This document shows positions 1 through 64,000 of a stretch of DNA of 64,000 bases, piece after piece. The translations under genes and the position numbers were made by a program. Each line of letters starts with the position of its first letter. The first letter of the stretch is position 1. The stretch comes from an uncultured Gemmatimonadales bacterium (GTDB taxonomy: Bacteria; Gemmatimonadota; Gemmatimonadetes; Gemmatimonadales; GWC2-71-9): positions 310,244 to 374,243 of the forward strand of contig CAWIXT010000006.1 of the NCBI GenBank assembly GCA_963840165.1, written 5' to 3'. The notes below the pieces were generated by a model. The model was not told the origin of the DNA. It was given only the letters and a program-made list of their open reading frames with translations, and did no database searches.

Positions 1-39
1 AGAAAACTCGGGAAGGTCTTTGGGCATAGGCTCGATCGC

Positions 40-1666
40 TCATCCGGCCGCGACAACGCGCAGCCGCGGGGTGCGCGCGGCGCGCCCCTGCGCGCTCGGG
101 CCGCGCGCCAGACCAGCTCTACCTGCGTATCGAACGCCTTCTGAAACAGCGTCGACTTGCGCGTCCGCATCGGCCAATTCGACGTCGGGTGAGGAGGCCG
201 CCTCGAGGCTGAGCTGCAGCTGGCCTCGGACGAGTCGCACCTTGACCCCGGTCACCGACTGCGCGTGGGTTCGGTCGAGACCATCGGCGATCCGGAGGAT
301 GCCGCTCAGCCGCGCGATCAGCCTCCGCTCCTCCGACGAGGCGCGGGCGAGGTTCTCGTGCGACTTCTTCGGAAACGCCCGCCGGTGATATCGGGCCACA
401 TTGGCGATCAGCTCGACCTCGTGGGGCGAGAAGCCCGGCAGCTCGCCGTGCATGATCAGGTGATAGGCATGCTTGTGGTGCTTGGAGTGACTGATCAGGT
501 AGCCGATGTCGTGCAGGAGGGCCGCAGCCTGCAGCACGTCGCGGCTGTCCGCCGGCAACTCGAAGCGGTCCTTGAGGCCGTCGAAGATCTGGAGCGCCAG
601 GGTGGCCACCTGCTCGCAGTGACGCTCGTTGGACCGGCACTTGCGCGCCAGACGGCGGACCCACTCCATCCGATTGCCCGGCAGTGGGAATCTGGGCCAC
701 CGGCCGACGCCCGGGCAGACTCGGAGATCATCTGCAGCAGCAGGCCGTCGCGGATGCCGCGTTCGTTCACCAGGATCTGCTGGGTTCCCAGCCGCCTCAC
801 CAGGCGGCTGATGACGCGTGGCGCCCGGCCACGATGATGTCGGCCCGGTCCGCGCTCAGCCCCGGCATCTGGCGGCGGGCCTCCAGCGGCGCTTCCCGGA
901 GCCGGTCCAGCAGGTGGATGATCTCGGCAGGCGTCAGCACGTAGCCCTGCACCGATCCGTGCCGGCCCTCGCGCTGCCACTTCGACATGTGGGCCAGGGC
1001 GGTGAAGGTTCCCGCCGCTGCCGACCATGATCTCGGCCCGGTGCGCCGGCTGCCGGATGGTCGCCCGGAGCCTGCGGTCGATCTCCTGCCTTCATCTGCT
1101 TCCAGTGCTTGTCGCGGAGCGGATCGGACCGGACGAAGCGCTCGGTGACCCTGACCGCGCCCAGCGGAAGCGAGTAGACCTGATCGATGGCGGTTCCGGC
1201 CGAGAGGATGACCTCGACGCTGCCGCCGCCGATGTCCACCACCGCGGTGGAGCGGCCCTCGAGATCGAAGTGCCGGGCGGCGCTGCGGAAGGCCAGCTGG
1301 GCCTCCTCGTCACCGGAGATGACATCGATGCGAAGCTTATGCTGCCGCAGGACTTCCCGGGTGAAGGCCCGCCCGTTGGCCGCCTCCCGGACCGCGCTCG
1401 TGGCGATCGCCCGGATGCTCGGTGACTTTGAAGCCGTCGGCGATCGCCTTCATCTTCCCGATGGCGGCGAGCGCCCGCTCCACCGCCTCATCCGACAGCC
1501 GGCCGGTCCGGTCCAGATGCTCGCCCAGCCGCACCATCTCCCGCTCTTCGTCCAGGATCCGGTAGGTGTCATCGTCCTGGACCTCGGCGACGATCAGCCG
1601 GATGGTGTTGGTGCCGACGTCGATGGCGGCAAGCCGGGGCTGTGCCGAGGGCAGCGGACTAGTCAT
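40..1666 (-). pseudogene. ppx: Exopolyphosphatase / pppGpp phosphohydrolase, long Ppx/GppA form with HD domain; interrupted by at least 5 frameshifts; 3' end uncertain
   Basis: One protein is spread over minus-strand ORFs 1337..1714, 934..1242, 495..1028, 797..988 and 40..669. The N-terminus has AIDVGTNTIRLIV, the middle VVDIGGGSVEV, and the C-terminal HD region LLHDIGYLISHSKHHKHAY. The ATG at 1666 gives [18 protein letters not shown]. Shift points were read at about 1415, 1088, 1008, 830 and 690, with a possible further one near 165. Confidence 0.8.
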
Positions 1667-1794
1667 GGGCTTCCGATAGATATCTACCAAGAAGCGCTCC
1701 GCCGCCAGCCGCAATCGTCACGAAACGGTAACGATTGGGCAGGCGGGCAAGGGTCCTGTGATGCGGTTGGCTCCCCCTAATCCAGGTCTCCGTA

Positions 1795-2370
1795 TCAGCG
1801 GCTGGCCCCGGCCGGCTCCTGCTGATGAGCTTCCACGAACCAGAGCCACTGGTCGATCCCGCGCGAGATCTCGGTCAGAACGTCCGCGCTCCCGGCGTCC
1901 TCCAGCTCGTTCATCTCCTCGATCCCGATGCGAACGGTGCGTCCGAAAACAGCCAGGGCATCCGAGAGCGCTGCCACATGGTCGGTCCCGGACGAGATCG
2001 TCAGGGGATAGCCGGGCAGCGTCGTGCGCTTGGCCACGACACCGACGGTCCCTTCCGCGATGCCACCGAGCTGCACCACCCGCTCCGCAAGGAGGTCGAT
2101 GTACTCCTCCACCGCCTCATTGATCTCGTCAAACAGCTTGTGCAAAGCGATGAACTCGGGCCCCTTCACGTTCCAGTGGGCCTGCTTGCACTGGGTCTGC
2201 AGATCGATTGCCTCGGCCAGGCGCTGGTTCAGGAGCTCGGCGACTTGAGCCCTGGTCTCCCGGGGTAGATCGTTTTTGGTCGGGTAGAGCCGGCTCTCGG
2301 CGAACCGAGTCTCGGTAGCCTCGCGGGAAACCTGGGAACGCTCCGGGGGACGGGTGATAGTACGGGTCAT
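1795..2370 (-). CDS. dps: Dps family DNA-binding ferritin-like protein (191 aa)
   Basis: This is the C-terminal 191 aa of ORF 1795..2799, starting at the ATG at 2370 (MTRTITRPP). It carries the ferritin-like motif HWNVKGPEFIALHKLFDE. An AAGGAGAA Shine-Dalgarno lies just upstream. Confidence 0.9.
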   Translation of the reverse strand: MTRTITRPPERSQVSREATETRFAESRLYPTKNDLPRETRAQVAELLNQRLAEAIDLQTQCKQAHWNVKGPEFIALHKLFDEINEAVEEYIDLLAERVVQLGGIAEGTVGVVAKRTTLPGYPLTISSGTDHVAALSDALAVFGRTVRIGIEEMNELEDAGSADVLTEISRGIDQWLWFVEAHQQEPAGASR

Positions 2371-2429
2371 GATGACTTCTCCTTGAATCGAAGCAGCAGC
2401 GAACGTGGGTGCGATGCCAGGGCCGCCCT

Positions 2430-2903
2430 CTAGCGCGACACGATAAACAGGGCGAGCGCGATGGCGACGAGGTCCTCTGACACGGCCACGACCGGGTCGG
2501 GGACCTTGAGGGCCGCCACCAGGCGGGTCCGACCCCAATATCCCGCAAACGCTCCGACGAGTCCACCGGTTCCTCCCAGCACTGCTCCGAGCACGAGGGA
2601 CCGGCCGCCGGACGCACACAGGCAGGCACCCGAGAGCCCACCAAGCACCACCCTTGCCATCAGCGGACCCGGCGCGGTACGGCTGGGAGTGCGGGGATGC
2701 AAGTCGGCGAGGTATTCGGCGGCGGCCAACAGCGAAAACCCGACCAAAGCAACCGTGGATCCCATGAAAGCGAGGGCGGAGCTCTCCAGCTGGAGCCATC
2801 CAAGGCGCGCTCCCCAGCTCACGGCGGCGGGAGCCGTCAGGGAGCGCAAACCCGCGACGAAACCGATCAGGCCGGCTAGCGCGAAGACGCTATCGCTTTG
2901 CAT
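2430..2903 (-). CDS. Integral membrane protein, DUF4126-like
   Basis: Intact 157-aa ORF with an ATG start. It has four Gly/Ala-rich hydrophobic segments. The family assignment is from memory of the sequence style only. Confidence 0.55.
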   Translation of the reverse strand: MQSDSVFALAGLIGFVAGLRSLTAPAAVSWGARLGWLQLESSALAFMGSTVALVGFSLLAAAEYLADLHPRTPSRTAPGPLMARVVLGGLSGACLCASGGRSLVLGAVLGGTGGLVGAFAGYWGRTRLVAALKVPDPVVAVSEDLVAIALALFIVSR

Positions 2904-3053
2904 ATGCTGATGTTAGGGAAGATGGCCGGGAGTGCTTGCACTTTGGTGTTCTCCAGAGAGGACGCCCCGGCGAGATGGCGCAGGATACTTATGGATCATA
3001 AGAGTACGGCGGAGGGGAACCGCGGGGCCATTGGACGTTGGTCGAGGGACCTA

Positions 3054-3126
3054 TGAGGGCGGTGGGACTCGAACCCACGACCTAGGGATTAAAAGTCCCT
3101 TGCTCTACCAACTGAGCTACGCCCCC
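3054..3126 (-). tRNA. tRNA-Lys (anticodon UUU)
   Basis: The reverse complement folds as a cloverleaf: acceptor GGGGGCG/CGCCCTC, anticodon stem AGGGA/TCCCT with loop CTTTTAA, and T-arm GTGGG TTCGAGT CCCAC. No CCA is encoded. Confidence 0.9.
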
Positions 3127-3298
3127 GAGTCCCTGAATCTTCTTCCCTTATGCGGCTTACACAAGCGTCGCTGTGGCCCTCTGGGCCGAGAATCGGTGCC
3201 GTGGTGGTGCGCGAAGTCACATCCCTGTGCGATAGCGATGGTTACCTTACGCTCGACCCTTGGAGGCGGACTGTCCCACCAGCACGCAGGTAGATGTG

Positions 3299-3502
3299 AT
3301 GGCGCAAATCCCACCGTGGCACTCGATACGCTCACGAGATCGCAATGTGTACCACGACGACGACCAATGCCCGGCAGGCCGGGAGATCGACATAAAATAT
3401 CGCAAGGCGGGCCACCGGTGCCGGAGCCGGTGCCCCATATGTACCAAGTTGCGAGCGGAGTCCCAGAACGCCGAACGACTGGCCCGCCTCACCCCGCTCT
3501 AG
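3299..3502 (+). CDS. Small Cys-rich protein (67 aa), possible zinc-ribbon
   Basis: Internal ATG of ORF 3260..3502. The sequence VYHDDDQCPAGREIDIKYRKAGHRCRSRCPICTKL has a C...C...CxxC arrangement that resembles small conserved proteins seen in many GC-rich bacteria. The ribosome-binding site is weak. Confidence 0.35.
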   Translation: MAQIPPWHSIRSRDRNVYHDDDQCPAGREIDIKYRKAGHRCRSRCPICTKLRAESQNAERLARLTPL

Positions 3503-3511
3503 GATTGTCGC

Positions 3512-5251
3512 TTACTTGATCCGGACGATCTTCGCCACCGACGGGACTCCCGCGCCGTTCAGAATGAACAGCAGGTAGTGCCCGGGAGGGGTGCGTCTGC
3601 GGGACGTGACGGGAGAGACGTTGAGCCCTGTAGCATCTCGAGTAAAGCCCAGGGTCTGGAACCGCTGATTCATGTTCAGTCCGTGCGTGACCGATCCCAG
3701 CCGGATCAGACTCACTTTGGAGATGGCGGCGGCGTCGGGCGTCGCCACCCTGAACGTAGAGTTATACAGCACGGCGCTTGGCGCGCTGGAGATGCGAGGC
3801 CGGGCCCCCTTGAACAGATAGGGCGGAGAGAAGATCTCGGCGCTCTTCTGATCCGGGTTGTTGCTTGAGTCGCCCGACCCGGAGACGAGCACCCTTGCAT
3901 CCGGAAGCAGGAGAGCCGTAGCGTGATAGACCCGAGGCGTCGTACCGCTCGAGAGCGTAGTCCACACACCGGTCTTCGGATTCCACACCTCCGCGCTGCG
4001 CACGACCCGCGTGAGATCGTTGAACCCGCTTCCGCCGGTGCCGCTCGTGGCGAGCACTTCGCCAGTTGGAAGCACCGTTAAAGTGTGATGTCGCCGAGGC
4101 TGGGCCATCGAGCCGGTCCACTGCCAGGCCGGCGTCGCGCTATTGAGGTCGATGGTCTCGGCCGTCGCCGTGGTGCGGCCGCCGCCGGCGTAGAGAATCT
4201 TCCCCGGCTCGTACATCACCGCCGACCCATAATCTCTCACGCCGAACCGGCGCTCGCCCACCGTGGTCCATTTGCCGCTACCCGAGATGTCCAGCATTCG
4301 GGTAGTTCGCTGCTCGCCCGCATAGAACAGCTTCCCCGCGCGGGGCTCCAGAAAGATGACCGGGTAGTAGGGCAGCGTGAGGCTGGCGCCGGTAAGTCTC
4401 CTGACCACTCCGTTGTTCCAGACCTCGGGGACCGGGACGATCACCCCGTTCTGGTCTTTCCCCGATACCGCGACCATCTCGCCGTTTGACATGGTGGCGA
4501 CGGTGGGGTACCAACGCCCCCGCTGCATCGGGGTAGAAGCAGACCAACTCGTCCCGTTGAAGAGAGAGATGTTGGGGTAGCCGTGCTCCATGGATATGTG
4601 CCCGCCGAAAACTACCAGCCGTCCGTCGGAGGCGAAGGCGTGCCCGCTGCAGAAGAGCGGCACAGGACTGGCCCGGGCAGTGAACGTCCGGGTGATGGGG
4701 TCCCACAGCTGAGGGTCACCATCCAGACCCCAGGACAGGACCTTGCCGTTGCTCAGCAGGTTCAGGTGTACCGCGACGATCTGCGGCACACCCCACGCGA
4801 AGGGCGCGCTCCAGGATCCGGCCTGTGCCAGCGTGGCGGCGGCAAGCTGGCCGGTGAAGCCGGTAGGCGTGCAGGGAACCTCATCGTTGGCCCGGGTGAT
4901 GCTGACCCGTCCCTCGAAGGAAAGCTCGACGGAGCCGCGGCTCCTGGTCTCTATCTCCGCCTCTGCCACCGACGGATCCTCCTCGGGGGCAGGCTGAAGG
5001 GTCACGCCGCCTTCTTCGGTGGTTCCGATCACCCGCCAGCTGACGCTCACCGGAACAGAGTAGGAGCTAGCAACAATGAACCGGTTGCCGCACACATAAG
5101 ACAGACGGATGGGCTGGTCACTGTCGTCCGCGGGCTGGCCGGGACCGGGGGAATTTGGCGCGGGCCCCGCGCCCTCTTCGGAAGTGTCGCGACATGCCGA
5201 GGTGACAAACACAACGGCAACCGCCCACCGCAGCAGGGGGCGGACTGCCAT
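3512..5251 (-). CDS. Secreted/lipoprotein kelch beta-propeller protein, galactose/glyoxal-oxidase-like with a C-terminal DUF1929-type Ig-like domain
   Basis: The ATG at 5251 gives MAVRPLLRWAVAVVFVTSAC, a lipobox-like signal. The body has repeated kelch-like blades. The C-terminus PPGHYLLFILNGAGVPSVAKIVRI is typical of the E-set domain of galactose-oxidase relatives. There are no frameshifts. Confidence 0.7.
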   Translation of the reverse strand: MAVRPLLRWAVAVVFVTSACRDTSEEGAGPAPNSPGPGQPADDSDQPIRLSYVCGNRFIVASSYSVPVSVSWRVIGTTEEGGVTLQPAPEEDPSVAEAEIETRSRGSVELSFEGRVSITRANDEVPCTPTGFTGQLAAATLAQAGSWSAPFAWGVPQIVAVHLNLLSNGKVLSWGLDGDPQLWDPITRTFTARASPVPLFCSGHAFASDGRLVVFGGHISMEHGYPNISLFNGTSWSASTPMQRGRWYPTVATMSNGEMVAVSGKDQNGVIVPVPEVWNNGVVRRLTGASLTLPYYPVIFLEPRAGKLFYAGEQRTTRMLDISGSGKWTTVGERRFGVRDYGSAVMYEPGKILYAGGGRTTATAETIDLNSATPAWQWTGSMAQPRRHHTLTVLPTGEVLATSGTGGSGFNDLTRVVRSAEVWNPKTGVWTTLSSGTTPRVYHATALLLPDARVLVSGSGDSSNNPDQKSAEIFSPPYLFKGARPRISSAPSAVLYNSTFRVATPDAAAISKVSLIRLGSVTHGLNMNQRFQTLGFTRDATGLNVSPVTSRRRTPPGHYLLFILNGAGVPSVAKIVRIK

Positions 5252-5404
5252 GGAACAACCACCGAGCACAGGCCCTCCTGCCGCTCTGGTGCGGTTGATC
5301 TCGAGTAAATATGGAATCCGGTAGCTCAACCTTATGACCTAAGCTGCAGCCCGTCAAGCGACACGCCTCTTCCCTCCGGGCTCGCCCGCCTGTAGTCTCC
5401 GCCC

Positions 5405-6079
5405 ATGAGAATCCTGGTGACGGGCACTGACTCCCACGTAGGTAAGACGTGGGCGGGATGTGCACTGGCACAGGCGCTTCGAAGCGCCGGGCGCCGGGTG
5501 GTGGCGGTAAAGCCGGTGGAGACCGGGTGCCACGGTGCACCAGGGGATCGAGAGGACGGCGTGCTGCTGGCCCAGGCAACCGGGCAGTCGCAGCCTGCCC
5601 ACGCCATTTTTCGCGTGACCGATCCGGTGCCACCCGCGCTCGCCAGCGACCGCTCCGGCATCACCATCGACTTCGATGCGCTGGTGCTGAAGCTGGAGCG
5701 CTACGCCGACGACGCCGACTATCTCCTGATCGAGGGGGTGGGAGGCCTGCTCACGCCGATGACGTGGGAGTGGAACATGGTGGACGTGGCCAAGGCGCTG
5801 GGCGCCTGCGTCCTCGTGGTGGCGGTCGATCGGGTGGGGGCGATCAACGGCACACTGCTCGCCCTCAGCGCGCTCGAGCTGGCAGGGGTGTCCTGTGCTG
5901 GGGTCTTACTCACCACACCGGAGTCGCCCGATCAGACCACCGGAGTGAACGGGCCCGCGATCGCTCGACTGTCGGGGCTGGATCGCGTCGTGACCGCGCC
6001 GAGAACGGCATATCCCGACCGTACCGAAGCGATGCGCACGGTGGTCAGCTGGCTGAGCCGGATGCCGGTGGCTACGTGA
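5405..6079 (+). CDS. bioD: ATP-dependent dethiobiotin synthetase
   Basis: MRILVTGTDSHVGKTW P-loop, and IEGVGGLLTP. The ORF is 224 aa and intact. Confidence 0.9.
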   Translation: MRILVTGTDSHVGKTWAGCALAQALRSAGRRVVAVKPVETGCHGAPGDREDGVLLAQATGQSQPAHAIFRVTDPVPPALASDRSGITIDFDALVLKLERYADDADYLLIEGVGGLLTPMTWEWNMVDVAKALGACVLVVAVDRVGAINGTLLALSALELAGVSCAGVLLTTPESPDQTTGVNGPAIARLSGLDRVVTAPRTAYPDRTEAMRTVVSWLSRMPVAT

Positions 6080-6081
6080 AC

Positions 6082-6245
6082 GGGGAGGACGGGAAGGACG
6101 GGAAGGACGGGAAGGCGGGAACCAACAGACTCGTATCGCGATGCTAAGTAGCCCTGCTAAGACAGCGGTTTGGACCGCGCACCATGAATTGTAGATGTCT
6201 CCTCTTTCCCGTCTTTCCCGCCCTTCCCGCCTAACCCTTCCCCTC
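6082..6245. repeat. Paired inverted arrays of a 9-bp tandem repeat, (GGACGGGAA)n and its complement, around a lower-GC spacer of about 78 bp
   Basis: The left arm (6082-6122) reads ggggaggacgggaaggacgggaaggacgggaaggcgggaac. The right arm (6201-6245) reads cctctttcccgtctttcccgcccttcccgcctaacccttcccctc. The element sits between the convergent bioD and pepN ends. Confidence 0.85.
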
Positions 6246-8616
6246 AATCTGTCGCTCGATCGCCTCCAGCACCCAGCGCCGCACCCAGGGCCGAGAGTCG
6301 CTCCCGGTGCTGAACCAGCGCGGTCAGCGCCCGAGTGTCTCCCTCGGAGGCCAGGGTGGCCAGCACCAGGGACGGCAGCTGCTGGTCGCCGAGAATCTTT
6401 TCCAGTCCGTCGATGAGCGTCGAATCAGGCGCGCGGGCCGCGGCGGCGATCGCCGCGTTCTGAATGACGTCGCGGTAGGAGGACGTGGTCGAGCCCGGCC
6501 AGCACCGGGGCCGAGACCCGACCGAATCGATGCGGGCGAGAACGGCAAGCGCGCCGGCTCGGACCTCGTAGCTCGAGTCGCGCTTCCAGGCATTCAGGGC
6601 GGCGGTCTGCGCCCGCTCCCGCCCAGAGCTCCCAGGCTGCTGATTGCCGCCTCCCGCACCGCGGCGGAGGTGTCGCGCATCGCGGCCTCCAGCGGCGGTA
6701 GCGCCACCCGCGCCGGGAACCGGCGCAGCGCCCTCGCCGCCTCAGCCCGGGTCAGATAGTAGTCCGCCCGCTGGGCCGCTCGCGCCAGCGCCGCTGCCGC
6801 AAGCGAGTCGTCGGCCGCGCTGGGCCAGCTGATCGATCACCCAGCTCCGGTTCCAGAGATCGGGATCGCGAAACAGCTGGGTGGCCAGCCAGCGAGTCGG
6901 CTGCTCGAAGGCGAGCGTCTTGACCATGGCGTTGTTCTCGTCGAACACCACCATCTGGGGCTGCGATTTCACGCCCTCCGATCAGGATGACCTGCTCCCG
7001 CCGGTCCAGCTGGACCCGCTTCCGCACGTCCCCGGCTGAGGTGCCCACCCGGATCATGACCGGCCCCTGAAAGACCAGCGGGGTGGCGAACCGAAGACCG
7101 GAGCTGTCGGCTCGGGCGGTGTCCACCTGGGATCTGGTGCACCGTCAGCGCAAGCGTCCCCGCGACGGAATCGTACGCGGCAGTGACGTTGAACTCGGGG
7201 TAGCCCGCCGGATAGATCCACTGGTTCCAGAACCAGTCCAGGTTCCGCCCGGTGGCATAGAGCACCGCGCGCCGGAGATCGTCGCTGGTGGCGTTGCCGA
7301 AGGCATGCCGGGTGAGATACCGGTTGATGGAGGCCCAGAACCGCTCCGGACCCAGATGCTTCTTCAGCATCTGCAGGACCAGGGCGCCCTTGGTGTAGAC
7401 GTTGTTGGAGTTGAACGACGGCCAGCGGCACCCGCCGCCGGGCATCGGCGGCCAGGAAACGCCGGTACTCGTCGAGGTAGAAGTCGTCCTCCGCATGGCG
7501 GCCCAGCTTCGTGCCCCAGTACTGCCCGGCCATGAACTCGGCCATCCCCTCGTTGAGCCAGTAGTTGGACCAGTTCTCGGTGGTGACCAGGTTGCCGAAC
7601 CACTGGTGGGCGAGCTCATGCGGGATCAGCGAGTGGCGATACCAGGGCCGGTCGCGATAGGCTCGGGCATCCGGCAGCCAGTCCACCAGGGTGGTGGCGC
7701 CCACGTTTTCCATCCCGCCGATGAAGTCGGTGACGGTGGTCTGCGGGTAGCCGGCCCAGGGGTACTTCACGCCGGTGAGCCGGGTGAAGACCTCCATCAT
7801 GTCCGGTGTCGCGCCGAAGAGGCGGCGAGCCAGCGGCAGGTCCTCGGAGTAGACGTAGTACTCCAGCGGGATGTCACGCCAGCGCTCGGTCACCTTGGTC
7901 AACGGCGCAACTACCAGCGAGACCAGATAGGTCGAGGCGGGCCGCTCCTGACGCCAGTGCACGGTGTGGGTCCGCTGCTTTGCCGCGGCCGGAGAGCCTC
8001 GACTCACCGGATCGGGTTTGTCGCTCACCAGCCGGCCGTTCGAGACAACCGTGAGACCCACCGGCACCCGGGCGATCAGCTCCCAGGTCGCCTTGTCGTG
8101 GGGGCCGGCGTAGGTGGGAATCCAGTTGGGATTGCCGTCGGTGCCGCCGCCGCTGTACACCTGCTGGGTCCGCCGTCGGCGGCCGGGCTCGGCCTTGAAG
8201 AAGTAGAGACCGCGGCCCTGCATCACCTTGCCGCGATAGTCGATGGTGAGACGCATCGTGTCGCGGAAACCGGCCGGTCGCGGCAGCCGCACGACGATCG
8301 AATCACCCACCCGCGAATACTGGACGGGCGGACGGGCGGACGGGCGGACGGTTGAACGCGCCGAGCTCAGGGTGACGGTGCGGACGGCCAATCGCCGACC
8401 CATGTTCAGTACGATCGAATCCAGTCCCGGCTTGAGCGACACGAGCGTGGTGCTCACGTTGCCGTCGAAGGCGGTGGCATCCCAGTCGAAGTTGCCGACC
8501 TCGATGCGCTGATGAATGAGGTCGTAGTCGTGCGACGGGGTATCGCGGCCGCTGAGGATCCGTTCGGCGTTGGACTGCTGCGCCGAGAGCGAGGCGAGCC
8601 CCAGGAGCATCCTCAT
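6231..8616 (-). pseudogene. pepN: M1-family aminopeptidase N with a C-terminal HEAT-like repeat region; at least 6 frameshifts
   Basis: The GGMENVG exopeptidase motif and HELAHQWFGN...WLNEG gluzincin motif lie in ORF 7054..8625. The protein continues in other frames (6969..7619, 6752..7126, 6742..6972, and unlisted frames down to about 6231). The ATG at 8616 gives MRMLLGLASLSAQQ. Confidence 0.8.
8322..8379. repeat. 8-bp tandem array (GGACGGGC x3.75) plus a core-like segment embedded in frame in the pepN coding sequence
   Basis: Plus-strand ggacgggcggacgggcggacgggcggacgg occupies 8322-8351. The adjacent gctcagggtgac is identical to 12 nt of the intergenic core element. The region is translated as TVTLSSARSTVRPSARPPVQ in ORF 7054..8625. 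Confidence 0.7.
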
Positions 8617-8689
8617 CCCGAGCAACGCGAGGGATCAGCCGGCGCACGCGCGGACGTCGAGTAGGTCCCTCGCTGCGCTCAGGATGAGG
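8611..8689. repeat. Palindromic core element: two inverted arms of about 25 bp with a loop of about 27 bp
   Basis: cctcatcccgagcaacgcgagggatc (8611-8636) faces ggtccctcgctgcgctcaggatgagg (8664-8689). It lies between the pepN start and the rnhB stop. Confidence 0.8.
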
Positions 8690-8701
8690 AGCCCTCTTGG
8701 A

Positions 8702-9338
8702 TCACAGCGACAGAGTCAGCTGGGCGAGCGGAGCGAAGGTCAGACGATGGTGCCTGGTGGGGCCGAGTGCCTGGATGCCTTCCTGATGCTCCTCGGTGCC
8801 GTAGCCCTACATTGGTGTGCCAGCCGTAGCCGGGATGGCGGACGGCCAGCCGGTGCATGAGGAGGTCGCGAACCGTCTTGGCCAGGATGGCGGCAGCCGA
8901 GATCGACTGGCAGCGCGCATCGCCGTCTACCAGGGCGTCGTGGGGGTAACCGATTTCGGGCAGCGGAAGGCCGTCGATGAGGATGCGGTAGGGGCGGCCC
9001 AGCACGGCGCGGCGAATGAGCTGGCCGATGGCCCGGCGCATGGCCAGGGCGGTGGCGACGCGGATGTTGTAGCGGTCGATCTCGTGGGCCGAGGCCGCAC
9101 CGATGCCGAAGGCGATGACGCGGCCCCGGATCTTCTCGGCCAGCCGCGCTCGCTTGCGCGGCGGAAGGATCTTGCTGTCGCGGAGACCCCGAACGCAGGA
9201 GCAACCGGCAGGAAATACAACGGCCGCAGCCACCACTGGTCCAGCCAGGGGGCCGCGGCCGGCCTCGTCAACACCGACGAGGAGATGCTCCTCCGCCCAA
9301 ACCGCCCGTTCGCGGATCAGTGTGGGTCGAGGGGCCAT
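8702..9338 (-). pseudogene. rnhB: Ribonuclease HII; one frameshift near 8810
   Basis: VGVDEAGRGPLAGPVV is in ORF 8679..9338. After HPGYGWHTN the conserved tail [30 protein letters not shown] is only readable after shifting one frame, and the stop then falls at 8702. Confidence 0.85.
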
Positions 9339-9342
9339 CGGC

Positions 9343-9690
9343 TCAGCTCTCGCGCTTCTCCCGGATTCGGGCGGCCTTGCCGCTCAGCGCGCGCAGGTAG
9401 TACAGCTTGGCGCGGCGCACCCGGCCCCGGCGCACCAGGTCGACCGAGGCGATGGTCGGGCTGTGCAGCGGGAAGAGCCGCTCGACCCCGACACCGGCCG
9501 AGATCTTCCGGACCGTGAAGGTCTCGCTGATCCCGCCGCCCCGCTTGGCGATGACCATCCCCTCGAACGCCTGGAGCCGCTCCTTGTCGCCCTCGCGGAC
9601 GCGGACCATGACCCGGACGGTGTCTCCCGGCTCGAATGCAGGAATGTCCGTGCGCAAGCCCTCACGGGCCACTTCTGCCAATCGCTCCAT
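9343..9690 (-). CDS. rplS: 50S ribosomal protein L19
   Basis: Intact 115-aa ORF with [35 protein letters not shown]. Confidence 0.95.
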
Positions 9691-9779
9691 GGTCCCATCC
9701 TCCTTCGGTCGTTCGGTATACGGAAAAGCTGCAACGATCTTAGTACTATGACCCGATTTGTCATCTGGCCTGCGACCGA

Positions 9780-9846
9780 GTCATCCGGAGTGCAACGAAG
9801 GATCCCTTCGATAGCGCGCAGAGATCCTTCGCTTCGCTCAGGATGA
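9780..9846. repeat. Palindromic core element (second copy of the 8611-type hairpin pair)
   Basis: gtcatccggagtgcaacgaaggatccc faces agatccttcgcttcgctcaggatgac. It lies between trmD and rplS. It accounts for the spurious peptide VILSEAKDL in ORF 9761..10513. Confidence 0.8.
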
Positions 9847-10523
9847 CGAATCGTGCTTCTCCCACAGGTCCGGCCGTCGCTCCCGGGTCAGCCGCTCCGA
9901 TTCCGCCTGCGCGCCACGCCGCGATCTCGGCGTGATTTCCCGAGCGCAGCACTTCGGCACCTCCAGCCCCCGATACTCCGGCGGCCGGGTATAGCTCGGC
10001 GGGCTCAGCAACCCGTCGTAGTGCGAGTCGGCGCTGGCCGATTCGTGATCGCCCAACGCGCCGGGCAGCAGCCGTACCACCGCATCGAGGACACACAGAG
10101 CGCCGCCGGCTCGCCTCCCGACAGCACGAAGTCGCCGATCGAGAGCTCCTCGGTGGCGAGCCCATCGGCCACCCGCTGGTCCACGTCCTTGTAGTGACCA
10201 CACAGCAGCGTGAGCCGTTCGACCCAGCGAGAAGCGCACCGCGTCGTCGTGGGTGAAGCGTCGCCCGCGCGCCGAGAGCAGCACGATCGGTCCGGTGGGC
10301 CGGAGCGTATCCACCGCCTCGAAGAACGGCTCCGGCTTCAGCACCATTCCCGCGCCGCCGCCATACGCGTAGTCGTCCACCGTCGAGTGGCGGTCGTGGG
10401 TGAAGTCTCGCAGCTGCACCAGGCGGAACTGACCAGTCCGGCCGCCGCGGCCCGGCCCGGAATGCTCGCTGCCACGTAGGGCGCGATGACTTCCGGAAAG
10501 AGGGTGACGACATCGATGGTCAA
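9838..10523 (-). pseudogene. trmD: tRNA (guanine37-N1)-methyltransferase; about 5 frameshifts
   Basis: A TTG start at 10523 gives MTIDVVTLFPEVIAPYV. The segments [45 protein letters not shown] and VLRSGNHAEIAAWR are all present, but in alternating frames. Confidence 0.85.
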
Positions 10524-10526
10524 CGT

Positions 10527-10638
10527 CGGTACGGCGGTAGGGCGGTAGGGCGGTATGCGTGAGCCCGTCTCGGATTCCATTCGGCACCCCTCACCTGCTG
10601 TTTACCGCCGTACCGTCCTACCGCCCTACCGCCTATCC
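10527..10638. repeat. Paired inverted arrays of the 8-bp repeat GGCGGTAG/CTACCGCC
   Basis: cggtacggcggtagggcggtagggcggtatgcg (10527-10558) faces tttaccgccgtaccgtcctaccgccctaccgcctatcc (10601-10638). The pair fills the whole rimM-trmD intercistronic gap. Confidence 0.85.
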
Positions 10639-11155
10639 CTCGATCAGTCCCTCCGGCGGCGTCACCACCAGCCTCCGCCCCGCCCGATCCACCTGCTGCA
10701 CGAACTCCTTCTTGTACGGCAGGAGAAACTCGCGCTTGGGCCCCTGCACCTCGATCATGATCCCCGAGGGGATCTCGTACACCGCGGAGACCAGCCCCAG
10801 CGGGGTCTCGTCCGGGCAGCCGCACGGAGAACCCGTCGAGCTCGTGGAGGTAGACCTCGTCGTCTGCCGGCGGCGTCAGCTGATCGGCCGGGACCCCGAG
10901 GAACGTGCCCCGGAACGGATCCAGCGCGTCGCGGCTGTCCACCTCCGCGAACTTCACCAGCCACTCGCGATGGTATTCCCTGCTGCGCTCGACCGTCAGC
11001 GGTCCGGCGACCGTCTCGCCGGCCAGGTTCACCACCCAGAGCTGCCGGCCCGGCGCGAAGTGGGTACCGGGATCGGCCGTCAGCGGGAACAGGGTGCAGT
11101 CACCCTTCAATCCGTGAGGCTTCCGCAGCCGGCCGACGACTACGTGGGCAGTCAC
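10633..11155 (-). pseudogene. rimM: 16S rRNA processing protein RimM; one +1 frameshift near 10814
   Basis: GTG start followed by VVVGRLRKPHGLKGD. After ELDGFSV, the PRC-barrel part (PLGLVSAVYEIPSGIMIEVQGPKREFLLPY...PPEGLIEG stop) reads in the next frame. Confidence 0.8.
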
Positions 11156-11259
11156 GAGTCACGAGTCACGAGTCACGAGTAACGCCGGCAGGCTATGATA
11201 ACACCGACCGAGCGGGCAGCTACCGACTCAGCGACTCGCGACTCGCGACTCGCGACTTC
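11149..11259. repeat. Paired inverted arrays of 7-bp repeats, (GTCACGA)n and (CGACTCG)n
   Basis: cagtcacgagtcacgagtcacgagtcacgagtaacg (11149-11184) faces ccgactcagcgactcgcgactcgcgactcgcgacttc (11223-11259). The pair overlaps the rpsP 3' end and the rimM start. Confidence 0.85.
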
Positions 11260-11511
11260 TGTCGAGAACACCCCCGCCTGCTTCAGCAGCGACTGCACCG
11301 TGTCCGACGGCGTCGCTCCCTTGGCGATCCATTGCCGAGCCTTCTCCGCGTCGACCTTGATCTTGTCGGCGGCCGTCTCGCCCTTCGGGTTGTAGGTGCC
11401 GATGATCTCGATGAAGCGCCCGTCGCGGGGCGCCTCCTGGTCGGCGATCACGATGCGGTAGAGCGGAAGCTTTTTCCGGCCGATCCGGCGGAGACGAATG
11501 CGAGTTGCCAT
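11173..11511 (-). CDS. rpsP: 30S ribosomal protein S16, with a C-terminal tail of about 30 aa encoded by the repeat element
   Basis: [35 protein letters not shown]. The ORF runs through the 7-mer array ([12 protein letters not shown]) before reaching its stop at 11173. Confidence 0.9.
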
Positions 11512-11532
11512 GTGGGTTCCTGAGTGTGCGGG

Positions 11533-12878
11533 TTAACCGGGGAATCCGCCGCGTCCGAAAGGCAGCTTCAGACCGGCGCCTCCGGTCTTCCCCGCGATCT
11601 TCATGAACTTCTGCATCTGCTTGAACTGCGACAGCAAGGTGTTGACTTCCTGCACCGTGCGGCCCGACCCCTTGGCGATGCGCAGCCGGCGCTGGCCGTT
11701 GATGACGTCCGGGTTGCTTCGCTCCTTCGGCGTCATCGACAGCACGATCGCCTCGACGTGCTTCAGCTTCTTGTCGTCCAGCTTGGCCGCCTGCAGCATG
11801 GCCGGGTTCATCCCCGGCAGCATGCCGAGCACGTTCTTGAGCGGCCCCATCTTCTGCATCTGCCGCATGGCGTTCAGGAAGTCGCCCAGGTCGAGCCCCT
11901 TCTTCGACTGGACCTTCTTGGCCAGCCGCTCGGCTTCCTTCTCATCGACCGTCGTCTGCGCCTTCTCGACCAGCGACAGGATGTCGCCCTGCTGCAGGAT
12001 CCGCCCCGCCAGCCGGTCGGGATGGAACGGCTCCAGCGCGTCGAGCTTCTCGCCCACGCCGATGTACTTGATCGGCGCGTGGGTGACGCCGTAGATCGAG
12101 AGCGCCGCGCCGCCCCGGGCGTCGCCGTCCATCTTGGTCAGCACCACGCCGGTGATGCCGAGCGCGTCGTGGAAGCCCTGCGCGATCCGGACCGCGTCCT
12201 GGCCGGTCATGCCGTCGGCGACGAGCAGAATCTCGTGGGGCGACACCGCCGCCTTGAGCCGCTTCAGCTCGTCCATCATCTCGTCGTCGATCTGCAGCCG
12301 GCCCGCGGTGTCCACGATGACGGTCCGGGCCCGGGCCTTGCCCGCCGCCACGATCCCGTCGCGCACGATCTTGACGACGTCCTGGTTGCGCATTGTCGCT
12401 GTGGACCCCGACCTCGACCTGGCGTCCCAGCGTGTGCAGCTGGTCGATGGCTGCGGGACGGTACACGTCGGCCGCCACCAGGAACGGCGCCTTCTGCTCC
12501 AGCTTCAGCCGCCTGGCCAGCTTGCCGGCCGTGGTCGTCTTGCCCGACCCCTGCAGGCCGACCAGCAGGATGACCGTCGGCGGCACCGTGGCGTGCGCGA
12601 TCGGCGCCTGCTTCTCGCCCAGCAACAGCGACCAGCTCGTCGTACACGATCTTGACCAGCTGGTGGCCCGGCCGGACCTCCTTCAGTGCGGCGAGCCCGA
12701 TCGCCTTCTCCTGGACCCGGGTAAGGAAGTCCCGGGTCAGATCGAAGCTGACGTCGGCCTCGAGCAGAATCCGCCGGATCTCCCGGAGCCCTTCCTTGAC
12801 CGCCTCTTCCGTCAGAACGCCGCGCCCGGTAAGCCGCTGGAGCGTGGCGTTGAGTTTGCTCGAAAGCTCGTCGAACAT
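11533..12878 (-). pseudogene. ffh: Signal recognition particle protein Ffh; two frameshifts, near 12630 and 12395
   Basis: The N domain MFDELSSKLNATLQRLTG is in ORF 12276..13085. The G domain [15 protein letters not shown] is in 11942..12625. DTAGRL, DGDARGG and the Met-rich M domain are in 11533..12393. Confidence 0.9.
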
Positions 12879-12916
12879 AAGCCCGTAAGAGTAGCAGCGG
12901 AGCGGACTTTCTTCAA

Positions 12917-13076
12917 GGCGGGCGGACTGGCGGGCGGACAGGCGGCAGGCGGACAGGCGGCAGGCGGACAGGCGGACAGGCGGACAGGCGGACAGGCGGA
13001 CAGGCGGACAGGCGGACAGGCGGACAGGCGGACAGGCGGACAGGCGGACAGGCGGACAGGCGGACAGGCGGACAGA
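12917..13076. repeat. Long tandem array of the 8-bp unit GGCGGACA: about 14 perfect plus about 5 degenerate units, roughly 160 bp
   Basis: Read directly from the sequence: ggcggacaggcggacagg... runs without interruption from about 12963 to 13075, with degenerate units from 12917. It lies in the ffh / DUF445 divergent intergenic region. Confidence 0.95.
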
Positions 13077-13085
13077 AGGGAACAC

Positions 13086-13220
13086 CTCATCCCGAGCAAC
13101 GCGAGGGATCTGCTCAGTCAGTTCCCGAACAATGTTGAGTAGGTGCTGCGCTCGCTGGACTCACGCAGGCTGAGGTGTCCTGTTTCCGTCCGCCTTACCG
13201 CCCTACCGCCTTACCGCCTA
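13086..13220. repeat. Single core-element arm plus a C-rich 8-mer array (CTTACCGC/CCTACCGC)
   Basis: cctcatcccgagcaacgcgagggatc at 13086-13110 is identical in 25/26 nt to 8611-8636. tgtcctgtttccgtccgccttaccgccctaccgccttaccgcc lies at 13177-13220. Confidence 0.65.
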
Positions 13221-13229
13221 ATTTCCACC

Positions 13230-14494
13230 ATGCAGCCCAGCGCGCCGATGCAGCCTATCAGAGACGAGGAAGAGCGGCAGCGGCAGCTCGACCGCATGAA
13301 GCGCCGGGCCACCGGGCTCCTGGTGTTCATGGGGGCCGTCTTCTGGTGGCCCGCGTGCTGGAGCCGCGCTACCCCTGGCTCGGCTACGTCCGGGCCACCG
13401 CCGAGGCCTCACTGGTCGGCGGCATCGCCGACTGGTTTGCCATCACCGCGCTGTTCCGCCACCCGCTCAACCTGCCGATCCCCCACACCGCGATCATCCC
13501 CAGCCGGAAGGACAAGATCGGACGCAGCCTCGGCAACTTCGTGCAGAACAACTTCCTGTCGCCCGAGGTCCTTTCGGCCAAGCTGCGAGCCGCCGAGATC
13601 AGCCGCCGGGCTGCCGAGTGGCTGGCCGATCCGGAGAACGCGCGGAAGGCCGCGCGCAACATCGGCGTCGGTGCTGCAAAGCGCGGGCAAGGTATCCGGG
13701 ACGAAGACGTGCACGCGCTGCTGGACCGGAGCGTGATCGAGCCGCTACGGCGGGTGCCGATCGCGCCGGTGTTATCGAAGGGGCTGGAGCTGCTCACGGT
13801 GGACGACCGGCACCAGCAGCTGCTCGACCGGGTCATCAGGTGGCTGACCACGCTGGTGGCCGAGAACGAGGCGCTGATCCGGGACCGGATCCGGGAGGAG
13901 AGCCCCTGGTGGGTACCGGAGATGGTGGACGACAGGATTCACCGGAAGGTGCTGGGCGGGATCGAGCGGACCCTCTATGAGGTTGGGGTCGATCCGGATC
14001 ATCGACTGCGACATCAGTTCGATCAGCTGCTCAGCGAGTGGATCGTTCAGCTGCAGGAGTCACCGGAGGTGATCGCCCGGGCCGAGGCGATCAAGCAGCA
14101 GGTGCTCGATCCCGAAACCAGCGGGCGGATGGCCGCGTCGCTCTGGAACGAGGTCGAAGAGGCGCTGGGCCGCCAGGACCAGTCGAGCGAGGGCGGAGCG
14201 CTCGATGCGGTGGCCCGGGGCCTCTCGGCGCTGGCGCGAGCGGCGCTGGACGATGAAGCGCTGCTGGAAAAGATCGACGGCTGGGTCATCGGGGCGGTGC
14301 TGCGGGTGGTGGATCAGCACCGCCACGAAGCCGGCCAGCTGATCGCCCAGACTGTAAGCGCGTGGGATCCCGAGGAGACCTCGCGCCGGATCGAGCTGCT
14401 GGTGGGGAGAGACCTGCAGTTCATCCGTATCAACGGCACCTTAGTCGGTGGCTTGGTGGGGCTACTGCTCTACTCCGCCACCAGGCTGCTTTAG
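13230..14494 (+). pseudogene. DUF445-family membrane protein; one frameshift near 13340
   Basis: The N-terminus MQPSAPMQPIRDEEERQRQLDRMKRRATGLLVFMGAVF is in ORF 13143..13736. The remainder (GGIADWFAITALFRHPLNLPIPHTAIIP ... INGTLVGGLVGLLLY) is in ORF 13175..14494. Confidence 0.7.
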
Positions 14495-14517
14495 TTCGGA
14501 ACCGGGTGCCGCAGAGT

Positions 14518-16621
14518 TCATCTGAGTGTTACCCGCACCGGATGGCTGGACGAAGTGATCGTTCCATTTCCTAGCTGTCCCGAGGCGTTGAGGCCCCAGC
14601 AGTATCCGGCGCCTTCGTTGGTGATTCCGCACGCGTGTGAGCCACCGGCATCAATCTGGGTGAAGCTGATGCCGCCTTCCACGGGCGCCGGCACCAACTG
14701 CGGACTAGCCGTGCCGCCCCCAAGTGCCCGCCCCCAGCAGTAGCCGGTACCGCTCGAGCCCAGACCACAGCTGAAGGCGTCGCCGGCGCTCAGGGCGCTG
14801 AACTCGATCCCACCTGCGACCGCCACTGGCGTGGTACGCCCGGTGGTCGAGCCGTCCCCTATGGCACCGGCACCATTGGCCCCCCAGCAGAAGGCCTGAC
14901 CATTGGAGATGGCACAGCTATGATATGTGCCTACCGTTAGACTCCCCGGCACGAACACCAGCGATGTTGACACCGGTCGTGGAGTGGTGCTGCACACCAG
15001 ACCGTCGCAGAGCTCGGTCAGCGCCGTGCTGCCCGTCCCAAGCTGCCCATTGGCATTCACGCCCCAGCAGAAGGCCCGGCCGGAGATGTCGATCGCGCAT
15101 GAGTGCGCAGCCCCGGCGGCGGCCGATCCGAAGCTGCTTGCGGACAGGAGTACAGGAACAGCCTGCTCGTCGGTTCTTCCATTGCCGATCTGCCCGAACC
15201 GGCCATCGCCCCAGCAATACACCCGGGCCGAGGTAGTCAGCGCGCAGTTTACGAACCCTTGATTGCTGGTGACCGAACCAGTCGTGCTCCCGAGAGAAAC
15301 ATCCACTCGACGCACTGCCAGGCCCCCCGCCACCGCCGCGGGTGTATCCTGCCGCACCGACCAGGTGCCGTTACCCACCTGAGAGTACTCGTTGTTTCCC
15401 CAGCAGTAGGCCTTTCCAGTCACACTGCGGCCACAGGTATTTCGATGGCCGGCATGGATGCCAGCCCAGGTCACCGCGCCCGAGATTGGCAGCGGTTTCG
15501 ATGAGCTGGTAGGTAGGGCGGCGAGCTGTCCCGACGAATTGCTGCCCCAGCACAAGGCCTCACCCGTAGTGGTCACGCCGCACGTGTGTTGCTGTCCGGC
15601 GCTCACCGCGGCTAAAGCAAGAACGCTGAGTGTTGGGCTCTGACTTTGGAGCGGGGCACCATCAATGGTGGCGTGAATTGGCGCCGACGCCGTAGCACCC
15701 GTGGCCGTAAACAGGGCTGTGTACGTACCGTCTCCGCGATCCAGGGTACTGCCAAACGATCCCGCCGCCGGCTGCCCCAGGCTGAACGTCACGGTCCATC
15801 CACCGGTGGTGAGCGGGTTGCCGGCAGCGTCTCTCGCGTGAAGTGTTACTGTCACCGTGTCACCCACCAGAAGCCGTGAAACCGGCGCGGTAATCGTCGA
15901 CGGCACCGGCGCCACGTCGAATGCTGCCGACGTTGCGAACTGCGCATCCGGCCCGGTGGCCGTCAGCTGATAACCCGGACCGGCGACATCGATCGCCAGA
16001 TCATTGAAGGTCGCAATCCCGCCCACGGCACTGACAACGGTGGTACCCGACAAGGTGGCGCCCGCCGAGTTGGGGGCGACCTGCAGGGAGATCGTCACCG
16101 GGCCGGCTACCAGTTGTCCGGCACCGTCACGGACGTGGATTATGGGCTGCTGAGCGAACGTCTCACCCGCCGTGGCGCCACTGGGTTGCCGCGCAAAGCT
16201 CAGCTCGGACATGCCTGGAGGCAGCTCGGAAACGTCAAAAGTTGCGGACGTGGCAGACTGGATCCCCGCTCCGGTAGCGACGAGCTTGTAGTCCGAGCCT
16301 GCGGCACTGACAGCAAGATCCGCAAAGCTCGCTCTCCCAGCACTGGCGGTCATGACGGTGGTGCCGGATAAGGCAACACCGCTGGTCGTGGGTATCAGCG
16401 TAACGCTGATGGATATGGCGTCGGTAACCAGTTGACCTCCGCCGCCACGAATTTCGATGATCGGCTGCTGAACGAACGGCACGCCGGCTGTTGCACCAGT
16501 CGGTTGCTGCACAAAGACCAGTGAGATGGGCAGGCTCTCCTCGTGGGTGCTCCGCCACAGCTGACACTGCCGAACAGCACCGGCAGAATGCAAAGCCGCA
16601 GAATTTTGCGGTCGAGAGCAT
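14518..16621 (-). pseudogene. Surface lipoprotein with tandem Ig-like domains and a seven-blade RCC1-repeat beta-propeller; two frameshifts inside the signal peptide
   Basis: Seven CWGxNxxGQLG-type blades (CWGSNSSGQLA, CWGNNEYSQVG, CWGDGRFGQIG, CWGVNANGQLG, CWGANGAGAIG, CWGRALGGG, CWGLNASGQLG). Two near-identical modules of about 100 aa (QQPxGATAG...) plus a Big-like module. The lipoprotein signal KILRLCILPVLFGSVSCGG is only readable in a neighbouring frame between the ATG at 16621 and the main ORF. Confidence 0.75.
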
Positions 16622-16871
16622 GAGTCGGATTCACAGATATCGCCCCATGGTTGGTTGGGACTTGGAACCGCTGAGACGCAAGCAAAGAAAAGACTCCGAA
16701 GCCCGCTGATCCCCGAGCAGGAGGCATGCCAACGGGGAATCAACTGGGGTCTAGCTGGCGGGGTAGCCAGGCAACCTCATAGAATGAGCGATCCCGTCCG
16801 CCGGACGAGGGTTATGGGCAGCATTCACATCTTAGAGGTGGGTGGTGCGGCGTCTTACAAAGCAAGAGGGC

Positions 16872-18077
16872 CTATTTGTCTACGGCGACCATCGGCACGT
16901 CGCCCCAGCCGTCCCAGTGCACCGGCGCCAGCACATACCGCATCACCGGCTTACCGTCGAGCTCGAAGGTCTCCAGCAGAGTCCGGTACCCTTCCCGGCT
17001 GGTTTGCCTCAGCTTGCCACCGAATCCCCAGGTGAACCGGTCGGCCGAGCGCTTGTCGTCCCAGGCGAGATACCACACCAGCGCGGGGCCCGCCGGCGTG
17101 GCAACGACCCGATAGCGATCACCGCCCCAGCCGGCCGGACGGATCTCGCGCAGCGCCTGGCGGCCCGACAGATGCGCCATGAGGATGTGGATCTCGCTCT
17201 CGCCGAGGACATCCTCGTAGATCTTCTCCGAATTGGTGGTAAAGGTCAGCGCAAGCGGCTGTTCCCGGAGGTAGCGTTCGGGAAACATGATCTGCTCGGT
17301 CGAGACCGGCATGCGCGGACCAAACGGCACCGTGTCACGCAGCGGCGAGTTTCGCCACCAGTGCATGAACTCCGCTCCAGCCAGATACGGAAAGATGAGC
17401 GCCTCGCGTACGATCAGCGGCGCCTTGGCAAACACCGGCATCGACGATTGCTGCTGCCGGACCTGTTGGCGATAAAGCTCCCAGAACTCCGGGTTGGCCG
17501 TGACGTTCTGGCCTGATGCGAGAACCTCGATCGAGGCGAGCGTGGCCTGGCCTTCGAGGACCGCCTGAGCCGCGGTGAGACGGTCGTTGTTGGACCCGTC
17601 GTACAGGATGGAGTCGAGCGGGATGTACTGGCCCTGAAGCGCGTGGATCATCTCGTGCGCGAGCACCAATCGCAGCTGGGACGGATCGGCATCGGCCACC
17701 GCGAACAGCATCGCGGAATCGGGATCGTAGTATCCCGCTACCTGTTCGGTGTACAGGTCGAGCAGCAGCGCGCGGAGCTGGAGCGAGTCGGGCAACAGGC
17801 CGAACAGCTTATAGGTAGTCTCCAGCCCCTTCAGTTTGGGAGGGGGGAGCTGCTCGTCCAGCTTCCTTATCAGGTAGCCCCTGACCTGTTCCCGGGTGCG
17901 GCTTGCGACTCGGGGCCGGCTCTTGAACTTGAGACCCGCGGCGCGTTCGACCGGCGCCTGGAGGCTGTCCACCAGCCGCTCCATGGTCGCTGCGCCGGGC
18001 CGCGCAGGCGCATCGCCCCGGCAGCCAGGCAGCAGGAGTGTCACGGAGACTCCGATGGTCTGCCAGATGTGTCTCAT
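16872..18077 (-). CDS. Putative zinc metalloprotease lipoprotein (HExxH)
   Basis: The ATG at 18077 gives MRHIWQTIGVSVTLLLPGC (lipobox). The motif LAHEMIHALQ is followed by LEGQATL. The start overlaps the pilD stop (ATGA). The N-terminal 231 aa of ORF 16872..18770 is read-through over pilD. Confidence 0.6.
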   Translation of the reverse strand: MRHIWQTIGVSVTLLLPGCRGDAPARPGAATMERLVDSLQAPVERAAGLKFKSRPRVASRTREQVRGYLIRKLDEQLPPPKLKGLETTYKLFGLLPDSLQLRALLLDLYTEQVAGYYDPDSAMLFAVADADPSQLRLVLAHEMIHALQGQYIPLDSILYDGSNNDRLTAAQAVLEGQATLASIEVLASGQNVTANPEFWELYRQQVRQQQSSMPVFAKAPLIVREALIFPYLAGAEFMHWWRNSPLRDTVPFGPRMPVSTEQIMFPERYLREQPLALTFTTNSEKIYEDVLGESEIHILMAHLSGRQALREIRPAGWGGDRYRVVATPAGPALVWYLAWDDKRSADRFTWGFGGKLRQTSREGYRTLLETFELDGKPVMRYVLAPVHWDGWGDVPMVAVDK

Positions 18078-18877
18078 GCGCCGGCCAGGTATCGGCTGTA
18101 CCAGCCTATCAGGGCGGGTCCGGCCTCGTAGCAGATGGCGGCGCCGATGGCCAGAAAGATTCCGAACGGCACCAGCTTCTTCTGGCCTATGAGCAGGAGC
18201 GGCAGGAAGACCAGACTGCCTGCCAGAGCTCCGAGGAAGATGGTCAGCAACACTCCCTGCCAGCCAAGGAACGCGCCCACCATCGCCATCATCTTGATGT
18301 CTCCACCGCCCATCGCGTCCTCCTTGAACACCCAGGTTCCCACTGTCCCCACAAGCCAGAGGATGCCGAACCCCACCACCGCCCCCAGCAGGGCGGCCCC
18401 GAGCCCCTCCAACCCTCCTGCCAGGCTGAAGAGCAGGCCGATGACGAGCCCGCCCCAGGTAAACTCGTCGGGAATGATGTACTTGCGCGCATCCGTCATG
18501 GCGATGCCCAGCAGCAGTGTACCAAAGACCGCGCCGCGGAGCGCCTCCAGGGTCAGTCCCCGGCGCCACACCATGTAGCCCCACAGCGCGGCGGTGGCGA
18601 GCTCGATCAGCGGATACATGATTGAGATCGGCTGGCTGCAGCCGCGGCAGCGGCCCCGGAGCAGCAGCCAGGAGACCACCGGAACGTTCTCGTACCACGA
18701 CAGTCCCTTGCCGCACCGGGGGCAATGGGACCGGGGATGCACGATCGATTCCTGGGGCTCCGCTCCCCACCGCAGGATGCAGACGTTGAGGAAGCTTCCG
18801 ATCAGCGCCCCGAACAGCGCGCCGTAGAGGACGCCGAGCGGATCGGGATGAGCCAGCTCAATCACGGGTGACCTCAT
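18074..18877 (-). CDS. pilD: Prepilin peptidase (A24 family)
   Basis: CPRCGKGLSWYENVPVVSWLLLRGRCRGC zinc motif, the catalytic-Asp region GGGDIKMMAMVGAFLG, and multiple TM segments. The ATG at 18877 is preferred. Confidence 0.85.
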   Translation of the reverse strand: MRSPVIELAHPDPLGVLYGALFGALIGSFLNVCILRWGAEPQESIVHPRSHCPRCGKGLSWYENVPVVSWLLLRGRCRGCSQPISIMYPLIELATAALWGYMVWRRGLTLEALRGAVFGTLLLGIAMTDARKYIIPDEFTWGGLVIGLLFSLAGGLEGLGAALLGAVVGFGILWLVGTVGTWVFKEDAMGGGDIKMMAMVGAFLGWQGVLLTIFLGALAGSLVFLPLLLIGQKKLVPFGIFLAIGAAICYEAGPALIGWYSRYLAGA

Positions 18878-19637
18878 GCAGGAGGATGCCGGCGGCAACG
18901 GCCACGTTGAGGGATTCGACGCCGCGAGTCATAGGGACCCCGATCCGCCGGGTGGCGGCTGCTTCGAGACTGGGACTCACGCCGGCGCCTTCGTTCCCGA
19001 CCACCAGGAGGATCGGGGGCCGCTCGGGCGTGCGGCGCGGCACGCGGTCCAGGCTTTCCCCGCCGACGGCCGCCACCCAGATCTCGGCCCGTTGCAGGTG
19101 GCCCCAGGCCACCATTTCCTCGGGGGTGGCGGCAACCGACGGCAGACGAAAGGTGGCGCCCATACCGGAGCGGACGACCTTGGGGTTGGTCAGATCGGCC
19201 GTGCCTCTGAGAGCGATGACGCCGGCGGCGCCCAACCCCAGCGCGGTCCGGAGCATGGTGCCCACGTTGCCCGGATCCTGCACCGCGTCGAGCACCAGCG
19301 CGGCCATGCCGGGCATCAGCCGGATGTCGGCCAGGCTCCAGCTCTTCGGCTCTACCACCGCGGTTACGCCCTGCGGATGCTCGGTGTCGGCGAGACCTTC
19401 GAGCTCCGCGTCACTCACCTCCTCCAGCCGGATTCCGCGCTCGAGCAGAGCAGCTTTCAGCGACTTCCCGCGGGTGGTAGCTTCCAGCGCTGGAGACACG
19501 GCGGCGCCTCGGATGTTGATGCCGGTGGCGAGCGCCTCTTCGACCAGACGAATTCCTTCGGCCAGCGCCAGGCCGCGCCGCTCCCGGCCGCGGCGTCGGT
19601 GAAGGTCCCGGACCAGCGTCTGGAGGGAGCTGCTCAT
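18858..19637 (-). CDS. TrmH/SpoU-family RNA 2'-O-methyltransferase
   Basis: This is the C-terminal 259 aa of ORF 18858..20417, from the ATG at 19637. It contains [28 protein letters not shown] and [15 protein letters not shown]. Confidence 0.8.
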
Positions 19638-19652
19638 GCTGAGACCCACCCG

Positions 19653-20430
<778 letters not shown>

Positions 20431-20447
<17 letters not shown>

Positions 20448-21279
20448 TGCCCTCGATCAGGGCGCCAAGATCGCCCGTCACCCGGCCGGCCGTCTCCATC
20501 ACCTCCTCGTGATTGAGTTTGGTTGGTGAGATGCCGGAGGCGAGGTTAGTCACCACGGAGAAGCCGAGACAGCGAAGCCCACGGGCCCGTGCGGCGATCA
20601 CCTCGATCACGGTAGACATCCCCACCGCATCGCCACCGAGCCGGTCCAGCATGCGGATCTCGGCGGGAGTCTCGAAGCTGGGCCCCAGCAGCTGGACGTA
20701 GACCCCTTCGTCCAGGCCCAGCCGCTTTTCTCGCGCCACATCGCGCGCCAGGCCACGGAGCGCTGAATCATAGGGATCCGACATGTCCGGAAACCGCTCC
20801 TCGCCGGGCAGTACCGGGCCCAGCAGCGGGCTCCGGAATGTCAGGTTGATGTGGTCGGCAATGAGCATCAACGCTCCCTGGGCGAAGGTTCGGCGGATCC
20901 CGCCGGCTGCATTGGTCAGCAGGAGAGTCTTGACGCCGAGAGCCGCGAAGGTGCGCACCGGCAGCGCTGCCACCTCTGGGTCATGCCCTTCATAGAGATG
21001 GAACCGCCCGCTCTGGGCAATGATCTCCTTGCCGCCCAGGCTTCCCGCCACCAGCTCTCCGCCGTGGCCGATCACCGTGGGCTCAGGAAAACCGGGGACG
21101 TCACGATAGGGAATCGTGACCCGATCCTGAATTCGTTGGGTGAAGAATCCGAGGCCCGATCCCAAGACGACTGCGATTGACGGTGTGAAGGTGCCAAGCC
21201 GTTGTCTGACCGCATCGGCAGCTTGCCGCACTTGATCCGATACCGCTGCCCCGCTGCCCCGCTGCCCCGCCTCCGTCAC
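20431..21279 (-). CDS. punA: Purine nucleoside phosphorylase (PunA-type); start uncertain
   Basis: VVLGSGLG, HGGELVAG, LTNAAGG and GDAVGMSTV. The GTG at 21279 overlaps the nupC stop (GTGA). An internal GTG about 17 codons downstream is an alternative start. Confidence 0.85.
21243..21270. repeat. 8-bp tandem repeat (CCGCTGCC x3; GGGGCAGC on the minus strand)
   Basis: ccgctgccccgctgccccgctgccccgc lies directly after the nupC stop. If the GTG at 21279 is the punA start, it is translated as GQRGSGAA. Confidence 0.8.
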
Positions 21280-22685
21280 AACAGAATTCCGGCAATCGTG
21301 GCCGAAAGGAAATTCGCGAGTGTGCCGGCAAGCATCGCGCGGATGCCCAGCCGGGCCAGGTCCCGCTTGCGGTCGGGAACCAGGGCTCCGATGCCGCCGA
21401 GCTGGATGCCCACCGAGCTGAAGTTGGCAAATCCGGCCAGCGCGAACGACGCGATGATGAACGACCGCGGGTCCAGCTGGCCCTTCATTGGGCCCAGCTC
21501 CGCGTACGCGATGAATTCATTCAGGACCATCCGGGTGCCCAACAGGCTTCCGATGACGTCGCTGTCATGCCACGGCACGCCCATCACCCACGCGATTGGG
21601 CGGAAGACCCAGCCCAGCACCGTCTGGAGGTTGGAGGGGAACCACTCGACATAGCTGTGTACCGCGGCGAACCCGCCATTGAGCAACGCGACCAGCGCCA
21701 CGAAGGAGACCAGCATCGCGATCACGTTGAGCATCAGATTGAGGCCTTCGCTGGTTCCTCGCGCCGCCGCGTCCAGCAGGTTCACGTCTTGCTTCGGCAT
21801 GTCGAGTTTGACCTTCCCGTACGTCTCGGGCACCTCGGTCTCCGGCTCGAAGAGCTTGGCCATCATGATGGTGCCCGGCGCGGTCATGATCACCGCGGTA
21901 AGCAGATGCCGAGCCTCGATCCCGAACGCGATGTAGGCCACCATGATGGAACCCGAAATGTGAGCCATGCCCGATGTCATCACCGTCATAAGCTCGGAGC
22001 GGGTCATCCGCTGCAGGAACGGCCGGATCGTCAGTGGAGCCTCGGTTTGGCCCATGAAGATGGATGCCGCCACATTCAGGCTTTCGGCCCCGCTCGCCCC
22101 CATTACCCGGCTCATGAGCGCCGCGAACGCACGTACGATGACCTGCATGATCCCGAGATAGTACATGATGGCGAAGAGTGCGCTGACGAAGATGATGGCC
22201 GGCAGCAGCTGAAACGCAAAGATGACTCCCAGGCTGGAGTCGGGCTTGCCCAGCTCACCGAAGACGAACTGCGAGCCGACATACGAGTAATTGAGAATCG
22301 AGGTCACGAAGCTGCCCAGCGCGCGGAACAGTTGCTGGCCGGCTGGAATCCGGAGCACGAAGATCGCGAACAGCAGCTGGAAGCCCAGACCCCAGGCCAC
22401 GACGCGCCAGCGGATTTGTCTCCGGTTGTGGGAGAGTGCAATGGCGATTGCCAGGATGGCGACGATGCCAAGAAGGCCTCTGAGGCGGAGCCACACGCTC
22501 GCCGGCTCGGACGGGGGCGGGGAGCTGGGCTCCTGGGTGGCAGCGACTATCGGAGAATCGGCCTGAGCCGGCGGCGTCTGCTGCGCCAGCACGTGGTTGA
22601 CGCCCTGCCAGGTGAGTCCCGGCAGCACCCAGGCGGCGAACATCGCGCCGGCGAAGAGGAGAACCGCAAGGATCGCAGCACGCAT
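21276..22685 (-). CDS. nupC: NupC/CNT-family nucleoside transporter
   Basis: Intact 469-aa polytopic ORF. The conserved stretches GSQFVFGELG, FAFQLLPAIIFVSAL and NEFIAYAEL are typical of concentrative nucleoside transporters. Confidence 0.85.
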   Translation of the reverse strand: MRAAILAVLLFAGAMFAAWVLPGLTWQGVNHVLAQQTPPAQADSPIVAATQEPSSPPPSEPASVWLRLRGLLGIVAILAIAIALSHNRRQIRWRVVAWGLGFQLLFAIFVLRIPAGQQLFRALGSFVTSILNYSYVGSQFVFGELGKPDSSLGVIFAFQLLPAIIFVSALFAIMYYLGIMQVIVRAFAALMSRVMGASGAESLNVAASIFMGQTEAPLTIRPFLQRMTRSELMTVMTSGMAHISGSIMVAYIAFGIEARHLLTAVIMTAPGTIMMAKLFEPETEVPETYGKVKLDMPKQDVNLLDAAARGTSEGLNLMLNVIAMLVSFVALVALLNGGFAAVHSYVEWFPSNLQTVLGWVFRPIAWVMGVPWHDSDVIGSLLGTRMVLNEFIAYAELGPMKGQLDPRSFIIASFALAGFANFSSVGIQLGGIGALVPDRKRDLARLGIRAMLAGTLANFLSATIAGILL

Positions 22686-22698
22686 GCTTACGTCTCCG

Positions 22699-23724
22699 TC
22701 AGCGGATGTCGGCCAGCTCGTCCCGCGCTCGGCTCAGAAGCTCGAGCCGCTCGGGCCAGGGAAGGAAGGCTCCAGCGAACCCATTCAGAATCAGCTGGTC
22801 GATCTCCGCTCGGGAAAACCCGAGCTCGGTGTGCGCGCGCCAGTACTCATCGCTCTGCGAAACGCCGGCCATGAGCCAGCCATCGGTGCACAGGGTCACG
22901 TTGAGGCCGGCATCAAAGTAGCCTCGAACCGGGTGTTCCGATGCCCGGCTGACCGCACGGGTCTGCACGTTGCTGGTGATATTCGCCTCGATCAGGATCT
23001 GGCGGTCGCGGATATACGCCATGAGCTGGGGGTTCTCGTAGAGACGGGTTCCGTGCCCGATCCGGTTGGCGTGACACAGGTGCACCGCATCAGCGATCGA
23101 TTCAGCGCCGGCCGCCTCGCCCGCGTGCACGGTGACCCCCAGAAGTCCCCGGGCTGCTATGTCGAATGCGGCGCGGTGGTTTCCCGGAGGACGCCCGGCC
23201 TCCCCGCCGGCCAGATCGAAAGCCACCACGCCCTGGTCCCGGAGGCCTACAGAGCACTCGGCGATTTCGACCGACACGGCAGGATCGTAGTGCCGAAGGG
23301 AGCAGTTGATCGCCCGGGCTACGACTCCAAAGTCGCGCTCACCGCGAGCCAGTCCGCGAAGCTCTGCCTGCATGACCTCGTCCAAGGTCAAACCTTGTCT
23401 CTGGCTCAAGTGGGGGCAGTAGCGGACCTCGAGATAGCGGACGTTGTCGCGGGCTGCGTCTTCCACCATTTCATAGGCGACCTGCTCGATCGCCTCGGGA
23501 GTCTGCAGCAGCGGGATCGTAAGGTCGAACCGGTCCAGGTAGTCCTGCAGATCGGCAGCGTCGTCCACCAGCATGAACCGGCCCAGCGCCTCCGGTTCGT
23601 AGGACGGCAGGACCGCCTTCGCCTTGCCGGCCAGCTCGATCATCGTGCTGGGCCGCAGCGACCCATCCAGATGCACGTGAAGCTCGGCTTTGGGCAGCCG
23701 GCCGATCAGCTCACGCGTCAGCAT
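22699..23724 (-). CDS. add: Adenosine deaminase
   Basis: LPKAELHVHLDGSLRP, VTVHAGE, HGT and the TDG-type metal ligands. Intact, 341 aa. Confidence 0.9.
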   Translation of the reverse strand: MLTRELIGRLPKAELHVHLDGSLRPSTMIELAGKAKAVLPSYEPEALGRFMLVDDAADLQDYLDRFDLTIPLLQTPEAIEQVAYEMVEDAARDNVRYLEVRYCPHLSQRQGLTLDEVMQAELRGLARGERDFGVVARAINCSLRHYDPAVSVEIAECSVGLRDQGVVAFDLAGGEAGRPPGNHRAAFDIAARGLLGVTVHAGEAAGAESIADAVHLCHANRIGHGTRLYENPQLMAYIRDRQILIEANITSNVQTRAVSRASEHPVRGYFDAGLNVTLCTDGWLMAGVSQSDEYWRAHTELGFSRAEIDQLILNGFAGAFLPWPERLELLSRARDELADIR

Positions 23725-23953
23725 CGCTATTCATAACCTTCCGGGACCGGATCACTACGCGAAGGATGGCCCCACCGGCGAGAGGAGCGTCGGAGGAGAG
23801 CTCGATGCCGCGTCCGTCCGTCACGTACGCTGCCCCGCACCCGACCTGGCGCTCCAGCTCCGGATCGAAGGCGCGCACCGCCGAAGCGACATCAGAGCCG
23901 GCCGGAAGATCCACCGTGCCGGCGTTCACGAACACCCGAATGGTTTCGCTCAC
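23711..23953 (-). CDS. Small hypothetical protein (80 aa), translationally coupled within the nucleoside operon
   Basis: ATG start. It overlaps the upstream 5'-nucleotidase stop by 4 nt and the add start by 14 nt. I did not recognise any motif. Confidence 0.45.
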   Translation of the reverse strand: MSETIRVFVNAGTVDLPAGSDVASAVRAFDPELERQVGCGAAYVTDGRGIELSSDAPLAGGAILRVVIRSRKVMNSDADA

Positions 23954-26900
23954 CGGCTCGCCTTAAATCCGGGAGAGGCCCGCACGTCCACCGGCTGGGG
24001 CAAACGCCGCAAATGGGTGACGAGGGCCTCCACGTCGAGTATGGTGGCCGGCGCGGAGGGCAGGCGGGCCAGCATCAGGTATCCATCGCCGCCGGAGGCC
24101 AGGAAGTCGTCCACCGCGAGGGTATACTCGGCGCCCGACTGGAGCTTCTGGCCCCGCTGTAGCTCTACGCTCCGCACCCGCTTTCCCGGAGGCCGCCGGG
24201 GGTCGTAGCGCACCTGGAGTCCTGCCAGGTAGGCCGCCGGACTGCCTTGCGCCAGGGCATGCTCCAGCACCTCCCGGAGCTGCCTGCCGGTCAGTGTCAC
24301 CTTTACGAGACTGCTTTGCGAGGGCTGAATCTCGAACAGCTGGCCGTAGGTGACCGGGCCGGCGGGAAGATCGGCTCGGACCGACGCGTCTCCTACCAGA
24401 CCGACATCCGCCCGCAGCACATTGCGGCGGGCTTCCGCGATCAGCCCGCCCAGACGCTGCTGCCGGTCTTCCCGGCTGAGCGGAGCCTTGATGGTTGCCA
24501 CCACTCGGCTGGTGATCGAGTCGGTCCGCCGGCGGTAGCTCTCCACCAGCGCTGCCATTTCCGGATCGGGCTTGACCCGGTCGGCGCTGACCGGCTCGAT
24601 TCGGGTCCTTACTTCTCTCCCCCCGGCAGAGGTCTTCACCAGATCGGCGACCGCGACGGAGCTGCCCTCCGGACCGGCCGCAACGATTGAGATCCCGGCG
24701 ATCCGGGTGTTGACCAACTGGTGCGTATGTCCGCCCACCAGCAGGTCCAGGGTCCGGGATTCTACGGCATCGGCCAAACGAATCGCCTCGCCGCTGCAGA
24801 CCGGCCCGTCGCAGCTCCCACCAGCGTGGGCCAGCAACACGGTGAGATCGGGGCGCAACGCCCGGACCTCGGCCAACACATCGTGAATAGCCAGCGCGCC
24901 CTCGCCGAAGCGAAGTCCGGCAGTGAATTCTGGCTTGACGCTGGTCTTGGCGTCGGCAGTAATGTAGCCCACTACCGCCACCTTCAGTCCTCCGACGGGC
25001 AGCACCATGTATGGCGCTACCCATTCGGGCCGCCGCCCGGTAGCCGAATCGAAGACGTTTGCCGCCAACCAGCGATATCGCGTCTCCGACATCCGGCGCC
25101 GCAGTGTGTCGAGCGACCACTGCAGGTCGTGCTCGGCCAGCGCGGTGGCCGCAATGCCCAGCCGGTTGAGCACCTCCACCATGGCGCGTCCGCGCGTGAC
25201 GTTGGATGCCACGCTGCCATGCATGGCGCCGCCGGCATCGAGCCGGAGCGCGGGACACGCGCAGTCCACTTCCAGGCTGTCCAGAGTCGCTGCGAGCGCC
25301 GCAGCTCCCCCGCTGGAAGTGCCCTGCTCCCGGATGTGAGGCAGCAAGGCCCCATGGAGATCCGCGGTGGCCAGCACCCGAAGGAGCAGCGTGTCCCGGG
25401 GACCCACCGGCACCGGGCGAGCCGGTACCCTGAACAGGCCGCGAACCGCGGTGGCAGCCACCTCCGGAACAATCCGCCACTCGCGAAGTCCATAGTCCGA
25501 AGGCTCGATGGTTTTCCGAGCCCGGACCTCCTGGATGAGGAGGTCCCGAATGTTTTCCTTCCTGTCATAGACCACCGGCGCGCCGCGCAGCATGGTGTAG
25601 CCACCCGCGCCGGTCTGGCGGTGGCTGTTCACCGCGAGGGTGAAGCTGTGGGTCGGGGTCACCGGGCGTCCACCGACGCCGAGATTGCGGATGCGGTCGC
25701 CGATCGGCCGCCGGAGGTCGATATCGTACCGGACGCCGGCGATCATGTCGAAATCGTAGCCGGGCACGCCCGGATCAATCGAGATGCGGCCGGCGGCATC
25801 GGCCCGGTAGTAGCGGGCGCTGTGTTCCAGATACTCCTTGAGCTGGGCGCCGCTGATGCGCACGGCGCGAAGGGTATTATCGAATGGATAGAGGGCCACC
25901 AGATCCCTGATCCGGATGGCGCCGCTGTCGAAACCGGCCCTGAGATTGAACGCTGACGCCGCCGATAGCTGGGCCCGGGTGCGCTCGAGCTGTACCGAGT
26001 GGATGAAACTCATGATTGCGCTTGGTTCCAGCCGGGCCGCCGCCGCGGACATCGGCCCCGTGGCCTCACCCAGTTGGGTGTCGGCCCAGCCGAGCACCGC
26101 GGCGTGCGCCGAAGCCAGCCGCTGGCTTATGCGGGCCGAAGGGGGCACCCCGGCCGTTGGCACCAGCTCCGCCGCGACCCGCACCGGCTTCCAGCCCCGC
26201 GCCTGTCGCACCAGAGAGATGTGCGTGACCGAGACACTCGCGCCGAACGGCCGCGGCTGCACGAAGTGCACCCCGCCTATGACCGTGTCGCGGATTTCCC
26301 GGTGCGAGTGGCCCACCACCACCAGATCGGGCGGCGAAGCAAGACCCGCGAAAGCGGCTGCCACGTGCTCCCCCCCAACGCCGGTGGTGTCGTAGGACGC
26401 CGCGCCACTGAGCCCGCTGTGTACGATGGCGATGGCCAGATCGGATTCGCTCCGCAGCTGATCCATCACCCGTGAGGCCGCGGCGGGAATCCGGTCGACC
26501 CGCACTCTTCCCGCGAGCTGGTCGCGGTTCCACACCTGCGCCCCGGGGGTGGTGAAGCCGGTCACACCGACCCGCACTCCCTGCCTCTGGAGCACCACGA
26601 AGGCGGGATAGAGCAGCGTGTCCGCAGGGAGAGAGTACAGATTGGCGCTGACGTAGGGAAACGCGGCGCCCGCAAAGATCGCCCGCATGGCTTGGAGTCC
26701 CCAGTCGAACTCGTGGTTCCCCGGAGTGGCGACGTCGTAACCGGTCAGATTCATCGCTTCCACGACCGGGTTGGGATCCCGCGGAGCAACCCGGCCGAAA
26801 TAGGCGGCAAACGCGTCGCCCTGGATGGCGTCCCCCGCGTCCACCAGCACCACCTGCCCTGGATAGCGCGACTTCAAGGAATCCACGATCGTAGCCACGC

Positions 26901-27084
26901 GTGACAGCCCGCCCTGAAACGGCTGATTGGCCACGTAATCCCAGTCGGTAGCGTGGCCGTGCACGTCGGTCGTCGCAACCACAATCACGTGGGCCGTATC
27001 GGCCCGATACGCCGGCGGATGAACGCCGGGCTGCGACAGCAGCAGGGCTGACGAGAGGAATTGCAACAGAGTAGTGGGGAACAT
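23950..27084 (-). CDS. Secreted bifunctional 5'-nucleotidase / 2',3'-cyclic phosphodiesterase-like protein with two tandem UshA-type modules
   Basis: There are two metallophosphoesterase modules (VVATTDVHGH...GNHEFD and LATADLHGA...GGHTH). Each is followed by a 5'-nucleotidase C-terminal substrate-binding domain. The ATG at 27084 gives the signal-like MFPTTLLQFLSSALLLSQPG. Confidence 0.85.
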   Translation of the reverse strand: MFPTTLLQFLSSALLLSQPGVHPPAYRADTAHVIVVATTDVHGHATDWDYVANQPFQGGLSRVATIVDSLKSRYPGQVVLVDAGDAIQGDAFAAYFGRVAPRDPNPVVEAMNLTGYDVATPGNHEFDWGLQAMRAIFAGAAFPYVSANLYSLPADTLLYPAFVVLQRQGVRVGVTGFTTPGAQVWNRDQLAGRVRVDRIPAAASRVMDQLRSESDLAIAIVHSGLSGAASYDTTGVGGEHVAAAFAGLASPPDLVVVGHSHREIRDTVIGGVHFVQPRPFGASVSVTHISLVRQARGWKPVRVAAELVPTAGVPPSARISQRLASAHAAVLGWADTQLGEATGPMSAAAARLEPSAIMSFIHSVQLERTRAQLSAASAFNLRAGFDSGAIRIRDLVALYPFDNTLRAVRISGAQLKEYLEHSARYYRADAAGRISIDPGVPGYDFDMIAGVRYDIDLRRPIGDRIRNLGVGGRPVTPTHSFTLAVNSHRQTGAGGYTMLRGAPVVYDRKENIRDLLIQEVRARKTIEPSDYGLREWRIVPEVAATAVRGLFRVPARPVPVGPRDTLLLRVLATADLHGALLPHIREQGTSSGGAAALAATLDSLEVDCACPALRLDAGGAMHGSVASNVTRGRAMVEVLNRLGIAATALAEHDLQWSLDTLRRRMSETRYRWLAANVFDSATGRRPEWVAPYMVLPVGGLKVAVVGYITADAKTSVKPEFTAGLRFGEGALAIHDVLAEVRALRPDLTVLLAHAGGSCDGPVCSGEAIRLADAVESRTLDLLVGGHTHQLVNTRIAGISIVAAGPEGSSVAVADLVKTSAGGREVRTRIEPVSADRVKPDPEMAALVESYRRRTDSITSRVVATIKAPLSREDRQQRLGGLIAEARRNVLRADVGLVGDASVRADLPAGPVTYGQLFEIQPSQSSLVKVTLTGRQLREVLEHALAQGSPAAYLAGLQVRYDPRRPPGKRVRSVELQRGQKLQSGAEYTLAVDDFLASGGDGYLMLARLPSAPATILDVEALVTHLRRLPQPVDVRASPGFKASR

Positions 27085-27199
27085 GCAGGAATATCGGGAA
27101 GGGCGAGGAGGGAAGGAAGGCATGCGCTGAGCGAACCCGAAGGGACGCGGCTGCCGCCCTTGCGAACATTCACCTGGCCGTATATCTGTTTAGGCGAAT

Positions 27200-27559
27200 A
27201 TGGCCACCTCGGCTGCAGATCTGTTGCTCGCGGTTGCGGAGCCCACCCGGCTGCGCATCCTGAACTGCCTGGCGGCAGCGCCTCTGTTCGTCTCCGACCT
27301 TCAAGCCGTGCTCGACCTGCCCCAGCCCACGGTATCCCGCCATTTGCAGGTGCTCCGCCGGGCCGACCTGGTGCGGGATACGCCGATTGCCCAGTTCGTG
27401 CTGTACCGCTTGCGGCGAAACGGAGGAGCCCACGGACGAATGCTGGCCGCCATCCTCGATGCCGTCGTCCATGACGATGGCGTGCTCCGCGCCGAGCGGC
27501 ACCGCGCCGCCGATCGGAGCCGGTCCCATACCCGAAGCCGAGTCCAGGAGCCCGCATGA
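27200..27559 (+). CDS. ArsR/SmtB-family transcriptional regulator
   Basis: LAVAEPTRLRILNCL...VSDLQAVLDLPQPTVSRHLQVLRRADLV winged-helix signature. The stop overlaps the next start (ATGA). Confidence 0.8.
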   Translation: MATSAADLLLAVAEPTRLRILNCLAAAPLFVSDLQAVLDLPQPTVSRHLQVLRRADLVRDTPIAQFVLYRLRRNGGAHGRMLAAILDAVVHDDGVLRAERHRAADRSRSHTRSRVQEPA

Positions 27560-28263
27560 CGCATCGGATTCTCGTAGTCGACGACGAGCCCGACATCACG
27601 GCCCTGGTGGCGTATCACCTGGCAAAGTCAGGGCTACGCGTCTCGACCGCCGCGAACGGGACGGATGCCCTCAAGGCGGCCCGGGAGGAGCGACCCGATA
27701 TCGTCATCCTCGATCTGATGCTGCCAGGTGTATCGGGCTACGATATCCTGGCCGAGTTGCGCAAACGGGAGGAAACCCGCGATGTCGGCGTCATTCTCCT
27801 GACCGCGCGGCGGGAGGAGACCGACCGAATTCGAGGTCTCTCCCTGGGGGCGGACGACTACCTCACCAAGCCGTTCTCGCCGCAAGAGCTGTCGCTTCGG
27901 GTGAGCGGTTTGCTGCGACGGCTGGGCAGCCCTGCCGTCAGTGCGGGGTCAACCCTGAGCGCCGGTCCGATCGTGATCGATCGGTCGGCTCACCGGGCCA
28001 CCATTCACGGGCAGGAGCTGAGCCTGACGGCGACCGAGTACAAACTCCTGCTCACGCTGGTCGAGCGCCGGGGGAGGGTGCAATCGCGGCCCCAGCTGCT
28101 CGAGATCGTCTGGGAAGCGCAGCCCGACATCCAGACCCGTACCGTGGACATGCATGTGCAGCGGCTCCGGACCAAGCTGGGTGACGCCGGGAAACTGATC
28201 GAGACGGTGCGGGGATTCGGCTACCGCTTCAAGGGGAATGAGCGCGGGGCCCGGGCCCGGTGA
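27556..28263 (+). CDS. phoB: OmpR/PhoB-family response regulator
   Basis: ILVVDDEPDI, the phospho-acceptor context DIVILDLMLPG, and KPF. The C-terminal winged helix has LTATEYKLLLTLV...VDMHVQRLRTKL. The symbol is inferred from family plus pst neighbourhood. Confidence 0.75.
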   Translation: MTHRILVVDDEPDITALVAYHLAKSGLRVSTAANGTDALKAAREERPDIVILDLMLPGVSGYDILAELRKREETRDVGVILLTARREETDRIRGLSLGADDYLTKPFSPQELSLRVSGLLRRLGSPAVSAGSTLSAGPIVIDRSAHRATIHGQELSLTATEYKLLLTLVERRGRVQSRPQLLEIVWEAQPDIQTRTVDMHVQRLRTKLGDAGKLIETVRGFGYRFKGNERGARAR

Positions 28264-30014
28264 CATTTGTCCGCCGATTGGTCCTGGGCTCGGTCCTCAT
28301 ACTGACCCTGGCTGTCGCCATCCTGCTCTGGGTCGCCGAACGGTCGCTCCGGCGAGATCTCGAAGGCGAGATCGCGCACACGCTGGAGAACGAGGCCAAG
28401 CTGGTTCGCGAGGCCCTCCGCCCGGACTCCACGGCCTGGCAAGCCGCCGTCATCCAATTGGCCCGCCAGGTCGGGCATCGGATCACCCTCGTCGACCGCG
28501 AAGGCCGGGTCCGGGCCGACAGCGACTTCCCCGCCGGACCGCTCCCCGCCATCGAGAGCCACGCCCAGCGCCCTGAGGTGGTCGTCGCTCTGAGGGGAGG
28601 CCGGGGCGTGGCAAGTCGGCGCAGCGACACCGTGGGGCAGCCGTTTCTCTACGTGGCGATACCAGGGGGGCCGGGCGTGGTGCGGGTCGCCGCGGGGCTG
28701 GAGCAGGTGGACGAGGTGGTCCGCCGGGCCCAGAGCGCCGTCGCCGGTGCCGCGTTACTGGCGCTGCTGGTCGGAAGCCTGCTGGCGCTGGCCGCAGGAA
28801 GGTCCATCGCGCAACCGCTCATCCAGATCAGCGCCGCCGCCCGGGCCATCGCGGCCGGCGCTCCGCCGCGATTTCCCCGATCCGGTATTCCCGACATTGA
28901 CGGGCTGGTACAGGCGCTGCGGCAGATGCACCGGCAGCTGGGTGACCGCTTCGAGGATCTCCGGCGGGAGCAGGCCGAAACGGCCGCTTTGGTGGAATCG
29001 ATGGTCGAAGGGGTCATCGCCGCGGACGGGCGGGGCCGCATCATCACGGCCAACGTGGCGGCGCGCCGGCTGCTCGGCTACAGCCTTACGGAGGAGCTGC
29101 CCGACCTACCGGAGCTCTTCCGGGTGAAGGCCGCCCGGCAGGTCGTGGACGCCGTCCTCCAGGGGCAAGCGGTGCAGGACCGGGAGCTGGAAGTGGATGA
29201 GCGCGCCATCCTGATGAACGCCAGGCCGCTCCCCTCGGGTGGCGCGGTGCTGGTGATCCACGATCTGACAGAGATCCGGCGGCTGGAAACAGTGCGGCGC
29301 GACTTCGTGGCCAATGTGTCCCACGAGCTCAAGACCCCGCTGACCTCGATCTCCGGCTATGCCGAGACGCTGCTGACCGACGCGCCCGATCCGGACACGA
29401 CCCGCCGCTTCCTGGGTACCATCCTGGAGAACGCCCGCCGGATGCAGCGGCTGGTAGACGATCTGCTGGATCTCGCACGGATCGAGGTTGGTCGCTGGCA
29501 GCCGGAGCCTGAGCCGACTGACGTGGCTGAAACGGCCCGGGAGATGTGGAGTGAGCTGGCCGAGCGGGCCGCGGCACGGGGCGTCGAGTTCACCGTGGAG
29601 ACGGAGCCGGCCGCGGGCAACCTCCATGCGGACGCCGACGCATTGCGCCAGATCCTGACCAATCTGCTGGAGAATTCACTCCGGCACACCGGCCGGGGCG
29701 GACGCATTGTCTGTCGAAGCCGGCTGGAAAACGGCGGAGTGGCGGTGAGCGTCTCAGATAATGGCTCGGGGATTCCCCATGAGCATCTGCCGCGGATCTT
29801 CGAGCGATTCTATCGAGCCGATCAGTCTCGCTCACGGGACGAGGGGGGCACAGGCCTGGGCCTGGCTATCGTGAAGCACCTGGTCGAGGCGCACGGCGGC
29901 AGGGTCTATGCAGAAAGTGAGCGGGGGGTAGGAACCACGGTCACCTGCTGGTTCCCTGCATCGAGCGCCACGCCCAGCGATCCTCTGGTGGAGGCCTCGC
30001 AGACCTCCCGATAG
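28260..30014 (+). CDS. phoR: Sensor histidine kinase, PhoR-like (2 TM, periplasmic domain, HAMP, PAS, HisKA, HATPase)
   Basis: H-box SHELKTPLTSISGY, N-box LLENSLRH, and G-boxes DNGSGIP and GTGLGLAIVKH. The GTG start overlaps the phoB stop. Confidence 0.75.
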   Translation: MTFVRRLVLGSVLILTLAVAILLWVAERSLRRDLEGEIAHTLENEAKLVREALRPDSTAWQAAVIQLARQVGHRITLVDREGRVRADSDFPAGPLPAIESHAQRPEVVVALRGGRGVASRRSDTVGQPFLYVAIPGGPGVVRVAAGLEQVDEVVRRAQSAVAGAALLALLVGSLLALAAGRSIAQPLIQISAAARAIAAGAPPRFPRSGIPDIDGLVQALRQMHRQLGDRFEDLRREQAETAALVESMVEGVIAADGRGRIITANVAARRLLGYSLTEELPDLPELFRVKAARQVVDAVLQGQAVQDRELEVDERAILMNARPLPSGGAVLVIHDLTEIRRLETVRRDFVANVSHELKTPLTSISGYAETLLTDAPDPDTTRRFLGTILENARRMQRLVDDLLDLARIEVGRWQPEPEPTDVAETAREMWSELAERAAARGVEFTVETEPAAGNLHADADALRQILTNLLENSLRHTGRGGRIVCRSRLENGGVAVSVSDNGSGIPHEHLPRIFERFYRADQSRSRDEGGTGLGLAIVKHLVEAHGGRVYAESERGVGTTVTCWFPASSATPSDPLVEASQTSR

Positions 30015-31153
30015 CTCAGGTCCAGACGGTCCAACTCGCGGTCCCACGTGAGCCCCTCGGCCGTGCGGCGAGCCCCTCGAGAAAGCCGCTCGGTGAGACT
30101 CCAATCCTCAGCCAGTTTCACCATTGCTGCTGCCATTGCCCCAATGTCCCCTTCGGGGCAGGCAAGACCGTTCTTGCCATTGCGAAGATGATCCCGCACC
30201 CCGCCCGCCGGGCTCGCAATCACGGGGAGGCCGCTCGCCATAGCTTCCAGGACCACAAGCCCCAGGGTTTCCGTTACGGAGGCGAAGACGAACGCGTCAC
30301 AGTTCGCGTAGAGATCGGGCAGCCGGCTTTTCCGCTCCAGGAATCCCAGGAAGGTGACTCCGGGCGGAGCAGCGGCCCGGAGTTCGGCTTCGCGGGGGCC
30401 CGTGCCCGCCATGATCAGGTGGATGACACCTCGCGGCAGGCTTTCGCAGGCCAGTCTAAACGCGTGAATGACCTGGTCGGCCCGCTTCTCGGCGGCCAGC
30501 CTGCCGACATACAGGAACGTGAAGCGGCTCCCTATGCCGAAGGCGGCACGCATCTCCTGAGAGCGCCGCCCCGGATGGAACAGCTCCGCATCCACACCGC
30601 GTCCCCACACCTCGGCGTCAGAAACATTCAGCCGAACCAGATCATCCCGCGAGGCGGTTGACGGAGTGTAGACCCGGCGGCTCCGCCGATGGAACCGACC
30701 CAGGTACGACGACACGGCTCCCCGAAGCCAGGATGTTCCGTACGCGACGGCGTAGCGCGCGAAGTCGGTGTGATACGACGACACCATCGGGACTCCCGCG
30801 CGGGCCGCGGCGATCTGACCCATCCGGCCCACTCCGAATTCGGTGGCACAATGAATCAGGTCGGGCCGAAATTGTCGAACCAGCGCGGTCAGGGCGCGGG
30901 AAGAGGGCAAGGCCAACCGCACTTCGGGGTAGAGCGGCAGCGGTACGCTGGAAATGGAGACCAGCTCGACAGGAAGGCTCCCCGCCCCCTCCGCGCCATC
31001 CCAGTCCGAGGCTCCTGAGGCTGCCGGATATCGTGGCGCCACTACTAGGCAATCCCAATTGCGGCGTGCCAGTCCCCCCACCGATAGGGAGGTGACCACC
31101 GAGACCCCATTGAGCTGAGGTGGATATGTATCGGTGCAATAGAGAACCCGCAT
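29906..31153 (-). CDS. GT4-family glycosyltransferase
   Basis: The ATG at 31153 gives MRVLYCTDTYPPQLNGVS. The ExFG-type region is SVTETLGLVVLEAMASGLPVIAS. The 3' end overlaps the convergent phoR by about 108 nt. Confidence 0.8.
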   Translation of the reverse strand: MRVLYCTDTYPPQLNGVSVVTSLSVGGLARRNWDCLVVAPRYPAASGASDWDGAEGAGSLPVELVSISSVPLPLYPEVRLALPSSRALTALVRQFRPDLIHCATEFGVGRMGQIAAARAGVPMVSSYHTDFARYAVAYGTSWLRGAVSSYLGRFHRRSRRVYTPSTASRDDLVRLNVSDAEVWGRGVDAELFHPGRRSQEMRAAFGIGSRFTFLYVGRLAAEKRADQVIHAFRLACESLPRGVIHLIMAGTGPREAELRAAAPPGVTFLGFLERKSRLPDLYANCDAFVFASVTETLGLVVLEAMASGLPVIASPAGGVRDHLRNGKNGLACPEGDIGAMAAAMVKLAEDWSLTERLSRGARRTAEGLTWDRELDRLDLSYREVCEASTRGSLGVALDAGNQQVTVVPTPRSLSA

Positions 31154-31192
31154 CGAGACTCCCGGAGTGGACGTCCCAAGCTGCCCCCGGGA

Positions 31193-31209
31193 CGTCACGG
31201 TTTGGTCAA
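31193..31209 (-). promoter_or_regulatory. Candidate Pho box (two 11-bp-phased units) upstream of the GT4 gene
   Basis: The minus strand reads TTGACCaaaccGTGACG, 40-56 nt upstream of the GT4 ATG. It matches the unit and spacer pattern seen at 40792 and 37234. Confidence 0.35.
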
Positions 31210-31326
31210 ATGTGAGTCTCGATTGGTACCGGGATGCCCGGCGGGTCGAGCGATCCGGTGTTCGTTACCGATTCGTCGCGCGCCTGCGGCCATTCGGTTG
31301 CGAGTTGTGGAGAGATTTGTGGATAC

Positions 31327-31863
31327 ATGGAAACATCGATCCTGGTCCGAATCAGCGCCCGGGACAGAGTTCTTATGGCCCGGTACGCCATTGCGCCCAC
31401 CGCGCCGCAACCCTTGCGCGCGGTATGGACCGCGATCACCCACCTCGGTGGCACCGGTCCTACGCTTCTGGCGGCAGGCCTGCCATGGTTCGCGTGCTGC
31501 GCCTTGCACCACGCCTCGCGACTCGCCCTGGCAACGCTGGTACTCTCACATCTCGTGGTGCAGCTCGTGAAACGGACGGTGGGCCGGGGCCGGCCCGCGA
31601 GGTGCGACTGCGTCGCTCTGGTGCGGGAGCCGGACCGATTTTCGTTTCCTTCCGGACATTCGACCGCTGCCATGGCCGTCGCGCTTTCGTATGGCGCCGT
31701 GTTCCCGGCCTGGGCCCTTCCACTGGTGATCGTCGCCGTCGTGGTTGGATTCTCCCGGATCCGCCTGGGGGTGCACTATCCCAGCGATGTTCTCGTCGGC
31801 CAGCTCATTGCAGCGGCCACAGCTGGTGCGGTGTCGCTGTTCCCTTGGCTCAGCCCACCGTGA
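31327..31863 (+). CDS. PAP2-family phosphatase (phosphatidic acid / lipid phosphate phosphatase type)
   Basis: All three PAP2 motifs are present: KRTVGRGRP, PSGHS and SRIRLGVHYPSDV. The protein is polytopic. The ATG at 31327 is preferred over the longer ORF start at 31234. Confidence 0.85.
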   Translation: METSILVRISARDRVLMARYAIAPTAPQPLRAVWTAITHLGGTGPTLLAAGLPWFACCALHHASRLALATLVLSHLVVQLVKRTVGRGRPARCDCVALVREPDRFSFPSGHSTAAMAVALSYGAVFPAWALPLVIVAVVVGFSRIRLGVHYPSDVLVGQLIAAATAGAVSLFPWLSPP

Positions 31864-31882
31864 ACCAGACCGAGCGTAACGA

Positions 31883-32479
31883 CTACAGCTTGTTGGCATA
31901 GCTGAGAACCTTGTACCGCCCTCCCCGCTCCAGGATCTGAGTCAGCAGCCGAACCGAGATCGCCTTACCCCCCTGATCCCGCAGATGGAGAACGCAGGGG
32001 CCCGCCACTGTGTTCTTACCCTCGCGGCTCGCTTCCGGGCCGCAGTCGTGGCCCAGAAGCTCGAGACGCTGCCCGCCGTAGACGGCAAGCGCCCGGCGAA
32101 TCCCCCGCTCGCTGCGTTGTTGGAGCAGGTACCACATCAGACCTGGTTCCAGATCATAGGGAGGAAGACCTTGCGCCGCGGTGGGGTAGTACAAATAGGC
32201 GAACTCGGCGCGGCTGACCGCCATCGAGGCGAGGGCGGCCGTGTCGCGCCGCGCCAGTGCGGCAACGTACGCGGCCACCAGCGAGTCACGACTGCCATAC
32301 CCGCTTTCAAGCCGGGTGACCGGCTCCAGCCCTTTTCGAAAGCGCTGAATCGACGAGTCCCGGGGAATGAAACTGTCGACTACCCGCGCGGCGGCTGTGG
32401 TGCTGCGGCCCTCACCGTTCTCGCAGCCGGCCAGGATGCCGGCCCCGATTACAAGCACTGCCCTTAATAACATCGGCAT
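31883..32479 (-). CDS. Hypothetical lipoprotein
   Basis: MPMLLRAVLVIGAGILAGC lipobox. Intact 198-aa ORF and last gene of the TonB-receptor operon. I recognised no family. Confidence 0.5.
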   Translation of the reverse strand: MPMLLRAVLVIGAGILAGCENGEGRSTTAAARVVDSFIPRDSSIQRFRKGLEPVTRLESGYGSRDSLVAAYVAALARRDTAALASMAVSRAEFAYLYYPTAAQGLPPYDLEPGLMWYLLQQRSERGIRRALAVYGGQRLELLGHDCGPEASREGKNTVAGPCVLHLRDQGGKAISVRLLTQILERGGRYKVLSYANKL

Positions 32480-32543
32480 GGAGTTCCCGGCGTCGAGACC
32501 AGGATAGAGAGATGCAACTCCCTATCCTGGACCCCCGATGTCG

Positions 32544-34220
32544 TTAGTTCGTGGCGTAGTTGGTCCAACCCTGCCACCACTTGGCTCCCGCTGGATCCGC
32601 CGCGCCGAAATAGGTGGTGTTCGTCAAGGTCCCACCGAAAAAGCCGGCAGTGTATTCCGGAGGAATCACGACAGTTCCGGCTCCGGATGCCGCCGCCGAC
32701 CCTGCCGCCGGCGTCCAGTCCAGCGAGGCCGGGATCAGGCTGGTAAAGAGCGACGCCGCGGTTCCGCCCGAGACGACGTGGTTGGACGTCGCGAAAGCAC
32801 CCGCCTTGCCGAAGTTGGTGCCGGCGTCCTCGTCGTAATTCAACGCATTTTCCGCGAGCAGCAGGTTGGAGATGTTCAGCGAGTCGGCCGTCATGAGGGC
32901 GTCGGTCTCCGCATCTCTCACCGACAGACCCTGGCGCTGCCAGCGGGCCACGATGCCGTTGGTCAGGTAGCCGCCAGTTCCTCGGCGGAGCACCATCCCC
33001 ACGTCCCCACCGCTGGTGAGCGGTGTCGCGGTACCGGGGCCGACCAGTGTGAAGTTGGCAAAGACCGGGACCGAGAACGGCTGGGTAGCAAAGCCCAGAG
33101 CGCAGCCGGCACCGTTACAGCCGTCAGCCTCGAAACCCTGAGGATCGCTCGCGGGGACCCCGGCACTAGGCGCTGGGTCCGGCCGCGCGGACTGGAAGCC
33201 TATAAGGAACTGGTTCTGGCCCCGATAGCCTTCGGTCCAGTCGAAGTGGTCGTCGCCCGATTCATAGGAGACCAGGTAGCGCCCATCGACCGCGCCGCCC
33301 CACCACTCAAAGGAGTCGTCGAGGCCGGCCAGCGACTGAACGTACTCCAGTGTGGTTCCTGAACCGACAGCGTACATCGACAGGCTGTTGAGCTCCTGCC
33401 CGCTGCCCGCCGAGACGTCATAGCCGGCAAACTCGATCCGGACGTAGCGCAGCGTGCCGCTGTTGTCAGCGTTATCGGTCCCGCCCGAGTAATCCTCGGT
33501 GAACCCCTGGGGCCCCTCGGTAAGCACCGGCGGGGTGCGGTTGATGATGCCGTTACCGATGATGAGGAGCCCTCCCCAATCCCCTGGAGCGCGGGATCCA
33601 GCCGGCCTGCCCGACGTAAACACGATGGGCGCCTCGGCCGTGCCTTGAGCGTCGATCGAGGAGCCACGCAGAATCCACAGGGAGCTTCCCGCCTCTTCCG
33701 GATCGCCGACGATGGTGGTGCCCGGTTGAATCGTGAGGGTGGCCGCGTTGCCCACTTTCACGTAGCCGTTCAAGGTGTACAACGTGTCGGCATACAAGGT
33801 GCGGTCGGCCGAGATGTTGCCTGTCAGCGTCGCGACTTTCGCCCCGGCCACGGATGTGTTCACGGCCGAGCTGAACGTACCGGTCCCGTTGGCGTTCACG
33901 GCCGCCACCCGGTAACTGTAGGAGGCACCGGGGGTCACCGCCGCGTCGGTGTAGCTGGTCCCCGTGATCGTCCCACCGACCGCGGTAAAGGTGCCGGGAG
34001 CCGATGACTCAGCGCGCTCGAGTACATAACTCGTCGCGCCGCTGACGGCGGTCCAGGCAACCTCGACGGACGTCTCCCCTGCCGTGGCAGTCAAGCCGGT
34101 AGGTGCCGGCGGAGTCGCCGGCGGTTCTGTCAGGTCGTCATCGCCGCAGCCGGCCAGGAAGCCGGTCAGAAGCACTGCTGCTGCGGCAGCGCGAAGCGAG
34201 CGGGTGGAGAGCAACATCAC
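32544..34220 (-). CDS. Lipoprotein with an N-terminal fibronectin type III domain and a beta-helix-like body, partner of the adjacent TonB-dependent receptor
   Basis: LLTGFLAGC lipobox. Fn3 signature APTGLTATAGETSVEVAWTAVSGATSYVLER...YSYRVAAVN. The remainder is Gly/Thr/Asn-rich. It lies immediately downstream of the receptor gene. Confidence 0.6.
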   Translation of the reverse strand: MMLLSTRSLRAAAAAVLLTGFLAGCGDDDLTEPPATPPAPTGLTATAGETSVEVAWTAVSGATSYVLERAESSAPGTFTAVGGTITGTSYTDAAVTPGASYSYRVAAVNANGTGTFSSAVNTSVAGAKVATLTGNISADRTLYADTLYTLNGYVKVGNAATLTIQPGTTIVGDPEEAGSSLWILRGSSIDAQGTAEAPIVFTSGRPAGSRAPGDWGGLLIIGNGIINRTPPVLTEGPQGFTEDYSGGTDNADNSGTLRYVRIEFAGYDVSAGSGQELNSLSMYAVGSGTTLEYVQSLAGLDDSFEWWGGAVDGRYLVSYESGDDHFDWTEGYRGQNQFLIGFQSARPDPAPSAGVPASDPQGFEADGCNGAGCALGFATQPFSVPVFANFTLVGPGTATPLTSGGDVGMVLRRGTGGYLTNGIVARWQRQGLSVRDAETDALMTADSLNISNLLLAENALNYDEDAGTNFGKAGAFATSNHVVSGGTAASLFTSLIPASLDWTPAAGSAAASGAGTVVIPPEYTAGFFGGTLTNTTYFGAADPAGAKWWQGWTNYATN

Positions 34221-34326
34221 GTGGCCTCGAGTCAGAAGGGTTCCATAAAGTCGGGGTTACTGCCAGTCCGCGAATCAATGGTTTGCGTACCACCGATCGA
34301 GCACGGAAACGTCACGATCGGGTCAC

Positions 34327-37083
34327 TCACGGCTGCCAGCTCGCACCCAGGGAGAAGACCCGGCCGATCTTGTAGCGGCTCCGCAGAATTCCGCCCTGGG
34401 TGGCCCGGTACGGCGTGTCCAGCAGGTTTCTGGCTTCCAGCTTGAACGTGGTGTGCGCGAATACCGGCACCTGGAGAGAGAAGTCCACGATATGGCGGGC
34501 CTCCTCATAGGTGTCGGGGAATGGTTGAGCGCCCGCCTCCAGGATGCGCGGGCCCACCACGTTGTAGAGCGCAGTCCCGGTCACCCCTCCCGCGCTGGCG
34601 AAGGTCACCCCGCCGTTTACCACATACTCGGCCTGACCCACCATGGGACGGTCCGCGTTGGTCAGCACCGCCGTGCCCGGGGTAATCGTGCTGCGCATGA
34701 GTGTGGTGTTGGCAAAGATGGTGAACGGCACCAGACTGGGACTGAGGAAATCCAGGTTCTTCCTGACCTCCAGCTCGACCCCGTAGTTCTCCGCCTTCTC
34801 CGCATTGACGAAGCTGTTGGCCAGGGCGCCGGTCTGCACCACGAAGACCCGCTCGATGGGATCGTCGAATCGTTTGGCGAACACCGCCAGGCTCAGGACC
34901 TCCCCCGGACGGGGATACCACTCCCAGCGCAGATCGTAGTTCTGAATCAGGGCTCGCTGGAGATCAGGGTTGCCGAAGGTGATGAGTCCGCCGATCGGCT
35001 CGAAGGAGCTGACATCGGCGATCTCACGGTACTCCGGCCGGGAGAGCGTCTGGCTCGCCGAGGCCCTGAGCACCTGGTCGTCGGTCAGCTGGTAGTTCAG
35101 CGCAAGCGAGGGCAGGATGTCGGTGTTCTCGCGGGAAGTGGCGGACGGCTCCCCTTGAGGGCTCAGGGTATTGAGGTCCAGGGTCCACCGCTCCAGCCTC
35201 GCTCCCCCGATGAGTCGCAGGCGCGAGGTCACCGGCAGCTCCACCAGGGCGTATCCCGCCGCGAGACGGTCCCGGGCGTCGTAACGGCCGCCATTGGCGT
35301 TGATGAAGAGAGAAAGCCTGCTGTCCTGGGCGTAGGGCCCGGCAAAAATCTGTTCGGGCACGACCTGGCGGTCCGCCAGTGAGAGAGCCCGATTGGTAAT
35401 GTCGAACGCCCGGCTGTCGACATCCCGGTCCACCGCTCTGAATGCCGCACCGGTCTTGATCATGGCAGGGCTCGATGTCGAGCCGAGGATCAGGCGGTAA
35501 TTAGCGGCCCCGTCATAGCTGCTCTCATCGAGCTCGCTGAAGGTCCGGGTAGCGGATTGCGCGCCGCCCCACCAATCCAGCGGAACCGACGTGCCGGTGA
35601 CTGGATCGATGCTGGTCCGATACGCGATGTCAGAGCGGTCCGGCTCGTTACGGCTGACGTGGGATCCAGTGAACGACCAGTCCACGACATGGCTCGAGCC
35701 GAGCAGATGCTCGCCTGCGAGTTGATGGGAGCGCACGGTCCGCTGGACGAACGTCAGACGGGTGACATCGAGATCGACGTTGAACTCCTCGTTCTCGCCT
35801 GCAAGCCGGACGGCCTCGTTGTCAGCGCTTCGGTTATACGTGTTATTGAAGGAGAGCTTGCTGTTGGCGCCAAGCCGGGTACTGAGATTCGCGATTCCGC
35901 CCCACAGCACGTTGTTCCGGGAGGTTGAACCGGCACTCTCGTTATAAGGGCGGAATCCGGCGCTGCTGCTTTGGATCAGGGCACGAGACTCCTCCAGCCG
36001 CGCTTCCTGTCCGTACGAGTAGGTGAAAGAACCGATGTACCCGATCGGCTGGTTGAAGACCGGGTCTTCGCCTCCAATACTGACGCCGAAGCTGGCGTTG
36101 CCGGTGCCGGTTCCTGGCTGCGCGGACCAGGCATTCCTAAAGGAGCTGATGATGTTGTTGACGTCGGTCTGGCTGGCGCCGCTCAGATCGCCTGCGGCCA
36201 CCGCTGGAGCGGGGATTTGACGCGCGTCGCCCGGCATGCCGCGCCACTCACTGCCGGTGGTCGGCGCCCGATAGAGATCCTTGCCGCTGGCAGCCGTGTT
36301 GAGGCCGGCCATGGCCGAGAAGTTGATGACCCGCCCGGCCGGAAACTCCCGGGTCTTGAGGTTGACGGAGGCGCCGGAGAAGTCACCGGGCTGATCCGGA
36401 GTGAACGTCTTTGAGGTGGTGATTCCTTCCAGGAGGCTGGAGGGGAAGATGTCCAGCGGCACCACCTTCCGCTCTGGCTCCGGACTCGGGACTCGAACGC
36501 CGTTGAGCGAGGTAGTGGTGTATCGCTCTCCCAGGCCCCGAACGAACACATACTTGCCGTCCTGGACGGTGACGCCACTCACCCGCTGGACCGCCTGGCC
36601 CGCGTCGCTGTCCGGACTCTTCTCGATCTGTTCGCTGGTGACGGAGCTGACGATGTTGGTGGCGTTTCGCTGCTCATCCAGCGCCCGGTTGACTGTTCCC
36701 CGTTCTGCCTCGGCGCTCACTTCGATCTCCGCCAGCTGAACGGCGGACGCAGATAGCGCGATATCCTGTACCGCGGTCCCTCCCGCGGGAACCACGACGC
36801 CGGTGACCACCTTCGGCGCAAAGCCGATCATGCGCACCCGGATCGCCACCGGACCGGCGGGTACCGGATTGAGCGCGTATCGTCCGTCCAGCGCCGAGGT
36901 GGTGATGAGGTTGGATTCCACGACCTCGATTTGGGCCCCGGCTACCGGAGCTCCTTGCTCCGCGTCGACGACCCGGCCTACCACTCGCCCGACATCCTGC
37001 GCGACGAGGGGCTGGCTGGCGAAACCGGGGCCGAGCAGGAGACTTGCAAGAGCAACACGTTGCAACAGAGGGGGAGTGGGCAT
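34327..37083 (-). CDS. TonB-dependent outer-membrane receptor with an N-terminal carboxypeptidase-regulatory-like domain
   Basis: The N-terminal GRVVDAEQGAPVAGAQIEV...DGRYAL...IRVRMIGF fold is followed by a plug (IVSSVTSEQIEKSPDSDAGQAVQRVSGV) and a long beta-barrel. The barrel ends in the ...RVFSLGASWQP terminal strand. Confidence 0.9.
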   Translation of the reverse strand: MPTPPLLQRVALASLLLGPGFASQPLVAQDVGRVVGRVVDAEQGAPVAGAQIEVVESNLITTSALDGRYALNPVPAGPVAIRVRMIGFAPKVVTGVVVPAGGTAVQDIALSASAVQLAEIEVSAEAERGTVNRALDEQRNATNIVSSVTSEQIEKSPDSDAGQAVQRVSGVTVQDGKYVFVRGLGERYTTTSLNGVRVPSPEPERKVVPLDIFPSSLLEGITTSKTFTPDQPGDFSGASVNLKTREFPAGRVINFSAMAGLNTAASGKDLYRAPTTGSEWRGMPGDARQIPAPAVAAGDLSGASQTDVNNIISSFRNAWSAQPGTGTGNASFGVSIGGEDPVFNQPIGYIGSFTYSYGQEARLEESRALIQSSSAGFRPYNESAGSTSRNNVLWGGIANLSTRLGANSKLSFNNTYNRSADNEAVRLAGENEEFNVDLDVTRLTFVQRTVRSHQLAGEHLLGSSHVVDWSFTGSHVSRNEPDRSDIAYRTSIDPVTGTSVPLDWWGGAQSATRTFSELDESSYDGAANYRLILGSTSSPAMIKTGAAFRAVDRDVDSRAFDITNRALSLADRQVVPEQIFAGPYAQDSRLSLFINANGGRYDARDRLAAGYALVELPVTSRLRLIGGARLERWTLDLNTLSPQGEPSATSRENTDILPSLALNYQLTDDQVLRASASQTLSRPEYREIADVSSFEPIGGLITFGNPDLQRALIQNYDLRWEWYPRPGEVLSLAVFAKRFDDPIERVFVVQTGALANSFVNAEKAENYGVELEVRKNLDFLSPSLVPFTIFANTTLMRSTITPGTAVLTNADRPMVGQAEYVVNGGVTFASAGGVTGTALYNVVGPRILEAGAQPFPDTYEEARHIVDFSLQVPVFAHTTFKLEARNLLDTPYRATQGGILRSRYKIGRVFSLGASWQP

Positions 37084-37175
37084 GGGCCTTCCGTCACGGG
37101 GGATCGAGGCAGCTCAGGCAGGCTGCCAGGTGTCTGCCGGTACGGAGGGATCCTGCGCGAAACCGGTCGCGGCGG

Positions 37176-37203
37176 CACAACGATTGTGCAACGGAACGGT
37201 CAC
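37176..37203 (-). promoter_or_regulatory. Candidate degenerate Pho box upstream of the TonB receptor gene
   Basis: The minus strand reads GTGACCgttccGTTGCAcaatcGTTGTG: three GT-initiated hexamers at exact 11-bp phasing, 93-120 nt upstream of the ATG at 37083. The second and third units are imperfect. Confidence 0.3.
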
Positions 37204-37233
37204 GGGGCACTTCCGGGGGGCACACCTACGCCT

Positions 37234-37261
37234 GGGACCCGTCGTTTACCTGTTCGTTACA
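37234..37261 (+). promoter_or_regulatory. Candidate Pho box (three 11-bp-phased units) upstream of the porin-pstS1 transcription unit
   Basis: GGGACCcgtcgTTTACCtgttcGTTACA, followed 8 nt later by TATGCT (37270-37275) as a possible -10. The porin ATG is at 37350. Confidence 0.45.
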
Positions 37262-37349
37262 GAAAAGCTTATGCTCCGTGACCTGATTTCAGCTTCTTAG
37301 CACCCGTGTTGGACGGCACCGTCTTCCACCACCATCCCGAAAGGGGCCT

Positions 37350-38534
37350 ATGAGCCTGCAGGCGCGAAGAACCGCGATGGGAATCGGGCTGGTTGTTGCT
37401 CTCGGAGCAGCTACGGCGAGTGCCCAGACTACCTACCCGAACGTCAAACTCTCGGGACGCCTCCAGGCCCAGGCCTATTACTTCTCCAATGAGGAATTCG
37501 CTGCCGTGGTGGGGCCCACCAGCAGCATGTTCATCCGGCGGGCCCGGATCGAGGCGCGGGGGCAGATCTCCGAGAACGTGAGCGTATACGTGCAGCCGTC
37601 GTTCGAAGGCGGACGCAATCTCAGCGGCCTGACCACCACCTGTACCTCAACCCCCGTGCCGGCCGGGGGTGGCACTCCGGTGATCACCTGCCGGAGCACC
37701 GGCCGCAGCGGATTTCGGCTGCGCGACGCCTACATTGACGTGCTCTTCAGTCCGGTAACCAGCAAGGGAGCGCTATACCTCCGGGCCGGACAGGAGAAGC
37801 GCCCCTTCAGCCGCTACGAGCTGACTTCTTCCAACAACCTGCCGTCGATCGAGCGCGGCGGCGGAACGGGCCTGCTGCCCCGCGCGTCCAATGATCTGTT
37901 CGGGGGAGCCGGTTTTCTCTCCCATGATGTGGGCGCCAGCGTGCGCTACGAGTACAAGCTGGGGGACACCCGCCTGATCACGGTCAAGTTCGGCGCCTAC
38001 AACGGGCAGGGCGAGAGTCTCAACGACGTCAACAGCCAGAAGAGCTTCGGGGCCCGGGGAACCGTGGGACTCACGTCCAAGCTCGAAGTCGGCGGCTCGT
38101 GGTTCGCTCATGACGGCATTGTCACGGTAGGAGGCGTGCCCGACTCCAGCTTCACCAACTATGCGTTCGACATTGACGCTCAGTGGGGCAAGCCGGGCGA
38201 CGAAGGACTGTTCGCCCTGGCGGAGTACCTGCACGGCAACGACGCTACCGCGTCAAAATTCACAATCCAGGGCGTGCAGGCCGTTGCGGCGTACAACATC
38301 CGCATGACCAGCCCCACGTCCTGGCTCTACGCGATCGAGCCGTCGTTCAGGGTTGACCTGGCGGATCCCAACACCGACGCGGAGGGTGATCGGGTCACCA
38401 CAATCACCGGCGTCTTCGGCATCTACATGTCGAGCCGGGCGCAGCTGCGGGTGGGCTACGAACGGCAGAGCTTCCAGGACGACCTGCTTCCGAGCATCAG
38501 CGGCGTGCGCAGCGCGCTGACCGTGAACTTCTAA
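37350..38534 (+). CDS. Phosphate-selective porin O/P family outer-membrane protein
   Basis: Signal peptide ...ALGAATASAQ. The N-terminal KLSGRLQAQAYYF...MFIRRARIEARGQISENVSVYVQPSF pattern is typical of OprO/OprP-like porins. The protein ends in ...SALTVNF. It lies directly upstream of pstS. Confidence 0.75.
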   Translation: MSLQARRTAMGIGLVVALGAATASAQTTYPNVKLSGRLQAQAYYFSNEEFAAVVGPTSSMFIRRARIEARGQISENVSVYVQPSFEGGRNLSGLTTTCTSTPVPAGGGTPVITCRSTGRSGFRLRDAYIDVLFSPVTSKGALYLRAGQEKRPFSRYELTSSNNLPSIERGGGTGLLPRASNDLFGGAGFLSHDVGASVRYEYKLGDTRLITVKFGAYNGQGESLNDVNSQKSFGARGTVGLTSKLEVGGSWFAHDGIVTVGGVPDSSFTNYAFDIDAQWGKPGDEGLFALAEYLHGNDATASKFTIQGVQAVAAYNIRMTSPTSWLYAIEPSFRVDLADPNTDAEGDRVTTITGVFGIYMSSRAQLRVGYERQSFQDDLLPSISGVRSALTVNF

Positions 38535-38550
38535 TCAACGAGGACCGAGG

Positions 38551-39594
38551 ATGACCACGCGACATCTGCTGGTGCTGGGGGCAGCCGCCCTTGCTTTCGG
38601 CACGCCTGCCGCGGCCCAGAAACTGACCGGCGCCGGCGCAACGTTCCCGAACCCGATTTACACCAAGTGGTTCGACGCGTACAACAAGAAGACCGGCATC
38701 GAGATCAACTACCAGTCTATCGGGTCCGGCGGAGGCATCCGCCAGTACACCGAGGGCACCGTCGACTTCGGCGCCACCGACGGCCCCATGAACGAGTCCC
38801 AGATCCAGGCGGTGAGCGGCAACGTCCTCCATGTTCCCGCCGTGCTGGGCGCGGTGGTGGTGACCTACAACCTCCCCACCCTGGGAGACACCAAGCTCAG
38901 GTTCGACGGCAACCTGCTGGTCGACATCTTCATGGGCCGGGTGACCAAGTGGAACGACCCCAAGATCGCGGCGCTCAATCCGGGCGTGAAGCTGCCCGGC
39001 ATAGACCTCATCGTGGTGCATCGCTCCGACGGTTCCGGCACCACCTATGTGTTTACCGACTACCTGAACAAGTTTTCCCGGGAGTGGAAGGACAAGGTCG
39101 GCTACGCGACGTCGGTGAACTGGCCGGTTGGGCTGGGTGGCAAGGGCAATGAGGGCGTGACTCAGCAGGTAAAGCAGGTCGAAGGCGCGCTCGGGTACGT
39201 GGAGCTGATCTATGCCCTGTCCAACAACCTGCCGTACGCCCAGGTCAAGAACCCAGCGGGAAATTTCAGCACTCCGTCTCTGGAATCGGTGACTGCCGCC
39301 GCCGCAGGCATCAAGCTGCCCAAGGACACCGACTTCCGGGTGTCGATCACCAATGCGCCGGGCGCGGACGCATACCCAATCGCCTCGTTCACCTGGCTGC
39401 TGGTTCGGAAGGACAACAAGGATACTGCCAAGGCCAAGCTGATCCGGGATTTCCTGACCTGGATGATTACACCCGAGGCCCAGAGAATGGCCTCCGACCT
39501 CCACTATGCACCGCTGCCGGCGCCGGTGATCGCTCTGGTCCAAGAGCGCCTGTCCACGCTGAAAGCGGGCGGCAAATCAATCGCCTCGCGCTGA
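38551..39594 (+). CDS. pstS: Phosphate ABC transporter substrate-binding protein (signal-peptidase-I type)
   Basis: LTGAGATFPNPIYTKWF, YQSIGSGGGIRQ, TVDFGATDGPM and HRSDGSGTT. A GAGGA Shine-Dalgarno precedes the ATG. Confidence 0.9.
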   Translation: MTTRHLLVLGAAALAFGTPAAAQKLTGAGATFPNPIYTKWFDAYNKKTGIEINYQSIGSGGGIRQYTEGTVDFGATDGPMNESQIQAVSGNVLHVPAVLGAVVVTYNLPTLGDTKLRFDGNLLVDIFMGRVTKWNDPKIAALNPGVKLPGIDLIVVHRSDGSGTTYVFTDYLNKFSREWKDKVGYATSVNWPVGLGGKGNEGVTQQVKQVEGALGYVELIYALSNNLPYAQVKNPAGNFSTPSLESVTAAAAGIKLPKDTDFRVSITNAPGADAYPIASFTWLLVRKDNKDTAKAKLIRDFLTWMITPEAQRMASDLHYAPLPAPVIALVQERLSTLKAGGKSIASR

Positions 39595-39613
39595 CGGGGC
39601 ACCTGCGTCTGGG

Positions 39614-39643
39614 AACGGCCGGGGCCGCGAGGCGCCGGCCGTT
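39614..39643 (+). terminator. Weak stem-loop (possible attenuator) after pstS1
   Basis: AACGGCCGG-12 nt-CCGGCCGTT forms a 9-bp stem. Only TTT follows, so it is not a canonical intrinsic terminator. Confidence 0.3.
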
Positions 39644-39706
39644 TGCACATCCGGCGGAACCGGATCACCTTGGAGCGAGGGTTAGCGCTCCACCCTGGAG
39701 GAGCCT

Positions 39707-40768
39707 TTGCCGAGAACCAGATGTCACCACCTGATCGGCCTGACGGTTGTCGTGGCCGCATGTGGAGGGGACCAGCGGACGCCAGGAGCATCCACGGACG
39801 GCTCCGCCCCACGACGGAGCGGTCCGGCGCTGACCGGCGCCGGGGCTACCTTCCCCGCTCCACTCTACACCAAGTGGTTCGATGTCTTCGCCCGGGAGAC
39901 CGGGATTCAGATCAATTACCAGTCGATCGGATCCGGCGGCGGCATCCGTCAATTTATCGAGGGCACGGTGGACTTCGGCGCCACCGACGGTCCCATGACG
40001 GACCAACAGATTGCGGCGGTTGAAGGAAACGTCCTGCACCTGCCCACCGCGCTCGGTGCCGTCAGCGTGACCTACAACCTCCCCACGCTCGGCGCGACCC
40101 CGCTTGCCTTCGACGGTCGGGCCCTGGCCGGGATTTTTCTGGGACGGATTACCCGCTGGAACGATCCGCGGCTGGCAGCCCTGAATCCCGGAGTGAGCCT
40201 GCCTCCGGACGATATCGTAGTGGTTCGGCGCTCGGACGGGTCGGGGACCACCTTCATCTTCACCGACTATCTCTCCAAGGTCTCGCCCGAATGGACCGAT
40301 AACGTCGGAAGGGGGACGGCGGTGAACTGGCCTGTGGGGCTCGGCGGCAAGGGCAATGAAGGTGTCACCCAGCAGGTCAAGCAAGCCCCGGGCACTATCG
40401 GGTATGTCGAACTGATTTATGCCATCTCCAACAAACTCCCGTCAGCCCGGATCCGGAACGCGGCCGGGGCGCTGGTCCAGCCGACCCTGAAGAGCGTGGC
40501 GGCCGCCGCGGCGGGCGCGAAGCTGGGACCCGACACTGATTTCCGGGTCTCGATCACCAACGCACCGGGTGGCGATTCATACCCGATTGCGTCCTTTACC
40601 TGGCTGTTGATCAGAAAACAGGATCCCGACACCATCCGGGCCCGGACCATCGCGACCTTTCTGAAATGGATGCTGGAGCCACCGGCCCAGCGGATGGCAG
40701 CCGACCTGCACTACGCGCCATTGCCGGTTCCGGTCATCGAGCTGGCCCGGAGAAGGATTCCGGACTAG
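39707..40768 (+). CDS. pstS: Phosphate ABC transporter substrate-binding protein, lipoprotein paralogue
   Basis: A TTG start is preceded by GGAGGAG. LIGLTVVVAACGG is a lipobox. The same PstS motifs are present (GAGATFPAPLYTKWF, YQSIGSGGGIRQ, RRSDGSGTT). Confidence 0.9.
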   Translation: MPRTRCHHLIGLTVVVAACGGDQRTPGASTDGSAPRRSGPALTGAGATFPAPLYTKWFDVFARETGIQINYQSIGSGGGIRQFIEGTVDFGATDGPMTDQQIAAVEGNVLHLPTALGAVSVTYNLPTLGATPLAFDGRALAGIFLGRITRWNDPRLAALNPGVSLPPDDIVVVRRSDGSGTTFIFTDYLSKVSPEWTDNVGRGTAVNWPVGLGGKGNEGVTQQVKQAPGTIGYVELIYAISNKLPSARIRNAAGALVQPTLKSVAAAAAGAKLGPDTDFRVSITNAPGGDSYPIASFTWLLIRKQDPDTIRARTIATFLKWMLEPPAQRMAADLHYAPLPVPVIELARRRIPD

Positions 40769-40791
40769 TCCCTTTTCTAAGGCGCGCGCCC

Positions 40792-40819
40792 GTGACCCGT
40801 CCGTTACAAAGCCGTGACG
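40792..40819 (+). promoter_or_regulatory. Candidate Pho box (three perfect 11-bp-phased units) upstream of pstC
   Basis: GTGACCcgtccGTTACAaagccGTGACG. TAAGAT at 40841-40846 is a possible -10, only 5 nt before the pstC ATG at 40852. Confidence 0.5.
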
Positions 40820-40851
40820 ATTCGCGGAGAAGCCGCCTGTAAGATCCTCCC

Positions 40852-41838
40852 ATGACCGTCACCACCGAGCCCGTTGCCACCGCTGCTCCCCCAGCCGCTC
40901 CGTCTTTGGAGCGGGCCGAGTATGGCGACCGCGCCTTCAAAGGGATCCTGACGCTCGCCGCGCTGGCCGTGCCGATCCTGCTGGGCTTTCTGGTCTACGA
41001 GCTATGGGATGGGGCCTCGCTGGCTATTGCGCGCTATGGCTTTGGGTTCGTCACCAGCAGCACCTGGGACCCGGTGGCGGAGGATTTCGGCGCGCTGCCG
41101 CTGATCTTTGGCACTCTGGCCTCCTCTCTCCTGGCTCTCCTCATTGCCGTGCCGCTCTCGCTCGGCGTCGCCATTTATCTAACGGAGTTTGCCCCCAAGC
41201 CGGTGCGACAGCCGGTCGCCTTCCTGATCGGGTTGCTGGCGGCCATCCCCAGCGTAGTCTATGGGCTGTGGGGGATCTTTGTGCTGATCCCGCTGCTTCG
41301 CACGACCGTCTTTCCCTTCCTGAGAGACACGCTCGGCTTCCTGCCGTTCTTTCAGGGGCCGATTTACGGACCGTCGATGCTGGCGGCGGGAATCATTCTG
41401 GCCATCATGGTGATGCCCTACATTATGTCGGTCGGACGCGAAGTGCTCCTGGCTGTACCCAACACCCAGCGAGAGGCCGCGTTGGCCCTGGGAGCGACCC
41501 GCTGGGAGGCGGTAACGACAGCGGTCCTGCCCTACGCGCGGTCCGGCATCGTTGGCGCCGTCATCCTGGGGCTGGGCCGCGCGCTGGGCGAGACCATGGC
41601 GGTCACGATGCTGATCGGAAATCGGCACGAGATCGCGACCTCCCTCTTCGCGCCCGGCTATACCATGGCCGCGGCGATCGCCAATGAGTTCTCCGAGGCG
41701 GTCGGCGACTTGCACCTGTCCGCGCTGGCCTACGTCGCCTTTCTGCTGTTCCTCGTCACCGTGATCGTCAACGCCGGCGCGCGGCTGCTGATCTGGCGGG
41801 TGGCCCGTGGGTCAGGGGCAGGGAGCAGCGCGCTGTGA
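40852..41838 (+). CDS. pstC: Phosphate ABC transporter permease PstC
   Basis: 328-aa polytopic ORF with the EAA-type loop [15 protein letters not shown]. Its position after pstS supports the call. Confidence 0.9.
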   Translation: MTVTTEPVATAAPPAAPSLERAEYGDRAFKGILTLAALAVPILLGFLVYELWDGASLAIARYGFGFVTSSTWDPVAEDFGALPLIFGTLASSLLALLIAVPLSLGVAIYLTEFAPKPVRQPVAFLIGLLAAIPSVVYGLWGIFVLIPLLRTTVFPFLRDTLGFLPFFQGPIYGPSMLAAGIILAIMVMPYIMSVGREVLLAVPNTQREAALALGATRWEAVTTAVLPYARSGIVGAVILGLGRALGETMAVTMLIGNRHEIATSLFAPGYTMAAAIANEFSEAVGDLHLSALAYVAFLLFLVTVIVNAGARLLIWRVARGSGAGSSAL

Positions 41839-42680
41839 ATCGCCGGACGCTGCGGCGGTTCTTCAGCAATTTGATGGTGGGCCTGATGATCGGGTCCGTC
41901 GTCGTGGCGCTGCTGCCGCTCTTCTTCATCCTGATCAATTTGATCCTGAAGGGAGCGGGGAGCTTATCGCCGGACTTCTTCACCAAGATGCCGGCACCCG
42001 CGGGGGAGAGTGGGGGCGGGGTTGCTCACGCACTGGTAGGCACGCTCCTCATCGTGGGAATGGCGAGCCTGATGGGATTGCCCATCGGCATCGGCGCGGG
42101 CATCTACTGCGCCGAATACCCCAACAGCCGGCTCACCTGGGTCACCCGATTCGTGGCCGATGTCATGAACGGCACGCCGTCCATCGTGGTCGGCGTGTTC
42201 GCCTGGGCCTGGATCGTGGCGCAACAGAAACACTTCTCGGCGCTGGCGGGAAGCGTCGCGCTGGCGCTGCTCATGATTCCCATGGTCCTCCGGACAACCG
42301 AAGAGATGATCAAACTGGTGCCGAACTCGCTGCGCGAGGCGGCGCTGGCCCTGGGCTATCCGCGCTGGCGGACCAGTCTGTCGGTGGTGGTACGTGCAAC
42401 CTTGCCCGGCATCATGACCGGAGGCCTGCTGGCGGTGGCTCGGATCGCGGGAGAAACCGCCCCTCTCCTGTTCACCGCTCTCGGTAGCCAGTACCTGAGC
42501 TTCGATATCAATCAGCCGATGGCGGCCCTGCCGCTGACGGTGTTCACCTATGCGACCGGCCCCTATGAGGAATGGCACCAGTACGCGTGGGCGGCCGCGC
42601 TGGTGCTCATCATGGTCGTCTTCGTTCTGAGTCTGGGAGCCCGACTGGCGGTTCGCCGGAGGTTCACCCTCAATGGCTGA
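41835..42680 (+). CDS. pstA: Phosphate ABC transporter permease PstA
   Basis: 281-aa polytopic ORF with [15 protein letters not shown]. The start overlaps the pstC stop. Confidence 0.9.
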
Positions 42681-43509
42681 ATCCGCGGTGAGCAAAGCGC
42701 TTCCAGTTTCCGCCGGCGCCATACCGCCGGCTCCCGTGGCCCCTCCGGGGGCCCAGCCCAAGATGGCCACCGACAAGCTCACTGCCATGTATGGCAAGTT
42801 CACGGCGGTGAAGGGAGTGTCGCTCGGCTTTGCGCCCAATCAGGTGCACGCCCTGATCGGACCTTCCGGCTGCGGCAAGTCCACCTTCCTGCGCACCCTC
42901 AACCGGATGCACGAGCTTTCGGACAACGGCTGGATTACCGGCCGGGTCCTGCTCGAGGGCGAGGACATCTATGCGCCGAGGGTGAATGCCATGCAGCTGC
43001 GCCGCCGGGTCGGGATGGTCTTCCAGCGTCCCACACCGTTCCCCACCATGTCGGTGTACGACAACGTCGCGGCCGGGCTCCGGGTGAACCGCAGCCTCCC
43101 TCGCTCCGAGCTCGATAGCGTGGTGGAGCGTTCGCTGCGCCAGGCCGCTCTCTGGGAAGAGGTCAAGGACCGGCTCAAGGCCAGTGCCATGGCGCTTTCG
43201 GGCGGCCAGCAGCAGCGGCTCTGTATCGCCCGAACCATTGCGCCGTCGCCGGACGTGGTCCTCCTGGACGAGCCTACGGCCTCGCTCGATCCCCAGGGCA
43301 CCCAGCGGATCGAGGAGCTGCTGTTCGACCTGAAGCGGCACTTCACGATCGTCATCGTCACCCACAACATGCAGCAGGCCGCCCGGGTGTCCGACACCAC
43401 GACGTTTTTCTACCTCGGCACCATGGTCGAGACCGGCCGTACCCGGCAGATCTTCACGGCGCCACGGAACGAGCAGACCGAGGCCTACATCACGGGAAGG
43501 TTCGGATGA
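42673..43509 (+). CDS. pstB: Phosphate ABC transporter ATP-binding protein PstB (intact copy)
   Basis: Walker [10 protein letters not shown], signature [13 protein letters not shown], Walker [12 protein letters not shown], and C-terminal EAYITGRFG. Confidence 0.9.
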
Positions 43510-44354
43510 GCACTACCATGACTCCCAGGCCCTTCGTCACTGCACCGCAGGTAACGCTGGCCCCGCGCCAGCCGGTGGCCCCACTCGGTTCCAGAGGAGC
43601 CCCAGCGGTGGACGTGCGGGACTTCAGCTTCTTCTACGGGCCCCGTCAGGCGCTCGAAGAATCTGACCTTCGCCATCGAGCGCCGGGCGGTCACCGCGAT
43701 CATCGGCCCCTCGGGGTGCGGCAAGTCCACCTTCCTCCGCTCCATCAACCGGTTGAACGACCTCATCCCAGGCGTCCGCCACCGCGGGGATATCCTGGTC
43801 GAGGGCACCTCCGTCTTCGGTTCCGGGACCGATCTGGTCTCGCTGCGCCAGCGGGTGGGCATGGTGTTTCAGCGGCCCGAACCCGTTTCCCAAGTCGGTC
43901 TTCGACAACGTGGCATACGGGCCGGCACTCAACGCCCTGGTCACGCGGCGCGACCTGCCCGATCTGGTCGAGCGCTGCCTGCGTCAGGCCGCGCTGTGGG
44001 ATGAAGTGAAAGACCGGCTCGAGGAGCTCGGCACCGGCCTGTCCGGAGGGCAGCAGCAGCGGCTCTGCATCGCCCGGGCGCTGGGCAATCAGCCCGAGGT
44101 GCTGCTGATGGACGAGCCCTGCTCGGCACTCGACCCCATCGCCACTCAGAAGGTGGAGGAGCTGATCTTCGATCTGAAGCAGCACTACACCATCGTGATC
44201 GTAACCCACAACATGCAGCAGGCCGCGCGGGTCTCGGACTACACCGGCTTCTTCGACCGCGGGCGAGCTCATCGAGTTCGACGAGACCGAGCGGCTCTTC
44301 ACCAAGCCGCAGCACGAGCGGACCGAAGCGTACATCACCGGGAGATTCGGATGA
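43506..44354 (+). pseudogene. pstB: Second PstB ATP-binding protein; three +1 insertions
   Basis: The protein reads correctly only by shifting at about 43650, about 43880 and about 44258. The recovered sequence is FYGPRQAL / [25 protein letters not shown]...VGMVFQRP / [14 protein letters not shown]...[13 protein letters not shown]...DYTGFFDR / [30 protein letters not shown]. The three insertions total 3 nt, so the stop is back in the original frame. Confidence 0.85.
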
Positions 44355-45061
44355 GCCTCGACGTCCATCGCCACTTTCACGATGAGCTGAGCCACGTCAA
44401 GGTCCGGCTGCTGACCATGTCGGGCGAGGCGGAAGCCGCGCTCGGGCTGGCAGTAGAGGCGCTGCTGGAGCGGGACAGCGAGAAGGCCCAGCGGGTCATC
44501 GCCGGCGACCGGGTGATCGACGCCATGGAAGTCGAGATCGAGGAGCAGAGCATCAATCTCCTGGCGTTGCAGCAGCCGATGGCCCGGGACCTCCGGATGC
44601 TCACATCGGCGCTCAAGATCGCCAACGATCTCGAGCGGGTGGGAGACCACGCGGTCAACATCGCGCAGTCCGCCGAGCGGCTGAACCAGGCCCGTCCCAT
44701 CGCGCCAGAGCCCGAGATCGTGGACATGGCCCGGCTGGCGCGGGAGATGCTCTCCGATGCGCTCGAGGCCTTCATCCGGGGAGACGCCGAAGCGGGGCGC
44801 GAAGTCTGCCGCAGGGACGACAAGGTGGATGCGCTGCATCGGTCGGTATTCCGGATTTTGCTGACCCACATGATGGAGGATCCCCACACCATCGGCTCCG
44901 GTATGGAGCTGTTTCTGGTGAGCCGCAACCTCGAACGGGTGGCCGACCTGGCTACGAACATCGGCGAAGACGTGGTGTTCCTGGTGGAGGGCCGCTCAAT
45001 CAAGCACCACTCCGAGGATCGGGGCGAAGCCCGCAAGGATCCGGCACCGACCAGGAAGTGA
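44351..45061 (+). CDS. phoU: Phosphate signalling complex protein PhoU
   Basis: The ATG at 44351 overlaps the pstB2 stop (ATGA). Both PhoU repeats are present, with [15 protein letters not shown] and [16 protein letters not shown]. Confidence 0.9.
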
Positions 45062-45957
45062 AGCGGCCCGCCGAGCGCCTGGCGGCAATCGACGTGGGCT
45101 CCAACACCGTCCTCCTGACGGTGGCCGATTTCGACCGGGATACCGGCCTGACCGTCGTCGAGGAGGCCGAAGACCAGCCCCGCCTCGGCTCAGGAATCGC
45201 CGGGGGCCGCCTGAGTGAGGCCTCCATGGCGCGGGCCCTCCTCTCCCTGACCCGCATGAGAGACACATGTCGGCGCCTGGGCGTGCAGCGAACGGCGGCC
45301 GCAGCTACCGCCGCCGTGAGAGAAGCCGAAAATGGGCCCGACTTCGTGGAGCGGGTTCGGGCGCTCGACATCCCGCTCCGCATCATCTCCTCCGACATCG
45401 AGGCGGCACTCTCCTACCGCTCGGCAGCCTATCGCTTCCCCGGCGATGAGCCCACGCTCGTCGCCGACATCGGTGGCGGCAGCCTGGAGCTGATCAGCTC
45501 GAGTGGGGGGCGCGCGCTGCGGTCCGACTCCTTGCCGCTGGGAGCAGTGAGGCTGACTGAGCTCGGGACCTCGGGCGAGCAGCTACACGCGCACATCCGA
45601 GGCGTCCTCAGCCGAGCGATGGTGCCCGAATGGCGGCACTCGAGAATCATCGGGTCGGGAGGAACCTTTGCGACCCTGGCGGCCATGGTGCTCGCCGGTC
45701 GGAAGTCCAGCACCCACCCCGTCCACGGCACGACCATTCGGGCGGGAGAGGTGACGCAGCTGCTGGATACCTTGTCGGGCCTCACGCCGGAGCAGAGGCG
45801 TCAGACGCCGGGACTCAAGCCGGAGCGGGCCGACATTATCGTGGCGGGTATTGCTGTGGTCGCCGAGCTGCTGGTAATGGCCGAGGCGGGAGGCGTTACG
45901 GTCAGCGGGTTCGGCTTGAGAGACGGGCTACTGCTCGAGATGGCCGGAATGCAATAG
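45058..45957 (+). CDS. ppx: Short Ppx/GppA-family phosphatase (ASKHA domains only, no HD domain)
   Basis: [16 protein letters not shown] and [11 protein letters not shown]. It is 299 aa. The GTG start overlaps the phoU stop. Confidence 0.8.
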
Positions 45958-46040
45958 TCATTGCGAGGGCGCTAGCCCGAAGCAATCCCGCCGCGAACGC
46001 AACCGGATCGCCACGCGGCCGACGGGCCGCTCGCGATGAC
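45957..46040. repeat. Palindromic element of the GTCATTGCGAG type
   Basis: gtcattgcgagggcgctagcccgaagcaatcc ... ccgctcgcgatgac. The termini GTCATTGCGAG/CTCGCGATGAC are inverted with one mismatch. It fills the gap between the convergent ppx and ALDH ends. Confidence 0.75.
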
Positions 46041-46045
46041 TGCGG

Positions 46046-48502
46046 TTACTCCCCGTAAGGGATCCAGATGTTCTTCACCTGGGTGGCCTGCTCCAGGAAC
46101 TCCTCGCCTGCACCGCGCCGTTGGTCCGCCCAATCCCGCCCCTTTCCATGGTCTACCCAGGTACGCTTCATATTCCCGGTGGACAGACGTTCCACCTCGG
46201 CCGACATCTCAGCCGTACCGAAGTACCATAACCCATCCACGTCGTCATGAGCAGCGAGAACCGGAGCCAGCTCTTCGCTGCTGCCGGTCACGAGATTGAT
46301 CACGCCGGCGGGCACATCGGAGGTGTCCAGCACCTGGTAGAGCTCGGTAGCGACCAGCGGTGCCTGCCGCGAGGGAATGGCCACGACGGTATTGCCCATG
46401 GCGATGGGCGGCAGGACAGTCGATAGCAGGGAGAGCAGCGGCTGCTCATCGGGACACACCACACCCATGACACCGATCGGCTCGGGCATGGCCAGCGTCA
46501 CATTGCGGTACGGCGTATGATGTACCGCCCCATCGTACTTGTCGGCCCAAGCAGCGTAGACGTAGATCCGCTCGATGGCCAGCTCCACCTCCCGCGCCGC
46601 CATGGCCGCATCGCCGGTGCTCATGGCAATCCGGCCGCTGAACTCTTCGGCGCGCGCGGCCAGATTTTCCGCCAGGTAGTAAAGCACCTGGGCCCGGTTG
46701 TGGGCCGTGCCACCCCCCCAGCCGGCCGCCTTGTGCGCCGCTTCCACCGCGTTGCGAATGTCCTTGCGGTTTCCCTGCCCCACCTCACCGATCTGGCGGC
46801 CGGATGCATCCATCACGGGCAGGCTGTAGCCCGAATCCGGACGCACCTGCTTACCGCCGATGTAGAGCTTGGCGGTTCGGTTGATCGGGGGGACGGGCGG
46901 ACCGGCGGACGGGCGGACGGGCTGCCGTAAGGGTGGGCGTTCGGCCGAAGCAGCCGACTTTCTCGTCTTGCTTCGGGCTGCCTGTCTGCCTGTCCGCCTG
47001 TCCGCCTGTCCGCCCGTCCGCCCGTCCGCCTGCTCGTCCGTCCGCCAGCGAAGGTACTCCCGCAGCCCCTCGCGCCCGCCTTCACGGCCGAAGCCACTCT
47101 CGCGATATCCACCAAATCCGCTGGCGGCGTCGAATACGTTGGTGCAGTTCACCCAGACGGTGCCGGCTTTGAGCTGGGGCGCGATATCGAGGGCGAGGTT
47201 GATGTTCTCGGTCCAGACGCTGGCAGCCAGGCCGTAGCGGGTGTTGTTGGCCAGCTCGACCGATTCGGCCGGAGTGCGGAAGGTCATGAGGACCACCACC
47301 GGTCCGAAGATCTCCACCTGGGCAATGGTGGCGGCGGGCGACACCTCGGTGAACAAGGTCGGCGGAAAGAACCAGCCATCGGCCGGGCAGCTCCAGGAGG
47401 GCTGCCAGAGGGTGGCGCCTTCGTCCTCGCCCCGGCGCACCAGGTCCTGGATTTTCTCCAGCTGAACCGGGGCGATGATGGCCCCCATGTCTACCGCCTT
47501 GTCGAGCGGGTCCCCCACCCGCAGCGTCTCCATTCGCTGCTTCAGCTTGGTCACCAGCCGCTCGGCCACCCCCTCCTGGACCAGGATGCGGGACCCGGCG
47601 CAGCACACCTGGCCCTGATTGAACCAGATGGCATCCACCACCCCCTCGACCACGCTGTCGAGATCGGCGTCCGAGAAGACGATGAATGGCGACTTCCCGC
47701 CCAGCTCCAGCGAGAGCTTCTTGCCGCTGCCGGCCGTGGCGGAGCGGATTATGCGGCCCACTTCGGTCGAGCCGGTGAACGCGATCTTGTCTACATCGGG
47801 GTGCCCCACCAGCGCTGCGCCGGCGCGTCCGTCTCCGGTGATGATGTTGATCACACCTGGCGGCAGGCCGATCTCCTGGGATAGCTCGGCGAACCGGAGA
47901 GCGGTGAGCGAGGTGAACTCCGCCGGCTTGAGCACCACCGTGTTACCCATGGCCAACGCCGGCGCGATCTTCCAGGCCAGCATGAGGAGCGGGAAATTCC
48001 AGGGGATGATCTGCCCGATCACGCCCAGCGGCAGGCGGCCAGGTAGCTCCTGCTCCATCAGCTGGGCCCAGCCCGCATGATGATAGAAGTGGCGGGCCAC
48101 GAGGGGCACGTCGATGTCGCGCGATTCCCGTATCGGTTTTCCGTTGTCGAGCGATTCCAGGACGGCCAGCAGGCGGCTGTGTTTCTGTACCTCCCGCGCC
48201 AACGCGTAGAGATACCGGGCTCGGCCGTGCCCACCGAGCGACCACCAGAGCGGCTGCGCCGATCGGGCGGCGCGGACGGCACGGTCTACCTCGGCATCGG
48301 TGGCCTGCGCCAGCCGCGCCACCGGCTTCCCGGTGGCCGGGTTCAACGTCTCGAAGCTGTCACCCTTTCCCGCTATCCACTCCCCACCGATGAAAAGACC
48401 GAACCGTCGCCCGTGGGCCTCGAGCCACTGGTTTACCGGGCCTACTCCTTCGGGAGCCGGTCCATAGTCCATCGACTGGAAGATTTCGGGAACTGATGCC
48501 AT
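46046..48502 (-). CDS. Fused aldehyde dehydrogenase: a full catalytic ALDH joined by a repeat-encoded linker to a truncated ALDH-like (NAD-binding only) module
   Basis: The N-terminal half has ELGGKSP and FNQGQVCCAGSR (catalytic Glu and Cys). The C-terminal part of about 280 aa (AKLYIGGKQVRPDSGY...KNIWIPYGE) is ALDH-like, but I could not see a catalytic Cys. There is no stop between the two halves. The ATG at 48502 has a GGAGG Shine-Dalgarno. Confidence 0.75.
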   Translation of the reverse strand: MASVPEIFQSMDYGPAPEGVGPVNQWLEAHGRRFGLFIGGEWIAGKGDSFETLNPATGKPVARLAQATDAEVDRAVRAARSAQPLWWSLGGHGRARYLYALAREVQKHSRLLAVLESLDNGKPIRESRDIDVPLVARHFYHHAGWAQLMEQELPGRLPLGVIGQIIPWNFPLLMLAWKIAPALAMGNTVVLKPAEFTSLTALRFAELSQEIGLPPGVINIITGDGRAGAALVGHPDVDKIAFTGSTEVGRIIRSATAGSGKKLSLELGGKSPFIVFSDADLDSVVEGVVDAIWFNQGQVCCAGSRILVQEGVAERLVTKLKQRMETLRVGDPLDKAVDMGAIIAPVQLEKIQDLVRRGEDEGATLWQPSWSCPADGWFFPPTLFTEVSPAATIAQVEIFGPVVVLMTFRTPAESVELANNTRYGLAASVWTENINLALDIAPQLKAGTVWVNCTNVFDAASGFGGYRESGFGREGGREGLREYLRWRTDEQADGRTGGQADRRTGRQAARSKTRKSAASAERPPLRQPVRPSAGPPVPPINRTAKLYIGGKQVRPDSGYSLPVMDASGRQIGEVGQGNRKDIRNAVEAAHKAAGWGGGTAHNRAQVLYYLAENLAARAEEFSGRIAMSTGDAAMAAREVELAIERIYVYAAWADKYDGAVHHTPYRNVTLAMPEPIGVMGVVCPDEQPLLSLLSTVLPPIAMGNTVVAIPSRQAPLVATELYQVLDTSDVPAGVINLVTGSSEELAPVLAAHDDVDGLWYFGTAEMSAEVERLSTGNMKRTWVDHGKGRDWADQRRGAGEEFLEQATQVKNIWIPYGE
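46887..47046. repeat. Paired inverted 8-mer arrays (GGACGGGC/GGCGGACA family) forming the ALDH interdomain linker
   Basis: ggggggacgggcggaccggcggacgggcggacgggc (46887-46922) faces gcctgtctgcctgtccgcctgtccgcctgtccgcccgtccgcccgtccgcctgctcgtccgtccgcc (46979-47046). A spacer of about 57 nt separates them. The element is translated as DEQADGRTGGQADRRTGRQAARSKTRKSAASAERPPLRQPVRPSAGPPVPP. Confidence 0.85.
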
Positions 48503-48521
48503 TGAACCTCCGCAAAAGCTC

Positions 48522-48718
48522 ACCACAGAGGACACAGAGGGCTCCTCTAACCGAGTGGCTCACGACATCGCGTGATTCGACTTCTTAAGAGAAATCTTTG
48601 GGTGGGCTCCTAACCGCATGGAGCTCCAACTCAATCCCACAAAAAACATCTTCAGGTAGTGGATCCCGCGATGTCGAAAACTTCGCCGGTCGCCGGCACC
48701 CTCTGTGTCCTCTGTGGT
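48522..48718. repeat. Nested palindromic element (about 197 bp) between deoC and the ALDH gene
   Basis: The outer inverted repeat is 20 bp and perfect: accacagaggacacagaggg (48522-48541) against ccctctgtgtcctctgtggt (48699-48718). The inner inverted repeat is 10 bp and perfect: cgacatcgcg (48563-48572) against cgcgatgtcg (48667-48676). The core is lower in GC. Confidence 0.85.
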
Positions 48719-48764
48719 AAAAAATGGGTGGGGAGCTGGGGCAAAGCCAGATTTCGCGGACGTG

Positions 48765-49781
48765 TCATATTGTGGGGTGTCGGTGAGCAGCTGAATATCG
48801 CCCGGTCACGAAGTGCTCCAACTGGCGCTCGAGGTCGGCCAGCAGGGTGCTCGCGCCGAAGCGGAACAGATGGGGGCGGAGCCAGGCATCGCCCAGCTCG
48901 TCCTTCACCAGCATCAGCCAGTCCAGGGCCTCTCTGGCGGTGCGAATGCCGCCGGCCGCCTTGAGTCCCACCAGCTGCCCGGTACGCTCATGGTAGTCGC
49001 GAATGGTTCGAGCCATTACCAGCCCCACCGGCAGCACGGCATTCACACTTTCCTTGCCGGTCGAGGTCTTGATGAAGTCGGCGCCCGCCATCATACACAC
49101 CAGGCTGGCTCGCGCCACGTTGCGGAGGGTGCCGAGCTCACCGGTCGCGAGGATGGTTTTGATGTGGGCGTCGCCGCAGGCCTCGCGCATGGCGCGCACT
49201 TCCTGGTACAGGCCGGGCCAGTCCTCCCGCAGCACGTAGCCGCGGGTGATCACGACGTCGATCTCCTCCGCCCCCGCCGCCACCGAGGAGCGGATCTCCG
49301 CCACTCGCTGCTCGAACGGTGAGAGCCCGGCGGGAAAGCCGGTAGAGACCGCCGCCACCGGGATCCCCGACGCTTGAAGCGCGTCGAGCGCCGTCTCTAC
49401 GAAGGCGTGGTAGACACAGACCGCCGCCGCGCGGATGGGAAGCTGGGCCGCGCCCATTGCCTCGAGCAGCTCCGGGCGAACCGGCCGGCGCGCCTTGGCG
49501 CAGAGCCGGCGTACCCGGCCCGCGGTATCGTCGCCGGAGAGAGTGGTGAGATCCAACAGGGTGACGGCTCGTAACAGCCAGGCGGCCTGCCACTCTTTCT
49601 TGACGGTTCGACGAGTCCGAAGCGTCGCAGTCCGGCGCTCGACTGCGCTCCGGTTGACCCTCATCTCCTCGACCCAATCCAGCTCCAGCGGCATCCCGGG
49701 ATTCCGGGGCGTGACTGGCACGTCGAGCGGTCCAGGTCGGGAAGGCGAGACCGGGCGCTGCTGGTTTGGCATGTCGTGCAT
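48765..49781 (-). CDS. deoC: Deoxyribose-phosphate aldolase (long form)
   Basis: LLDLTTLSGDDT and the Schiff-base lysine context ADFIKTSTGK. It is 338 aa. Confidence 0.85.
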   Translation of the reverse strand: MHDMPNQQRPVSPSRPGPLDVPVTPRNPGMPLELDWVEEMRVNRSAVERRTATLRTRRTVKKEWQAAWLLRAVTLLDLTTLSGDDTAGRVRRLCAKARRPVRPELLEAMGAAQLPIRAAAVCVYHAFVETALDALQASGIPVAAVSTGFPAGLSPFEQRVAEIRSSVAAGAEEIDVVITRGYVLREDWPGLYQEVRAMREACGDAHIKTILATGELGTLRNVARASLVCMMAGADFIKTSTGKESVNAVLPVGLVMARTIRDYHERTGQLVGLKAAGGIRTAREALDWLMLVKDELGDAWLRPHLFRFGASTLLADLERQLEHFVTGRYSAAHRHPTI

Positions 49782-49818
49782 GATTCAGAACATAGAGGAT
49801 AGACGAAGCACCGGTAAG

Positions 49819-49874
49819 ACGGGGCTGCCCCTGATGCACTTGGCCTTGCGGCCCCGGTGCCCCGCTGCCCCGCC
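49819..49874. repeat. GGGGCAGC-family 8-mer repeats (C-rich on the plus strand) with a short complementary upstream arm
   Basis: gacggggctgcccctg (49819-49834) and gccccggtgccccgctgccccgcc (49851-49874). It lies between the deoC start and the rhomboid stop. Confidence 0.7.
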
Positions 49875-49879
49875 TCGAC

Positions 49880-50641
49880 CTACCGCTCCTGGTACCCCAG
49901 CCTGTTCGTGGTCCGAGCCATCGCCCGATGCTGGGCCACCAGGTCAGGGTCCTTGAAGATCTGAATCAGCAGCGCTCCCGCGATGAACCCGCCGGCGTGG
50001 GCCCAGAATGCGACACCGCCTTCCGCCGAACCGGAAAGCCCGCCGCCGATCAGCTGCAGCAGGAACCAGTAGCCCAGCATCAGGTAGGCCGGGACTACGA
50101 TGCGTGTGATGAAGATTGCCAGGATCACCAGCATGTGCACTCGAACCTTGGGGTACAGCACGATGTACGCCCCCATGACACCACTGATCGCGCCCGAGGC
50201 GCCAACCATGGGTATCGCGCTCGACGGATTCATGAAGGTCTGGGCCGCCGCCGCGGCAATGCCACAAAGCAGGTAAAAGGCGAGGTAACGGACGTGGCCC
50301 ATGGAGTCTTCGACGTTGTTTCCGAACACCCACAGGAACCACATGTTGCCTATGAGATGAAACCACCCGCCGTGGAGAAACATCGAAGTGAGGGGGGTAA
50401 ACCAGGTCTGCTCGTCGCCCAGCATGCAGACCGTCTGGTTGCCCATTGGGACGGTGGCGCCCTGAGGAACCAGTCCCAGAAACTCGCCCGGGATGAGACC
50501 CAGCTCGCAGACCGACCGCGACAGATGGGGCTCCGCGCCCATGCCCTGTACCAGCACCCATACCAGGACGTTCGCTCCGATTAGAAGGAACGTCACGACC
50601 GGCGTGGCGAGAGTCGGGTTATCGTCCCGGTAGGGGAACAT
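49880..50641 (-). CDS. Rhomboid-family intramembrane serine protease
   Basis: FLHGGWFHLIGNMWFLWVFG and the catalytic GASGAISGVMGAY, with ...AHAGGFIAG later. About six TM segments. Confidence 0.85.
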   Translation of the reverse strand: MFPYRDDNPTLATPVVTFLLIGANVLVWVLVQGMGAEPHLSRSVCELGLIPGEFLGLVPQGATVPMGNQTVCMLGDEQTWFTPLTSMFLHGGWFHLIGNMWFLWVFGNNVEDSMGHVRYLAFYLLCGIAAAAAQTFMNPSSAIPMVGASGAISGVMGAYIVLYPKVRVHMLVILAIFITRIVVPAYLMLGYWFLLQLIGGGLSGSAEGGVAFWAHAGGFIAGALLIQIFKDPDLVAQHRAMARTTNRLGYQER

Positions 50642-50668
50642 GGCTCAATATAAGCGAGCCGTGATCGT

Positions 50669-51808
50669 CTATTTGGTAGGGGATTCGGTGTTCACCAGCT
50701 CGGGCTTGCTGACGGCCGGCCGGCGGATCTCCTGATCAAGCGAGGGACGGTCCTCTCGGGTGAACGGTTCCAGTGTGACGGGCTGGCCGCTGTCCGCCGA
50801 CCGATAGAGCGCTCGAATCACTCGCACGTCCGCCAAGCCTTCCCAGCCGGACGGCTCGGCCGGAGCACCAGTCAGAATGCACTCGGAGAAGCTGATCAGC
50901 TCTGGGGCGAACTGATCCCTCTTGGGGAACGTGCGCTCGCGGCTCCTGCCGTCGATCGTCACCCGCTGCTTCAGCTCTCCGGCGTACTCGTATGCCGGGT
51001 CCAACACCAGCTCTCCCTTGGTCCCGACCACGCGGTAGGTGGAGACATCGGCCCCGTTGAAGCTGCAGGTAAAGCTGGCCACCCTTTCCCGCCCCGGGAA
51101 ACGCAGAATGGCGGCGATTGTCTCCTCGCATTGCTGGAACCGTGGATCGCCGTTGTTGGCGCTGAATGCCACCACCTCCATCGGTTCCGCACCATACAGA
51201 TTACGGACGGCGTTGATGCAGTACACTCCGATGTCGTAGAGCGGGCCGCCGCCCAGGTCCCGCGGGTTCAGGCGGATGTCACCCTGCTTCACCTGCATGG
51301 TGAACACCGAATCGAACAGCCGGGGTTCGCCCAGGCGCCCTCCTTGTACTAAATCGATTGCCTTGAGATTGGCTTCCTCGAAGTGAAGCCGATAGGCAAT
51401 CATGAGTTTCACCCCGTTGTCCTCGGCTGCCCGGATCATGGCGAGACAGTCTTCCTCGGTCACTGCCATCGGCTTTTCACAGAGCACGTGCACACCGGCA
51501 CGGGCGGCACGTTCGGAGTATTCGCGGTGGAGGTGGTTGGGAAGAGCGATGTAGACGGCATCCACCAAGCCGCTCCCGAGGCACTCATCGAACTGATCGT
51601 AGGAGAAGCGGGCTTTCACCTTGTAGCGGCGCCCAAGCTTTTCCAGCTTCTCCGGATCGTCGGATACCAGCGCTGTCACCTCCGAGTTTTCCGCGTGGGC
51701 AAATGCGGGCAGGACCGCCACCTGCGCAATGTGACCCAGGCCGATCACCCCGTAACGGACCTTCCTCTTCCCAGCCTGCTTAGGGGTTTCCTTACGGGCG
51801 CGCGGCAT
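50669..51808 (-). CDS. Gfo/Idh/MocA-family NAD(P)-dependent oxidoreductase
   Basis: Rossmann start VRYGVIGLGHIAQ, then EKPMA. It is 379 aa. Confidence 0.8.
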   Translation of the reverse strand: MPRARKETPKQAGKRKVRYGVIGLGHIAQVAVLPAFAHAENSEVTALVSDDPEKLEKLGRRYKVKARFSYDQFDECLGSGLVDAVYIALPNHLHREYSERAARAGVHVLCEKPMAVTEEDCLAMIRAAEDNGVKLMIAYRLHFEEANLKAIDLVQGGRLGEPRLFDSVFTMQVKQGDIRLNPRDLGGGPLYDIGVYCINAVRNLYGAEPMEVVAFSANNGDPRFQQCEETIAAILRFPGRERVASFTCSFNGADVSTYRVVGTKGELVLDPAYEYAGELKQRVTIDGRSRERTFPKRDQFAPELISFSECILTGAPAEPSGWEGLADVRVIRALYRSADSGQPVTLEPFTREDRPSLDQEIRRPAVSKPELVNTESPTK

Positions 51809-51911
51809 GGTTGGTCCTCAACAACTCCAAGGAAAACAGGGCTTCACCGGCTCCAGGCCAGAGAAGCCCCAGGTTCAGGCGTAGGAAGTTCGGGCTCCGG
51901 GGGAAACGCCG

Positions 51912-52061
51912 CTACAGCGCTCGGCGGCCCTGGATCAACTGCATGACAGCCAGAATGACGGCAATTACCAGCAGCACATGGATGAACCCGCCCAGGCTGT
52001 ATGACGTGACGACCCCCAGCAGCCAGAGCACCAGGAGTATCACGAAGATCGTCCACAGCAT
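51912..52061 (-). CDS. Small membrane protein of the lmo0937 family (49 aa), absent from the supplied ORF track
   Basis: My translation of the minus strand from the ATG at 52061 gives MLWTIFVILLVLWLLGVVTSYSLGGFIHVLLVIAVILAVMQLIQGRRAL, with the stop at 51912. It closely resembles the widespread two-TM mini-protein family ending in GRR. Confidence 0.7.
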   Translation of the reverse strand: MLWTIFVILLVLWLLGVVTSYSLGGFIHVLLVIAVILAVMQLIQGRRAL

Positions 52062-52102
52062 GGCTACCTCCTCACGTTGGGATGAACCCACTGAACAACT
52101 CG

Positions 52103-52128
52103 TTGAGTTCCTCGACCGCTGAACTCAA
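52103..52128. promoter_or_regulatory. Perfect 8-bp inverted repeat TTGAGTTC-N10-GAACTCAA upstream of dnaK (HAIR-like half-sites)
   Basis: Read directly from the sequence. It lies 184 nt upstream of the dnaK ATG, in the divergent region shared with the small membrane protein gene. Confidence 0.3.
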
Positions 52129-52311
52129 CCCAACGTAAGCCCCCTCGGATGAAAGCGTCGTGATTCATGTCACGACTCCCTGTCACCCTTGCACTTGGGC
52201 CTATTTTAAGCCAAAACGGCAGCCTTAGGCGGTATGAGCCTTGCTCGTGCCCATCCCAGGAAACGCGGCGGAGAACGCCGCCAGGCAGCAGGACCTCTTT
52301 TCGGAGTCGAC

Positions 52312-54233
<1,922 letters not shown>

Positions 54234-54237
<4 letters not shown>

Positions 54238-54337
54238 CCCGAGGGTACCTCGGGTCACCCTGAGGCGGGAGTCGCCGAATGGTCCGTGACCCGAGGGTAC
54301 CTCGGGTCACCCTGAGGCGGGAATCGCCGAAGGGGAC
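54234..54337. repeat. Two tandem 52-bp repeats, each starting with a 25-nt palindrome
   Basis: gtgacccgagggtacctcgggtcaccctgaggcggga(g/a)tcgccgaa occurs at 54234 and 54286. The palindrome GTGACCCGAGG-GTA-CCTCGGGTCAC has an 11-bp stem. The first copy begins within the dnaK stop codon. Confidence 0.9.
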
Positions 54338-54348
54338 AGTCCAAACCA

Positions 54349-54383
54349 GGGGCCGGAGTGGATCCCGGCCCCCATTCTGTTTT
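54349..54383 (+). terminator. Rho-independent terminator of dnaK
   Basis: GGGGCCGG-agtggatc-CCGGCCCC forms an 8-bp GC stem and is followed by attctgtttt. Confidence 0.6.
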
Positions 54384-54479
54384 GACACCCAATGTGCCGA
54401 AACTCACCATGGCGGGTGGCTGTACTGTTAAATTGGACGGGTGCTGTATGATCCCCACGCTTCGCCGAAGGACCGCTCG

Positions 54480-56042
54480 ATGTCTTCACGATCGCTAAAC
54501 TGGCTCAAGTTCGGTGGTTTGGTCGCCCTGGCCTTTGCCTTGGGGCTGCTCTTTGCGGGGTTGTTGGACCTGCCCAACCGCTCGGCGGCCCAGGAACAGG
54601 GGCGCCAGACAAGCGCCATCGCCAAAGTCCCGGCCCCCTCCATCCCTGCGGCGCTGCCCCTCCAGGAGCTCAGTGAGGCGTTTGCCGCCGTCGCCGAGCA
54701 TGTCAAGCCAAGCGTGGTGTATATCCGGTCCCAGCGCACGGAGAGCACCACCAGGCAGCGGGTCCCGCGAGGCATGGAGCGGTTATTTCCCCAGTTCCGC
54801 CCCCGGGACGAGATCGAGCAGGGCAGCGGCTCGGGGTTCGTGGTGTCGTCCGACGGGTTCATTCTCACCAACAATCACGTAGTCGAGGGTGCCGAGCAGG
54901 TGACGGTCCGGCTGCTGGATCGGCGTGAGTTCAAAGCCAAGGTCATCGGCACCGACCCGAACACCGACGTGGCCGTGCTCAAGATCGATGCGAAGGGACT
55001 GCCACCCGTGGCACTGGGGAACAGTGAGGATGCGCGGGTAGGTGAATGGGTGCTCGCCATCGGCAACCCGCTCGGCGAGGGCCTCACCTTCACCGTGACG
55101 TCCGGTATCGTGAGCGCCAAGGGCCGGGCCCTCAACGGCCTTCCGGGCCGGGGCCAGGGCAGCATCCAGGACTTCATTCAGACCGATGCGGCCATCAACC
55201 CCGGCAACTCGGGCGGACCGCTTGTCAGCGTCAGGGGTGAGGTCATCGGGATCAACTCCGCGATTGCCAGCGAAACCGGCTTCTACTCCGGCTATGGCTT
55301 TGCCATCCCTATCAACCTCGCGCGCACCGTCATGAACCAGCTGGTGGAAACCGGTTCGGTGCACCGGGCCGCGCTGGGAGTCTCCATCGACAACGTCACC
55401 CTCACCGATGCCGAGTATGTCGGGCTCCCGGAAATCCGGGGTGTCGTAGTGAAGGACATTCCCAACGAGGATTCCCCGGCTAAGGCCGCCGGTATCGTTC
55501 CCGGCGATGTGATCGTCTCGGTCGACAGCAAGCCGGTCGAGCGGGTCGGTCAACTCCAGCAGGTCATCGGCTTTCGGAAGCCGGGCGACGTGGTCAAAGT
55601 CGAAGTCGCCCGGAAGGGGGGCGTGCGCAAGACCTTCGACGTCAAGCTCCAGGCCCTCAACGACCAGCCGCAGGTGGCCAGCGCCGAGGAGGGCGAGACC
55701 GAGAACGGCGGCGAACCGGCCGGGACGGCAATGAACCGGCTGGGGATCAGTGTGGAGCCGGTCACTCCCAGCGTTGCCCAGCAGCTTCAGCTTCCCCAGG
55801 ACATGCGGGGCCTGGTCGTCACGGATGTGACGCCCGGTGGACCGGCCTGGGAGACCCTGGTGGACGATCCGCAGCGCAACGGACCCGACATCATTCTATC
55901 GGTGGAGGGCAAGCCGGTGCGGACGGAAGCCGAGCTCCGCAACGCTCTCAAGGCCGAGAAGCCCGGGAGCATCGTCTCACTCGGCATCTACAACCCGCGG
56001 AGCCGCAGCCGCAGGGTGGATCGGATCCGGCTCGGGGAGTAA
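54480..56042 (+). CDS. htrA: Periplasmic serine endoprotease, HtrA/DegP/DegQ family, with two PDZ domains
   Basis: The ATG at 54480 is preceded by GAAGGA. An N-terminal TM anchor is present. The catalytic residue contexts are TNNHVV, DVAVLKI and GNSGGPLV. Two PDZ-like regions follow. Confidence 0.9.
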   Translation: MSSRSLNWLKFGGLVALAFALGLLFAGLLDLPNRSAAQEQGRQTSAIAKVPAPSIPAALPLQELSEAFAAVAEHVKPSVVYIRSQRTESTTRQRVPRGMERLFPQFRPRDEIEQGSGSGFVVSSDGFILTNNHVVEGAEQVTVRLLDRREFKAKVIGTDPNTDVAVLKIDAKGLPPVALGNSEDARVGEWVLAIGNPLGEGLTFTVTSGIVSAKGRALNGLPGRGQGSIQDFIQTDAAINPGNSGGPLVSVRGEVIGINSAIASETGFYSGYGFAIPINLARTVMNQLVETGSVHRAALGVSIDNVTLTDAEYVGLPEIRGVVVKDIPNEDSPAKAAGIVPGDVIVSVDSKPVERVGQLQQVIGFRKPGDVVKVEVARKGGVRKTFDVKLQALNDQPQVASAEEGETENGGEPAGTAMNRLGISVEPVTPSVAQQLQLPQDMRGLVVTDVTPGGPAWETLVDDPQRNGPDIILSVEGKPVRTEAELRNALKAEKPGSIVSLGIYNPRSRSRRVDRIRLGE

Positions 56043-56048
56043 CTAGCA

Positions 56049-56194
56049 GCGGGTAACCGGGTAACCGGGTAAGCCGGTAGAGTACACGAGGGGGCCAGAA
56101 GCTGAATAGAGCTCGGCCCCTTCGCTGCGCTCAGGGTGACAGAGGCTCTCCCCCCCGGCCTACCCGCTTACCCGCCCACCCGCTGTCCCGCTAC
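56049..56194. repeat. Paired inverted 8-mer arrays (GGGTAACC / TACCCGCY) enclosing a single core-element arm
   Basis: gcgggtaaccgggtaaccgggtaagccggtagag (56049-56082), core ccccttcgctgcgctcagggtgaca (56117-56141), and ggcctacccgcttacccgcccacccgctgtcccgctac (56157-56194). Confidence 0.8.
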
Positions 56195-56202
56195 TTTCAA
56201 AC

Positions 56203-56901
56203 ATGCCGCTCCGTGGAATCATCTTCGATATCGATGGCACCCTCGTCGACACCAATCCCGCCCACGTCGAGGCCTGGCGCAGGGCCTTTCAGCGGCTGGG
56301 GTACGACGTGCCTGTGAGTCGTATTGTGGTCGAGATCGGCAAAGGGGGGGACCTGCTGGTCCCGTCAGTCCTCGGGCAAGAAGCGGAGAAACGTCACGGA
56401 GAGACGCTCCGGAAGCTGCAGAAGGAAGAGTTTCTCGCTATCGCCGAACGGGAGTCCTTCCGGGTCTTTCCTTGTGTGCCGGAGCTCTTCCAGGCTCTGC
56501 GTGATCGACACATCCGGACCGCTCTGGCCACCTCGAGCGACCAGAAGCACCTTCAGGGTGTCTGCCGGAGCGCGGGCCTCGATCTTCCGAGTCTGGCGGA
56601 CGTCCTGGTCACCAAAGACGACGCCCAGGCCAGCAAGCCCGAGCCCGACCTGGTGGTCGTCGCCTGGGAGAAGCTGGCGGTGGCTCCCACCGAGTGTGCC
56701 ATGGTGGGCGACACCATCTATGACGGACAGGCCTGCCAGGCCGCTGGGGTCGTGTTCCTGGGCCTGGAGTCCGGCGGCACTCCGGCAGAGGCACTGCTGG
56801 AAGCCGGCGCCCGGGGGGTATGGCACGATACCGGCCACCTCTACGCCGACCTGGATCATGCGCTCGAGCTTGCCGCTCTCTCGGCGGTTTCCAGACGATA
56901 G
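56203..56901 (+). CDS. HAD-superfamily hydrolase (subfamily IA, phosphatase-like)
   Basis: Motif I IIFDIDGTLVDT, motif II ATSS, and motif III/IV K...VGDTIYD. It is 232 aa. Confidence 0.8.
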   Translation: MPLRGIIFDIDGTLVDTNPAHVEAWRRAFQRLGYDVPVSRIVVEIGKGGDLLVPSVLGQEAEKRHGETLRKLQKEEFLAIAERESFRVFPCVPELFQALRDRHIRTALATSSDQKHLQGVCRSAGLDLPSLADVLVTKDDAQASKPEPDLVVVAWEKLAVAPTECAMVGDTIYDGQACQAAGVVFLGLESGGTPAEALLEAGARGVWHDTGHLYADLDHALELAALSAVSRR

Positions 56902-56930
56902 CCTCCCTCGCACTCAGGAGCTGCATCCGA

Positions 56931-57200
56931 ATGACCACCAGCGAAGAGACCGACTGGATGAACCATCCCGCTATCCGGGCCCTGGTGGATCAGGCGAACA
57001 CCTTGCAGCTCGAAGAGCGGATCACGCTGGTCAAAGGTTTGATCCCCGGCATAGCGGACGCACTCTCGGAGGAGGAATACGAGCAGTTCGTCACCTTCAT
57101 CAGGCTCAAGGGCGAGCGGTACCACGAGGCGAAATCCCATCCGGGCGCCGGCCGGGCCGAGCGACACATCCCGGGTGAGCGCGAGCTGGAAGGACGGTAG
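56931..57200 (+). CDS. Small hypothetical protein (89 aa)
   Basis: The ATG at 56931 within ORF 56820..57200 gives MTTSEETDWMNHPAIRALVDQANTLQLEERITLVKGLIPG. The composition looks coding, but I recognised no motif. Confidence 0.45.
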   Translation: MTTSEETDWMNHPAIRALVDQANTLQLEERITLVKGLIPGIADALSEEEYEQFVTFIRLKGERYHEAKSHPGAGRAERHIPGERELEGR

Positions 57201-57283
57201 GCAGCGGGGCAGCGGGGCAGCGGGGCAGCGGGGCAGCGGGGCAGCCAAACTAGCAAATTGTCACCCTGAGCGCAGCGAGGGGG
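57200..57283. repeat. 8-bp tandem array (GGCAGCGG x5.5, five GGGG tracts) followed by a core-element arm
   Basis: ggcagcggggcagcggggcagcggggcagcggggcagcggggcagcc (57200-57246), and tgtcaccctgagcgcagcgaggggg (57259-57283). The latter is the 24/25 reverse complement of 56117-56141. Confidence 0.9.
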
Positions 57284-57293
57284 CGGAGATACG

Positions 57294-58970
57294 ATGACGA
57301 AATGGATCTCAATAAGCTTTGGCGTCGCCCTCCCGATTGCACTACTATCATCCTGCAAACCCGATCCGTCAGACGCCAAGGCCTCATCCTCAGTTGAATC
57401 CGACTCGCCCATCGGACAGAAACTCGCCCAGTACACCCCGGTTCGCCTGACCTCGGATCTGGACAAGCTGAGCGAGAATGAGCGTCGAATGATCCCCCTC
57501 CTGATCGACGCTGCCCGCTTCATGGATGCGATCTACTGGCAGCAGTCCTACGGAAACCGTGACTCACTGCTGAGCTCGCTCAGCGACCCGCGGGTCCGCC
57601 GATACGCCGAGATCAACTACGGACCCTGGGACCGGCTGGAGAACAACACTCCGTTTGTGCCGGGCGTCGAGGCCAAACCCAAGGGAGCCGCCTTTTACCC
57701 GCGGGACATGACCGCGGAAGAGTTCGAGGCGGCAGCTGCCAAGTCTCCTTCTGCGGGAAAGGCATTGCGGAGCCAGTACACGATTGTGCGGCGCGACTCG
57801 GCCGGCGGGCTCGTGGCGATCCCGTACCATCAGGTATTTGCCGAGCAGGTGGCCCCTGCGGCAGCGAAGATCCGGGAAGCCGCTGCGCTGGCCGAGGATC
57901 CCGGGCTCCGCCGCTATCTCGAGCTCCGGGCCAGGGCCCTCGAGACCGACCAGTATCAGCCTAGTGACCTGGCCTGGCTCGACATGAAGGACAACACCAT
58001 CGAAGTGGTGATCGGCCCGATCGAGACTTATGAGGATCAGCTGTTCGGAAACAAGGCCGCCAATGAAGCTTTCGTACTGATCAAGGACAAGGAGTGGAGC
58101 GGAAGGCTGGCGCGCTACGCCGCCATGCTACCCAGCCTGCAAAGTGAGCTGCCGGTGCCGGCCGCGTACAAGCGCGAGAAGCCCGGCAGCGATTCCGACC
58201 TGAACGCCTATGATGCGGTCTACTACGCCGGCGATGCCAACGCGGGATCCAAGACGATCGCGATCAACCTGCCCAACGATGAGGAAGTGCAACTACGGAA
58301 GGGAACCAGGCGGCTTCAGCTGAAGAACGCCATGAAGGCGAAGTTCGAGAAGATTCTGGTTCCTATCGCCGGCGAGCTGATCGCGGAGGATCAGAAGCAG
58401 CACATCAATTTCGACGCATTCTTCTCCAATATCATGTTTCATGAGGTCGCGCACGGCCTCGGCATCAAGAACCTGGTGGGGCGGAAAGGCACCGTCCGGG
58501 AGGCGCTCAAGGAACAAGCCGGCGCGCTGGAAGAAGGAAAGGCCGACATCCTCGGTCTGTACATGATCACCAAGCTCCACGAGCGAGGCGAGCTGAAGGA
58601 AGGGACCCTGGACGACAACTACGTGACCTTCCTTGCGGGAATCATCCGGTCGGTTCGGTTCGGCGCCTCCAGCGCGCACGGCCGCGCCAATGCCGCGCAA
58701 TTCTCGTTCTTTCAGGATCAGGGAGCCTTCGCGCGTGACTCGTCTACCGGCCGCTACCGGGTGGACGTTGCCAAGATGCGGACGGCCGTCGATGCCCTCG
58801 CAGGTCAGATCCTGCGTTTCCAGGGCGATGGCGATCACGCCGGAGTGGCCAGGTTCATGGCCGAACGGGGGAAGCTTCCCGCCACGCTCCAGCAGGATCT
58901 AACCCGCCTGGGGTCGCGTGGCATTCCCGTGGATATCGTCTTCGAGCAGGGCGCTGAGGTATTGGAGTGA
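57294..58970 (+). CDS. Zinc metallopeptidase lipoprotein, M49 (dipeptidyl-peptidase III)-like
   Basis: ALLSSC lipobox. It has FHEVAHGLG (HExxH) and, 28 residues later, EEGKADILG. This matches the two-motif arrangement of short bacterial DPP III-like enzymes. The family call is from memory. Confidence 0.6.
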   Translation: MTKWISISFGVALPIALLSSCKPDPSDAKASSSVESDSPIGQKLAQYTPVRLTSDLDKLSENERRMIPLLIDAARFMDAIYWQQSYGNRDSLLSSLSDPRVRRYAEINYGPWDRLENNTPFVPGVEAKPKGAAFYPRDMTAEEFEAAAAKSPSAGKALRSQYTIVRRDSAGGLVAIPYHQVFAEQVAPAAAKIREAAALAEDPGLRRYLELRARALETDQYQPSDLAWLDMKDNTIEVVIGPIETYEDQLFGNKAANEAFVLIKDKEWSGRLARYAAMLPSLQSELPVPAAYKREKPGSDSDLNAYDAVYYAGDANAGSKTIAINLPNDEEVQLRKGTRRLQLKNAMKAKFEKILVPIAGELIAEDQKQHINFDAFFSNIMFHEVAHGLGIKNLVGRKGTVREALKEQAGALEEGKADILGLYMITKLHERGELKEGTLDDNYVTFLAGIIRSVRFGASSAHGRANAAQFSFFQDQGAFARDSSTGRYRVDVAKMRTAVDALAGQILRFQGDGDHAGVARFMAERGKLPATLQQDLTRLGSRGIPVDIVFEQGAEVLE

Positions 58971-59770
58971 AGCAGGAGGTTCTGGTTGGGAGCCTTCGAC
59001 GGCGCAGGCGGTCACGCAGACCGGTCCCCCCCAGTCCCCCAAACGTCCGGAACTGGGTGGTTTACGTCGCGTTGGTCCTGCTGGTCGGCGGGCTGATGTT
59101 GAGTGGCGTTCTCGTCGACCAGCCCAGGACTCTGCCGTTACCTGCCCTGGCTCAGGCCACCGATGTCCGATCTACGATCTGGGAAAACTCCGATTCGATG
59201 CAGATCGAGGTGGCCTGGGATCTCACCCTTTCCGGGCCCGAGGGGGTCCCGGACTCGGTACGCATCCGCATCACTCGCGAAGTCGCGGCCGACACAACTA
59301 TTCTGACGCAGCTCGGGTCTGCCCTGGCTGACACCACGAACCTTCCGGCTCCGAAACCCGGACAGACGGTCAGAGGCGTGTCCTGCGTGTCGGCCCAGCA
59401 TGCCGTCGAGGTGCCGGTTGAGGAGGTGTGCACTCCATGGCAGTATGTCCGACCCCTCGCCACTGCCAGCGCGGGAAGCAACCCGGTCGTCAGCCAGATC
59501 GTGGTGCAGCCGAGTGGATTACAGGTGGATCCTGACGTGGACGGACGATGTGCGGAGTGGCAGCGGACTCACTCGCCTGATTCGGTATGGATCGAAGTAA
59601 ATCTGACTGCCGTTCCAGAATGCACTGGCCCGAACGACAAGCCGATCGTGGCGCAGTTCTGTGCCTTTGCCGTCCTCCGAGACGGGCGCAGAGCCAAGAC
59701 CGCCAGTTCGAGCAACAGCCGCTACTGTGACGAGCTCTTTGCCGAGTGGATCCGGGAACGGTATTCCTGA
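58967..59770 (+). CDS. Hypothetical membrane-anchored protein with a Cys-containing extracytoplasmic domain
   Basis: The start overlaps the upstream stop. The Arg-rich N-terminus is followed by one TM segment (WVVYVALVLLVGGLMLSGVLV). Six Cys lie in the soluble part. Confidence 0.5.
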   Translation: MKQEVLVGSLRRRRRSRRPVPPSPPNVRNWVVYVALVLLVGGLMLSGVLVDQPRTLPLPALAQATDVRSTIWENSDSMQIEVAWDLTLSGPEGVPDSVRIRITREVAADTTILTQLGSALADTTNLPAPKPGQTVRGVSCVSAQHAVEVPVEEVCTPWQYVRPLATASAGSNPVVSQIVVQPSGLQVDPDVDGRCAEWQRTHSPDSVWIEVNLTAVPECTGPNDKPIVAQFCAFAVLRDGRRAKTASSSNSRYCDELFAEWIRERYS

Positions 59771-60744
59771 GATTCGGAACCGCGCTTTTGTTCGGTGACA
59801 TCGCGCTGAGTTCCCCAGGCACCCACCAGCTGACCCCGTTCGAAAATTCCCACCAGATTGTTCACGAAGTACTTCGCGTTGCCGTAGCGATCGATCTCCT
59901 GCGATTCGGCGTCCTCCAACCGATAGCCACTGCGGATGAAATCTCTCAGGTACGCCGCATTATCGGGGTTGGACGGCGGACAGAACACCACCAGCCGGGT
60001 TCCGATCACGTCCGCGGCCGTACGGAAGCCATACATCCTGGCAAAGGCGTCGTTGCACTCCGCCAGGAGTGAATAGAGGTAGAGGTGCTCGACCTGTTCG
60101 TCTTCCGGAAGGGTGATGTCCAGCGGCTTCTCATGATGAAACCGCCAGGTCGCTTCGGTCGTGACTTCGATGAAAGGAGGAGGTGTCTGCCGGGTCCCGG
60201 ATGAGAACGCGATCGAGCCGCCGGCAGCCTCGAAGGGGCTCGGAGGAAGCTTTTCAGCGGGGGCCGTCGCCGCGCTTCTCGGACCGGCAGCGGGGGCCGG
60301 CACTGAACCACGTCGGATTCGGTAGAGTGCAGTCAGCGCCAGACCGGCCACGAGAACCCCGGGACTACTCGACACCACCGCGGCAAGCACCGCGGCGACG
60401 ATTCCCGGGCCGGGCCCGCCGTAGAGAGCACTGATTGCTACCGCGACCAGGAGCACCGGGCTTGCGTCCCATCCCAGGGCCACGTTCAAACCCTGCATCA
60501 GCGCCACCGCGGCGGTGACCGAGAGAATAGAAACGCCGTAACGCAGCAAAGTCGCGCGGGGCCAGCTGGAGGAAGCTTTGGGAGACCTGCTAGCGGACAC
60601 GAGCGGATCGTCCTGGGGCTGTAGGTGTTTAAAGTACGGCGGTTCCGATGGGGGCACAACAGAGAATGATGCGCCGCGGCAGAAGGCGGTCGCGGCGGGT
60701 GGGGCCGGGAACTCCCGGGGCGGCCTGCTGCCCCCCGGAAGCAT
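59722..60744 (-). CDS. Membrane protein with a C-terminal PAS-like domain; start uncertain
   Basis: Hydrophobic N-terminal half. The C-terminal EQVEHLYLYSLLAECNDAFARMYGF...RYGNAKYFVNNLVGIFERGQLVGAWGTQRDVTEQKR looks like a PAS fold. No kinase domain follows. Confidence 0.45.
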   Translation of the reverse strand: MLPGGSRPPREFPAPPAATAFCRGASFSVVPPSEPPYFKHLQPQDDPLVSASRSPKASSSWPRATLLRYGVSILSVTAAVALMQGLNVALGWDASPVLLVAVAISALYGGPGPGIVAAVLAAVVSSSPGVLVAGLALTALYRIRRGSVPAPAAGPRSAATAPAEKLPPSPFEAAGGSIAFSSGTRQTPPPFIEVTTEATWRFHHEKPLDITLPEDEQVEHLYLYSLLAECNDAFARMYGFRTAADVIGTRLVVFCPPSNPDNAAYLRDFIRSGYRLEDAESQEIDRYGNAKYFVNNLVGIFERGQLVGAWGTQRDVTEQKRGSESQEYRSRIHSAKSSSQ

Positions 60745-60761
60745 CCCGTCTATCTGGTGTG

Positions 60762-61787
60762 TTAGACCTGCGCCAAACGGCGCTCCGGGCCGGTGTAGCT
60801 GGAGTCGTGCCGATAGCGGCGCTCGTTCCCACGCCACGCCTCGCCGTTCCCTGACTGCTCGATGCGGGCTTCTTCCCTCCGAACCGTCTCCGAGACCCGC
60901 TCGGTGTCCTGAACCTGCCGCTTCTTGAGGTTCACCTCTTCCCGGACCACAGGCGTTTTCTCGACTCGCACCTCTTCCTCCATCAACGGGATGCGAACCT
61001 CTTCTCCCTCATCGATCGAGCCGCTCGCGTCCCGGCCACTCGCCGCCGGCCGGCGCTCGATGACGACCTCTTCCCGGGTCACCGGAACCTCGACCGTGCG
61101 CTCCTCGGTCACAACTTCCTTGCGGAGACGCACCTCCCCCGCCTGCACCCGGTCCTTCTCCACCCGCAGCTCCTCTTCACGCAGCTCCATGGTACGGGAA
61201 TCCTCGTAGGTACCCGCCCCCGAGGTCGCGCCAGCGCTCATCACCCCACCCGCACTTCCACGAGAACTCGATCCCAGGTCGGCGCCGCTCTCCAACAGGC
61301 ATCCGCGGGCTTCCGCTTCCCGGCCCTCGGCATTCACCGTGACCAGCGTGCCACCAGCCTTGAATCCCTCGTCGAAATGGCGGGCATCTTCCTCCGGGAT
61401 GCCCATGCCCATGAGCGCACCCAGCAGGCCACCCGCCGCCGCGCCGATGCCGGCCCCGGCGAGAGTAGAGGCCAGAGCACCGCCGGCGATGATTGGTCCC
61501 ACGCCCGGGATCGCGAGAGCGCCGACCCCAGCCAGGAGGCCGATGACGCCGCCCAGCACCCCACCACTGATAGCACCGGTTGCAGCGCCTTCGGCTGCTT
61601 GGGTTCCGGTGCCTTCGATCAGCTCCTGCTGCTGTCCCCGGTCCCGCATGGCCACGCCGATCTGGTTCTCGGAGAAGCCCTCGTCCTTGAGCCTCTGGAT
61701 GGCCCGCTCGGCGTCCACCTGGTTCCGGAACAGTCCTACGACGGTGCTACCCTGTCCGGTAGGGTCCGAGTTGGTTCGTCTGCTCAT
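60762..61787 (-). CDS. General stress protein with an N-terminal GsiB/17M-like region, a Gly-zipper membrane segment and a C-terminal YsnF/AvaK (DUF2382) domain
   Basis: VVGLFRNQVDAERAIQRLKDEGF, a GxxxG-rich hydrophobic core, and the repeated charged motifs EEELRVEKDRVQAGEVRLRKEVVTEERTVEVPVTREEV and EEEVRVEKTPVVREEV. AAGGAG precedes the ATG. Confidence 0.7.
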   Translation of the reverse strand: MSRRTNSDPTGQGSTVVGLFRNQVDAERAIQRLKDEGFSENQIGVAMRDRGQQQELIEGTGTQAAEGAATGAISGGVLGGVIGLLAGVGALAIPGVGPIIAGGALASTLAGAGIGAAAGGLLGALMGMGIPEEDARHFDEGFKAGGTLVTVNAEGREAEARGCLLESGADLGSSSRGSAGGVMSAGATSGAGTYEDSRTMELREEELRVEKDRVQAGEVRLRKEVVTEERTVEVPVTREEVVIERRPAASGRDASGSIDEGEEVRIPLMEEEVRVEKTPVVREEVNLKKRQVQDTERVSETVRREEARIEQSGNGEAWRGNERRYRHDSSYTGPERRLAQV

Positions 61788-62067
61788 TTCAAAGCTCCTT
61801 GGATCTGCGATTTGCGATGGCTGTCTTCGCTGCCGCTATGCGGTACGTGCAGATCAATAAAAATCGAGGTTTTGCCTCGCAAGGCGAGGCACGAATCGAG
61901 AACGTATCCGCGGGGAGATCATGATGAAGTGATCAGCCTCACCATTTCGGAATCGGATTTCAGAGGTAAACCGCCTGGTTGCTCATCGGGAACGATGCGA
62001 GGAAAGCCTGTGGTGTCGTCGGAAGGGAGGCGGTGGCGACGGGAAGCGGAAGCTATATTGAGGCTAC

Positions 62068-62149
62068 GCGAACGTGGCGGAACTGGCAGACGCGCAGGAC
62101 TTAGGATCCTGTCCCGTAAGGGGTGCGGGTTCAATTCCCGCCGTTCGCA
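62068..62149 (+). tRNA. tRNA-Leu (anticodon UAG)
   Basis: Perfect acceptor GCGAACG/CGTTCGC. Anticodon stem CAGGA/TCCTG with loop CTTAGGA. Long variable arm TCCCGTAAGGGGT. T-arm GCGGG TTCAATT CCCGC. Confidence 0.9.
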
Positions 62150-63723
62150 CTCCCCAACACCTCCATCGCGGCGTTGCGGCCGTTGATGCCTATCACGCTG
62201 CCACCCGGATAGGTCCCGGCTCCACACAGATACACGCCTTTCATCGGTGTGCCCGGCGTGAGCCGCCGGTCCCACATGTACTCGGGCAGGCACTCACCCT
62301 GAAAGATGTGCCCGCCGGCCAGTCCCGTTCTCCGCTCGATGTCCGGCGGTCCCATGACTTCCATGTGGAGGACGGCCTTCGGGATATTGCTGCAGAAACG
62401 TCCGATCGAGCCGAGCGCCACCCGCGCGACTTCCTCCCGCCGGCTGTTCCAGTCGCCGGCGGCAAAGGTATAGGGCACCGGCTGGGCAAACACGCTCATC
62501 GTGTGGCGCCCTGGAGGGGCCACGGTGGGGTCGTGGGAGCTCTGGAAGTAGAGCTCGGTCCAGAGCCGGTCGGGCAGCTCCCCGGCCATCGACGCCTGGT
62601 GCTGCTGAAGCCACTCGGCCTTGGAGAGCGGTGTGTTCACCTGGCCGAAATGGTGGGGCTCCAACGTCCCTGGCCGCGCGGTGAAGTCCGGCAACTCCTC
62701 CAGGGCGACGGTGATCTTGAGCGTACACCCGGTGATCGGCACGGCTTCGACCTGCGTTCGCCAGGCCGGATCGGCCGCGCCGTCGAGCAACCCCAGTGTA
62801 GTCCGGGGATCGGCGTTGGAGACTATCACCGGAGCGTACATGCGCTCACCGCCTGCGAGCTCTACCCCTTCGCCGGGGAGGATGCGTCGAACCGGGACCC
62901 CTGCGGCAACCACCGCGCCGGCCTCCTGCGCAGTGTCGCACAGAAGGAAGGAAACCAGTCCCATACCACCCTGAACGTAGCCCCACATGCCGGGCAGGCC
63001 GCCCATGCACCCGGAGGCATGATGGAAGTGAATTGAGGCGGTGCCGGGATCGTGGGGACTGGCCCTGGTACCGATGACTCCCTGTCCCAACAGCGACTGC
63101 TGGAGCCGCTCATCGTCGAGGTAACGTTCCACGAACTGCACCATCGACCAATCGAACAGGAGGGCCATTGCCTCCGGGTCCCCCTTGAGCCGGGACTCGA
63201 TCTCCCGGCGCGATGGGGCCTTTCCGATCCACACGTCACCGCTGCCCTGGGGCCTCAGCGCGTTCCGGACCCGCTGCTTGAGGTGGGTCATAGCTCGCCA
63301 CCCGGCGAGGTCGCCGGGCGCGAAGCGCTGAATCTCCTGGTCGGCCCGGGCGTCGTCTCCCCAGAGCTGGACGCTGGTTCCGTCCTCGAACGGCACGAAA
63401 AGCCCCGGGCTGGCCGGATGCCAATCGAGCCCCCGGCGTACCAGATCCAGCTCCTCGATGACCAGGGGATGCAGCAGGCCACAGACATACGCGCAGGGAG
63501 ACACCCGGTACCCGGGCCAGGGCTCCTCCAGGGTGCAGGCCCCGCCGACCCGGTCGCGCCGCTCCAGTACCAGTACCCGCCGGCCGGCGCGAGCCAGATA
63601 GGTGGCACAAGCAAGGCCGTTGTGTCCCGCTCCCACCACGATCACGTCCCAGCGCTCCGCCGCCAGCGCCTTGAGTGGCCGGGGCAGTCCGATACGGCCC
63701 AGAGTCTTTGCTGTCTGAGTCAC
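62131..63723 (-). CDS. FAD/NAD(P)-dependent oxidoreductase of the phytoene-desaturase (CrtI-like) family
   Basis: Dinucleotide-binding DVIVVGAGHNGLACATYLARAGRRVLVLERRDRVGG. It is 530 aa. The last 6 codons overlap the tRNA-Leu 3' end on the opposite strand. Confidence 0.8.
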   Translation of the reverse strand: MTQTAKTLGRIGLPRPLKALAAERWDVIVVGAGHNGLACATYLARAGRRVLVLERRDRVGGACTLEEPWPGYRVSPCAYVCGLLHPLVIEELDLVRRGLDWHPASPGLFVPFEDGTSVQLWGDDARADQEIQRFAPGDLAGWRAMTHLKQRVRNALRPQGSGDVWIGKAPSRREIESRLKGDPEAMALLFDWSMVQFVERYLDDERLQQSLLGQGVIGTRASPHDPGTASIHFHHASGCMGGLPGMWGYVQGGMGLVSFLLCDTAQEAGAVVAAGVPVRRILPGEGVELAGGERMYAPVIVSNADPRTTLGLLDGAADPAWRTQVEAVPITGCTLKITVALEELPDFTARPGTLEPHHFGQVNTPLSKAEWLQQHQASMAGELPDRLWTELYFQSSHDPTVAPPGRHTMSVFAQPVPYTFAAGDWNSRREEVARVALGSIGRFCSNIPKAVLHMEVMGPPDIERRTGLAGGHIFQGECLPEYMWDRRLTPGTPMKGVYLCGAGTYPGGSVIGINGRNAAMEVLGSANGGN

Positions 63724-63823
63724 GGGGATGCTCCAGGAGCGATCACTCGAGTGCCTCCGGGCGGTCGAGCTGCCCCTCTATGGCTCTGCTTCGGAGTTCG
63801 GGACCGGGACGGAAGAGTATGGC

Positions 63824-64000
63824 TCAGCCGGCGAGAAGCTTACGAACCGCCTCACGCAGGGTGGCCACGCTGAACGGCTTGTAGACGGTAGGCACATCGT
63901 CCGGCAGTCCCTGCTCCAGCCGCCGGCGGGAGATGTCGTCAATGTGGAGGATCGGAAGCGACGGAAAGTCCTGGCGGACCCGCTCGATCAGCTCGGGCCC
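63824..64000 (-). CDS. Response-regulator receiver domain protein, C-terminal fragment (runs off the window)
   Basis: My minus-strand translation gives ...GPELIERVRQDFPSLPILHIDDISRRRLEQGLPDDVPTVYKPFSVATLREAVRKLLAG stop. The KPF motif is typical of receiver domains. Confidence 0.55.
   Translation of the reverse strand, partial: GPELIERVRQDFPSLPILHIDDISRRRLEQGLPDDVPTVYKPFSVATLREAVRKLLAG

What the first reader, a model, noticed from the sequence alone, without database searches (positions are those of the whole stretch)
6082..57283. Pervasive intergenic architecture: paired inverted arrays of 7-9 bp tandem repeats
At least eight gene boundaries carry the same construction. A G-rich tandem array is followed by a spacer of 30-80 nt (often lower in GC), and then by a C-rich array that is its approximate reverse complement.

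Loci and units:
- 6082-6245, GGACGGGAA, 9-mer.
- 10527-10638, GGCGGTAG.
- 11149-11259, GTCACGA/CGACTCG, 7-mer.
- 12917-13220, GGCGGACA.
- 46887-47046, GGACGGGC/GGCGGACA.
- 49819-49874 and 21243-21270, GGGGCAGC.
- 56049-56194, GGGTAACC.
- 57200-57246, GGGGCAGC.

The architecture is conserved while the unit sequence differs between loci. Only a few unit families recur. This is not what simple slippage or a single MITE family would give. The arrays sit exactly at stop/start codons: 3 nt after the bioD stop, filling the rimM-trmD gap, and touching the rimM start. Each pair can fold into a long imperfect hairpin in the mRNA. The 22-kb phosphate block (about 24-46 kb) contains none. I do not recognise this as a described element class. 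REP/BIME elements are the nearest analogy.
Basis: seen in the sequence. Interest (0 to 1): 0.75.

Follow-up and report, generated by a model that had tools for sequence, protein, structure and literature searches.

The report
Tandem-repeat hairpin elements between genes
The paired G-rich and C-rich repeat arrays are real hairpin-forming insertions between genes of a soil Gemmatimonadales bacterium, and in relatives (and in cyanobacteria) the same kind of arms enclose a small gene of the family first found inside ribosomal-RNA intervening sequences.

Summary
The window holds 16 tandem arrays with 7-9-nt units, against 0-2 in shuffles. Six are G-rich/C-rich inverted pairs and four are solo arms. 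Most abut stop or start codons.

The window comes from a Gemmatimonadales genome. In 1.13 Mb of related loci there are 53 such pairs. The G-rich arm always comes first. The spacers are unique to each site. Orthologous junctions are empty in some relatives and filled with different units in others.

The architecture is not undescribed. Cyanobacterial STRR hairpins and paired octamer sites in Geobacter have the same construction.

The new lead is a gene link. All six PF05635 genes (23S-rRNA-IVS protein, Avd-like four-helix bundle) in the related loci sit between such arms. Of 60 metagenomic copies with both flanks, 59 have at least one arm. About 13 of 15 copies on cyanobacterial or Azospirillum plasmids have them too.

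Best reading: these are gene-less members of an IVS-like foldback element class. The transcripts fold into 20-35-bp stems, which would suit RNase III. The arms change by slippage and recombination. The function is inferred, not shown. No PF05635 gene lies in this window.

The parts
6080..6231 (.). Pair 1: G-arm 6080-6121 (ACGGGAAGG x4.8), unique 81-nt spacer, C-arm 6203-6231. It lies between the convergent bioD-like gene (stop at 6077-6079) and a minus-strand ORF ending near 6245.
   Evidence: fold -71.9 kcal/mol, z -5.7. The relative L003 has only a short C-rich remnant at this site.
8320..8354 (.). Solo G-rich array (GGACGGGC x3.8) inside the M1-peptidase ORF (7054-8625, minus strand). It is read in frame as a Pro/Ser/Ala/Arg loop.
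   Evidence: Orthologues L024, L033, L038 and L012 carry arrays at the same spot; L004, L001 and L015 do not.
10523..10634 (-). Pair 2, filling the rimM-trmD junction: G-arm 10523-10558, spacer, C-arm 10603-10634. On the sense (minus) strand the rimM TAG is in the first unit. The trmD start is TTG directly after the last unit.
   Evidence: fold -66 kcal/mol, z -5.2. The junction is empty ('cATG') in L036, L037, L041, L042 and L057.
11148..11259 (-). Pair 3, at the rpsP-rimM junction (7-mers AGTCACG / CGACTCG). The S16 ORF reads through one arm and the spacer. The rimM GTG start lies in the last unit.
   Evidence: fold -71.6 kcal/mol, z -7.1. The sense strand is 17 kcal/mol more stable than the antisense strand through G-U pairs.
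12916..13221 (.). Pair 4, between divergent ffh (minus) and DUF445 (plus). On the plus strand the G-arm is 12916-13079 (GGCGGACA x18). The 110-nt spacer holds a REP-like half-site at 13091-13107. The C-arm is 13190-13221 (CCGCCTTA x3.8). The 18-copy arm ends at the conserved ffh -35 box.
21241..21274 (-). Solo array (CCGCTGCC x3.5 on the plus strand). It is G-rich on the sense strand, immediately after the stop of the minus-strand gene 21276-22685.
46886..47046 (-). Pair 5: G-arm 46886-46927, spacer, C-arm 46976-47046. It is translated as the ~60-aa linker between the two domains of a conserved fused aldehyde dehydrogenase (46046-48535, minus strand).
   Evidence: fold -89.9 kcal/mol, z -6.7
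49850..49874 (-). Weak solo array (GCCCCGCT x2.9 on the plus strand) just after the stop of the minus-strand gene 49880-50641.
56047..56192 (+). Pair 6, between two plus-strand genes (stop at 56040-56042, next ATG at 56203): G-arm 56047-56079 (GGGTAACC), spacer with a REP-like site at 56119-56135, C-arm 56158-56192.
   Evidence: fold -86.2 kcal/mol, z -6.4
57198..57284 (+). Solo G-arm (GGCAGCGG x5.8, 57198-57247) that begins at the TAG stop. A REP-like half-site follows at 57265-57281, and the next ATG is at 57294.

Best explanation
**What it is.** The arrays are the arms of foldback (hairpin) elements that are abundant in Gemmatimonadales. Each element has:
- a G-rich tandem array (7-10-nt units, 3-18 copies);
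- a short spacer unique to the site;
- the complementary C-rich array.

The order is always G then C when read on either strand. The elements are wedged between stop and start codons and often overlap them.

**Gene link.** In the full-length form, the same kind of arms enclose a ~120-aa PF05635/TIGR02436 gene (23S-rRNA-intervening-sequence protein, a four-helix bundle related to the DGR protein Avd). The window carries only gene-less pairs and solo arms.

**Shown here:**
- The arms are complementary and fold into 20-35-bp stems.
- The elements are gained, lost or replaced between genomes about 90% identical.
- Copy number changes between near-identical strains.
- The loop can be inverted between the arms.
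- PF05635 genes are bracketed by such arms in Gemmatimonadota, cyanobacteria and Azospirillum.

**Inferred:**
- The elements are selfish or near-neutral insertions, tolerated because their transcripts fold into a long stem that is processed or ignored. The model is the S23p-bearing rRNA intervening sequences, which RNase III excises.
- In operons the stem joins the stop codon of one gene to the start of the next. A terminating ribosome would melt it, which would give translational coupling.
- At convergent gene ends the stem would protect 3' ends.
- The arms evolve by slippage, by arm-to-arm conversion, and by exchange between sites of one genome.
- G-first order may be kept for two reasons. 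A C-rich RNA arm made first would be exposed to Rho. And purine-rich, Shine-Dalgarno-like repeats then always lie upstream of a loop gene in either orientation.
For: **Reality and structure**
- Arrays are real and far above chance.
- All tested pairs form hairpins.

**Position**
- 86 of 122 8-mer arrays lie fully outside genes, against an 86% coding background.
- Many lie within 0-5 nt of the upstream stop and 0-17 nt of the next start.

**Polarity and arm co-variation**
- Every 8- and 9-mer pair among the 53 pairs has its G-rich arm first; some 7-mer pairs have near-neutral skew.
- Neighbouring arrays run G then C 42 times and C then G twice. Arm units show 0.90 mismatches against 2.41 for the null.

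**Turnover**
- The junctions rpsP|rimM, rimM|trmD and DUF445<>ffh are variously empty, filled with different unit families, or hold a REP-like palindrome, even in L003 and L004 (~90% nt identity to the window).
- L035 has a filled rimM|trmD junction, whereas five of its closest relatives by ffh (L036, L057, L042, L037, L041) have it empty.

**PF05635 link**
- 6 of 6 PF05635 genes in the ffh loci lie between G and C arms.
- In 80 metagenomic loci, an array lies upstream in 61 of 71 and downstream in 62 of 69. Both arms are present in 44 of 60 and neither in 1 of 60.
- Array density is 3.0 per kb within 300 nt of the gene and 0.083 per kb elsewhere. Polarity is 61:1 upstream and 64:1 downstream.
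- L124 and L130 share the gene plus the inner arm units (87.5% over 506 nt) but have unrelated flanks.
- In L135/L154 and L086/L094 the loop is inverted between the same flanks.
- Copy number differs between loci with 99-100% identical genes.
- In L037 the gene-bearing pair and a gene-less pair share the 9-mer GAGGACGCA.
- Outside the phylum, inspection of 15 cases shows arms in about 13. These are Calothrix, Nostoc, Picosynechococcus, Anabaena, Geminocystis and Azospirillum. Gemmatirosa, a cultured Gemmatimonadota member, shows them as well.

**Literature**
- The Coxiella IVS has an S23p ORF in the loop and a 28-bp stem of terminal inverted repeats, and RNase III cleaves it (PMC4990558).
- STRR hairpins are described in cyanobacteria (PMC2670836).
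Against: - No PF05635 gene lies in the 64-kb window.
- Gene-less spacers show no sequence similarity to the interiors of PF05635 elements. Descent of gene-less pairs from gene-bearing ones is therefore unproven. The gene may instead insert into pre-existing hairpins.
- No target-site duplication or transposase was found, so the means of spread is unknown.
- Sense and antisense strands fold about equally well (21 vs 13 cases, p = 0.14). Nothing here shows selection at the RNA rather than the DNA level.
- Arrays also sit in frame inside proteins, which an RNA-processing role does not explain.
- The data set is built around one operon and one gene family. It is not a genome-wide census.
- Units are only slightly more alike within a genome than between genomes (2.14 vs 2.52 mismatches, p = 0.03).
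Confidence: 0.6

Rival explanations
1. The arrays are tandem binding sites for a trans-acting protein. One candidate is a nucleoid protein or global regulator, as proposed for the paired octamer and heptamer sites of Geobacter metallireducens. Another is the oligomeric PF05635 protein itself. On this view the pairing of arms is secondary.
For: - The Geobacter paper interprets paired sites of 4-5 tandem 7- or 8-mers as regulator or IHF/HU sites.
- Typical copy numbers here are 3-6. By established knowledge, the solved relative XCC0516 is a homopentamer (PMC4990558; PDB 2gsc).
- Solo arms exist.
- Units are somewhat genome-specific.
- At the ffh site the array ends exactly at the -35 box.
Against: - Units vary widely between sites of one genome. 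One protein could hardly read them all.
- Arm complementarity is maintained although units change. That points to pairing rather than to a fixed recognition sequence.
- Arrays occur inside coding regions.
- No binding data exist.
Confidence: 0.15
2. The pairs are conserved host regulatory structures that the cell needs at these junctions, such as terminators, attenuators or mRNA stabilisers of the REP/BIME type. They would not be selfish or neutral insertions.
For: - The stems are stable.
- They sit exactly at stop and start codons.
- The ~21-nt-period element at rpsP|rimM keeps its sequence in about 15 species.
- The rimM|trmD element keeps its spacer in the window, L006, L015 and L017.
- The literature suggests transcript stabilisation or translational coupling for STRR hairpins.
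Against: - The same junctions are empty, with overlapping TGATG or cATG, in many relatives. Close relatives carry unrelated fillings.
- No T-run follows any C-arm, and the terminator scan does not flag the arrays.
- Two pairs lie inside the essential rpsP-rimM-trmD operon, where termination would be harmful.
- Pairs occur in convergent, divergent and co-directional settings alike.
Confidence: 0.15
3. The arrays are footprints of a DNA-repair or DNA-synthesis process. For example, repeats are added to both 3' ends of a break, telomere-like, and then joined; or template switching occurs at a hairpin. On this view they are not elements with a life of their own.
For: - The polarity is strict. The G-rich strand always runs 5' to 3' toward the centre.
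- The two arms often differ in copy number, and sometimes in unit (12933 x18 against 13190 x3.8).
- Outer units differ between copies of the same PF05635 element.
- PF05635 proteins are relatives of Avd, a partner of a reverse transcriptase (established knowledge of DGRs).
Against: - No reverse transcriptase or polymerase is linked in any locus examined.
- Many different units occur in one genome.
- Arrays abut codons rather than lying in the middle of spacers.
- Inner arm units move together with the gene.
- The idea is speculative.
Confidence: 0.05
4. The arrays are an assembly or sequencing artefact of a long-read metagenome bin.
For: The window has many frameshifts in conserved genes (ffh, trmD, rimM). 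That is typical of uncorrected long-read assemblies, so exact copy numbers are uncertain.
Against: - The same architecture occurs at the same junctions in dozens of independent assemblies, including Illumina megahit and SPAdes contigs.
- It also occurs in finished genomes of cultured organisms.
Confidence: 0.01

Closest known systems
Cyanobacterial STRR (short tandemly repeated repetitive) hairpins, e.g. between hupS and hupL (PMC2670836)
   Same: - Short tandem units sit in intergenic regions.
- Arrays in inverted orientation can form a hairpin between genes of one operon.
- The function is unknown; transcript stability or translational coupling has been proposed.
   Different: - The units here are mostly 8-mers (also 7, 9, and up to about 30 nt), very G+C-rich, and in a different phylum.
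- None of the classic STRR sequences occurs.
- The arrays overlap stop and start codons and even encode protein linkers.
- The papers I could search report neither the polarity rule nor the PF05635 link.
23S rRNA intervening sequences carrying an S23p/PF05635 ORF (Leptospira, Coxiella; PMC4990558)
   Same: - Complementary termini form a stem of about 28 bp, with the same gene family in the loop.
- They are regarded as selfish, are transferred horizontally, and are tolerated because RNase III excises them.
   Different: - The elements here lie between or inside protein-coding genes, not in helix 25 or 45 of 23S rRNA.
- The stems are built from tandem repeats.
- Most copies, and all copies in this window, have no ORF.
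- Excision has not been shown.
Paired 'global regulator binding sites' of Geobacter metallireducens (PMC2700814)
   Same: - Sites of 4-5 tandem hepta- or octanucleotides occur in pairs on opposite strands at variable distance.
- They are found at dozens of intergenic places, including between genes of one operon (proB-proA).
   Different: - The unit sequences differ (GTTGCTYN, MTYCTGA) and the phylum differs.
- They were interpreted as protein-binding sites.
- The text I read does not report a relation to PF05635 genes, a polarity, or hairpin formation.
REP/BIME elements and MITEs
   Same: - They are dispersed intergenic hairpin-forming DNA.
- They are variable between strains.
- Roles in mRNA stabilisation and termination are known for REP.
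   Different: - REP and MITE copies share a conserved sequence across sites. Here only the design is shared, and the spacers are unique.
- The arms are tandem arrays rather than a single palindrome.
- No target-site duplication was seen.
- A separate, true REP-like family (GTCAYCCTGAGCGNAGCGARGG) coexists in the same window.
Foldback transposons of eukaryotes (own knowledge)
   Same: They have long inverted terminal arms that are themselves made of short tandem repeats. The arm lengths vary, and the centre can invert.
   Different: They are eukaryotic and kilobase-sized. There is no evidence of common descent or a shared mechanism.

Membership tests
STRR-type tandem-repeat hairpins | Short (about 7-nt) units repeated head to tail in intergenic DNA | tested here: met
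   Units of 7-9 nt, 3-18 copies. 86 of 122 8-mer arrays in relatives lie outside genes, against 86% coding background.
STRR-type tandem-repeat hairpins | Arrays in inverted orientation able to form a hairpin between genes | tested here: met
   Six pairs in the window. Folds have z of -5.2 to -7.1.
STRR-type tandem-repeat hairpins | Canonical STRR unit sequences and cyanobacterial host | tested here: not met
   The host is Gemmatimonadales. The units are GGCGGNNN-like 8-mers.
S23p/PF05635 intervening-sequence elements | Complementary termini forming a stem of about 20-30 bp | tested here: met
   The stems have tens of paired bases, roughly 20-35 bp per arm. The Coxiella stem is 28 bp.
S23p/PF05635 intervening-sequence elements | PF05635 ORF in the loop | tested here: not met
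   None in the window (tblastn). The feature is met in relatives: 6 of 6 genes lie between arms, and 59 of 60 metagenomic copies have at least one arm.
S23p/PF05635 intervening-sequence elements | Insertion in helix 25 or 45 of 23S rRNA | tested here: not met
   The window has no rRNA (Rfam). The elements lie between or inside protein-coding genes.
S23p/PF05635 intervening-sequence elements | Excision by RNase III | not testable with these tools
REP/BIME | Many copies of one conserved imperfect palindrome of about 35 nt | tested here: not met
   Spacers and units differ between sites. A different family in the window does fit this feature.
REP/BIME | Cognate RAYT (Y1 transposase) in the genome | not tested
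   Only 64 kb of the genome is available. No search for a RAYT was made.
MITE | Terminal inverted repeats, a target-site duplication, and a conserved interior shared by copies | tested here: not met
   Inverted arms are present. Interiors are unique. Empty versus filled junctions show replacement of about 20 nt rather than a duplication.
Intrinsic terminator | G+C-rich stem followed by a U-tract | tested here: not met
   No T-run follows any C-arm. The terminator scan of 5.5-14 kb does not pick up the arrays.
CRISPR array | Repeats of 25-40 nt separated by unique spacers of similar size | tested here: not met
   The units are 7-9 nt and contiguous.
Known RNA families (Rfam) | A match at the gathering score | tested here: not met
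   Only two tRNAs were found in the window.

The most novel reading that the evidence does not exclude
Small PF05635 four-helix-bundle proteins (relatives of the retroelement protein Avd and of the rRNA-IVS protein S23p) and short-tandem-repeat foldback arms form one previously unrecognised class of genetic cassette. It is found across phyla: Gemmatimonadota, Cyanobacteria and Alphaproteobacteria. In this reading the protein binds, maintains or spreads the arrays. The many gene-less pairs, including the classic cyanobacterial STRR hairpins whose origin has been open since 1990, are its non-autonomous derivatives. The strict purine-first polarity is a mechanistic signature of that system.
Probability: 0.3. 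Interest if true: 0.85.

Novelty: new variant of a known kind. Interest (0 to 1): 0.68.

Why it matters
- **Scale.** These elements occupy a large share of the intergenic space in an abundant but barely studied soil phylum.
- **Effects on genes.** They overwrite stop and start codons: the S16 tail is extended, and the trmD ATG is replaced by TTG. They also supply the linker of a conserved fused enzyme. They therefore shape both gene expression and protein sequence.
- **Annotation.** They confuse gene callers, because ORFs run through the arrays.
- **Strain typing.** They are variable-number repeat markers between strains.
- **An open question becomes testable.** The link to PF05635 genes ties together three things treated separately until now: rRNA intervening sequences, cyanobacterial STRR repeats, and a large protein family of unknown function. 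Cultured organisms are available for the tests, namely Gemmatirosa kalamazoonensis and Nostoc punctiforme.

Tried and rejected
1. **Rfam at gathering score.** Only tRNAs were found.
2. **One dispersed MITE family.** Rejected: blast of all spacers finds only orthologous sites, or the separate REP-like motif.
3. **Strand test for RNA-level selection (G-U asymmetry).** Not significant overall (21 vs 13, p = 0.14). It is strong only for the 7-mer pair at rpsP|rimM.
4. **Spacers as deletion remnants of PF05635 elements.** No similarity was found.
5. **Exact-protein look-ups to find the source contig.** Both failed.
6. **Literature searches.** Searches for Gemmatimonadetes repeats and for PF05635 with repeats found no description. 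The library covers only open-access papers, so absence is weak evidence.
7. **Canonical terminators.** No U-tracts were found.
8. **CRISPR and assembly artefact.** Both rejected on anatomy and on recurrence in independent assemblies.
9. **The ALDH pair as an intergenic element fusing two genes through sequencing error.** Rejected: more than 100 homologues are fused proteins of 800-835 aa.
10. **Polarity of solo arms relative to genes.** After a stop the arm is G-rich 25:4; before a start it is C-rich 19:1. This is not independent evidence, because it follows automatically if solo arms are remnants of G-first pairs.

Full report

A simple self-shift scan gives the same picture.

There are six G-rich/C-rich pairs:
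- 6080-6121 / 6203-6229 (9-mer)
- 10527-10555 / 10603-10633
- 11150-11184 / 11224-11257 (7-mer)
- 12933-13075 (18 copies) / 13190-13219
- 46886-46922 / 46980-47046
- 56050-56077 / 56161-56192

The window has 16 arrays of period 7-9 with TRF score >=36, and 11 with score >=50. Thirty dinucleotide-preserving shuffles give 0-2 and 0.

The five pairs I folded give stems of tens of base pairs, with z-scores of -5.2 to -7.1. None of 200 shuffles folded as well.

Reading the sequence confirms the placement at codons:
- The TGA of the bioD-like gene is followed at once by the first unit.
- The rimM TAG and the TAG at 57198 are parts of units.
- The rimM GTG start lies in the last unit of the 7-mer arm.

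No array of three or more copies lies between 21.3 and 46.9 kb.

**2. Where does the window come from, and is this an artefact?**

Flanking genes are a bioD-like ATPase, an M1 peptidase, trmD, rimM, rpsP, ffh and a DUF445 protein. A scan of one genome per species with the Ffh fragment returned 80 loci. Seventy-nine are titled Gemmatimonadales, Gemmatimonadaceae or Gemmatimonadota MAGs, and one is titled Bacillota.

The closest, L003 and L004, are about 88-92% identical in DNA. Their alignments to the window break exactly at the arrays.

The window itself has several frameshifts in conserved genes (ffh, trmD, rimM). Exact copy numbers should therefore not be trusted. The same architecture nevertheless recurs in short-read assemblies and in finished genomes. 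It is not an assembly artefact.

**3. Anatomy across relatives**

In 1.13 Mb of loci plus the window I found 53 pairs.

*Period and position.* Period 8 dominates, with 122 arrays of at least three copies. Of these, 86 lie wholly outside my gene calls, although 86% of the DNA is coding. Many arrays start within 0-5 nt of the upstream stop and end within 0-17 nt of the next start.

*Polarity.* Every 8- and 9-mer pair has its G-rich arm on the left and its C-rich arm on the right; a few 7-mer pairs have near-neutral skew. This arrangement is its own reverse complement, so the rule holds on both strands. Among all neighbouring arrays within 300 nt, the order is G then C 42 times and C then G twice.

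*Arm co-variation.* The units of the two arms of a pair differ by 0.90 positions on average. Arms taken from different loci differ by 2.41.

*Spacers.* They are unique to each site. Blast finds only the orthologous site in relatives, or else a separate dispersed palindrome, GTCAYCCTGAGCGNAGCGARGG. That palindrome also occurs alone in the window, with 12 matches against 3.4 expected. The pairs are therefore not copies of one MITE.

*Strand.* Sense and antisense strands fold about equally well overall (21 vs 13, p = 0.14). I cannot say from sequence that selection acts on the RNA.

**4. Turnover at orthologous junctions**

*rpsP|rimM.* Many species have the overlapping TGATG and no spacer at all. 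Others carry a 7-mer pair, as the window does. Still others carry a pair with a 21-22-nt period (GCGTAAGCGGGAA...), which is found only at this site. L003 has the latter type, while the window and L004 have the former.

*rimM|trmD.* The states are:
- empty ('cATG');
- 8-mer pairs with several unit families;
- the REP-like palindrome alone;
- both together.

L003 is nearly empty, L004 has the palindrome, and the window has the pair. L035 has a filled junction, whereas five of its closest relatives by ffh (L036, L057, L042, L037, L041) have it empty. Where the C-arm abuts trmD, the ancestral ATG is replaced by a TTG start.

*DUF445<>ffh.* The arm on the ffh side ends exactly at a conserved promoter-like box: CCGCC|TTGAAGAAA, 17 nt, TAnnCT, about 9 nt, ATG.

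*Inside coding regions.* Arrays also enter coding sequence in frame.
- A loop of the M1 peptidase carries an array in the window and in four relatives, but not in others.
- The 46.9-kb pair encodes the linker of a fused aldehyde dehydrogenase.
- That fusion is 800-835 aa in more than 100 homologues.
- The homologues' linkers read as translated arrays. Examples are TDGQADGRT...DRPSARPSVPP, and in other lineages GGKGG...SSTASS.

**5. The gene in the loop**

In three relatives the DUF445<>ffh pair encloses an ORF of about 0.4 kb, in either orientation. It is a PF05635/TIGR02436 protein, the '23S rRNA-intervening sequence protein' or four-helix-bundle protein. It has a weak match to the DGR protein Avd. 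The only relative in the PDB by sequence is 2gsc, XCC0516.

All six copies in the ffh loci lie between a G-arm and a C-arm.

A metagenome scan with an alignment of four such proteins gave 80 loci:
- A G-rich array lies within 300 nt upstream in 61 of 71 loci.
- A C-rich array lies downstream in 62 of 69 loci.
- Both arms are present in 44 of 60 loci, one in 15, and neither in 1.
- Array density is 3.0 per kb near the gene, against 0.083 per kb elsewhere on the same contigs.
- Polarity is 61:1 upstream and 64:1 downstream.
- Median distances are 81 nt upstream and 26 nt downstream.

Further observations on these loci:
- L124 and L130 share the gene and the innermost arm units (87.5% over 506 nt). 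Their flanks are unrelated and their outer units differ.
- In L135/L154 and L086/L094 the segment between the arms is inverted relative to the same flanks.
- Loci with 99-100% identical genes differ in copy number, for example 5.2 vs 8.2 and 11.5 vs 13.5.
- In L037 a gene-bearing pair and a gene-less pair share the 9-mer GAGGACGCA.

Against a simple 'deletion derivative' model, gene-less spacers show no similarity to the interiors of gene-bearing elements. The window itself has no PF05635 gene.

**6. Beyond the phylum**

A tblastn search of plasmids found PF05635 genes mostly in cyanobacteria. I read the flanks of 15 copies outside Gemmatimonadota, plus one from the cultured Gemmatirosa kalamazoonensis. 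By inspection, about 13 of the 15 are bracketed by a purine-rich tandem array upstream and the complementary pyrimidine-rich array downstream.

| Organism | Upstream / downstream units |
|---|---|
| Calothrix | AGGGTGT / CTACACC |
| Nostoc, Aulosira and Trichormus | TCAGGAG / CTGACTC |
| Nostoc sp. ATCC 53789 | GGGAAAA / CCCTTTT |
| Picosynechococcus | AGGAGATA / ATCTCCTA (between cas10 and cmr3) |
| Anabaena sp. 90 | CAGGTGA / CTGTCAC |
| Geminocystis | purine-rich / complementary pyrimidine-rich |
| Azospirillum | AGAGGACGG / CCGTCCTCT |

- Nostoc punctiforme also has a gene-less pair of the same heptamer next to its gene-bearing pair.
- Gemmatirosa has a short GAGGGCAG / CTGCCCTC pair, then the gene, then CTCCTGCC.
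- Pseudanabaena has direct rather than inverted arrays around the gene.
- One Calothrix copy has no arrays.

**7. What is known**

- Hairpins made of short tandemly repeated (STRR) 7-bp units between genes are described in filamentous cyanobacteria. Their function is unknown, and transcript stability or translational coupling has been suggested (PMC2670836).
- The Geobacter metallireducens genome paper annotates dozens of paired, opposite-strand sites of 4-5 tandem hepta- or octanucleotides. It reads them as regulator sites (PMC2700814).
- The Coxiella 23S rRNA intervening sequence is called a selfish element. It has a 28-bp stem of terminal inverted repeats and an S23p ORF in the loop, and RNase III excises it (PMC4990558).
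- In the library available to me, I found no paper that links PF05635 genes to tandem-repeat arms, or that describes these arrays in Gemmatimonadota. The library is limited, so this is weak evidence of novelty.

**8. How it most likely works**

*Shown.* The arms are complementary and form hairpins. The elements sit at gene boundaries. They turn over between close relatives. Copy number varies. The loop can invert. PF05635 genes are associated with such arms across phyla.

*Inferred.*
- The elements are selfish or near-neutral insertions that are tolerated because the transcript folds into a long stem.
- By analogy with the S23p-bearing IVS, RNase III would cut that stem.
- In operons the base of the stem brings the upstream stop next to the downstream start. 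A terminating ribosome would open the stem, which would give translational coupling.
- At convergent gene ends the stem would protect 3' ends.
- The stems are not canonical terminators, because no U-tract follows them (and direct reading).

*Polarity.* Two reasons could keep the G-first order.
- A C-rich arm transcribed first would be single-stranded, C-rich, G-poor RNA, which is the preferred substrate of Rho (established knowledge). With the G-rich arm made first, the C-rich arm pairs as soon as it is made.
- With G-first order, a loop gene has purine-rich, Shine-Dalgarno-like repeats upstream in either orientation. This fits the cyanobacterial copies, where TCAGGAG units abut the ATG. It fits Gemmatimonadales less well, where about 80 nt intervene.

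*Open points.* How the elements reach new sites is unknown. I saw no transposase and no target-site duplication. Exchange between arrays of similar units is one possibility. Units are slightly more alike between sites of one genome than between genomes (2.14 vs 2.52 mismatches, p = 0.03).

**9. Verdict**

The finding is real and is a conspicuous feature of this lineage. As an architecture, it is a new variant of a known kind, related to STRR-type hairpins and IVS-like foldback elements.

It is not a new class, and REP/BIME is not the nearest relative.

The cross-phylum association with PF05635 genes and the strict polarity are, as far as I could check, new observations. They make the old question of what STRR-like repeats are directly testable.

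Noticed in passing
window 8617-8683, 9785-9842, 13091-13107, 56119-56135, 57265-57281: A separate dispersed REP-like palindrome family, GTCAYCCTGAGCGNAGCGARGG. It often occurs as an inverted pair of about 75 nt, for example between trmD and rplS. The window has 12 matches against 3.4 expected. It occurs alone, inside array spacers, or next to solo arms, and is common in the relatives' intergenic regions.
   Followed up: partly
window 46046-48535 (minus strand): A fused two-domain aldehyde dehydrogenase is conserved in more than 100 Gemmatimonadales homologues (800-835 aa). Its inter-domain linker is encoded by a G-array/spacer/C-array pair. The linker peptides change with the lineage's repeat unit (TDGQADGRT...DRPSARPSVPP against GGKGG...SSTASS).
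   Followed up: partly
window 7054-8625 (minus strand), array at 8320-8354: A surface loop of an M1-family peptidase carries an in-frame 8-mer array in the window and in L024, L033, L038 and L012. It is absent from L004, L001, L015 and L007.
   Followed up: partly
window 9761-10590, 10520-11155, 11533-12900: trmD, rimM and ffh each need one or more frame changes to be read through. This points to indel errors of a long-read assembly, or less likely to pseudogenes. Array copy numbers in the window are therefore uncertain.
   Followed up: partly
window 12840-12916 (minus strand); loci L002-L076 upstream of ffh: A conserved promoter-like block lies directly upstream of ffh: TTGAAGAAA, 17 nt, TAnnCT, about 9 nt, ATG. 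This implies a very short leader. The DUF445 gene likewise has TAATTT only 5 nt before its ATG.
   Followed up: no
window 10513-10523 and loci L006, L015, L017, L038: Where the C-rich arm abuts trmD, the ATG start seen in array-free relatives is replaced by CCG/CCC followed by a TTG start. No Shine-Dalgarno sequence is present.
   Followed up: partly
window 11173-11300 (minus strand): The ribosomal protein S16 ORF runs through one arm and the spacer, which gives a 34-aa tail. In relatives with the 7-mer pair, the S16 ORF ends at a TAG or TAA at the end of the first arm. In array-free relatives it ends KAATV* with the stop overlapping the rimM start.
   Followed up: partly
L164 (Picosynechococcus plasmid), L165 (Pseudanabaena), L175 (Anabaena sp. 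90): PF05635 genes with their repeat arms are inserted inside CRISPR-Cas operons: between cas10 and cmr3, and between cas6 and cas4.
   Followed up: no
L001-L080 rpsP|rimM junction: A site-specific pair with a 21-22-nt period (GCGTAAGCGGGAA plus 8-9 variable nt) is kept in about 15 species. The left arm always carries TAA, which is the S16 stop. The complement of the right arm always carries TGA, so one A-C mismatch per unit is conserved.
   Followed up: partly
window 57200-57245, 8322-8351, 46886-46922: Several G-rich arms, such as (GGGGCAGC)x6 and (GGACGGGC)n, match the usual G-quadruplex pattern (four or more G3+ runs with short loops). This was not examined further.
   Followed up: no

Follow-up and report, generated by a model that had tools for sequence, protein, structure and literature searches.

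A run of about 160 bp of the 8-base unit GGCGGACA occupies positions 12917-13075 of the window, the 64,000-nt stretch of an uncultured Gemmatimonadales genome analysed here, in the spacer between ffh and a divergent DUF445 gene. With moderate confidence, we consider this array to be one arm, recently expanded by slippage in this lineage, of a paired tandem-repeat module; it would lie immediately upstream of the ffh -35 element, in DNA that is not transcribed, and be either neutral or mildly promoter-modulating. This reading draws on the anatomy of the array, a conserved promoter footprint beside it, the properties of the module class to which we assign it and the differences observed between lineages.

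Parsing of the array unit by unit gives 16 perfect GGCGGACA units, 14 of them uninterrupted, and five variants, in close agreement with the about 14 perfect and about five degenerate octamers reported in a first-pass annotation of this DNA. The array consists of two parts:

12917-12962, no strand: outer degenerate part of the array, reading GGCG, GGCGGACT, GGCG, GGCGGACA, GGCGGCA, GGCGGACA, GGCGGCA
12963-13074, no strand: perfect array run of 14 GGCGGACA units

Read on the ffh coding strand, the perfect run is (TGTCCGCC)14 and pyrimidine-rich. TRF calls the array at 12933-13075, with a period of 8, 18.1 copies, 97% matches and a score of 272, the top value in the window, which supports its earlier description as the longest array present. 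The ffh/DUF445 spacer is 351 bp long and the array fills 45% of it, close to the earlier estimate of roughly half. When the two-unit 16-mer GGCGGACAGGCGGACA is used as a probe with at most one mismatch, 17 matches are found in the window, compared to 0.02 expected from shuffles; 13 are inside the array and four are on the opposite strand at 46983-47022, which is another repeat module carrying the array's reverse complement. The unit GGCGGACA is without any stop codon. Taking at least four G-runs and a G4Hunter score above about 1.2-1.5 as the criterion for a G-quadruplex, the array unit falls short, as (GGCGGACA)6 scores 0.75. Comparison with relatives L001, L081 and L082 reveals two 1-nt insertions in the window ffh, near 12630 and 12389, and alignment to L001, the closest relative (syntenic, with ffh DNA about 93% identical), reveals a 1-nt deletion in a homopolymeric G-run of DUF445 near 13333. 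Because the sequence contains such base-level indel errors, the array copy number and the two 7-mer variants carry an uncertainty of one in either direction.

The flanking genes and their promoter elements are arranged as follows:

11533-12878, minus strand: ffh, encoding the signal recognition particle protein (Pfam SRP54_N, SRP54 and SRP_SPB; translations), ATG at 12878-12876
12888-12893, minus strand: ffh -10 hexamer TACTCT, part of the conserved footprint, 9 nt upstream of the ATG
12911-12916, minus strand: ffh -35 hexamer TTGAAG, part of the conserved footprint
13219-13224, plus strand: DUF445 -10-like box TAATTT, the sole TAnnnT on that strand in the spacer, 5 nt before the ATG
13230-14494, plus strand: divergent DUF445 gene (Pfam DUF445, E = 3e-108), ATG at 13230, encoding a membrane protein

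The ffh gene heads the ffh-rpsP-rimM-trmD-rplS operon, for which Pfam also confirms S16, RimM, TrmD and L19. When the 60 nt preceding the ffh ATG are aligned between relatives, the footprint TTGnnn-N17-TAnnnT-N8-10-ATG emerges, present in 129 of 155 relatives compared to 0.2% of shuffles, with a spacer of 17 bp in 123 of the 129 loci. The window ffh promoter is the sole full match to this footprint within 12860-13260 (eight matches in the window in total) and is visible via conservation only; a scan of 12800-13300 with a generic sigma-70 consensus returned no promoter. On the DUF445 side, TAnnnT is found 4-8 nt ahead of an in-frame ATG in 19 of the 26 relatives with a divergent DUF445. As read from the sequence, the two promoters would therefore occupy the two ends of the spacer and face outward, the ffh mRNA would be essentially leaderless, and the DUF445 mRNA is probably essentially leaderless too. 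The phylum-wide footprint is taken as indicating leaderless-type ffh transcription in Gemmatimonadota, and a leaderless ffh mRNA would agree with the low value for Shine-Dalgarno use that a published table gives for Gemmatimonadetes, as we read its column (PMC10783764).

The first base of the array (12917) adjoins the ffh -35, and the array edge is 38 bp from the ATG; the motif CCGCCCGCC, located beside the -35 in the outer part of the array, is common to the window and L001. A distance of 145 bp separates the array from the DUF445 -10-like box. Since the array begins at the base adjoining the ffh -35, it constitutes upstream DNA and not promoter spacer or leader, and a change in copy number would affect only how far apart the two promoters are and which DNA directly precedes the ffh -35. 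The first-pass annotation had proposed that promoter spacing or 5'-UTR length could vary through the array; this mechanism is not supported, as the conserved ffh promoter is contained entirely between array and ATG and the DUF445 box is at the far end of the spacer. The observation of the array itself and its interpretation as a recent expansion stand.

An Ffh-based genome scan yielded 80 Gemmatimonadales and Gemmatimonadaceae MAG loci and a second scan, of metagenomes, yielded 80 further loci; the statistics on the repeat class thus refer to the window plus 160 related loci, i.e. 161 sequences and 1.18 Mb. The DUF445-ffh spacer is compact and array-free in L054, L076, L077, L084 and L092, and among the close relatives the ffh side is without array in L001, L081 and L084, the spacer of L081 having one arm only, (GGCGGTAA)3. 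Complementary arm pairs around a core are present in L082 (GCGGGGCA/TGCCCCGC) and L089 (GCGGGGAA/CTCCCCGC), and a further complementary pair with a REP-like core in L093 (GGCGGTAC/GTACCGCC). The spacer of L086 carries the array's own unit, as the arm pair GGCGGACG/CGTCCGCC in three copies each with a REP-like core, and so represents an intact 3+3 version of the window's unit pair in the orthologous spacer. At the position of the array, L002, L129 and L023 have long arrays of other units. Array length and unit accordingly differ between the lineages of these sister genomes (L001, L081, L084, L086, L002, L129, L023). As close relatives carry no copies, three copies or other units, the tract is highly unstable on an evolutionary scale, and the array looks like the recent, lineage-specific expansion that had been suggested. 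Both arms always change together, which points to concerted evolution. These copy-number differences are between species: an exact look-up of S16 returned no same-species contig over the spacer, an exact look-up of L19 returned one 2.2-kb same-species contig that ends before reaching it, and a DNA-anchor scan of metagenomes returned no same-species contig with the spacer.

The window's spacer is layered and lopsided, its ffh-side arm comprising about 20 units and the partner arm one. Beyond the array it contains:

13076-13189, no strand: module core, supported by the fold centroid, family D15 and the orthologous spacers
13188-13194, no strand: single GTCCGCC unit beside the core, read from the sequence and by comparison with L086
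13190-13221, no strand: outer right arm, (CCGCCTTA/CCGCCCTA)x4, C-rich, common to L001 and L081

The GTCCGCC at 13188-13194 is the last remaining copy of the array's matching partner arm, which L086 retains at three units per side. The outer right arm has two mismatches per unit relative to the array and is, as stated in the first-pass annotation, only partly complementary to it. The core contains an imperfect palindrome, in which 13080-13089 pairs with 13171-13180 in the fold centroid, and it includes a REP-like hairpin arm at 13085-13110 (ATCCC...GGGAT). This is the core-element arm already recognised behind the array; its 26 nt recur without a mismatch at 8611-8636, L022 carries a further copy, and the arm is related to family D15. 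The REP-like element has the opposite orientation in the window to that in L086 and L093. A loose version of the hairpin pattern gives 16 matches against 5 expected, and an Rfam search found no family at gathering scores and, at E values up to 10, only chance miRNA and snoRNA matches. The ffh/DUF445 module folds no better than shuffles (z +0.1 and -0.7; DNA fold z -0.87), in contrast to the other five modules in the window, whose folds, on either strand, are far superior to those of shuffles (z -4.6 to -8.6). With the partner arm down to one unit and a REP-like element in the core, the region no longer forms a long hairpin, and a long hairpin or cruciform at this spacer was rejected on the fold comparison. 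Relative to paired modules elsewhere, the ffh/DUF445 array has the expected polarity and position and a partner arm of one unit only.

The first-pass annotation had treated the array as isolated; it most likely represents instead a single arm from a class of paired arrays that is found throughout the phylum. In these modules a purine/G-rich array on the left is followed by a short core and by a reverse-complement, pyrimidine/C-rich array on the right, and the further arrays in the window are mostly paired in this way around cores of 39-114 bp. Within the window the unit sequences vary by locus (ACGGGAAGG, CGGTAGGG, AGTCACG, CGGGCGGA, CGGGTAAC) and only a few unit families recur (GGCGGACR, GGCGGTAR, GGCAGCGG). 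Across the 161 sequences the array periods peak at 7-9 bp and not at multiples of three. The 1.18 Mb contains 90 distinct units, with periods of 7 bp (49 units), 8 bp (26) and 9 bp (15), and orthologous sites carry other units in other lineages. Neighbouring arrays form 31 inverted and 2 direct pairs in the same 1.18 Mb, and the arms have a nearly invariant polarity, 24 pairs beginning with the G-rich arm and one with the C-rich arm (binomial p = 1.5e-6), which is the same on either strand. Read outward, the arm units are 27% purine, with T exceeding A in 53 and A exceeding T in 16 (p = 9e-6). The arrays examined sit in spacers between genes, outside conserved coding sequence; modules also occur between co-transcribed genes (rpsP/rimM, rimM/trmD), where ORFs can run through them. 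The cores are mostly unique, P1, P2, P3 and P5 having no second copy in the 1.18 Mb of sampled loci, which comprises no whole genome, and this uniqueness implies that the modules are not one transposon family. The rimM-trmD gap measures 12 bp in L001, from which the module is absent, and about 105 bp in the window. An orthologous rimM-trmD module, differing from the window in copy number, is found in the more distant L161, which suggests loss in L001 and not gain in the window.

Several candidate explanations for the arm sequences were rejected. Scored against the -35 matrix of the lineage itself, the units at best match no more closely than composition-matched shuffles do (z = -1.16), and none of the 90 units contains TTG, so that -35 mimicry was rejected; mimicry of Shine-Dalgarno or anti-Shine-Dalgarno sequences gives z = 0.00; and purine arms as all-frame stop-codon arrays show weak enrichment (33% compared to 26%, z = 2.1). 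The polarity rule is thus accounted for by neither -35 mimicry, Shine-Dalgarno or anti-Shine-Dalgarno mimicry nor stop-codon content. An RNA function expressed as a sense-strand (G-U wobble) preference was inconsistent across modules. The 24:1 arm polarity is also without explanation in the slippage-expansion model.

Long, C-rich, unpaired arrays starting at the ffh -35 are found in at least eight lineages, with eight different units:

Window: 18 copies
L129: 12.4 copies
L002: 12 copies
L119: at least 10.4 copies (contig end)
L023: 8.5 copies
L011: 8 copies
L099: 7 copies
L158: 6.8 copies

Half of the arrays of at least eight copies in the 1.18 Mb (6 of 12) are at the ffh -35 site (p = 6e-4 relative to noncoding DNA); for judging whether such arrays are specific to ffh, the comparison set of other strict-type promoters is small (n=8). 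Arrays of this length are unpaired in 11 cases and paired in one (Fisher p = 0.016), a state that would fit long perfect palindromes being kept short while a partnerless arm is free to expand. Of 22 ffh-proximal arrays, 19 are C-rich when read on the ffh coding strand, and in array-free relatives the 10 bp upstream of the -35 have a C fraction of 0.46 and a G fraction of 0.29. On their G strand, the arrays of other lineages at this site have G4Hunter scores of 1.3-2.25, most of them 1.7-2.25. Recurrence at the ffh -35 speaks for selection or for a mutational drive acting at this site, and against plain neutral slippage. Two origins are conceivable for it and for the C-enrichment: negative supercoiling upstream of a strong promoter may drive slippage there, or an upstream element may be under selection.

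We propose that slipped-strand slippage within arms, combined with intrastrand template switching between arms, would keep the two arms of a module complementary as they change. At the ffh/DUF445 spacer, loss of the hairpin would have removed the instability of a long palindrome, and the unpaired arm could then have grown to about 20 units. The array would act as a variable-length spacer setting the distance between the ffh and DUF445 promoters, which is about 70-95 bp in compact relatives compared to 351 bp here, without providing an on/off switch. No transcription is expected over the array, and gain or loss of copies should be either neutral or no more than mildly promoter-modulating.

The main rival to slippage expansion, which we regard as a minor possibility, is that the array is a selected upstream promoter element, whereby a C-rich tract at the -35 tunes the ffh operon and copy number would determine its expression level in a heritable way. 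Such an element could act through non-B DNA (G-quadruplex or i-motif) under negative supercoiling between the divergent promoters, or through protein binding. The independent recurrence, in at least eight lineages, of long C-rich arrays directly abutting the ffh -35, their strand bias (19 of 22), the C-enrichment upstream of the -35 even in array-free relatives and the G4Hunter scores of 1.7-2.25 on the G strands of most such arrays all speak for it, as does the finding in Nostoc that heptamer repeats near promoters change reporter expression (10.1101/2022.06.06.494920). However, the quadruplex propensity of the window's own unit is low (G4Hunter 0.75), the 90 distinct units are without a common motif, which argues against one sequence-specific binder, and many close relatives have no array at the site. 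It is also unlikely, in our estimate, that a dedicated Gemmatimonadota process or constraint builds the paired, purine-first arms and that the ffh -35 arrays are a selected, copy-number-tunable element for the operon of SRP and ribosome maturation; if true, the arrays might be a supercoil-sensitive structure or an insulator between back-to-back leaderless promoters and not the product of neutral slippage. That the array is a phase-variable promoter or leader, in which slippage alters the -35/-10 spacing or the 5'-UTR and switches ffh or DUF445 within the population, seems very unlikely. A long perfect tract should slip readily, and copy number and units do vary among relatives, but the ffh -35, its 17-bp spacer, the -10 and the ATG are all outside the array, and DUF445 has its -10-like box close to the ATG (5 nt) and 145 bp away from the array. 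Furthermore, essential housekeeping genes such as ffh are unusual targets of contingency switching. Contingency loci do include tracts upstream of the core promoter, for instance the nadA TAAA tract of Neisseria meningitidis, and tracts of this type modulate expression and do not switch it. The window array resembles contingency loci in being a perfect, slippage-prone tandem tract in a promoter region; it differs in lying outside the -35/-10 spacer and the leader, in its 8-bp unit and in the genes concerned, as ffh is an essential housekeeping gene and the flanking pair, ffh and a DUF445 membrane protein, is not of the dispensable surface, restriction or virulence kind.

A further reading takes the entire module, arrays and core together, as a MITE-like element with terminal inverted repeats made of tandem units, of which the array would be an overgrown terminal repeat. 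Close relatives differ in whether a module is present (the 12 bp of L001 compared to about 105 bp in the window at rimM-trmD), their arms are inverted repeats of uniform polarity, and the core has a dispersed REP-like element whose orientation varies by lineage. We nevertheless hold this to be quite improbable: cores P1, P2, P3 and P5 are single-copy in the 1.18 Mb and only REP-like sub-motifs recur, the units, 90 of them distinct, change between loci, comparison of the filled with the empty rimM-trmD site (one site, inspected by eye) shows no target-site duplication, the orthologous module of L161 suggests loss in L001 and not gain in the window, and Pfam searches of the neighbouring genes found no transposase gene. 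An RNA-level hairpin that terminates, stabilises or processes transcripts, comparable to the role proposed for the hairpins of cyanobacterial short tandemly repeated repetitive (STRR) sequences (PMC2670836), is a remote prospect here. Other modules in the window fold strongly (z -4.6 to -8.6) and several are between co-transcribed genes; the ffh/DUF445 module, though, folds no better than shuffles, is placed between outward-facing promoters and so is probably untranscribed, and across modules the sense strand has no consistent fold advantage. The least credible of these readings, in our judgement, is that the array was inflated or invented by a long-read assembler or polisher. The window ffh and DUF445 do contain indel errors and the closest genomes are long-read MAGs, but arrays of 95-164 bp at the same site or of the same class are present in the independent assemblies L002, L129, L117 and L094, short-read contigs stop inside such arrays or at the -35 (L119, L090), and the outer units show the ordered degeneracy typical of real arrays.

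As to known repeat systems, cyanobacterial STRR sequences and the Gemmatimonadota arrays are both short-period intergenic tandem arrays, located near promoters and start codons and between co-transcribed genes (PMC2670836; 10.1101/2022.06.06.494920), and both host phyla rarely use Shine-Dalgarno sequences (PMC10783764). Some STRRs also form hairpins through inverted arrays, for instance between hupS and hupL (PMC2670836). The window array, with its period of 8, shares the short intergenic tandem unit with STRRs and lacks their small conserved unit set; STRRs have few conserved units genome-wide, whereas Gemmatimonadota have at least 90 units of 7-9 bp and, unlike STRRs and in a different phylum, show inverted pairing, co-varying arms and purine-arm-first polarity. 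TAACTGA direct repeats occur in Beggiatoaceae, Cyanobacteria and Bacteroidetes, in up to 43 copies in some species (MacGregor 2015, PMC4679880); their sets comprise 169 direct and 1 inverted and for the most part stop within the leader, about 1 nt short of the start codon (PMC4679880). They share with the Gemmatimonadota arrays an abundance of heptamer-class intergenic arrays, including in ribosomal-protein operons, and orientation rules relative to genes. However, TAACTGA is one conserved unit, whereas the window array consists of a lineage-specific octamer (GGCGGACA) of an inverted-pair class (31 inverted compared to 2 direct) and is located upstream of the -35, with its edge 38 bp from the ATG. 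REP/BIME sequences and MITEs (for instance Correia and ERIC; PMC3184786, PMC3733652) are likewise intergenic, palindromic, strain-variable, tolerated in operons and promoter-adjacent. The Gemmatimonadota modules differ from these in having locus-specific tandem arrays as arms, mostly unique cores and no shared consensus. A core shared together with terminal repeats, as in MITEs, is absent from the sampled loci, as is a target-site duplication at the one site inspected by eye. The palindrome of 20-40 bp in many copies that characterises REP/BIME sequences fits the core arm at 13085-13110 and not the array itself.

The array is of a kind already known, that of intergenic short tandem repeats, and its class merits separate study. 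In the searchable literature, which is limited, we found nothing relevant on repeats of Gemmatimonadota, on inverted octamer or heptamer arrays or on the REP-like motif, and the paired-array class of Gemmatimonadota is apparently not yet described. In particular, we could not find there a description of three of its properties: the locus-specific inverted arms of 7-9-bp units, the concerted change of the two arms and the near-invariant purine-first polarity. On its own the array is a hypervariable spacer that changes little in the understanding of the ffh operon, and its value is in exposing the promoter footprint and an abundant class of intergenic modules. Since short-read assemblies break at such modules, ORFs are fused or extended by them and essential operons contain them, they are relevant for the annotation and assembly of soil Gemmatimonadota MAGs. 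They also represent a natural system for the dynamics of palindromes and tandem repeats beside strong promoters.

Open reading frames run through repeat modules, which consist of a G-rich array of 7-9-bp units, a short core and a reverse-complement C-rich array, at the following places in the window.

46046-48559, − strand: aldehyde-dehydrogenase-like double ORF of 838 codons
46886-47046: repeat module CGGGCGGA/GCCTGTCC inside this double ORF
11148-11259 and 11173-11511, − strand: S16 (rpsP) ORF and AGTCACG/CGACTCG module

The double ORF unites two aldehyde-dehydrogenase-like halves in a single frame, and the linker between them (RTDEQADGRTGGQADRRTGRQAARSK...PPVPP) is the module itself, translated in frame. 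This arrangement reflects either a gene fusion or the loss of a stop codon at the module. The S16 ORF has no stop codon ahead of its module and runs on through it, which lengthens the protein by a tail of ~30 residues. As RNA, this module has a fold on the sense strand that is better by ~18 kcal/mol than the one on the antisense strand.

The rimM-trmD gap was compared across the window (10524-10636), the closest, syntenic locus L001 (7762-7783) and the more distant locus L161 (300-420). The window carries a 105-bp module where L001 has a 12-bp gap, in DNA that is 88-92% identical, and L161 possesses an orthologous module with a conserved core and 6 units, compared with 4 in the window. The apparent trmD start in the window is TTG, and L001 has ATG-CTG at that place.

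Hairpins of a dispersed REP-like family often lie in the centre of modules; the family is present in the window and in many related loci (e.g. L004, L013, L094, L107). Its places in the window are listed here, together with a separate palindromic element.

8611-8690, 9822-9849, 13085-13110, 56112-56142 and 57259-57288: REP-like hairpins
54234-54334: palindromic element GTGACCCGAGGGTACCTCGGGTCACCCTGAGG..., two tandem 49-nt copies, in the upstream gap of the gene starting near 54432

The REP-like hairpins are of two types, GTCATCCTGAGCGAAGCGAAGGATC and GTCACCCTGAGCGCAGCGAGGGG, their stems show compensatory changes (ATCCT/AGGAT to ATCCC/GGGAT), and spurious ORFs across them read 'VILSEAKDL'. The family had no match in Rfam, and a sequence-based literature search gave no result. 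The 49-nt palindromic copies are 96% identical, with a start-to-start distance of 52 bp. The DUF445-ffh module of two lineages carries at its centre a gene-sized, lower-GC insertion of ~450 bp (L002, 4884-5469; L094, 502-1100), with a G-rich arm on one side of it and the long C-rich array on the ffh side. The centre of the module appears to be a hotspot for insertions.

The short-read metagenome contigs L090, L101, L106, L115 and L119 stop 0-120 bp upstream of ffh, L119 within a (CCCGCGC)n array and L090 exactly at the ffh -35; short-read assemblies are evidently broken by these arrays. In the window, essential genes carry frameshifts, which are probably sequencing or assembly errors.

~12630 and ~12389: single-base insertions in ffh, both outside homopolymers
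~13333: G-run in DUF445 short by 1 nt
9761-10587: trmD, divided between two frames

Other gene content of the window includes the following.

14518-16743, − strand: RCC1-repeat / Invasin_D3 protein, 741 aa
38623-40467 and 43121-44262: tandem gene duplicates, two diverged pairs

The 2.4-kb segment carrying the RCC1-repeat / Invasin_D3 gene (14494-16869) is missing from L001, where its flanks are joined directly. The tandem duplicates have 73-76% identity at offsets of 1207 and 844 bp, with Walker motifs of the ABC-type ATPase kind in the second pair.

In a comparison of the ffh upstream region over 155 loci, the ffh promoter (window 12879-12916) is kept phylum-wide, with a -35 consensus of TTG[C/A/T][C/T]C and a rigid 17-bp spacer. 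Its -10 lies only 8-10 nt from the ATG, which implies that the ffh mRNA would be leaderless or near-leaderless across Gemmatimonadota. When the 90 distinct array units are read outward, as the pyrimidine-rich strand, TTG occurs in none of them, compared with an expectation of ~4.5, and there is also a depletion of TG/CA dinucleotides; spurious -35 elements may be selected against here.

Follow-up and report, generated by a model that had tools for sequence, protein, structure and literature searches.

In a soil bacterium of the Gemmatimonadales, predicted phosphate-scavenging genes lie nearly all side by side, and most appear to stand behind a common motif, CGTKAC. Do they form one regulated system, and how unusual is such an arrangement? 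The stretch of DNA analysed here, 64,000 nucleotides in length, is termed the window, and positions 23950-45957 (34% of it) are termed the block. The cluster is real and probably co-regulated, and we consider it likely to be the form that a Pho-regulon supercluster takes in the Gemmatimonadales.

Content and edges of the block

A sequence-only reading had described a large contiguous phosphate-acquisition neighbourhood, and profile matches (Pfam, NCBIfam) place all of its listed components within 23950-45957 as a coherent block (Table 1). Its gene list stands with two amendments: PAP2 is moved to the + strand, divergent from GT4, and pstB2 is interrupted by one surplus G each at 43656, 43879 and 44261, removal of which gives a clean 281-aa PstB. 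Intact 281-aa orthologues were called in two related loci (L001 and L003), and the +1 insertions are regarded as assembly artefacts because ffh, trmD and rimM are broken likewise elsewhere in the window.

The left boundary is arbitrary, as nucleoside-salvage genes continue leftward on the same strand to 20431; since the 5'-nucleotidase heads this co-directional set, the theme reaches equally far. The nucleotidase has a signal-peptide-like N-terminus and joins a CpdB-like N half to a UshA-like C half, a YfkN-type architecture; it adjoins ArsR in 18 of 19 related loci, and the PNP/CNT/adenosine deaminase order is kept in relatives. Between them, orf80 gave no match in family profile searches (Pfam, NCBIfam) and shows 50-87% identity in all relatives reaching that position. 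On the right, the genes at 46046-49781(-) are also kept in relatives, and may account for the later half of nucleoside catabolism. Sensing, entry, capture, import and polyphosphate turnover are adjacent within the block, as had been claimed, but not all Pho functions lie there: ppx2, which carries eight artefactual +1 insertions, is found elsewhere in the window, preceded by a perfect two-unit box (1717-1733).

The arsR, phoB-like and phoR-like genes make up a regulatory operon, 27200-30014(+), with ArsR left of PhoB in 28/30 loci. PhoB and PhoR both score below the NCBIfam equivalog cutoffs. The inverted repeat at the arsR promoter is a putative ArsR autoregulatory operator. The porin matches PF07396 at 50.6 bits (cutoff 20.9) over profile positions 1-163 of 370, and the 74-nt stretch containing the hairpin after pstS1 (39592-39665; -45.8 kcal/mol, z = -4.27) suggests a putative attenuator or stabiliser.

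The GT4 gene, with its likely true start at ATG 31153, overlaps phoR by 109 nt at its 3' end; its best NCBIfam matches, neither of which reaches cutoff, are GlcN-phosphatidylglycerol synthase (161 bits) and Mgs. PAP2 probably starts at 31327 or 31378, and direct reading of its translation shows the motif KRTVGRGRP..PSGHS..SRIRLGVHYPSD; its NCBIfam SepP/PgpB matches are below cutoff, and the nearest solved relatives are LpxE (PDB 6ebu, E=1.8e-8) and PgpB/YodM (5jki). The TonB-dependent receptor (TBDR) carries PF07715, PF13715 and PF14905, and reaches 268 bits against a TIGR01782 cutoff of 310. Two structure models were made, both poor; a fold search with the AF2 model of LP198 (pLDDT 56) gave no significant match, and the few named among its ~350 homologues are from Gemmatimonadales. 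PF28492 is precomputed on homologues of LP558, the beta-helix domain of which has 40% identity (E=1e-55) to a protein of the alphaproteobacterium Indioceanicola, the gene of which is followed by those for a TBDR and by gsp genes.

Table 1. Positions, strands and supporting matches of the features in the window.
Feature	Position	Strand	Basis or remark
ppx2, long-form ppx/gppA with HD domain, outside block	~45-1666	-	
PNP	20431-21279	-	Pfam; above NCBIfam cutoff
CNT nucleoside transporter	21276-22685	-	Pfam
Adenosine deaminase	22699-23724	-	Pfam
orf80, 80-aa ORF between 5'-nucleotidase and adenosine deaminase	23711-23953	-	
Secreted double 5'-nucleotidase	23950-27123	-	Pfam Metallophos, two 5_nucleotid_C stretches; NCBIfam
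arsR promoter region	27159-27201	+	Alignment of 15 orthologous intergenic regions
-35-like CTTGCG	27159-27164	+	arsR promoter
-10-like TATATC	27181-27186	+	arsR promoter
Inverted repeat ATATTCG-N6-CGAATAT (consensus)	27182-27201	+	Overlaps -10 and arsR start codon
arsR	27200-27559	+	Pfam
phoB-like	27556-28263	+	Pfam; best NCBIfam match PhoB 244 bits, below cutoff
phoR-like, HAMP-PAS-HisKA-HATPase	28260-30014	+	Pfam; NCBIfam PnpS/PhoR 328/297 bits, below cutoff
GT4 glycosyltransferase	29906-31198	-	Pfam
3-unit array toward GT4	31194-31221	-	15/18; 40 nt before ATG 31153
PAP2 lipid-phosphate phosphatase	31234-31863	+	Motif read directly
Weaker 2-unit array toward PAP2	31263-31279	+	10/12
LP198 lipoprotein	31883-32479	-	LAGC lipobox
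LP558 lipoprotein, fn3 then beta-helix domain	32544-34220	-	LAGC lipobox; Pfam fn3
3-unit array between TBDR stop and LP558 start	34300-34327	-	15/18
TBDR	34327-37083	-	Pfam CarboxypepD_reg, Plug, barrel; TonB-Xanth-Caul type
3-unit array toward TBDR	37177-37204	-	15/18
In-phase array toward porin	37244-37282	+	Unit scores 4, 6, 2, 6
OprO/OprP-family porin (Porin_O_P)	37350-38534	+	PF07396
PstS1, signal peptide	38551-39594	+	TIGR00975 396 bits, cutoff 205
Hairpin just 3' of pstS1 stop	39614-39643	+	
PstS2, lipoprotein	39707-40768	+	VAAC lipobox; TIGR00975 378 bits
Perfect array CGTGAC-N5-CGTTAC-N5-CGTGAC	40791-40818	+	33 nt before pstC ATG
pstC	40852-41838	+	Pfam
pstA	41835-42680	+	Pfam
pstB1	42673-43509	+	Pfam
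pstB2, split over three frames	43506-44354	+	
phoU	44351-45061	+	TIGR02135 227 bits, cutoff 130
Short ppx	45058-45957	+	Pfam Ppx-GppA; TIGR03706 219 bits, cutoff 307
829-aa aldehyde dehydrogenase, right flank	46046-48535	-	Pfam
Deoxyribose-phosphate aldolase, right flank	48765-49781	-	Pfam; deoC TIGR00126 147 bits, cutoff 117

CGTKAC arrays and conservation across the order

Direct CGTKAC hexamers with an 11-bp period precede pstC, the porin, TBDR, LP558, GT4, PAP2 and ppx2, and every one of these seven arrays is oriented toward its downstream gene, the GT4-PAP2 divergent promoter carrying boxes in both orientations. The exact two-unit pattern, with an expected count of 0.04 for the window, occurs three times; three-unit arrays of at least 15/18, with an expected count of 0.43, occur four times, each of them between genes and inside the block, in a window that is 88% coding. 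At a relaxed stringency of two mismatches, no window-wide enrichment of the motif is seen (23 matches vs 17.8 expected). Among 48 loci (45 distinct sequences) the hexamers ahead of pstC never change, while the spacers do, and boxes recur in relatives upstream of the porin (~27 matches in + orientation), TBDR (16 matches in the - orientation, toward it), LP558 (the gap array, in matches from 9 relatives), in the GT4-PAP2 spacers and ahead of an inserted ppx2; only ~8 of ~170 box matches in relatives fall within coding sequence. The CGTKAC array may be a newly recognised control motif. For most units the in-silico case for co-regulation is good, given conserved oriented boxes at pstC, the porin, TBDR, LP558, GT4 and PAP2. 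A joint response of the entire block, which the sequence-only reading had put up for testing, is not indicated for two units: no Pho box was found ahead of the 5'-nucleotidase (motif scan of the window and relatives) or of arsR-phoBR (motif scan of relatives and alignment of the 15 intergenic regions).

The juxtaposition is not unique to one assembly. A core is common to 56 Gemmatimonadales species-representative loci, with the order PstC-A-B1-B2-PhoU in 33/34 and Ppx after PhoU in 28/32, and the clustering is not a matter of chance, because the same order recurs in these 56 species-level loci. Variation is confined to the 7.2-kb GT4-to-TBDR segment at the phoR-porin junction, a slot which is empty in 16 loci, full as in the window in 11 and partial in 9, and which differs in presence or absence between close relatives; these modules are accessory, 16 related species being without them at this site. 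The block had also been described as free of repeat elements, and TRF does report multi-copy 7-9-nt tandem-repeat arrays at ~10 loci outside it and none inside, although the probability of this by chance is ~0.02 for a block of this share of the window, which is marginally significant only.

Comparison with described systems

The classical system of E. coli and Pseudomonas aeruginosa comprises pstSCAB-phoU, phoBR, OprO/OprP and Pho boxes of direct repeats with an 11-bp period. The window shares PstS, PstC, PstA, PstB, PhoU, a PhoB/PhoR-type pair, a porin of the phosphate-selective family and the 11-bp direct repeats, but has the hexamer CGTKAC in place of the CTGTCAT of E. coli, two pstS and two pstB genes, a predicted internal box-driven promoter ahead of pstC, a pstS unit that opens with the porin, a phoBR operon that opens with an ArsR-family gene, and a 584-aa PhoR that carries a HAMP domain and, at its N-terminus, an extracytoplasmic region. 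In Bacillus subtilis the pst operon is pstS-C-A-BA-BB, and YfkN is a Pho-regulated trifunctional nucleotidase; the window likewise has a tandem pair of PstB ATPase genes and a secreted CpdB-like/UshA-like fusion. The family name used in NCBIfam for YfkN-type nucleotidases is PRK09419, and the window's enzyme, at 425 bits, is far below the YfkN equivalog cutoff of 1646; unlike yfkN, its gene lacks a Pho box and stands first in a set for nucleoside salvage.

The closest described analogue is the ‘PUSIV / phoBR operon’ cluster of Flavobacterium johnsoniae (Fjoh_0541-0549), for which Lidbury et al. (2020, PMC8115612) showed induction by Pi depletion by transcriptomics and proteomics. Shared with the window are a glycosyltransferase (assigned there to the remodelling of lipids), an OprP-family porin, PhoR, PhoB, a TBDT matched by the three Pfam families that also match the TBDR here, and a beta-helix (pectin-lyase-fold) lipoprotein with a further lipoprotein, LP558 and Fjoh_0546 being likened by description. 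That cluster belongs to another phylum, differs in gene order and strand layout, has a PF04101 glycosyltransferase rather than GT4, and is without pstSCAB-phoU-ppx, PAP2, ArsR and the nucleotidase operon. The description of the neighbourhood as unusual is a relative one: the layout is standard in the Gemmatimonadales and is similar to clusters known from Flavobacterium and Caulobacter, and so exemplifies an already described type of cluster, not a new kind of system.

In Caulobacter crescentus, le Blastier et al. (2010, PMC2996285) described elpS (cc0170), adjoining the TonB-dependent receptor gene cc0171 in the layout elpS-cc0171-gsp; ElpS is induced by Pi starvation and stimulates phosphatase activity, while itself being no phosphatase. 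Both there and in the window an outer-membrane lipoprotein with a LAGC lipobox adjoins a TonB-dependent receptor, but the window has no type II secretion genes, and LP558 differs in an additional fn3 domain and in having the beta-helix only once. LP558 is likened to ElpS via the Indioceanicola protein, which is encoded in the lipoprotein-TBDR-gsp layout, and is, as judged from sequence, a member of a TBDR-partnered lipoprotein family including a protein in an elpS-like context. For GT4 and PAP2, the nearest parallel is phosphorus-sparing lipid remodelling by PlcP-Agt (Sebastian et al. 2016, PMC4796936; in P. aeruginosa, PMC8528852), in which a lipid-directed phosphoesterase is likewise paired with a glycosyltransferase, with predicted Pho boxes ahead of the pair; here, however, the former is a PAP2 membrane phosphatase (LpxE/PgpB-like) and not a PlcP metallophosphoesterase, and the genes are divergent instead of forming an operon. 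The lipid remodelling that had been suggested as possible gains support from boxes in both directions, the nearness of PAP2 to LpxE/PgpB and the lipid glycosyltransferase matches of GT4; lipid A dephosphorylation would be an equally possible role.

Competing explanations and proposed working

It could be argued that only pst-phoU-ppx, and perhaps porin-pstS, are Pi-regulated, with GT4, PAP2, the lipoproteins, TBDR and nucleotidase being neighbours that serve unrelated purposes (e.g. synthesis of envelope polysaccharide, or uptake of iron or glycans) and the weaker boxes chance. Boxes other than that of pstC are indeed imperfect (15/18, or 10/12 for the porin and PAP2), enrichment is lost at two mismatches, 16 species do without the module here, and GT4 and TBDR are broad families with many possible roles. 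Yet the strong arrays are all intergenic and correctly oriented, boxes are found at these promoters in many other species too, ppx2, as the alternative insert, comes with a perfect box of its own, and the likely counterparts of LP558 and its TBDR are induced by Pi starvation in two other phyla (PMC2996285, PMC8115612), so that we hold this explanation to be unlikely.

A different regulator is the more improbable suggestion that the arrays are real operators of another OmpR-family response regulator, or of the upstream ArsR, answering to a signal other than or besides phosphate, e.g. arsenate or envelope stress. The hexamer is unlike proteobacterial Pho boxes, an ArsR-family gene comes first in the phoBR operon in most loci, and the equivalog scores are low; against this, OmpR/PhoB-type regulators bind to direct repeats with a period of 11 bp, whereas the sites of ArsR/SmtB proteins are palindromic, and a separate palindrome exists at the arsR promoter. 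Moreover, the best-conserved array faces pstCAB-phoU, the canonical PhoB target, adjoining phoBR. Horizontal acquisition of the 22-kb block as a phosphate island, which the sequence-only reading had also put up for testing, might be suggested by its high functional coherence and by the coming and going of the 7.2-kb segment between close relatives, but is highly improbable: no module departs from the flanks in GC, GC3 or codon-usage distance, the flanks on either side are conserved throughout the order, and an integrase, transposase, tRNA junction or flanking repeat, all looked for, are absent.

For the supercluster, the array geometry agrees with an OmpR/PhoB-family winged-helix regulator bound head to tail, and we infer that PhoB binds the CGTKAC repeats. 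Under Pi limitation, PhoR would phosphorylate PhoB, which would bind the boxes 33-93 nt upstream of start codons and switch the units on. The porin-pstS1(-pstS2) unit would provide outer-membrane anion entry and periplasmic capture, with the strong hairpin perhaps favouring pstS1 expression, and pstC-pstA-pstB1-pstB2-phoU-ppx import, feedback and polyphosphate hydrolysis. TBDR, probably its own transcription unit, may act with the surface lipoprotein LP558 and LP198 in the capture and import of a larger phosphorus-containing substrate, or may aid extracellular phosphatase activity. GT4 and PAP2 may spare envelope phosphorus, through either the formation of diacylglycerol that is then glycosylated or the dephosphorylation of lipid A or another lipid phosphate. 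The YfkN-like nucleotidase, adenosine deaminase, nucleoside transporter and PNP would form a complete nucleotide-scavenging route, which may be regulated differently since it has no box, and arsR-phoBR would be expressed from its own promoter with the ArsR-type palindrome. The phoR-porin segment is a variable slot, occupied by zero to three self-contained, box-equipped modules depending on the species.

Gene content and surroundings of the phosphate cluster

The phosphate-acquisition cluster is real and, judged by gene content, upstream repeats and synteny, the function read from it by sequence alone was largely right; it is a conserved supercluster, probably under PhoB control, and a slot for modules separates phoR from the porin gene. 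Genes were called by GC-by-codon-position and then checked against Pfam and NCBIfam, because at the high G+C content of the window (~65%) raw ORF lists are full of spurious frames. Every component listed by the sequence-only reading was found within the block, and the PAP2-family phosphatase, whose motif KRTVGRGRP..PSGHS..SRIRLGVHYPSD can be read directly in the sequence, needed only its strand setting corrected, as it is divergent from the glycosyltransferase gene GT4. The 5'-nucleotidase is a secreted protein of 1057 aa with a CpdB-like N-terminal and a UshA-like C-terminal half. The arsR, phoB-like and phoR-like genes have overlapping stop and start codons, and the latter two encode the right domain architecture for an OmpR/PhoB regulator and a HisKA/HATPase kinase (Pfam); their best NCBIfam matches, to PhoB (244 vs 296) and to PnpS/PhoR (328 vs 400; 297 vs 334), fall below the equivalog cutoffs. 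PstS1, with a signal peptide, and PstS2, with a VAAC lipobox, match TIGR00975 at 396 and 378 bits (cutoff 205), PstC and PstA match BPD_transp_1 and PstB1 matches ABC_tran (Pfam), and PhoU matches TIGR02135 at 227 bits (cutoff 130). With PstS, two permeases, PstB ATPases and PhoU in one operon, the set makes up a PstSCAB-PhoU high-affinity phosphate ABC transporter. The short Ppx has 299 aa and no HD domain; neither a tandem pair of pstB genes nor a short form of Ppx is new. At the outer membrane, the porin matches PF07396 at 50.6 bits (cutoff 20.9) over profile positions 1-163 of 370 only, with no match in NCBIfam, and the TonB-dependent receptor (TBDR) has CarboxypepD_reg, Plug and barrel domains.

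Positions of features in the window
Feature	Position	Strand	Remarks
ppx2, frame-broken stretch	~45-1666		8 breaks
ppx2 (long-form ppx/gppA) with its box	~45-1733	-	outside block
Two-unit box before ppx2	1717-1733		CGTTAC-N5-CGTGAC
tRNA genes	3054-3126; 62068-62149	-; +	Rfam
7-9-nt tandem arrays	6080/6203, 8322, 10527/10603, 11150/11224, 12933/13190, 21243, 46886/46980, 49851, 56050/56161, 57200		TRF
Other frame-broken genes	6273-14490		M1 aminopeptidase (pepN) at least 5, trmD 2, rimM 1, ffh 2
Nucleoside genes	20431-23953	-	left flank
80-aa ORF	23711-23953	-	
Phosphate block	23950-45957		
5'-nucleotidase	23950-27123	-	
arsR promoter	27159-27201		
phoR/GT4 3' overlap	29906-30014		109 nt
GT4	29906-31198	-	
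PAP2	31234-31863	+	
LP198 (lipoprotein)	31883-32479	-	
LP558 (lipoprotein)	32544-34220	-	
TBDR	34327-37083	-	
Hairpin after pstS1	39614-39643		within 74-nt stretch 39592-39665
-10-like TAAGAT	within 40839-40852		before pstC
pstB2	43506-44354		3 breaks; extra G at 43656, 43879, 44261
Aldehyde-dehydrogenase ORF	46046-48535	-	right flank
Inverted pair of 8-nt arrays	46886-47046		inside preceding ORF

The left boundary of the block is arbitrary: beyond the 5'-nucleotidase the same strand continues with genes whose ends overlap or nearly abut, namely the 80-aa ORF and the nucleoside genes for adenosine deaminase, a CNT-family transporter and purine-nucleoside phosphorylase. The 80-aa ORF has no family match and is conserved in every relative reaching that position. 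To the right lie an 829-aa aldehyde dehydrogenase and then a bona fide deoxyribose-phosphate aldolase, and the Pho cluster therefore sits between what are plausibly the two halves of a nucleotide-to-nucleoside-to-sugar catabolic route. The aldehyde-dehydrogenase ORF has two separate Aldedh matches and is kept long in relatives (812-822 aa); its array region may be a low-complexity linker, or two genes may be read through.

The block had also been described as free of repeats, which TRF bears out, multi-copy 7-9-nt tandem arrays occurring at ~10 loci elsewhere and at none inside, although for one third of the window this absence is only marginally significant (chance ~0.02). The arrays are often intergenic inverted pairs ~70-130 nt apart, for example (GGCGGACA)x18, and similar (GGAAGGAC)n arrays fill the 5'-nucleotidase/arsR spacer in relatives. 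Acquisition as a unit, raised in the sequence-only reading as a matter for compositional analysis, finds no such backing: GC, GC3 and codon-usage distance of no module differ from the flanks (GC3 0.78-0.83, codon-usage distance inside the window range in all modules), so that a foreign origin of the unit is not supported. Mobility genes are absent from block and flanks (Pfam), as are tRNA genes at the edges and flanking repeats, and a horizontally acquired island is rejected on the composition and the conserved flanks.

Rfam matched no RNA family in the block, its only matches in the window being the two tRNA genes, and consensus scans for sigma-70 promoters and terminators gave no excess over shuffles. 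A very stable hairpin directly after the pstS1 stop, in a stretch folding at -45.8 kcal/mol (z = -4.3), may act as an attenuator or stabilise the mRNA. On a longest-ORF reading the 3' ends of phoR(+) and GT4(-) overlap, and PhoR has 584 aa here compared to 573-575 aa in relatives.

Frame breaks in pstB2 and other genes

The second pstB gene is spread over three frames, and deletion of its three extra G's gives a PstB that has the Walker A, Walker B and signature motifs and is 281 aa long, the length called for PstB2 orthologues in two related loci (L001, L003). A genuine pseudogene is rejected, as these catalytic motifs are intact, every frame segment is conserved and the +G recurs across MAGs: in an alignment of relatives the 43879 insertion is found at the identical position in two long-read MAGs of other species (L054 and L022) and the 44261 insertion also in L054, the other assemblies lack all three, and L053 has extra G's elsewhere. 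Similar breaks affect ppx2, which has eight single-base insertions against intact 548-aa orthologues. All 11 characterised events (three in pstB2, eight in ppx2) are +1 insertions, none at a homopolymer site, and they fall on or beside wobble positions at which relatives have alternative bases; we infer that they stem from both alleles of a strain mixture being retained. A frame-tracking HMM recovered the known breaks and ~11 more, all at 6.2-14.5 kb, and between 14.5 and 64 kb pstB2 is the sole frame-broken gene. Because essential genes, which cannot be pseudogenes, are also broken, the breaks are consensus artefacts clustered in parts of the contig; ffh, trmD, rimM and pepN being broken likewise also counts against a pstB2 pseudogene, and phosphate-specific biology is rejected as a cause. 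Recoding in pstB2 is rejected as well, given the recurrence of the insertions, those in ppx2 and the HMM breaks elsewhere. As a practical caution, the regional +1 clusters of this long-read MAG mimic pseudogenes, and automatic annotation would call the genes as such.

A Pho-box-like repeat and the arsR promoter

Reading of the intergenic regions identified CGTKAC hexamers repeated directly at an 11-bp period. The exact two-unit pattern occurs three times in the window (0.04 expected), and four three-unit arrays reach 15/18 or better (0.43 expected), upstream of GT4, LP558, TBDR and pstC; each of the four is in the block and falls between genes, in a window that is 88% coding. At two mismatches the motif shows no window-wide enrichment, as expected because the pattern is short and degenerate. 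Weaker in-phase arrays precede porin and PAP2, and a perfect two-unit array precedes ppx2, which lies 22 kb from the block and, unlike the short Ppx there, has an HD domain. All seven arrays (pstC, porin, TBDR, LP558, GT4, PAP2, ppx2) are oriented toward their gene, ending 33-93 nt ahead of its start codon. Footprinting across relatives is decisive for the pstC box: CGTGAC-N5-CGTTAC-N5-CGTGAC is invariant before pstC in 48 loci (45 distinct sequences), with spacers that vary freely. Boxes are also found in relatives upstream of porin, TBDR, LP558 and GT4/PAP2, the ppx2 orthologue lies inside the phoR/porin slot with a perfect box in three loci (L010, L029, L032), and only ~8 of ~170 hits in relatives are inside coding sequence.

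The hexamer differs in sequence from the E. coli Pho box, and what the two share is the arrangement as direct repeats at ~11-bp period; direct repeats at one helical turn are the binding mode of OmpR/PhoB regulators. Placed upstream of pst and other members, the arrays can be considered putative Pho boxes, and the encoded PhoB would bind them, given this geometry and pst as the canonical target. Gemmatimonadota are abundant soil bacteria, and their type species is a polyphosphate accumulator by origin of isolation; the analysis yields a candidate regulon map and, as a concrete Pho-box consensus that can be put to the test, (CGTKAC-N5)x2-3. The 3' end of a -10-like TAAGAT lies 7 nt from the pstC ATG, no Shine-Dalgarno sequence is present, and pstC mRNA made from the box-driven promoter may lack a leader.

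No box is present in the 5'-nucleotidase/arsR spacer in the alignment of relatives. A sigma-70-like promoter is conserved in this spacer, where an inverted repeat with the consensus ATATTCG-N6-CGAATAT overlaps the -10 and the arsR start, a putative operator typical of ArsR-family autoregulation. In 28 of 30 loci the ArsR/SmtB-family gene, which lacks an ELCVCDL-type metal site, lies left of PhoB and heads the phoBR operon; regulators of this type are not known to act in Pho signalling.

Synteny and the slot between phoR and the porin

Homologues of the porin place the source of the window among Gemmatimonadales MAGs. Gene order was compared by tblastn with all window proteins, in the neighbourhoods of relatives and in 56 loci from a scan of species-representative genomes. 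The core arrangement is the rule in Gemmatimonadales, with PstC-A-B1-B2-PhoU in 33 of the 34 loci reaching that far, Ppx after PhoU in 28/32, the 5'-nucleotidase left of ArsR in 18/19, and one or two PstS copies, split about evenly among loci. As the arrangement recurs in relatives, the neighbourhood proposed by the sequence-only reading is not a juxtaposition unique to one assembly. What varies is the phoR/porin junction, which is observable in 36 loci: it is empty in 16, holds the full GT4-PAP2-LP198-LP558-TBDR set of the window in 11, GT4-PAP2 only in three and GT4-ppx2-PAP2 in two, with ppx2 alone, PAP2 alone, LP198-LP558-TBDR and LP198 alone in one locus each. In another 12 loci TBDR, with or without lipoproteins, is seen upstream of the porin and the contig then runs out. 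TBDR and LP558 are paired in 23 or more related loci.

Lipid remodelling, suggested as possible from the sequence, gains support from GT4 and PAP2. The nearest solved relatives of PAP2 are LpxE and PgpB/YodM, and GT4, which carries an upstream box, has its best NCBIfam matches to GlcN-PG synthase (161 bits) and Mgs (75 bits), both far below cutoff; these lipid-enzyme relatives, together with the boxes in the shared promoter, support a putative phosphorus-sparing envelope change. The evidence is compatible both with glycolipid synthesis, as occurs in PlcP-Agt systems (PMC4796936), and with dephosphorylation of lipid A or another lipid phosphate, and does not separate them. PlcP-Agt systems use PlcP, a metallophosphoesterase phospholipase C, whereas no PlcP-type gene was found in the block (Pfam), where the phosphoesterase is a PAP2-family membrane phosphatase.

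The gene for LP558, a lipoprotein whose lipobox is followed by an fn3 domain and then a beta-helix, is immediately downstream of the TBDR gene, and the block thus has the lipobox lipoprotein encoded beside a TonB-dependent receptor that marks the ElpS/FI-FII-like family. LP198 and LP558 both have a LAGC lipobox (residues 22-25 in LP558). Homologues of LP558 carry precomputed PF28492, the LP558 profile matched only fn3 domains in the PDB, an exhaustive profile search was dominated by multi-fn3 giants and gave uninformative cluster names, and the AlphaFold2 model of LP558 is poor (mean pLDDT 49.5), being confident only at residues ~30-220. Homologues of the beta-helix at 30-40% identity were found (tblastn, annotated plasmids) in Gamma- and Alphaproteobacteria and Bacteroidota, a spread that agrees with the published description of the family. 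The Indioceanicola homologue (40% identity, E=1e-55) is present in two tandem copies, downstream of which lie genes for a TonB-dependent receptor and for type II secretion (gsp); this is the Caulobacter elpS-cc0171-gsp layout with the Indioceanicola protein in place of ElpS (CC0170). The homologue in Hymenobacter has a secreted nuclease on one side and a TBDR on the other, and that on a Marinobacter plasmid has an uninformative gene context. Caulobacter ElpS is a phosphate-starvation induced outer-membrane lipoprotein with a LAGC lipobox, which raises extracellular phosphatase activity and is itself no phosphatase (PMC2996285). LP198 has ~350 homologues, no domain match and a poor AlphaFold2 model (pLDDT 56); Foldseek against the PDB gave no match at E <0.001, with a few NTF2/SnoaL-like entries among the weak hits.

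The cluster is not unprecedented, as there are Pi-induced analogues in Bacteroidota and the lipoprotein-TBDR pair in Caulobacter. Lidbury et al. described a Pi-depletion-induced cluster in F. johnsoniae comprising a glycosyltransferase, OprP, PhoR, PhoB, a TBDT and FII, a beta-helix lipoprotein that the authors related to ElpS; the TBDT families (PF07715, PF13715, PF14905) are those of the window TBDR (PMC8115612), and this cluster can be regarded as the closest described analogue of the block. Published genomics of Gemmatimonadota records no more than that pstSCAB and phoBR are present (PMC10581226). New here are the lineage-specific box, a phoBR operon headed by ArsR, the internal box-driven pstC promoter and the slot architecture, and the ElpS-type family would now reach into a third phylum. 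The beta-helix lipoprotein/TonB-receptor family is Pi-induced in Caulobacter and Flavobacterium, and the boxes point to a tie to Pho control in this third phylum also. It is possible, if somewhat doubtful, that the slot is a dedicated one, gaining and losing box-carrying modules from species to species, and that the lipoprotein/TBDR pair is a cross-phylum PhoB-controlled outer-membrane system; the modules may be GT4-PAP2, the long ppx and LP198-LP558-TBDR, each self-contained with its own CGTKAC box, and the system may serve some phosphorus substrate in Alphaproteobacteria, Bacteroidota and Gemmatimonadota. At locus L003 (903-4114) the TBDR-lipoprotein module, with phoBR not within 10 kb upstream, is followed by low-molecular-weight phosphatase (LMWPc) and Sulfatase-family genes, which may be further phosphorus-related genes.
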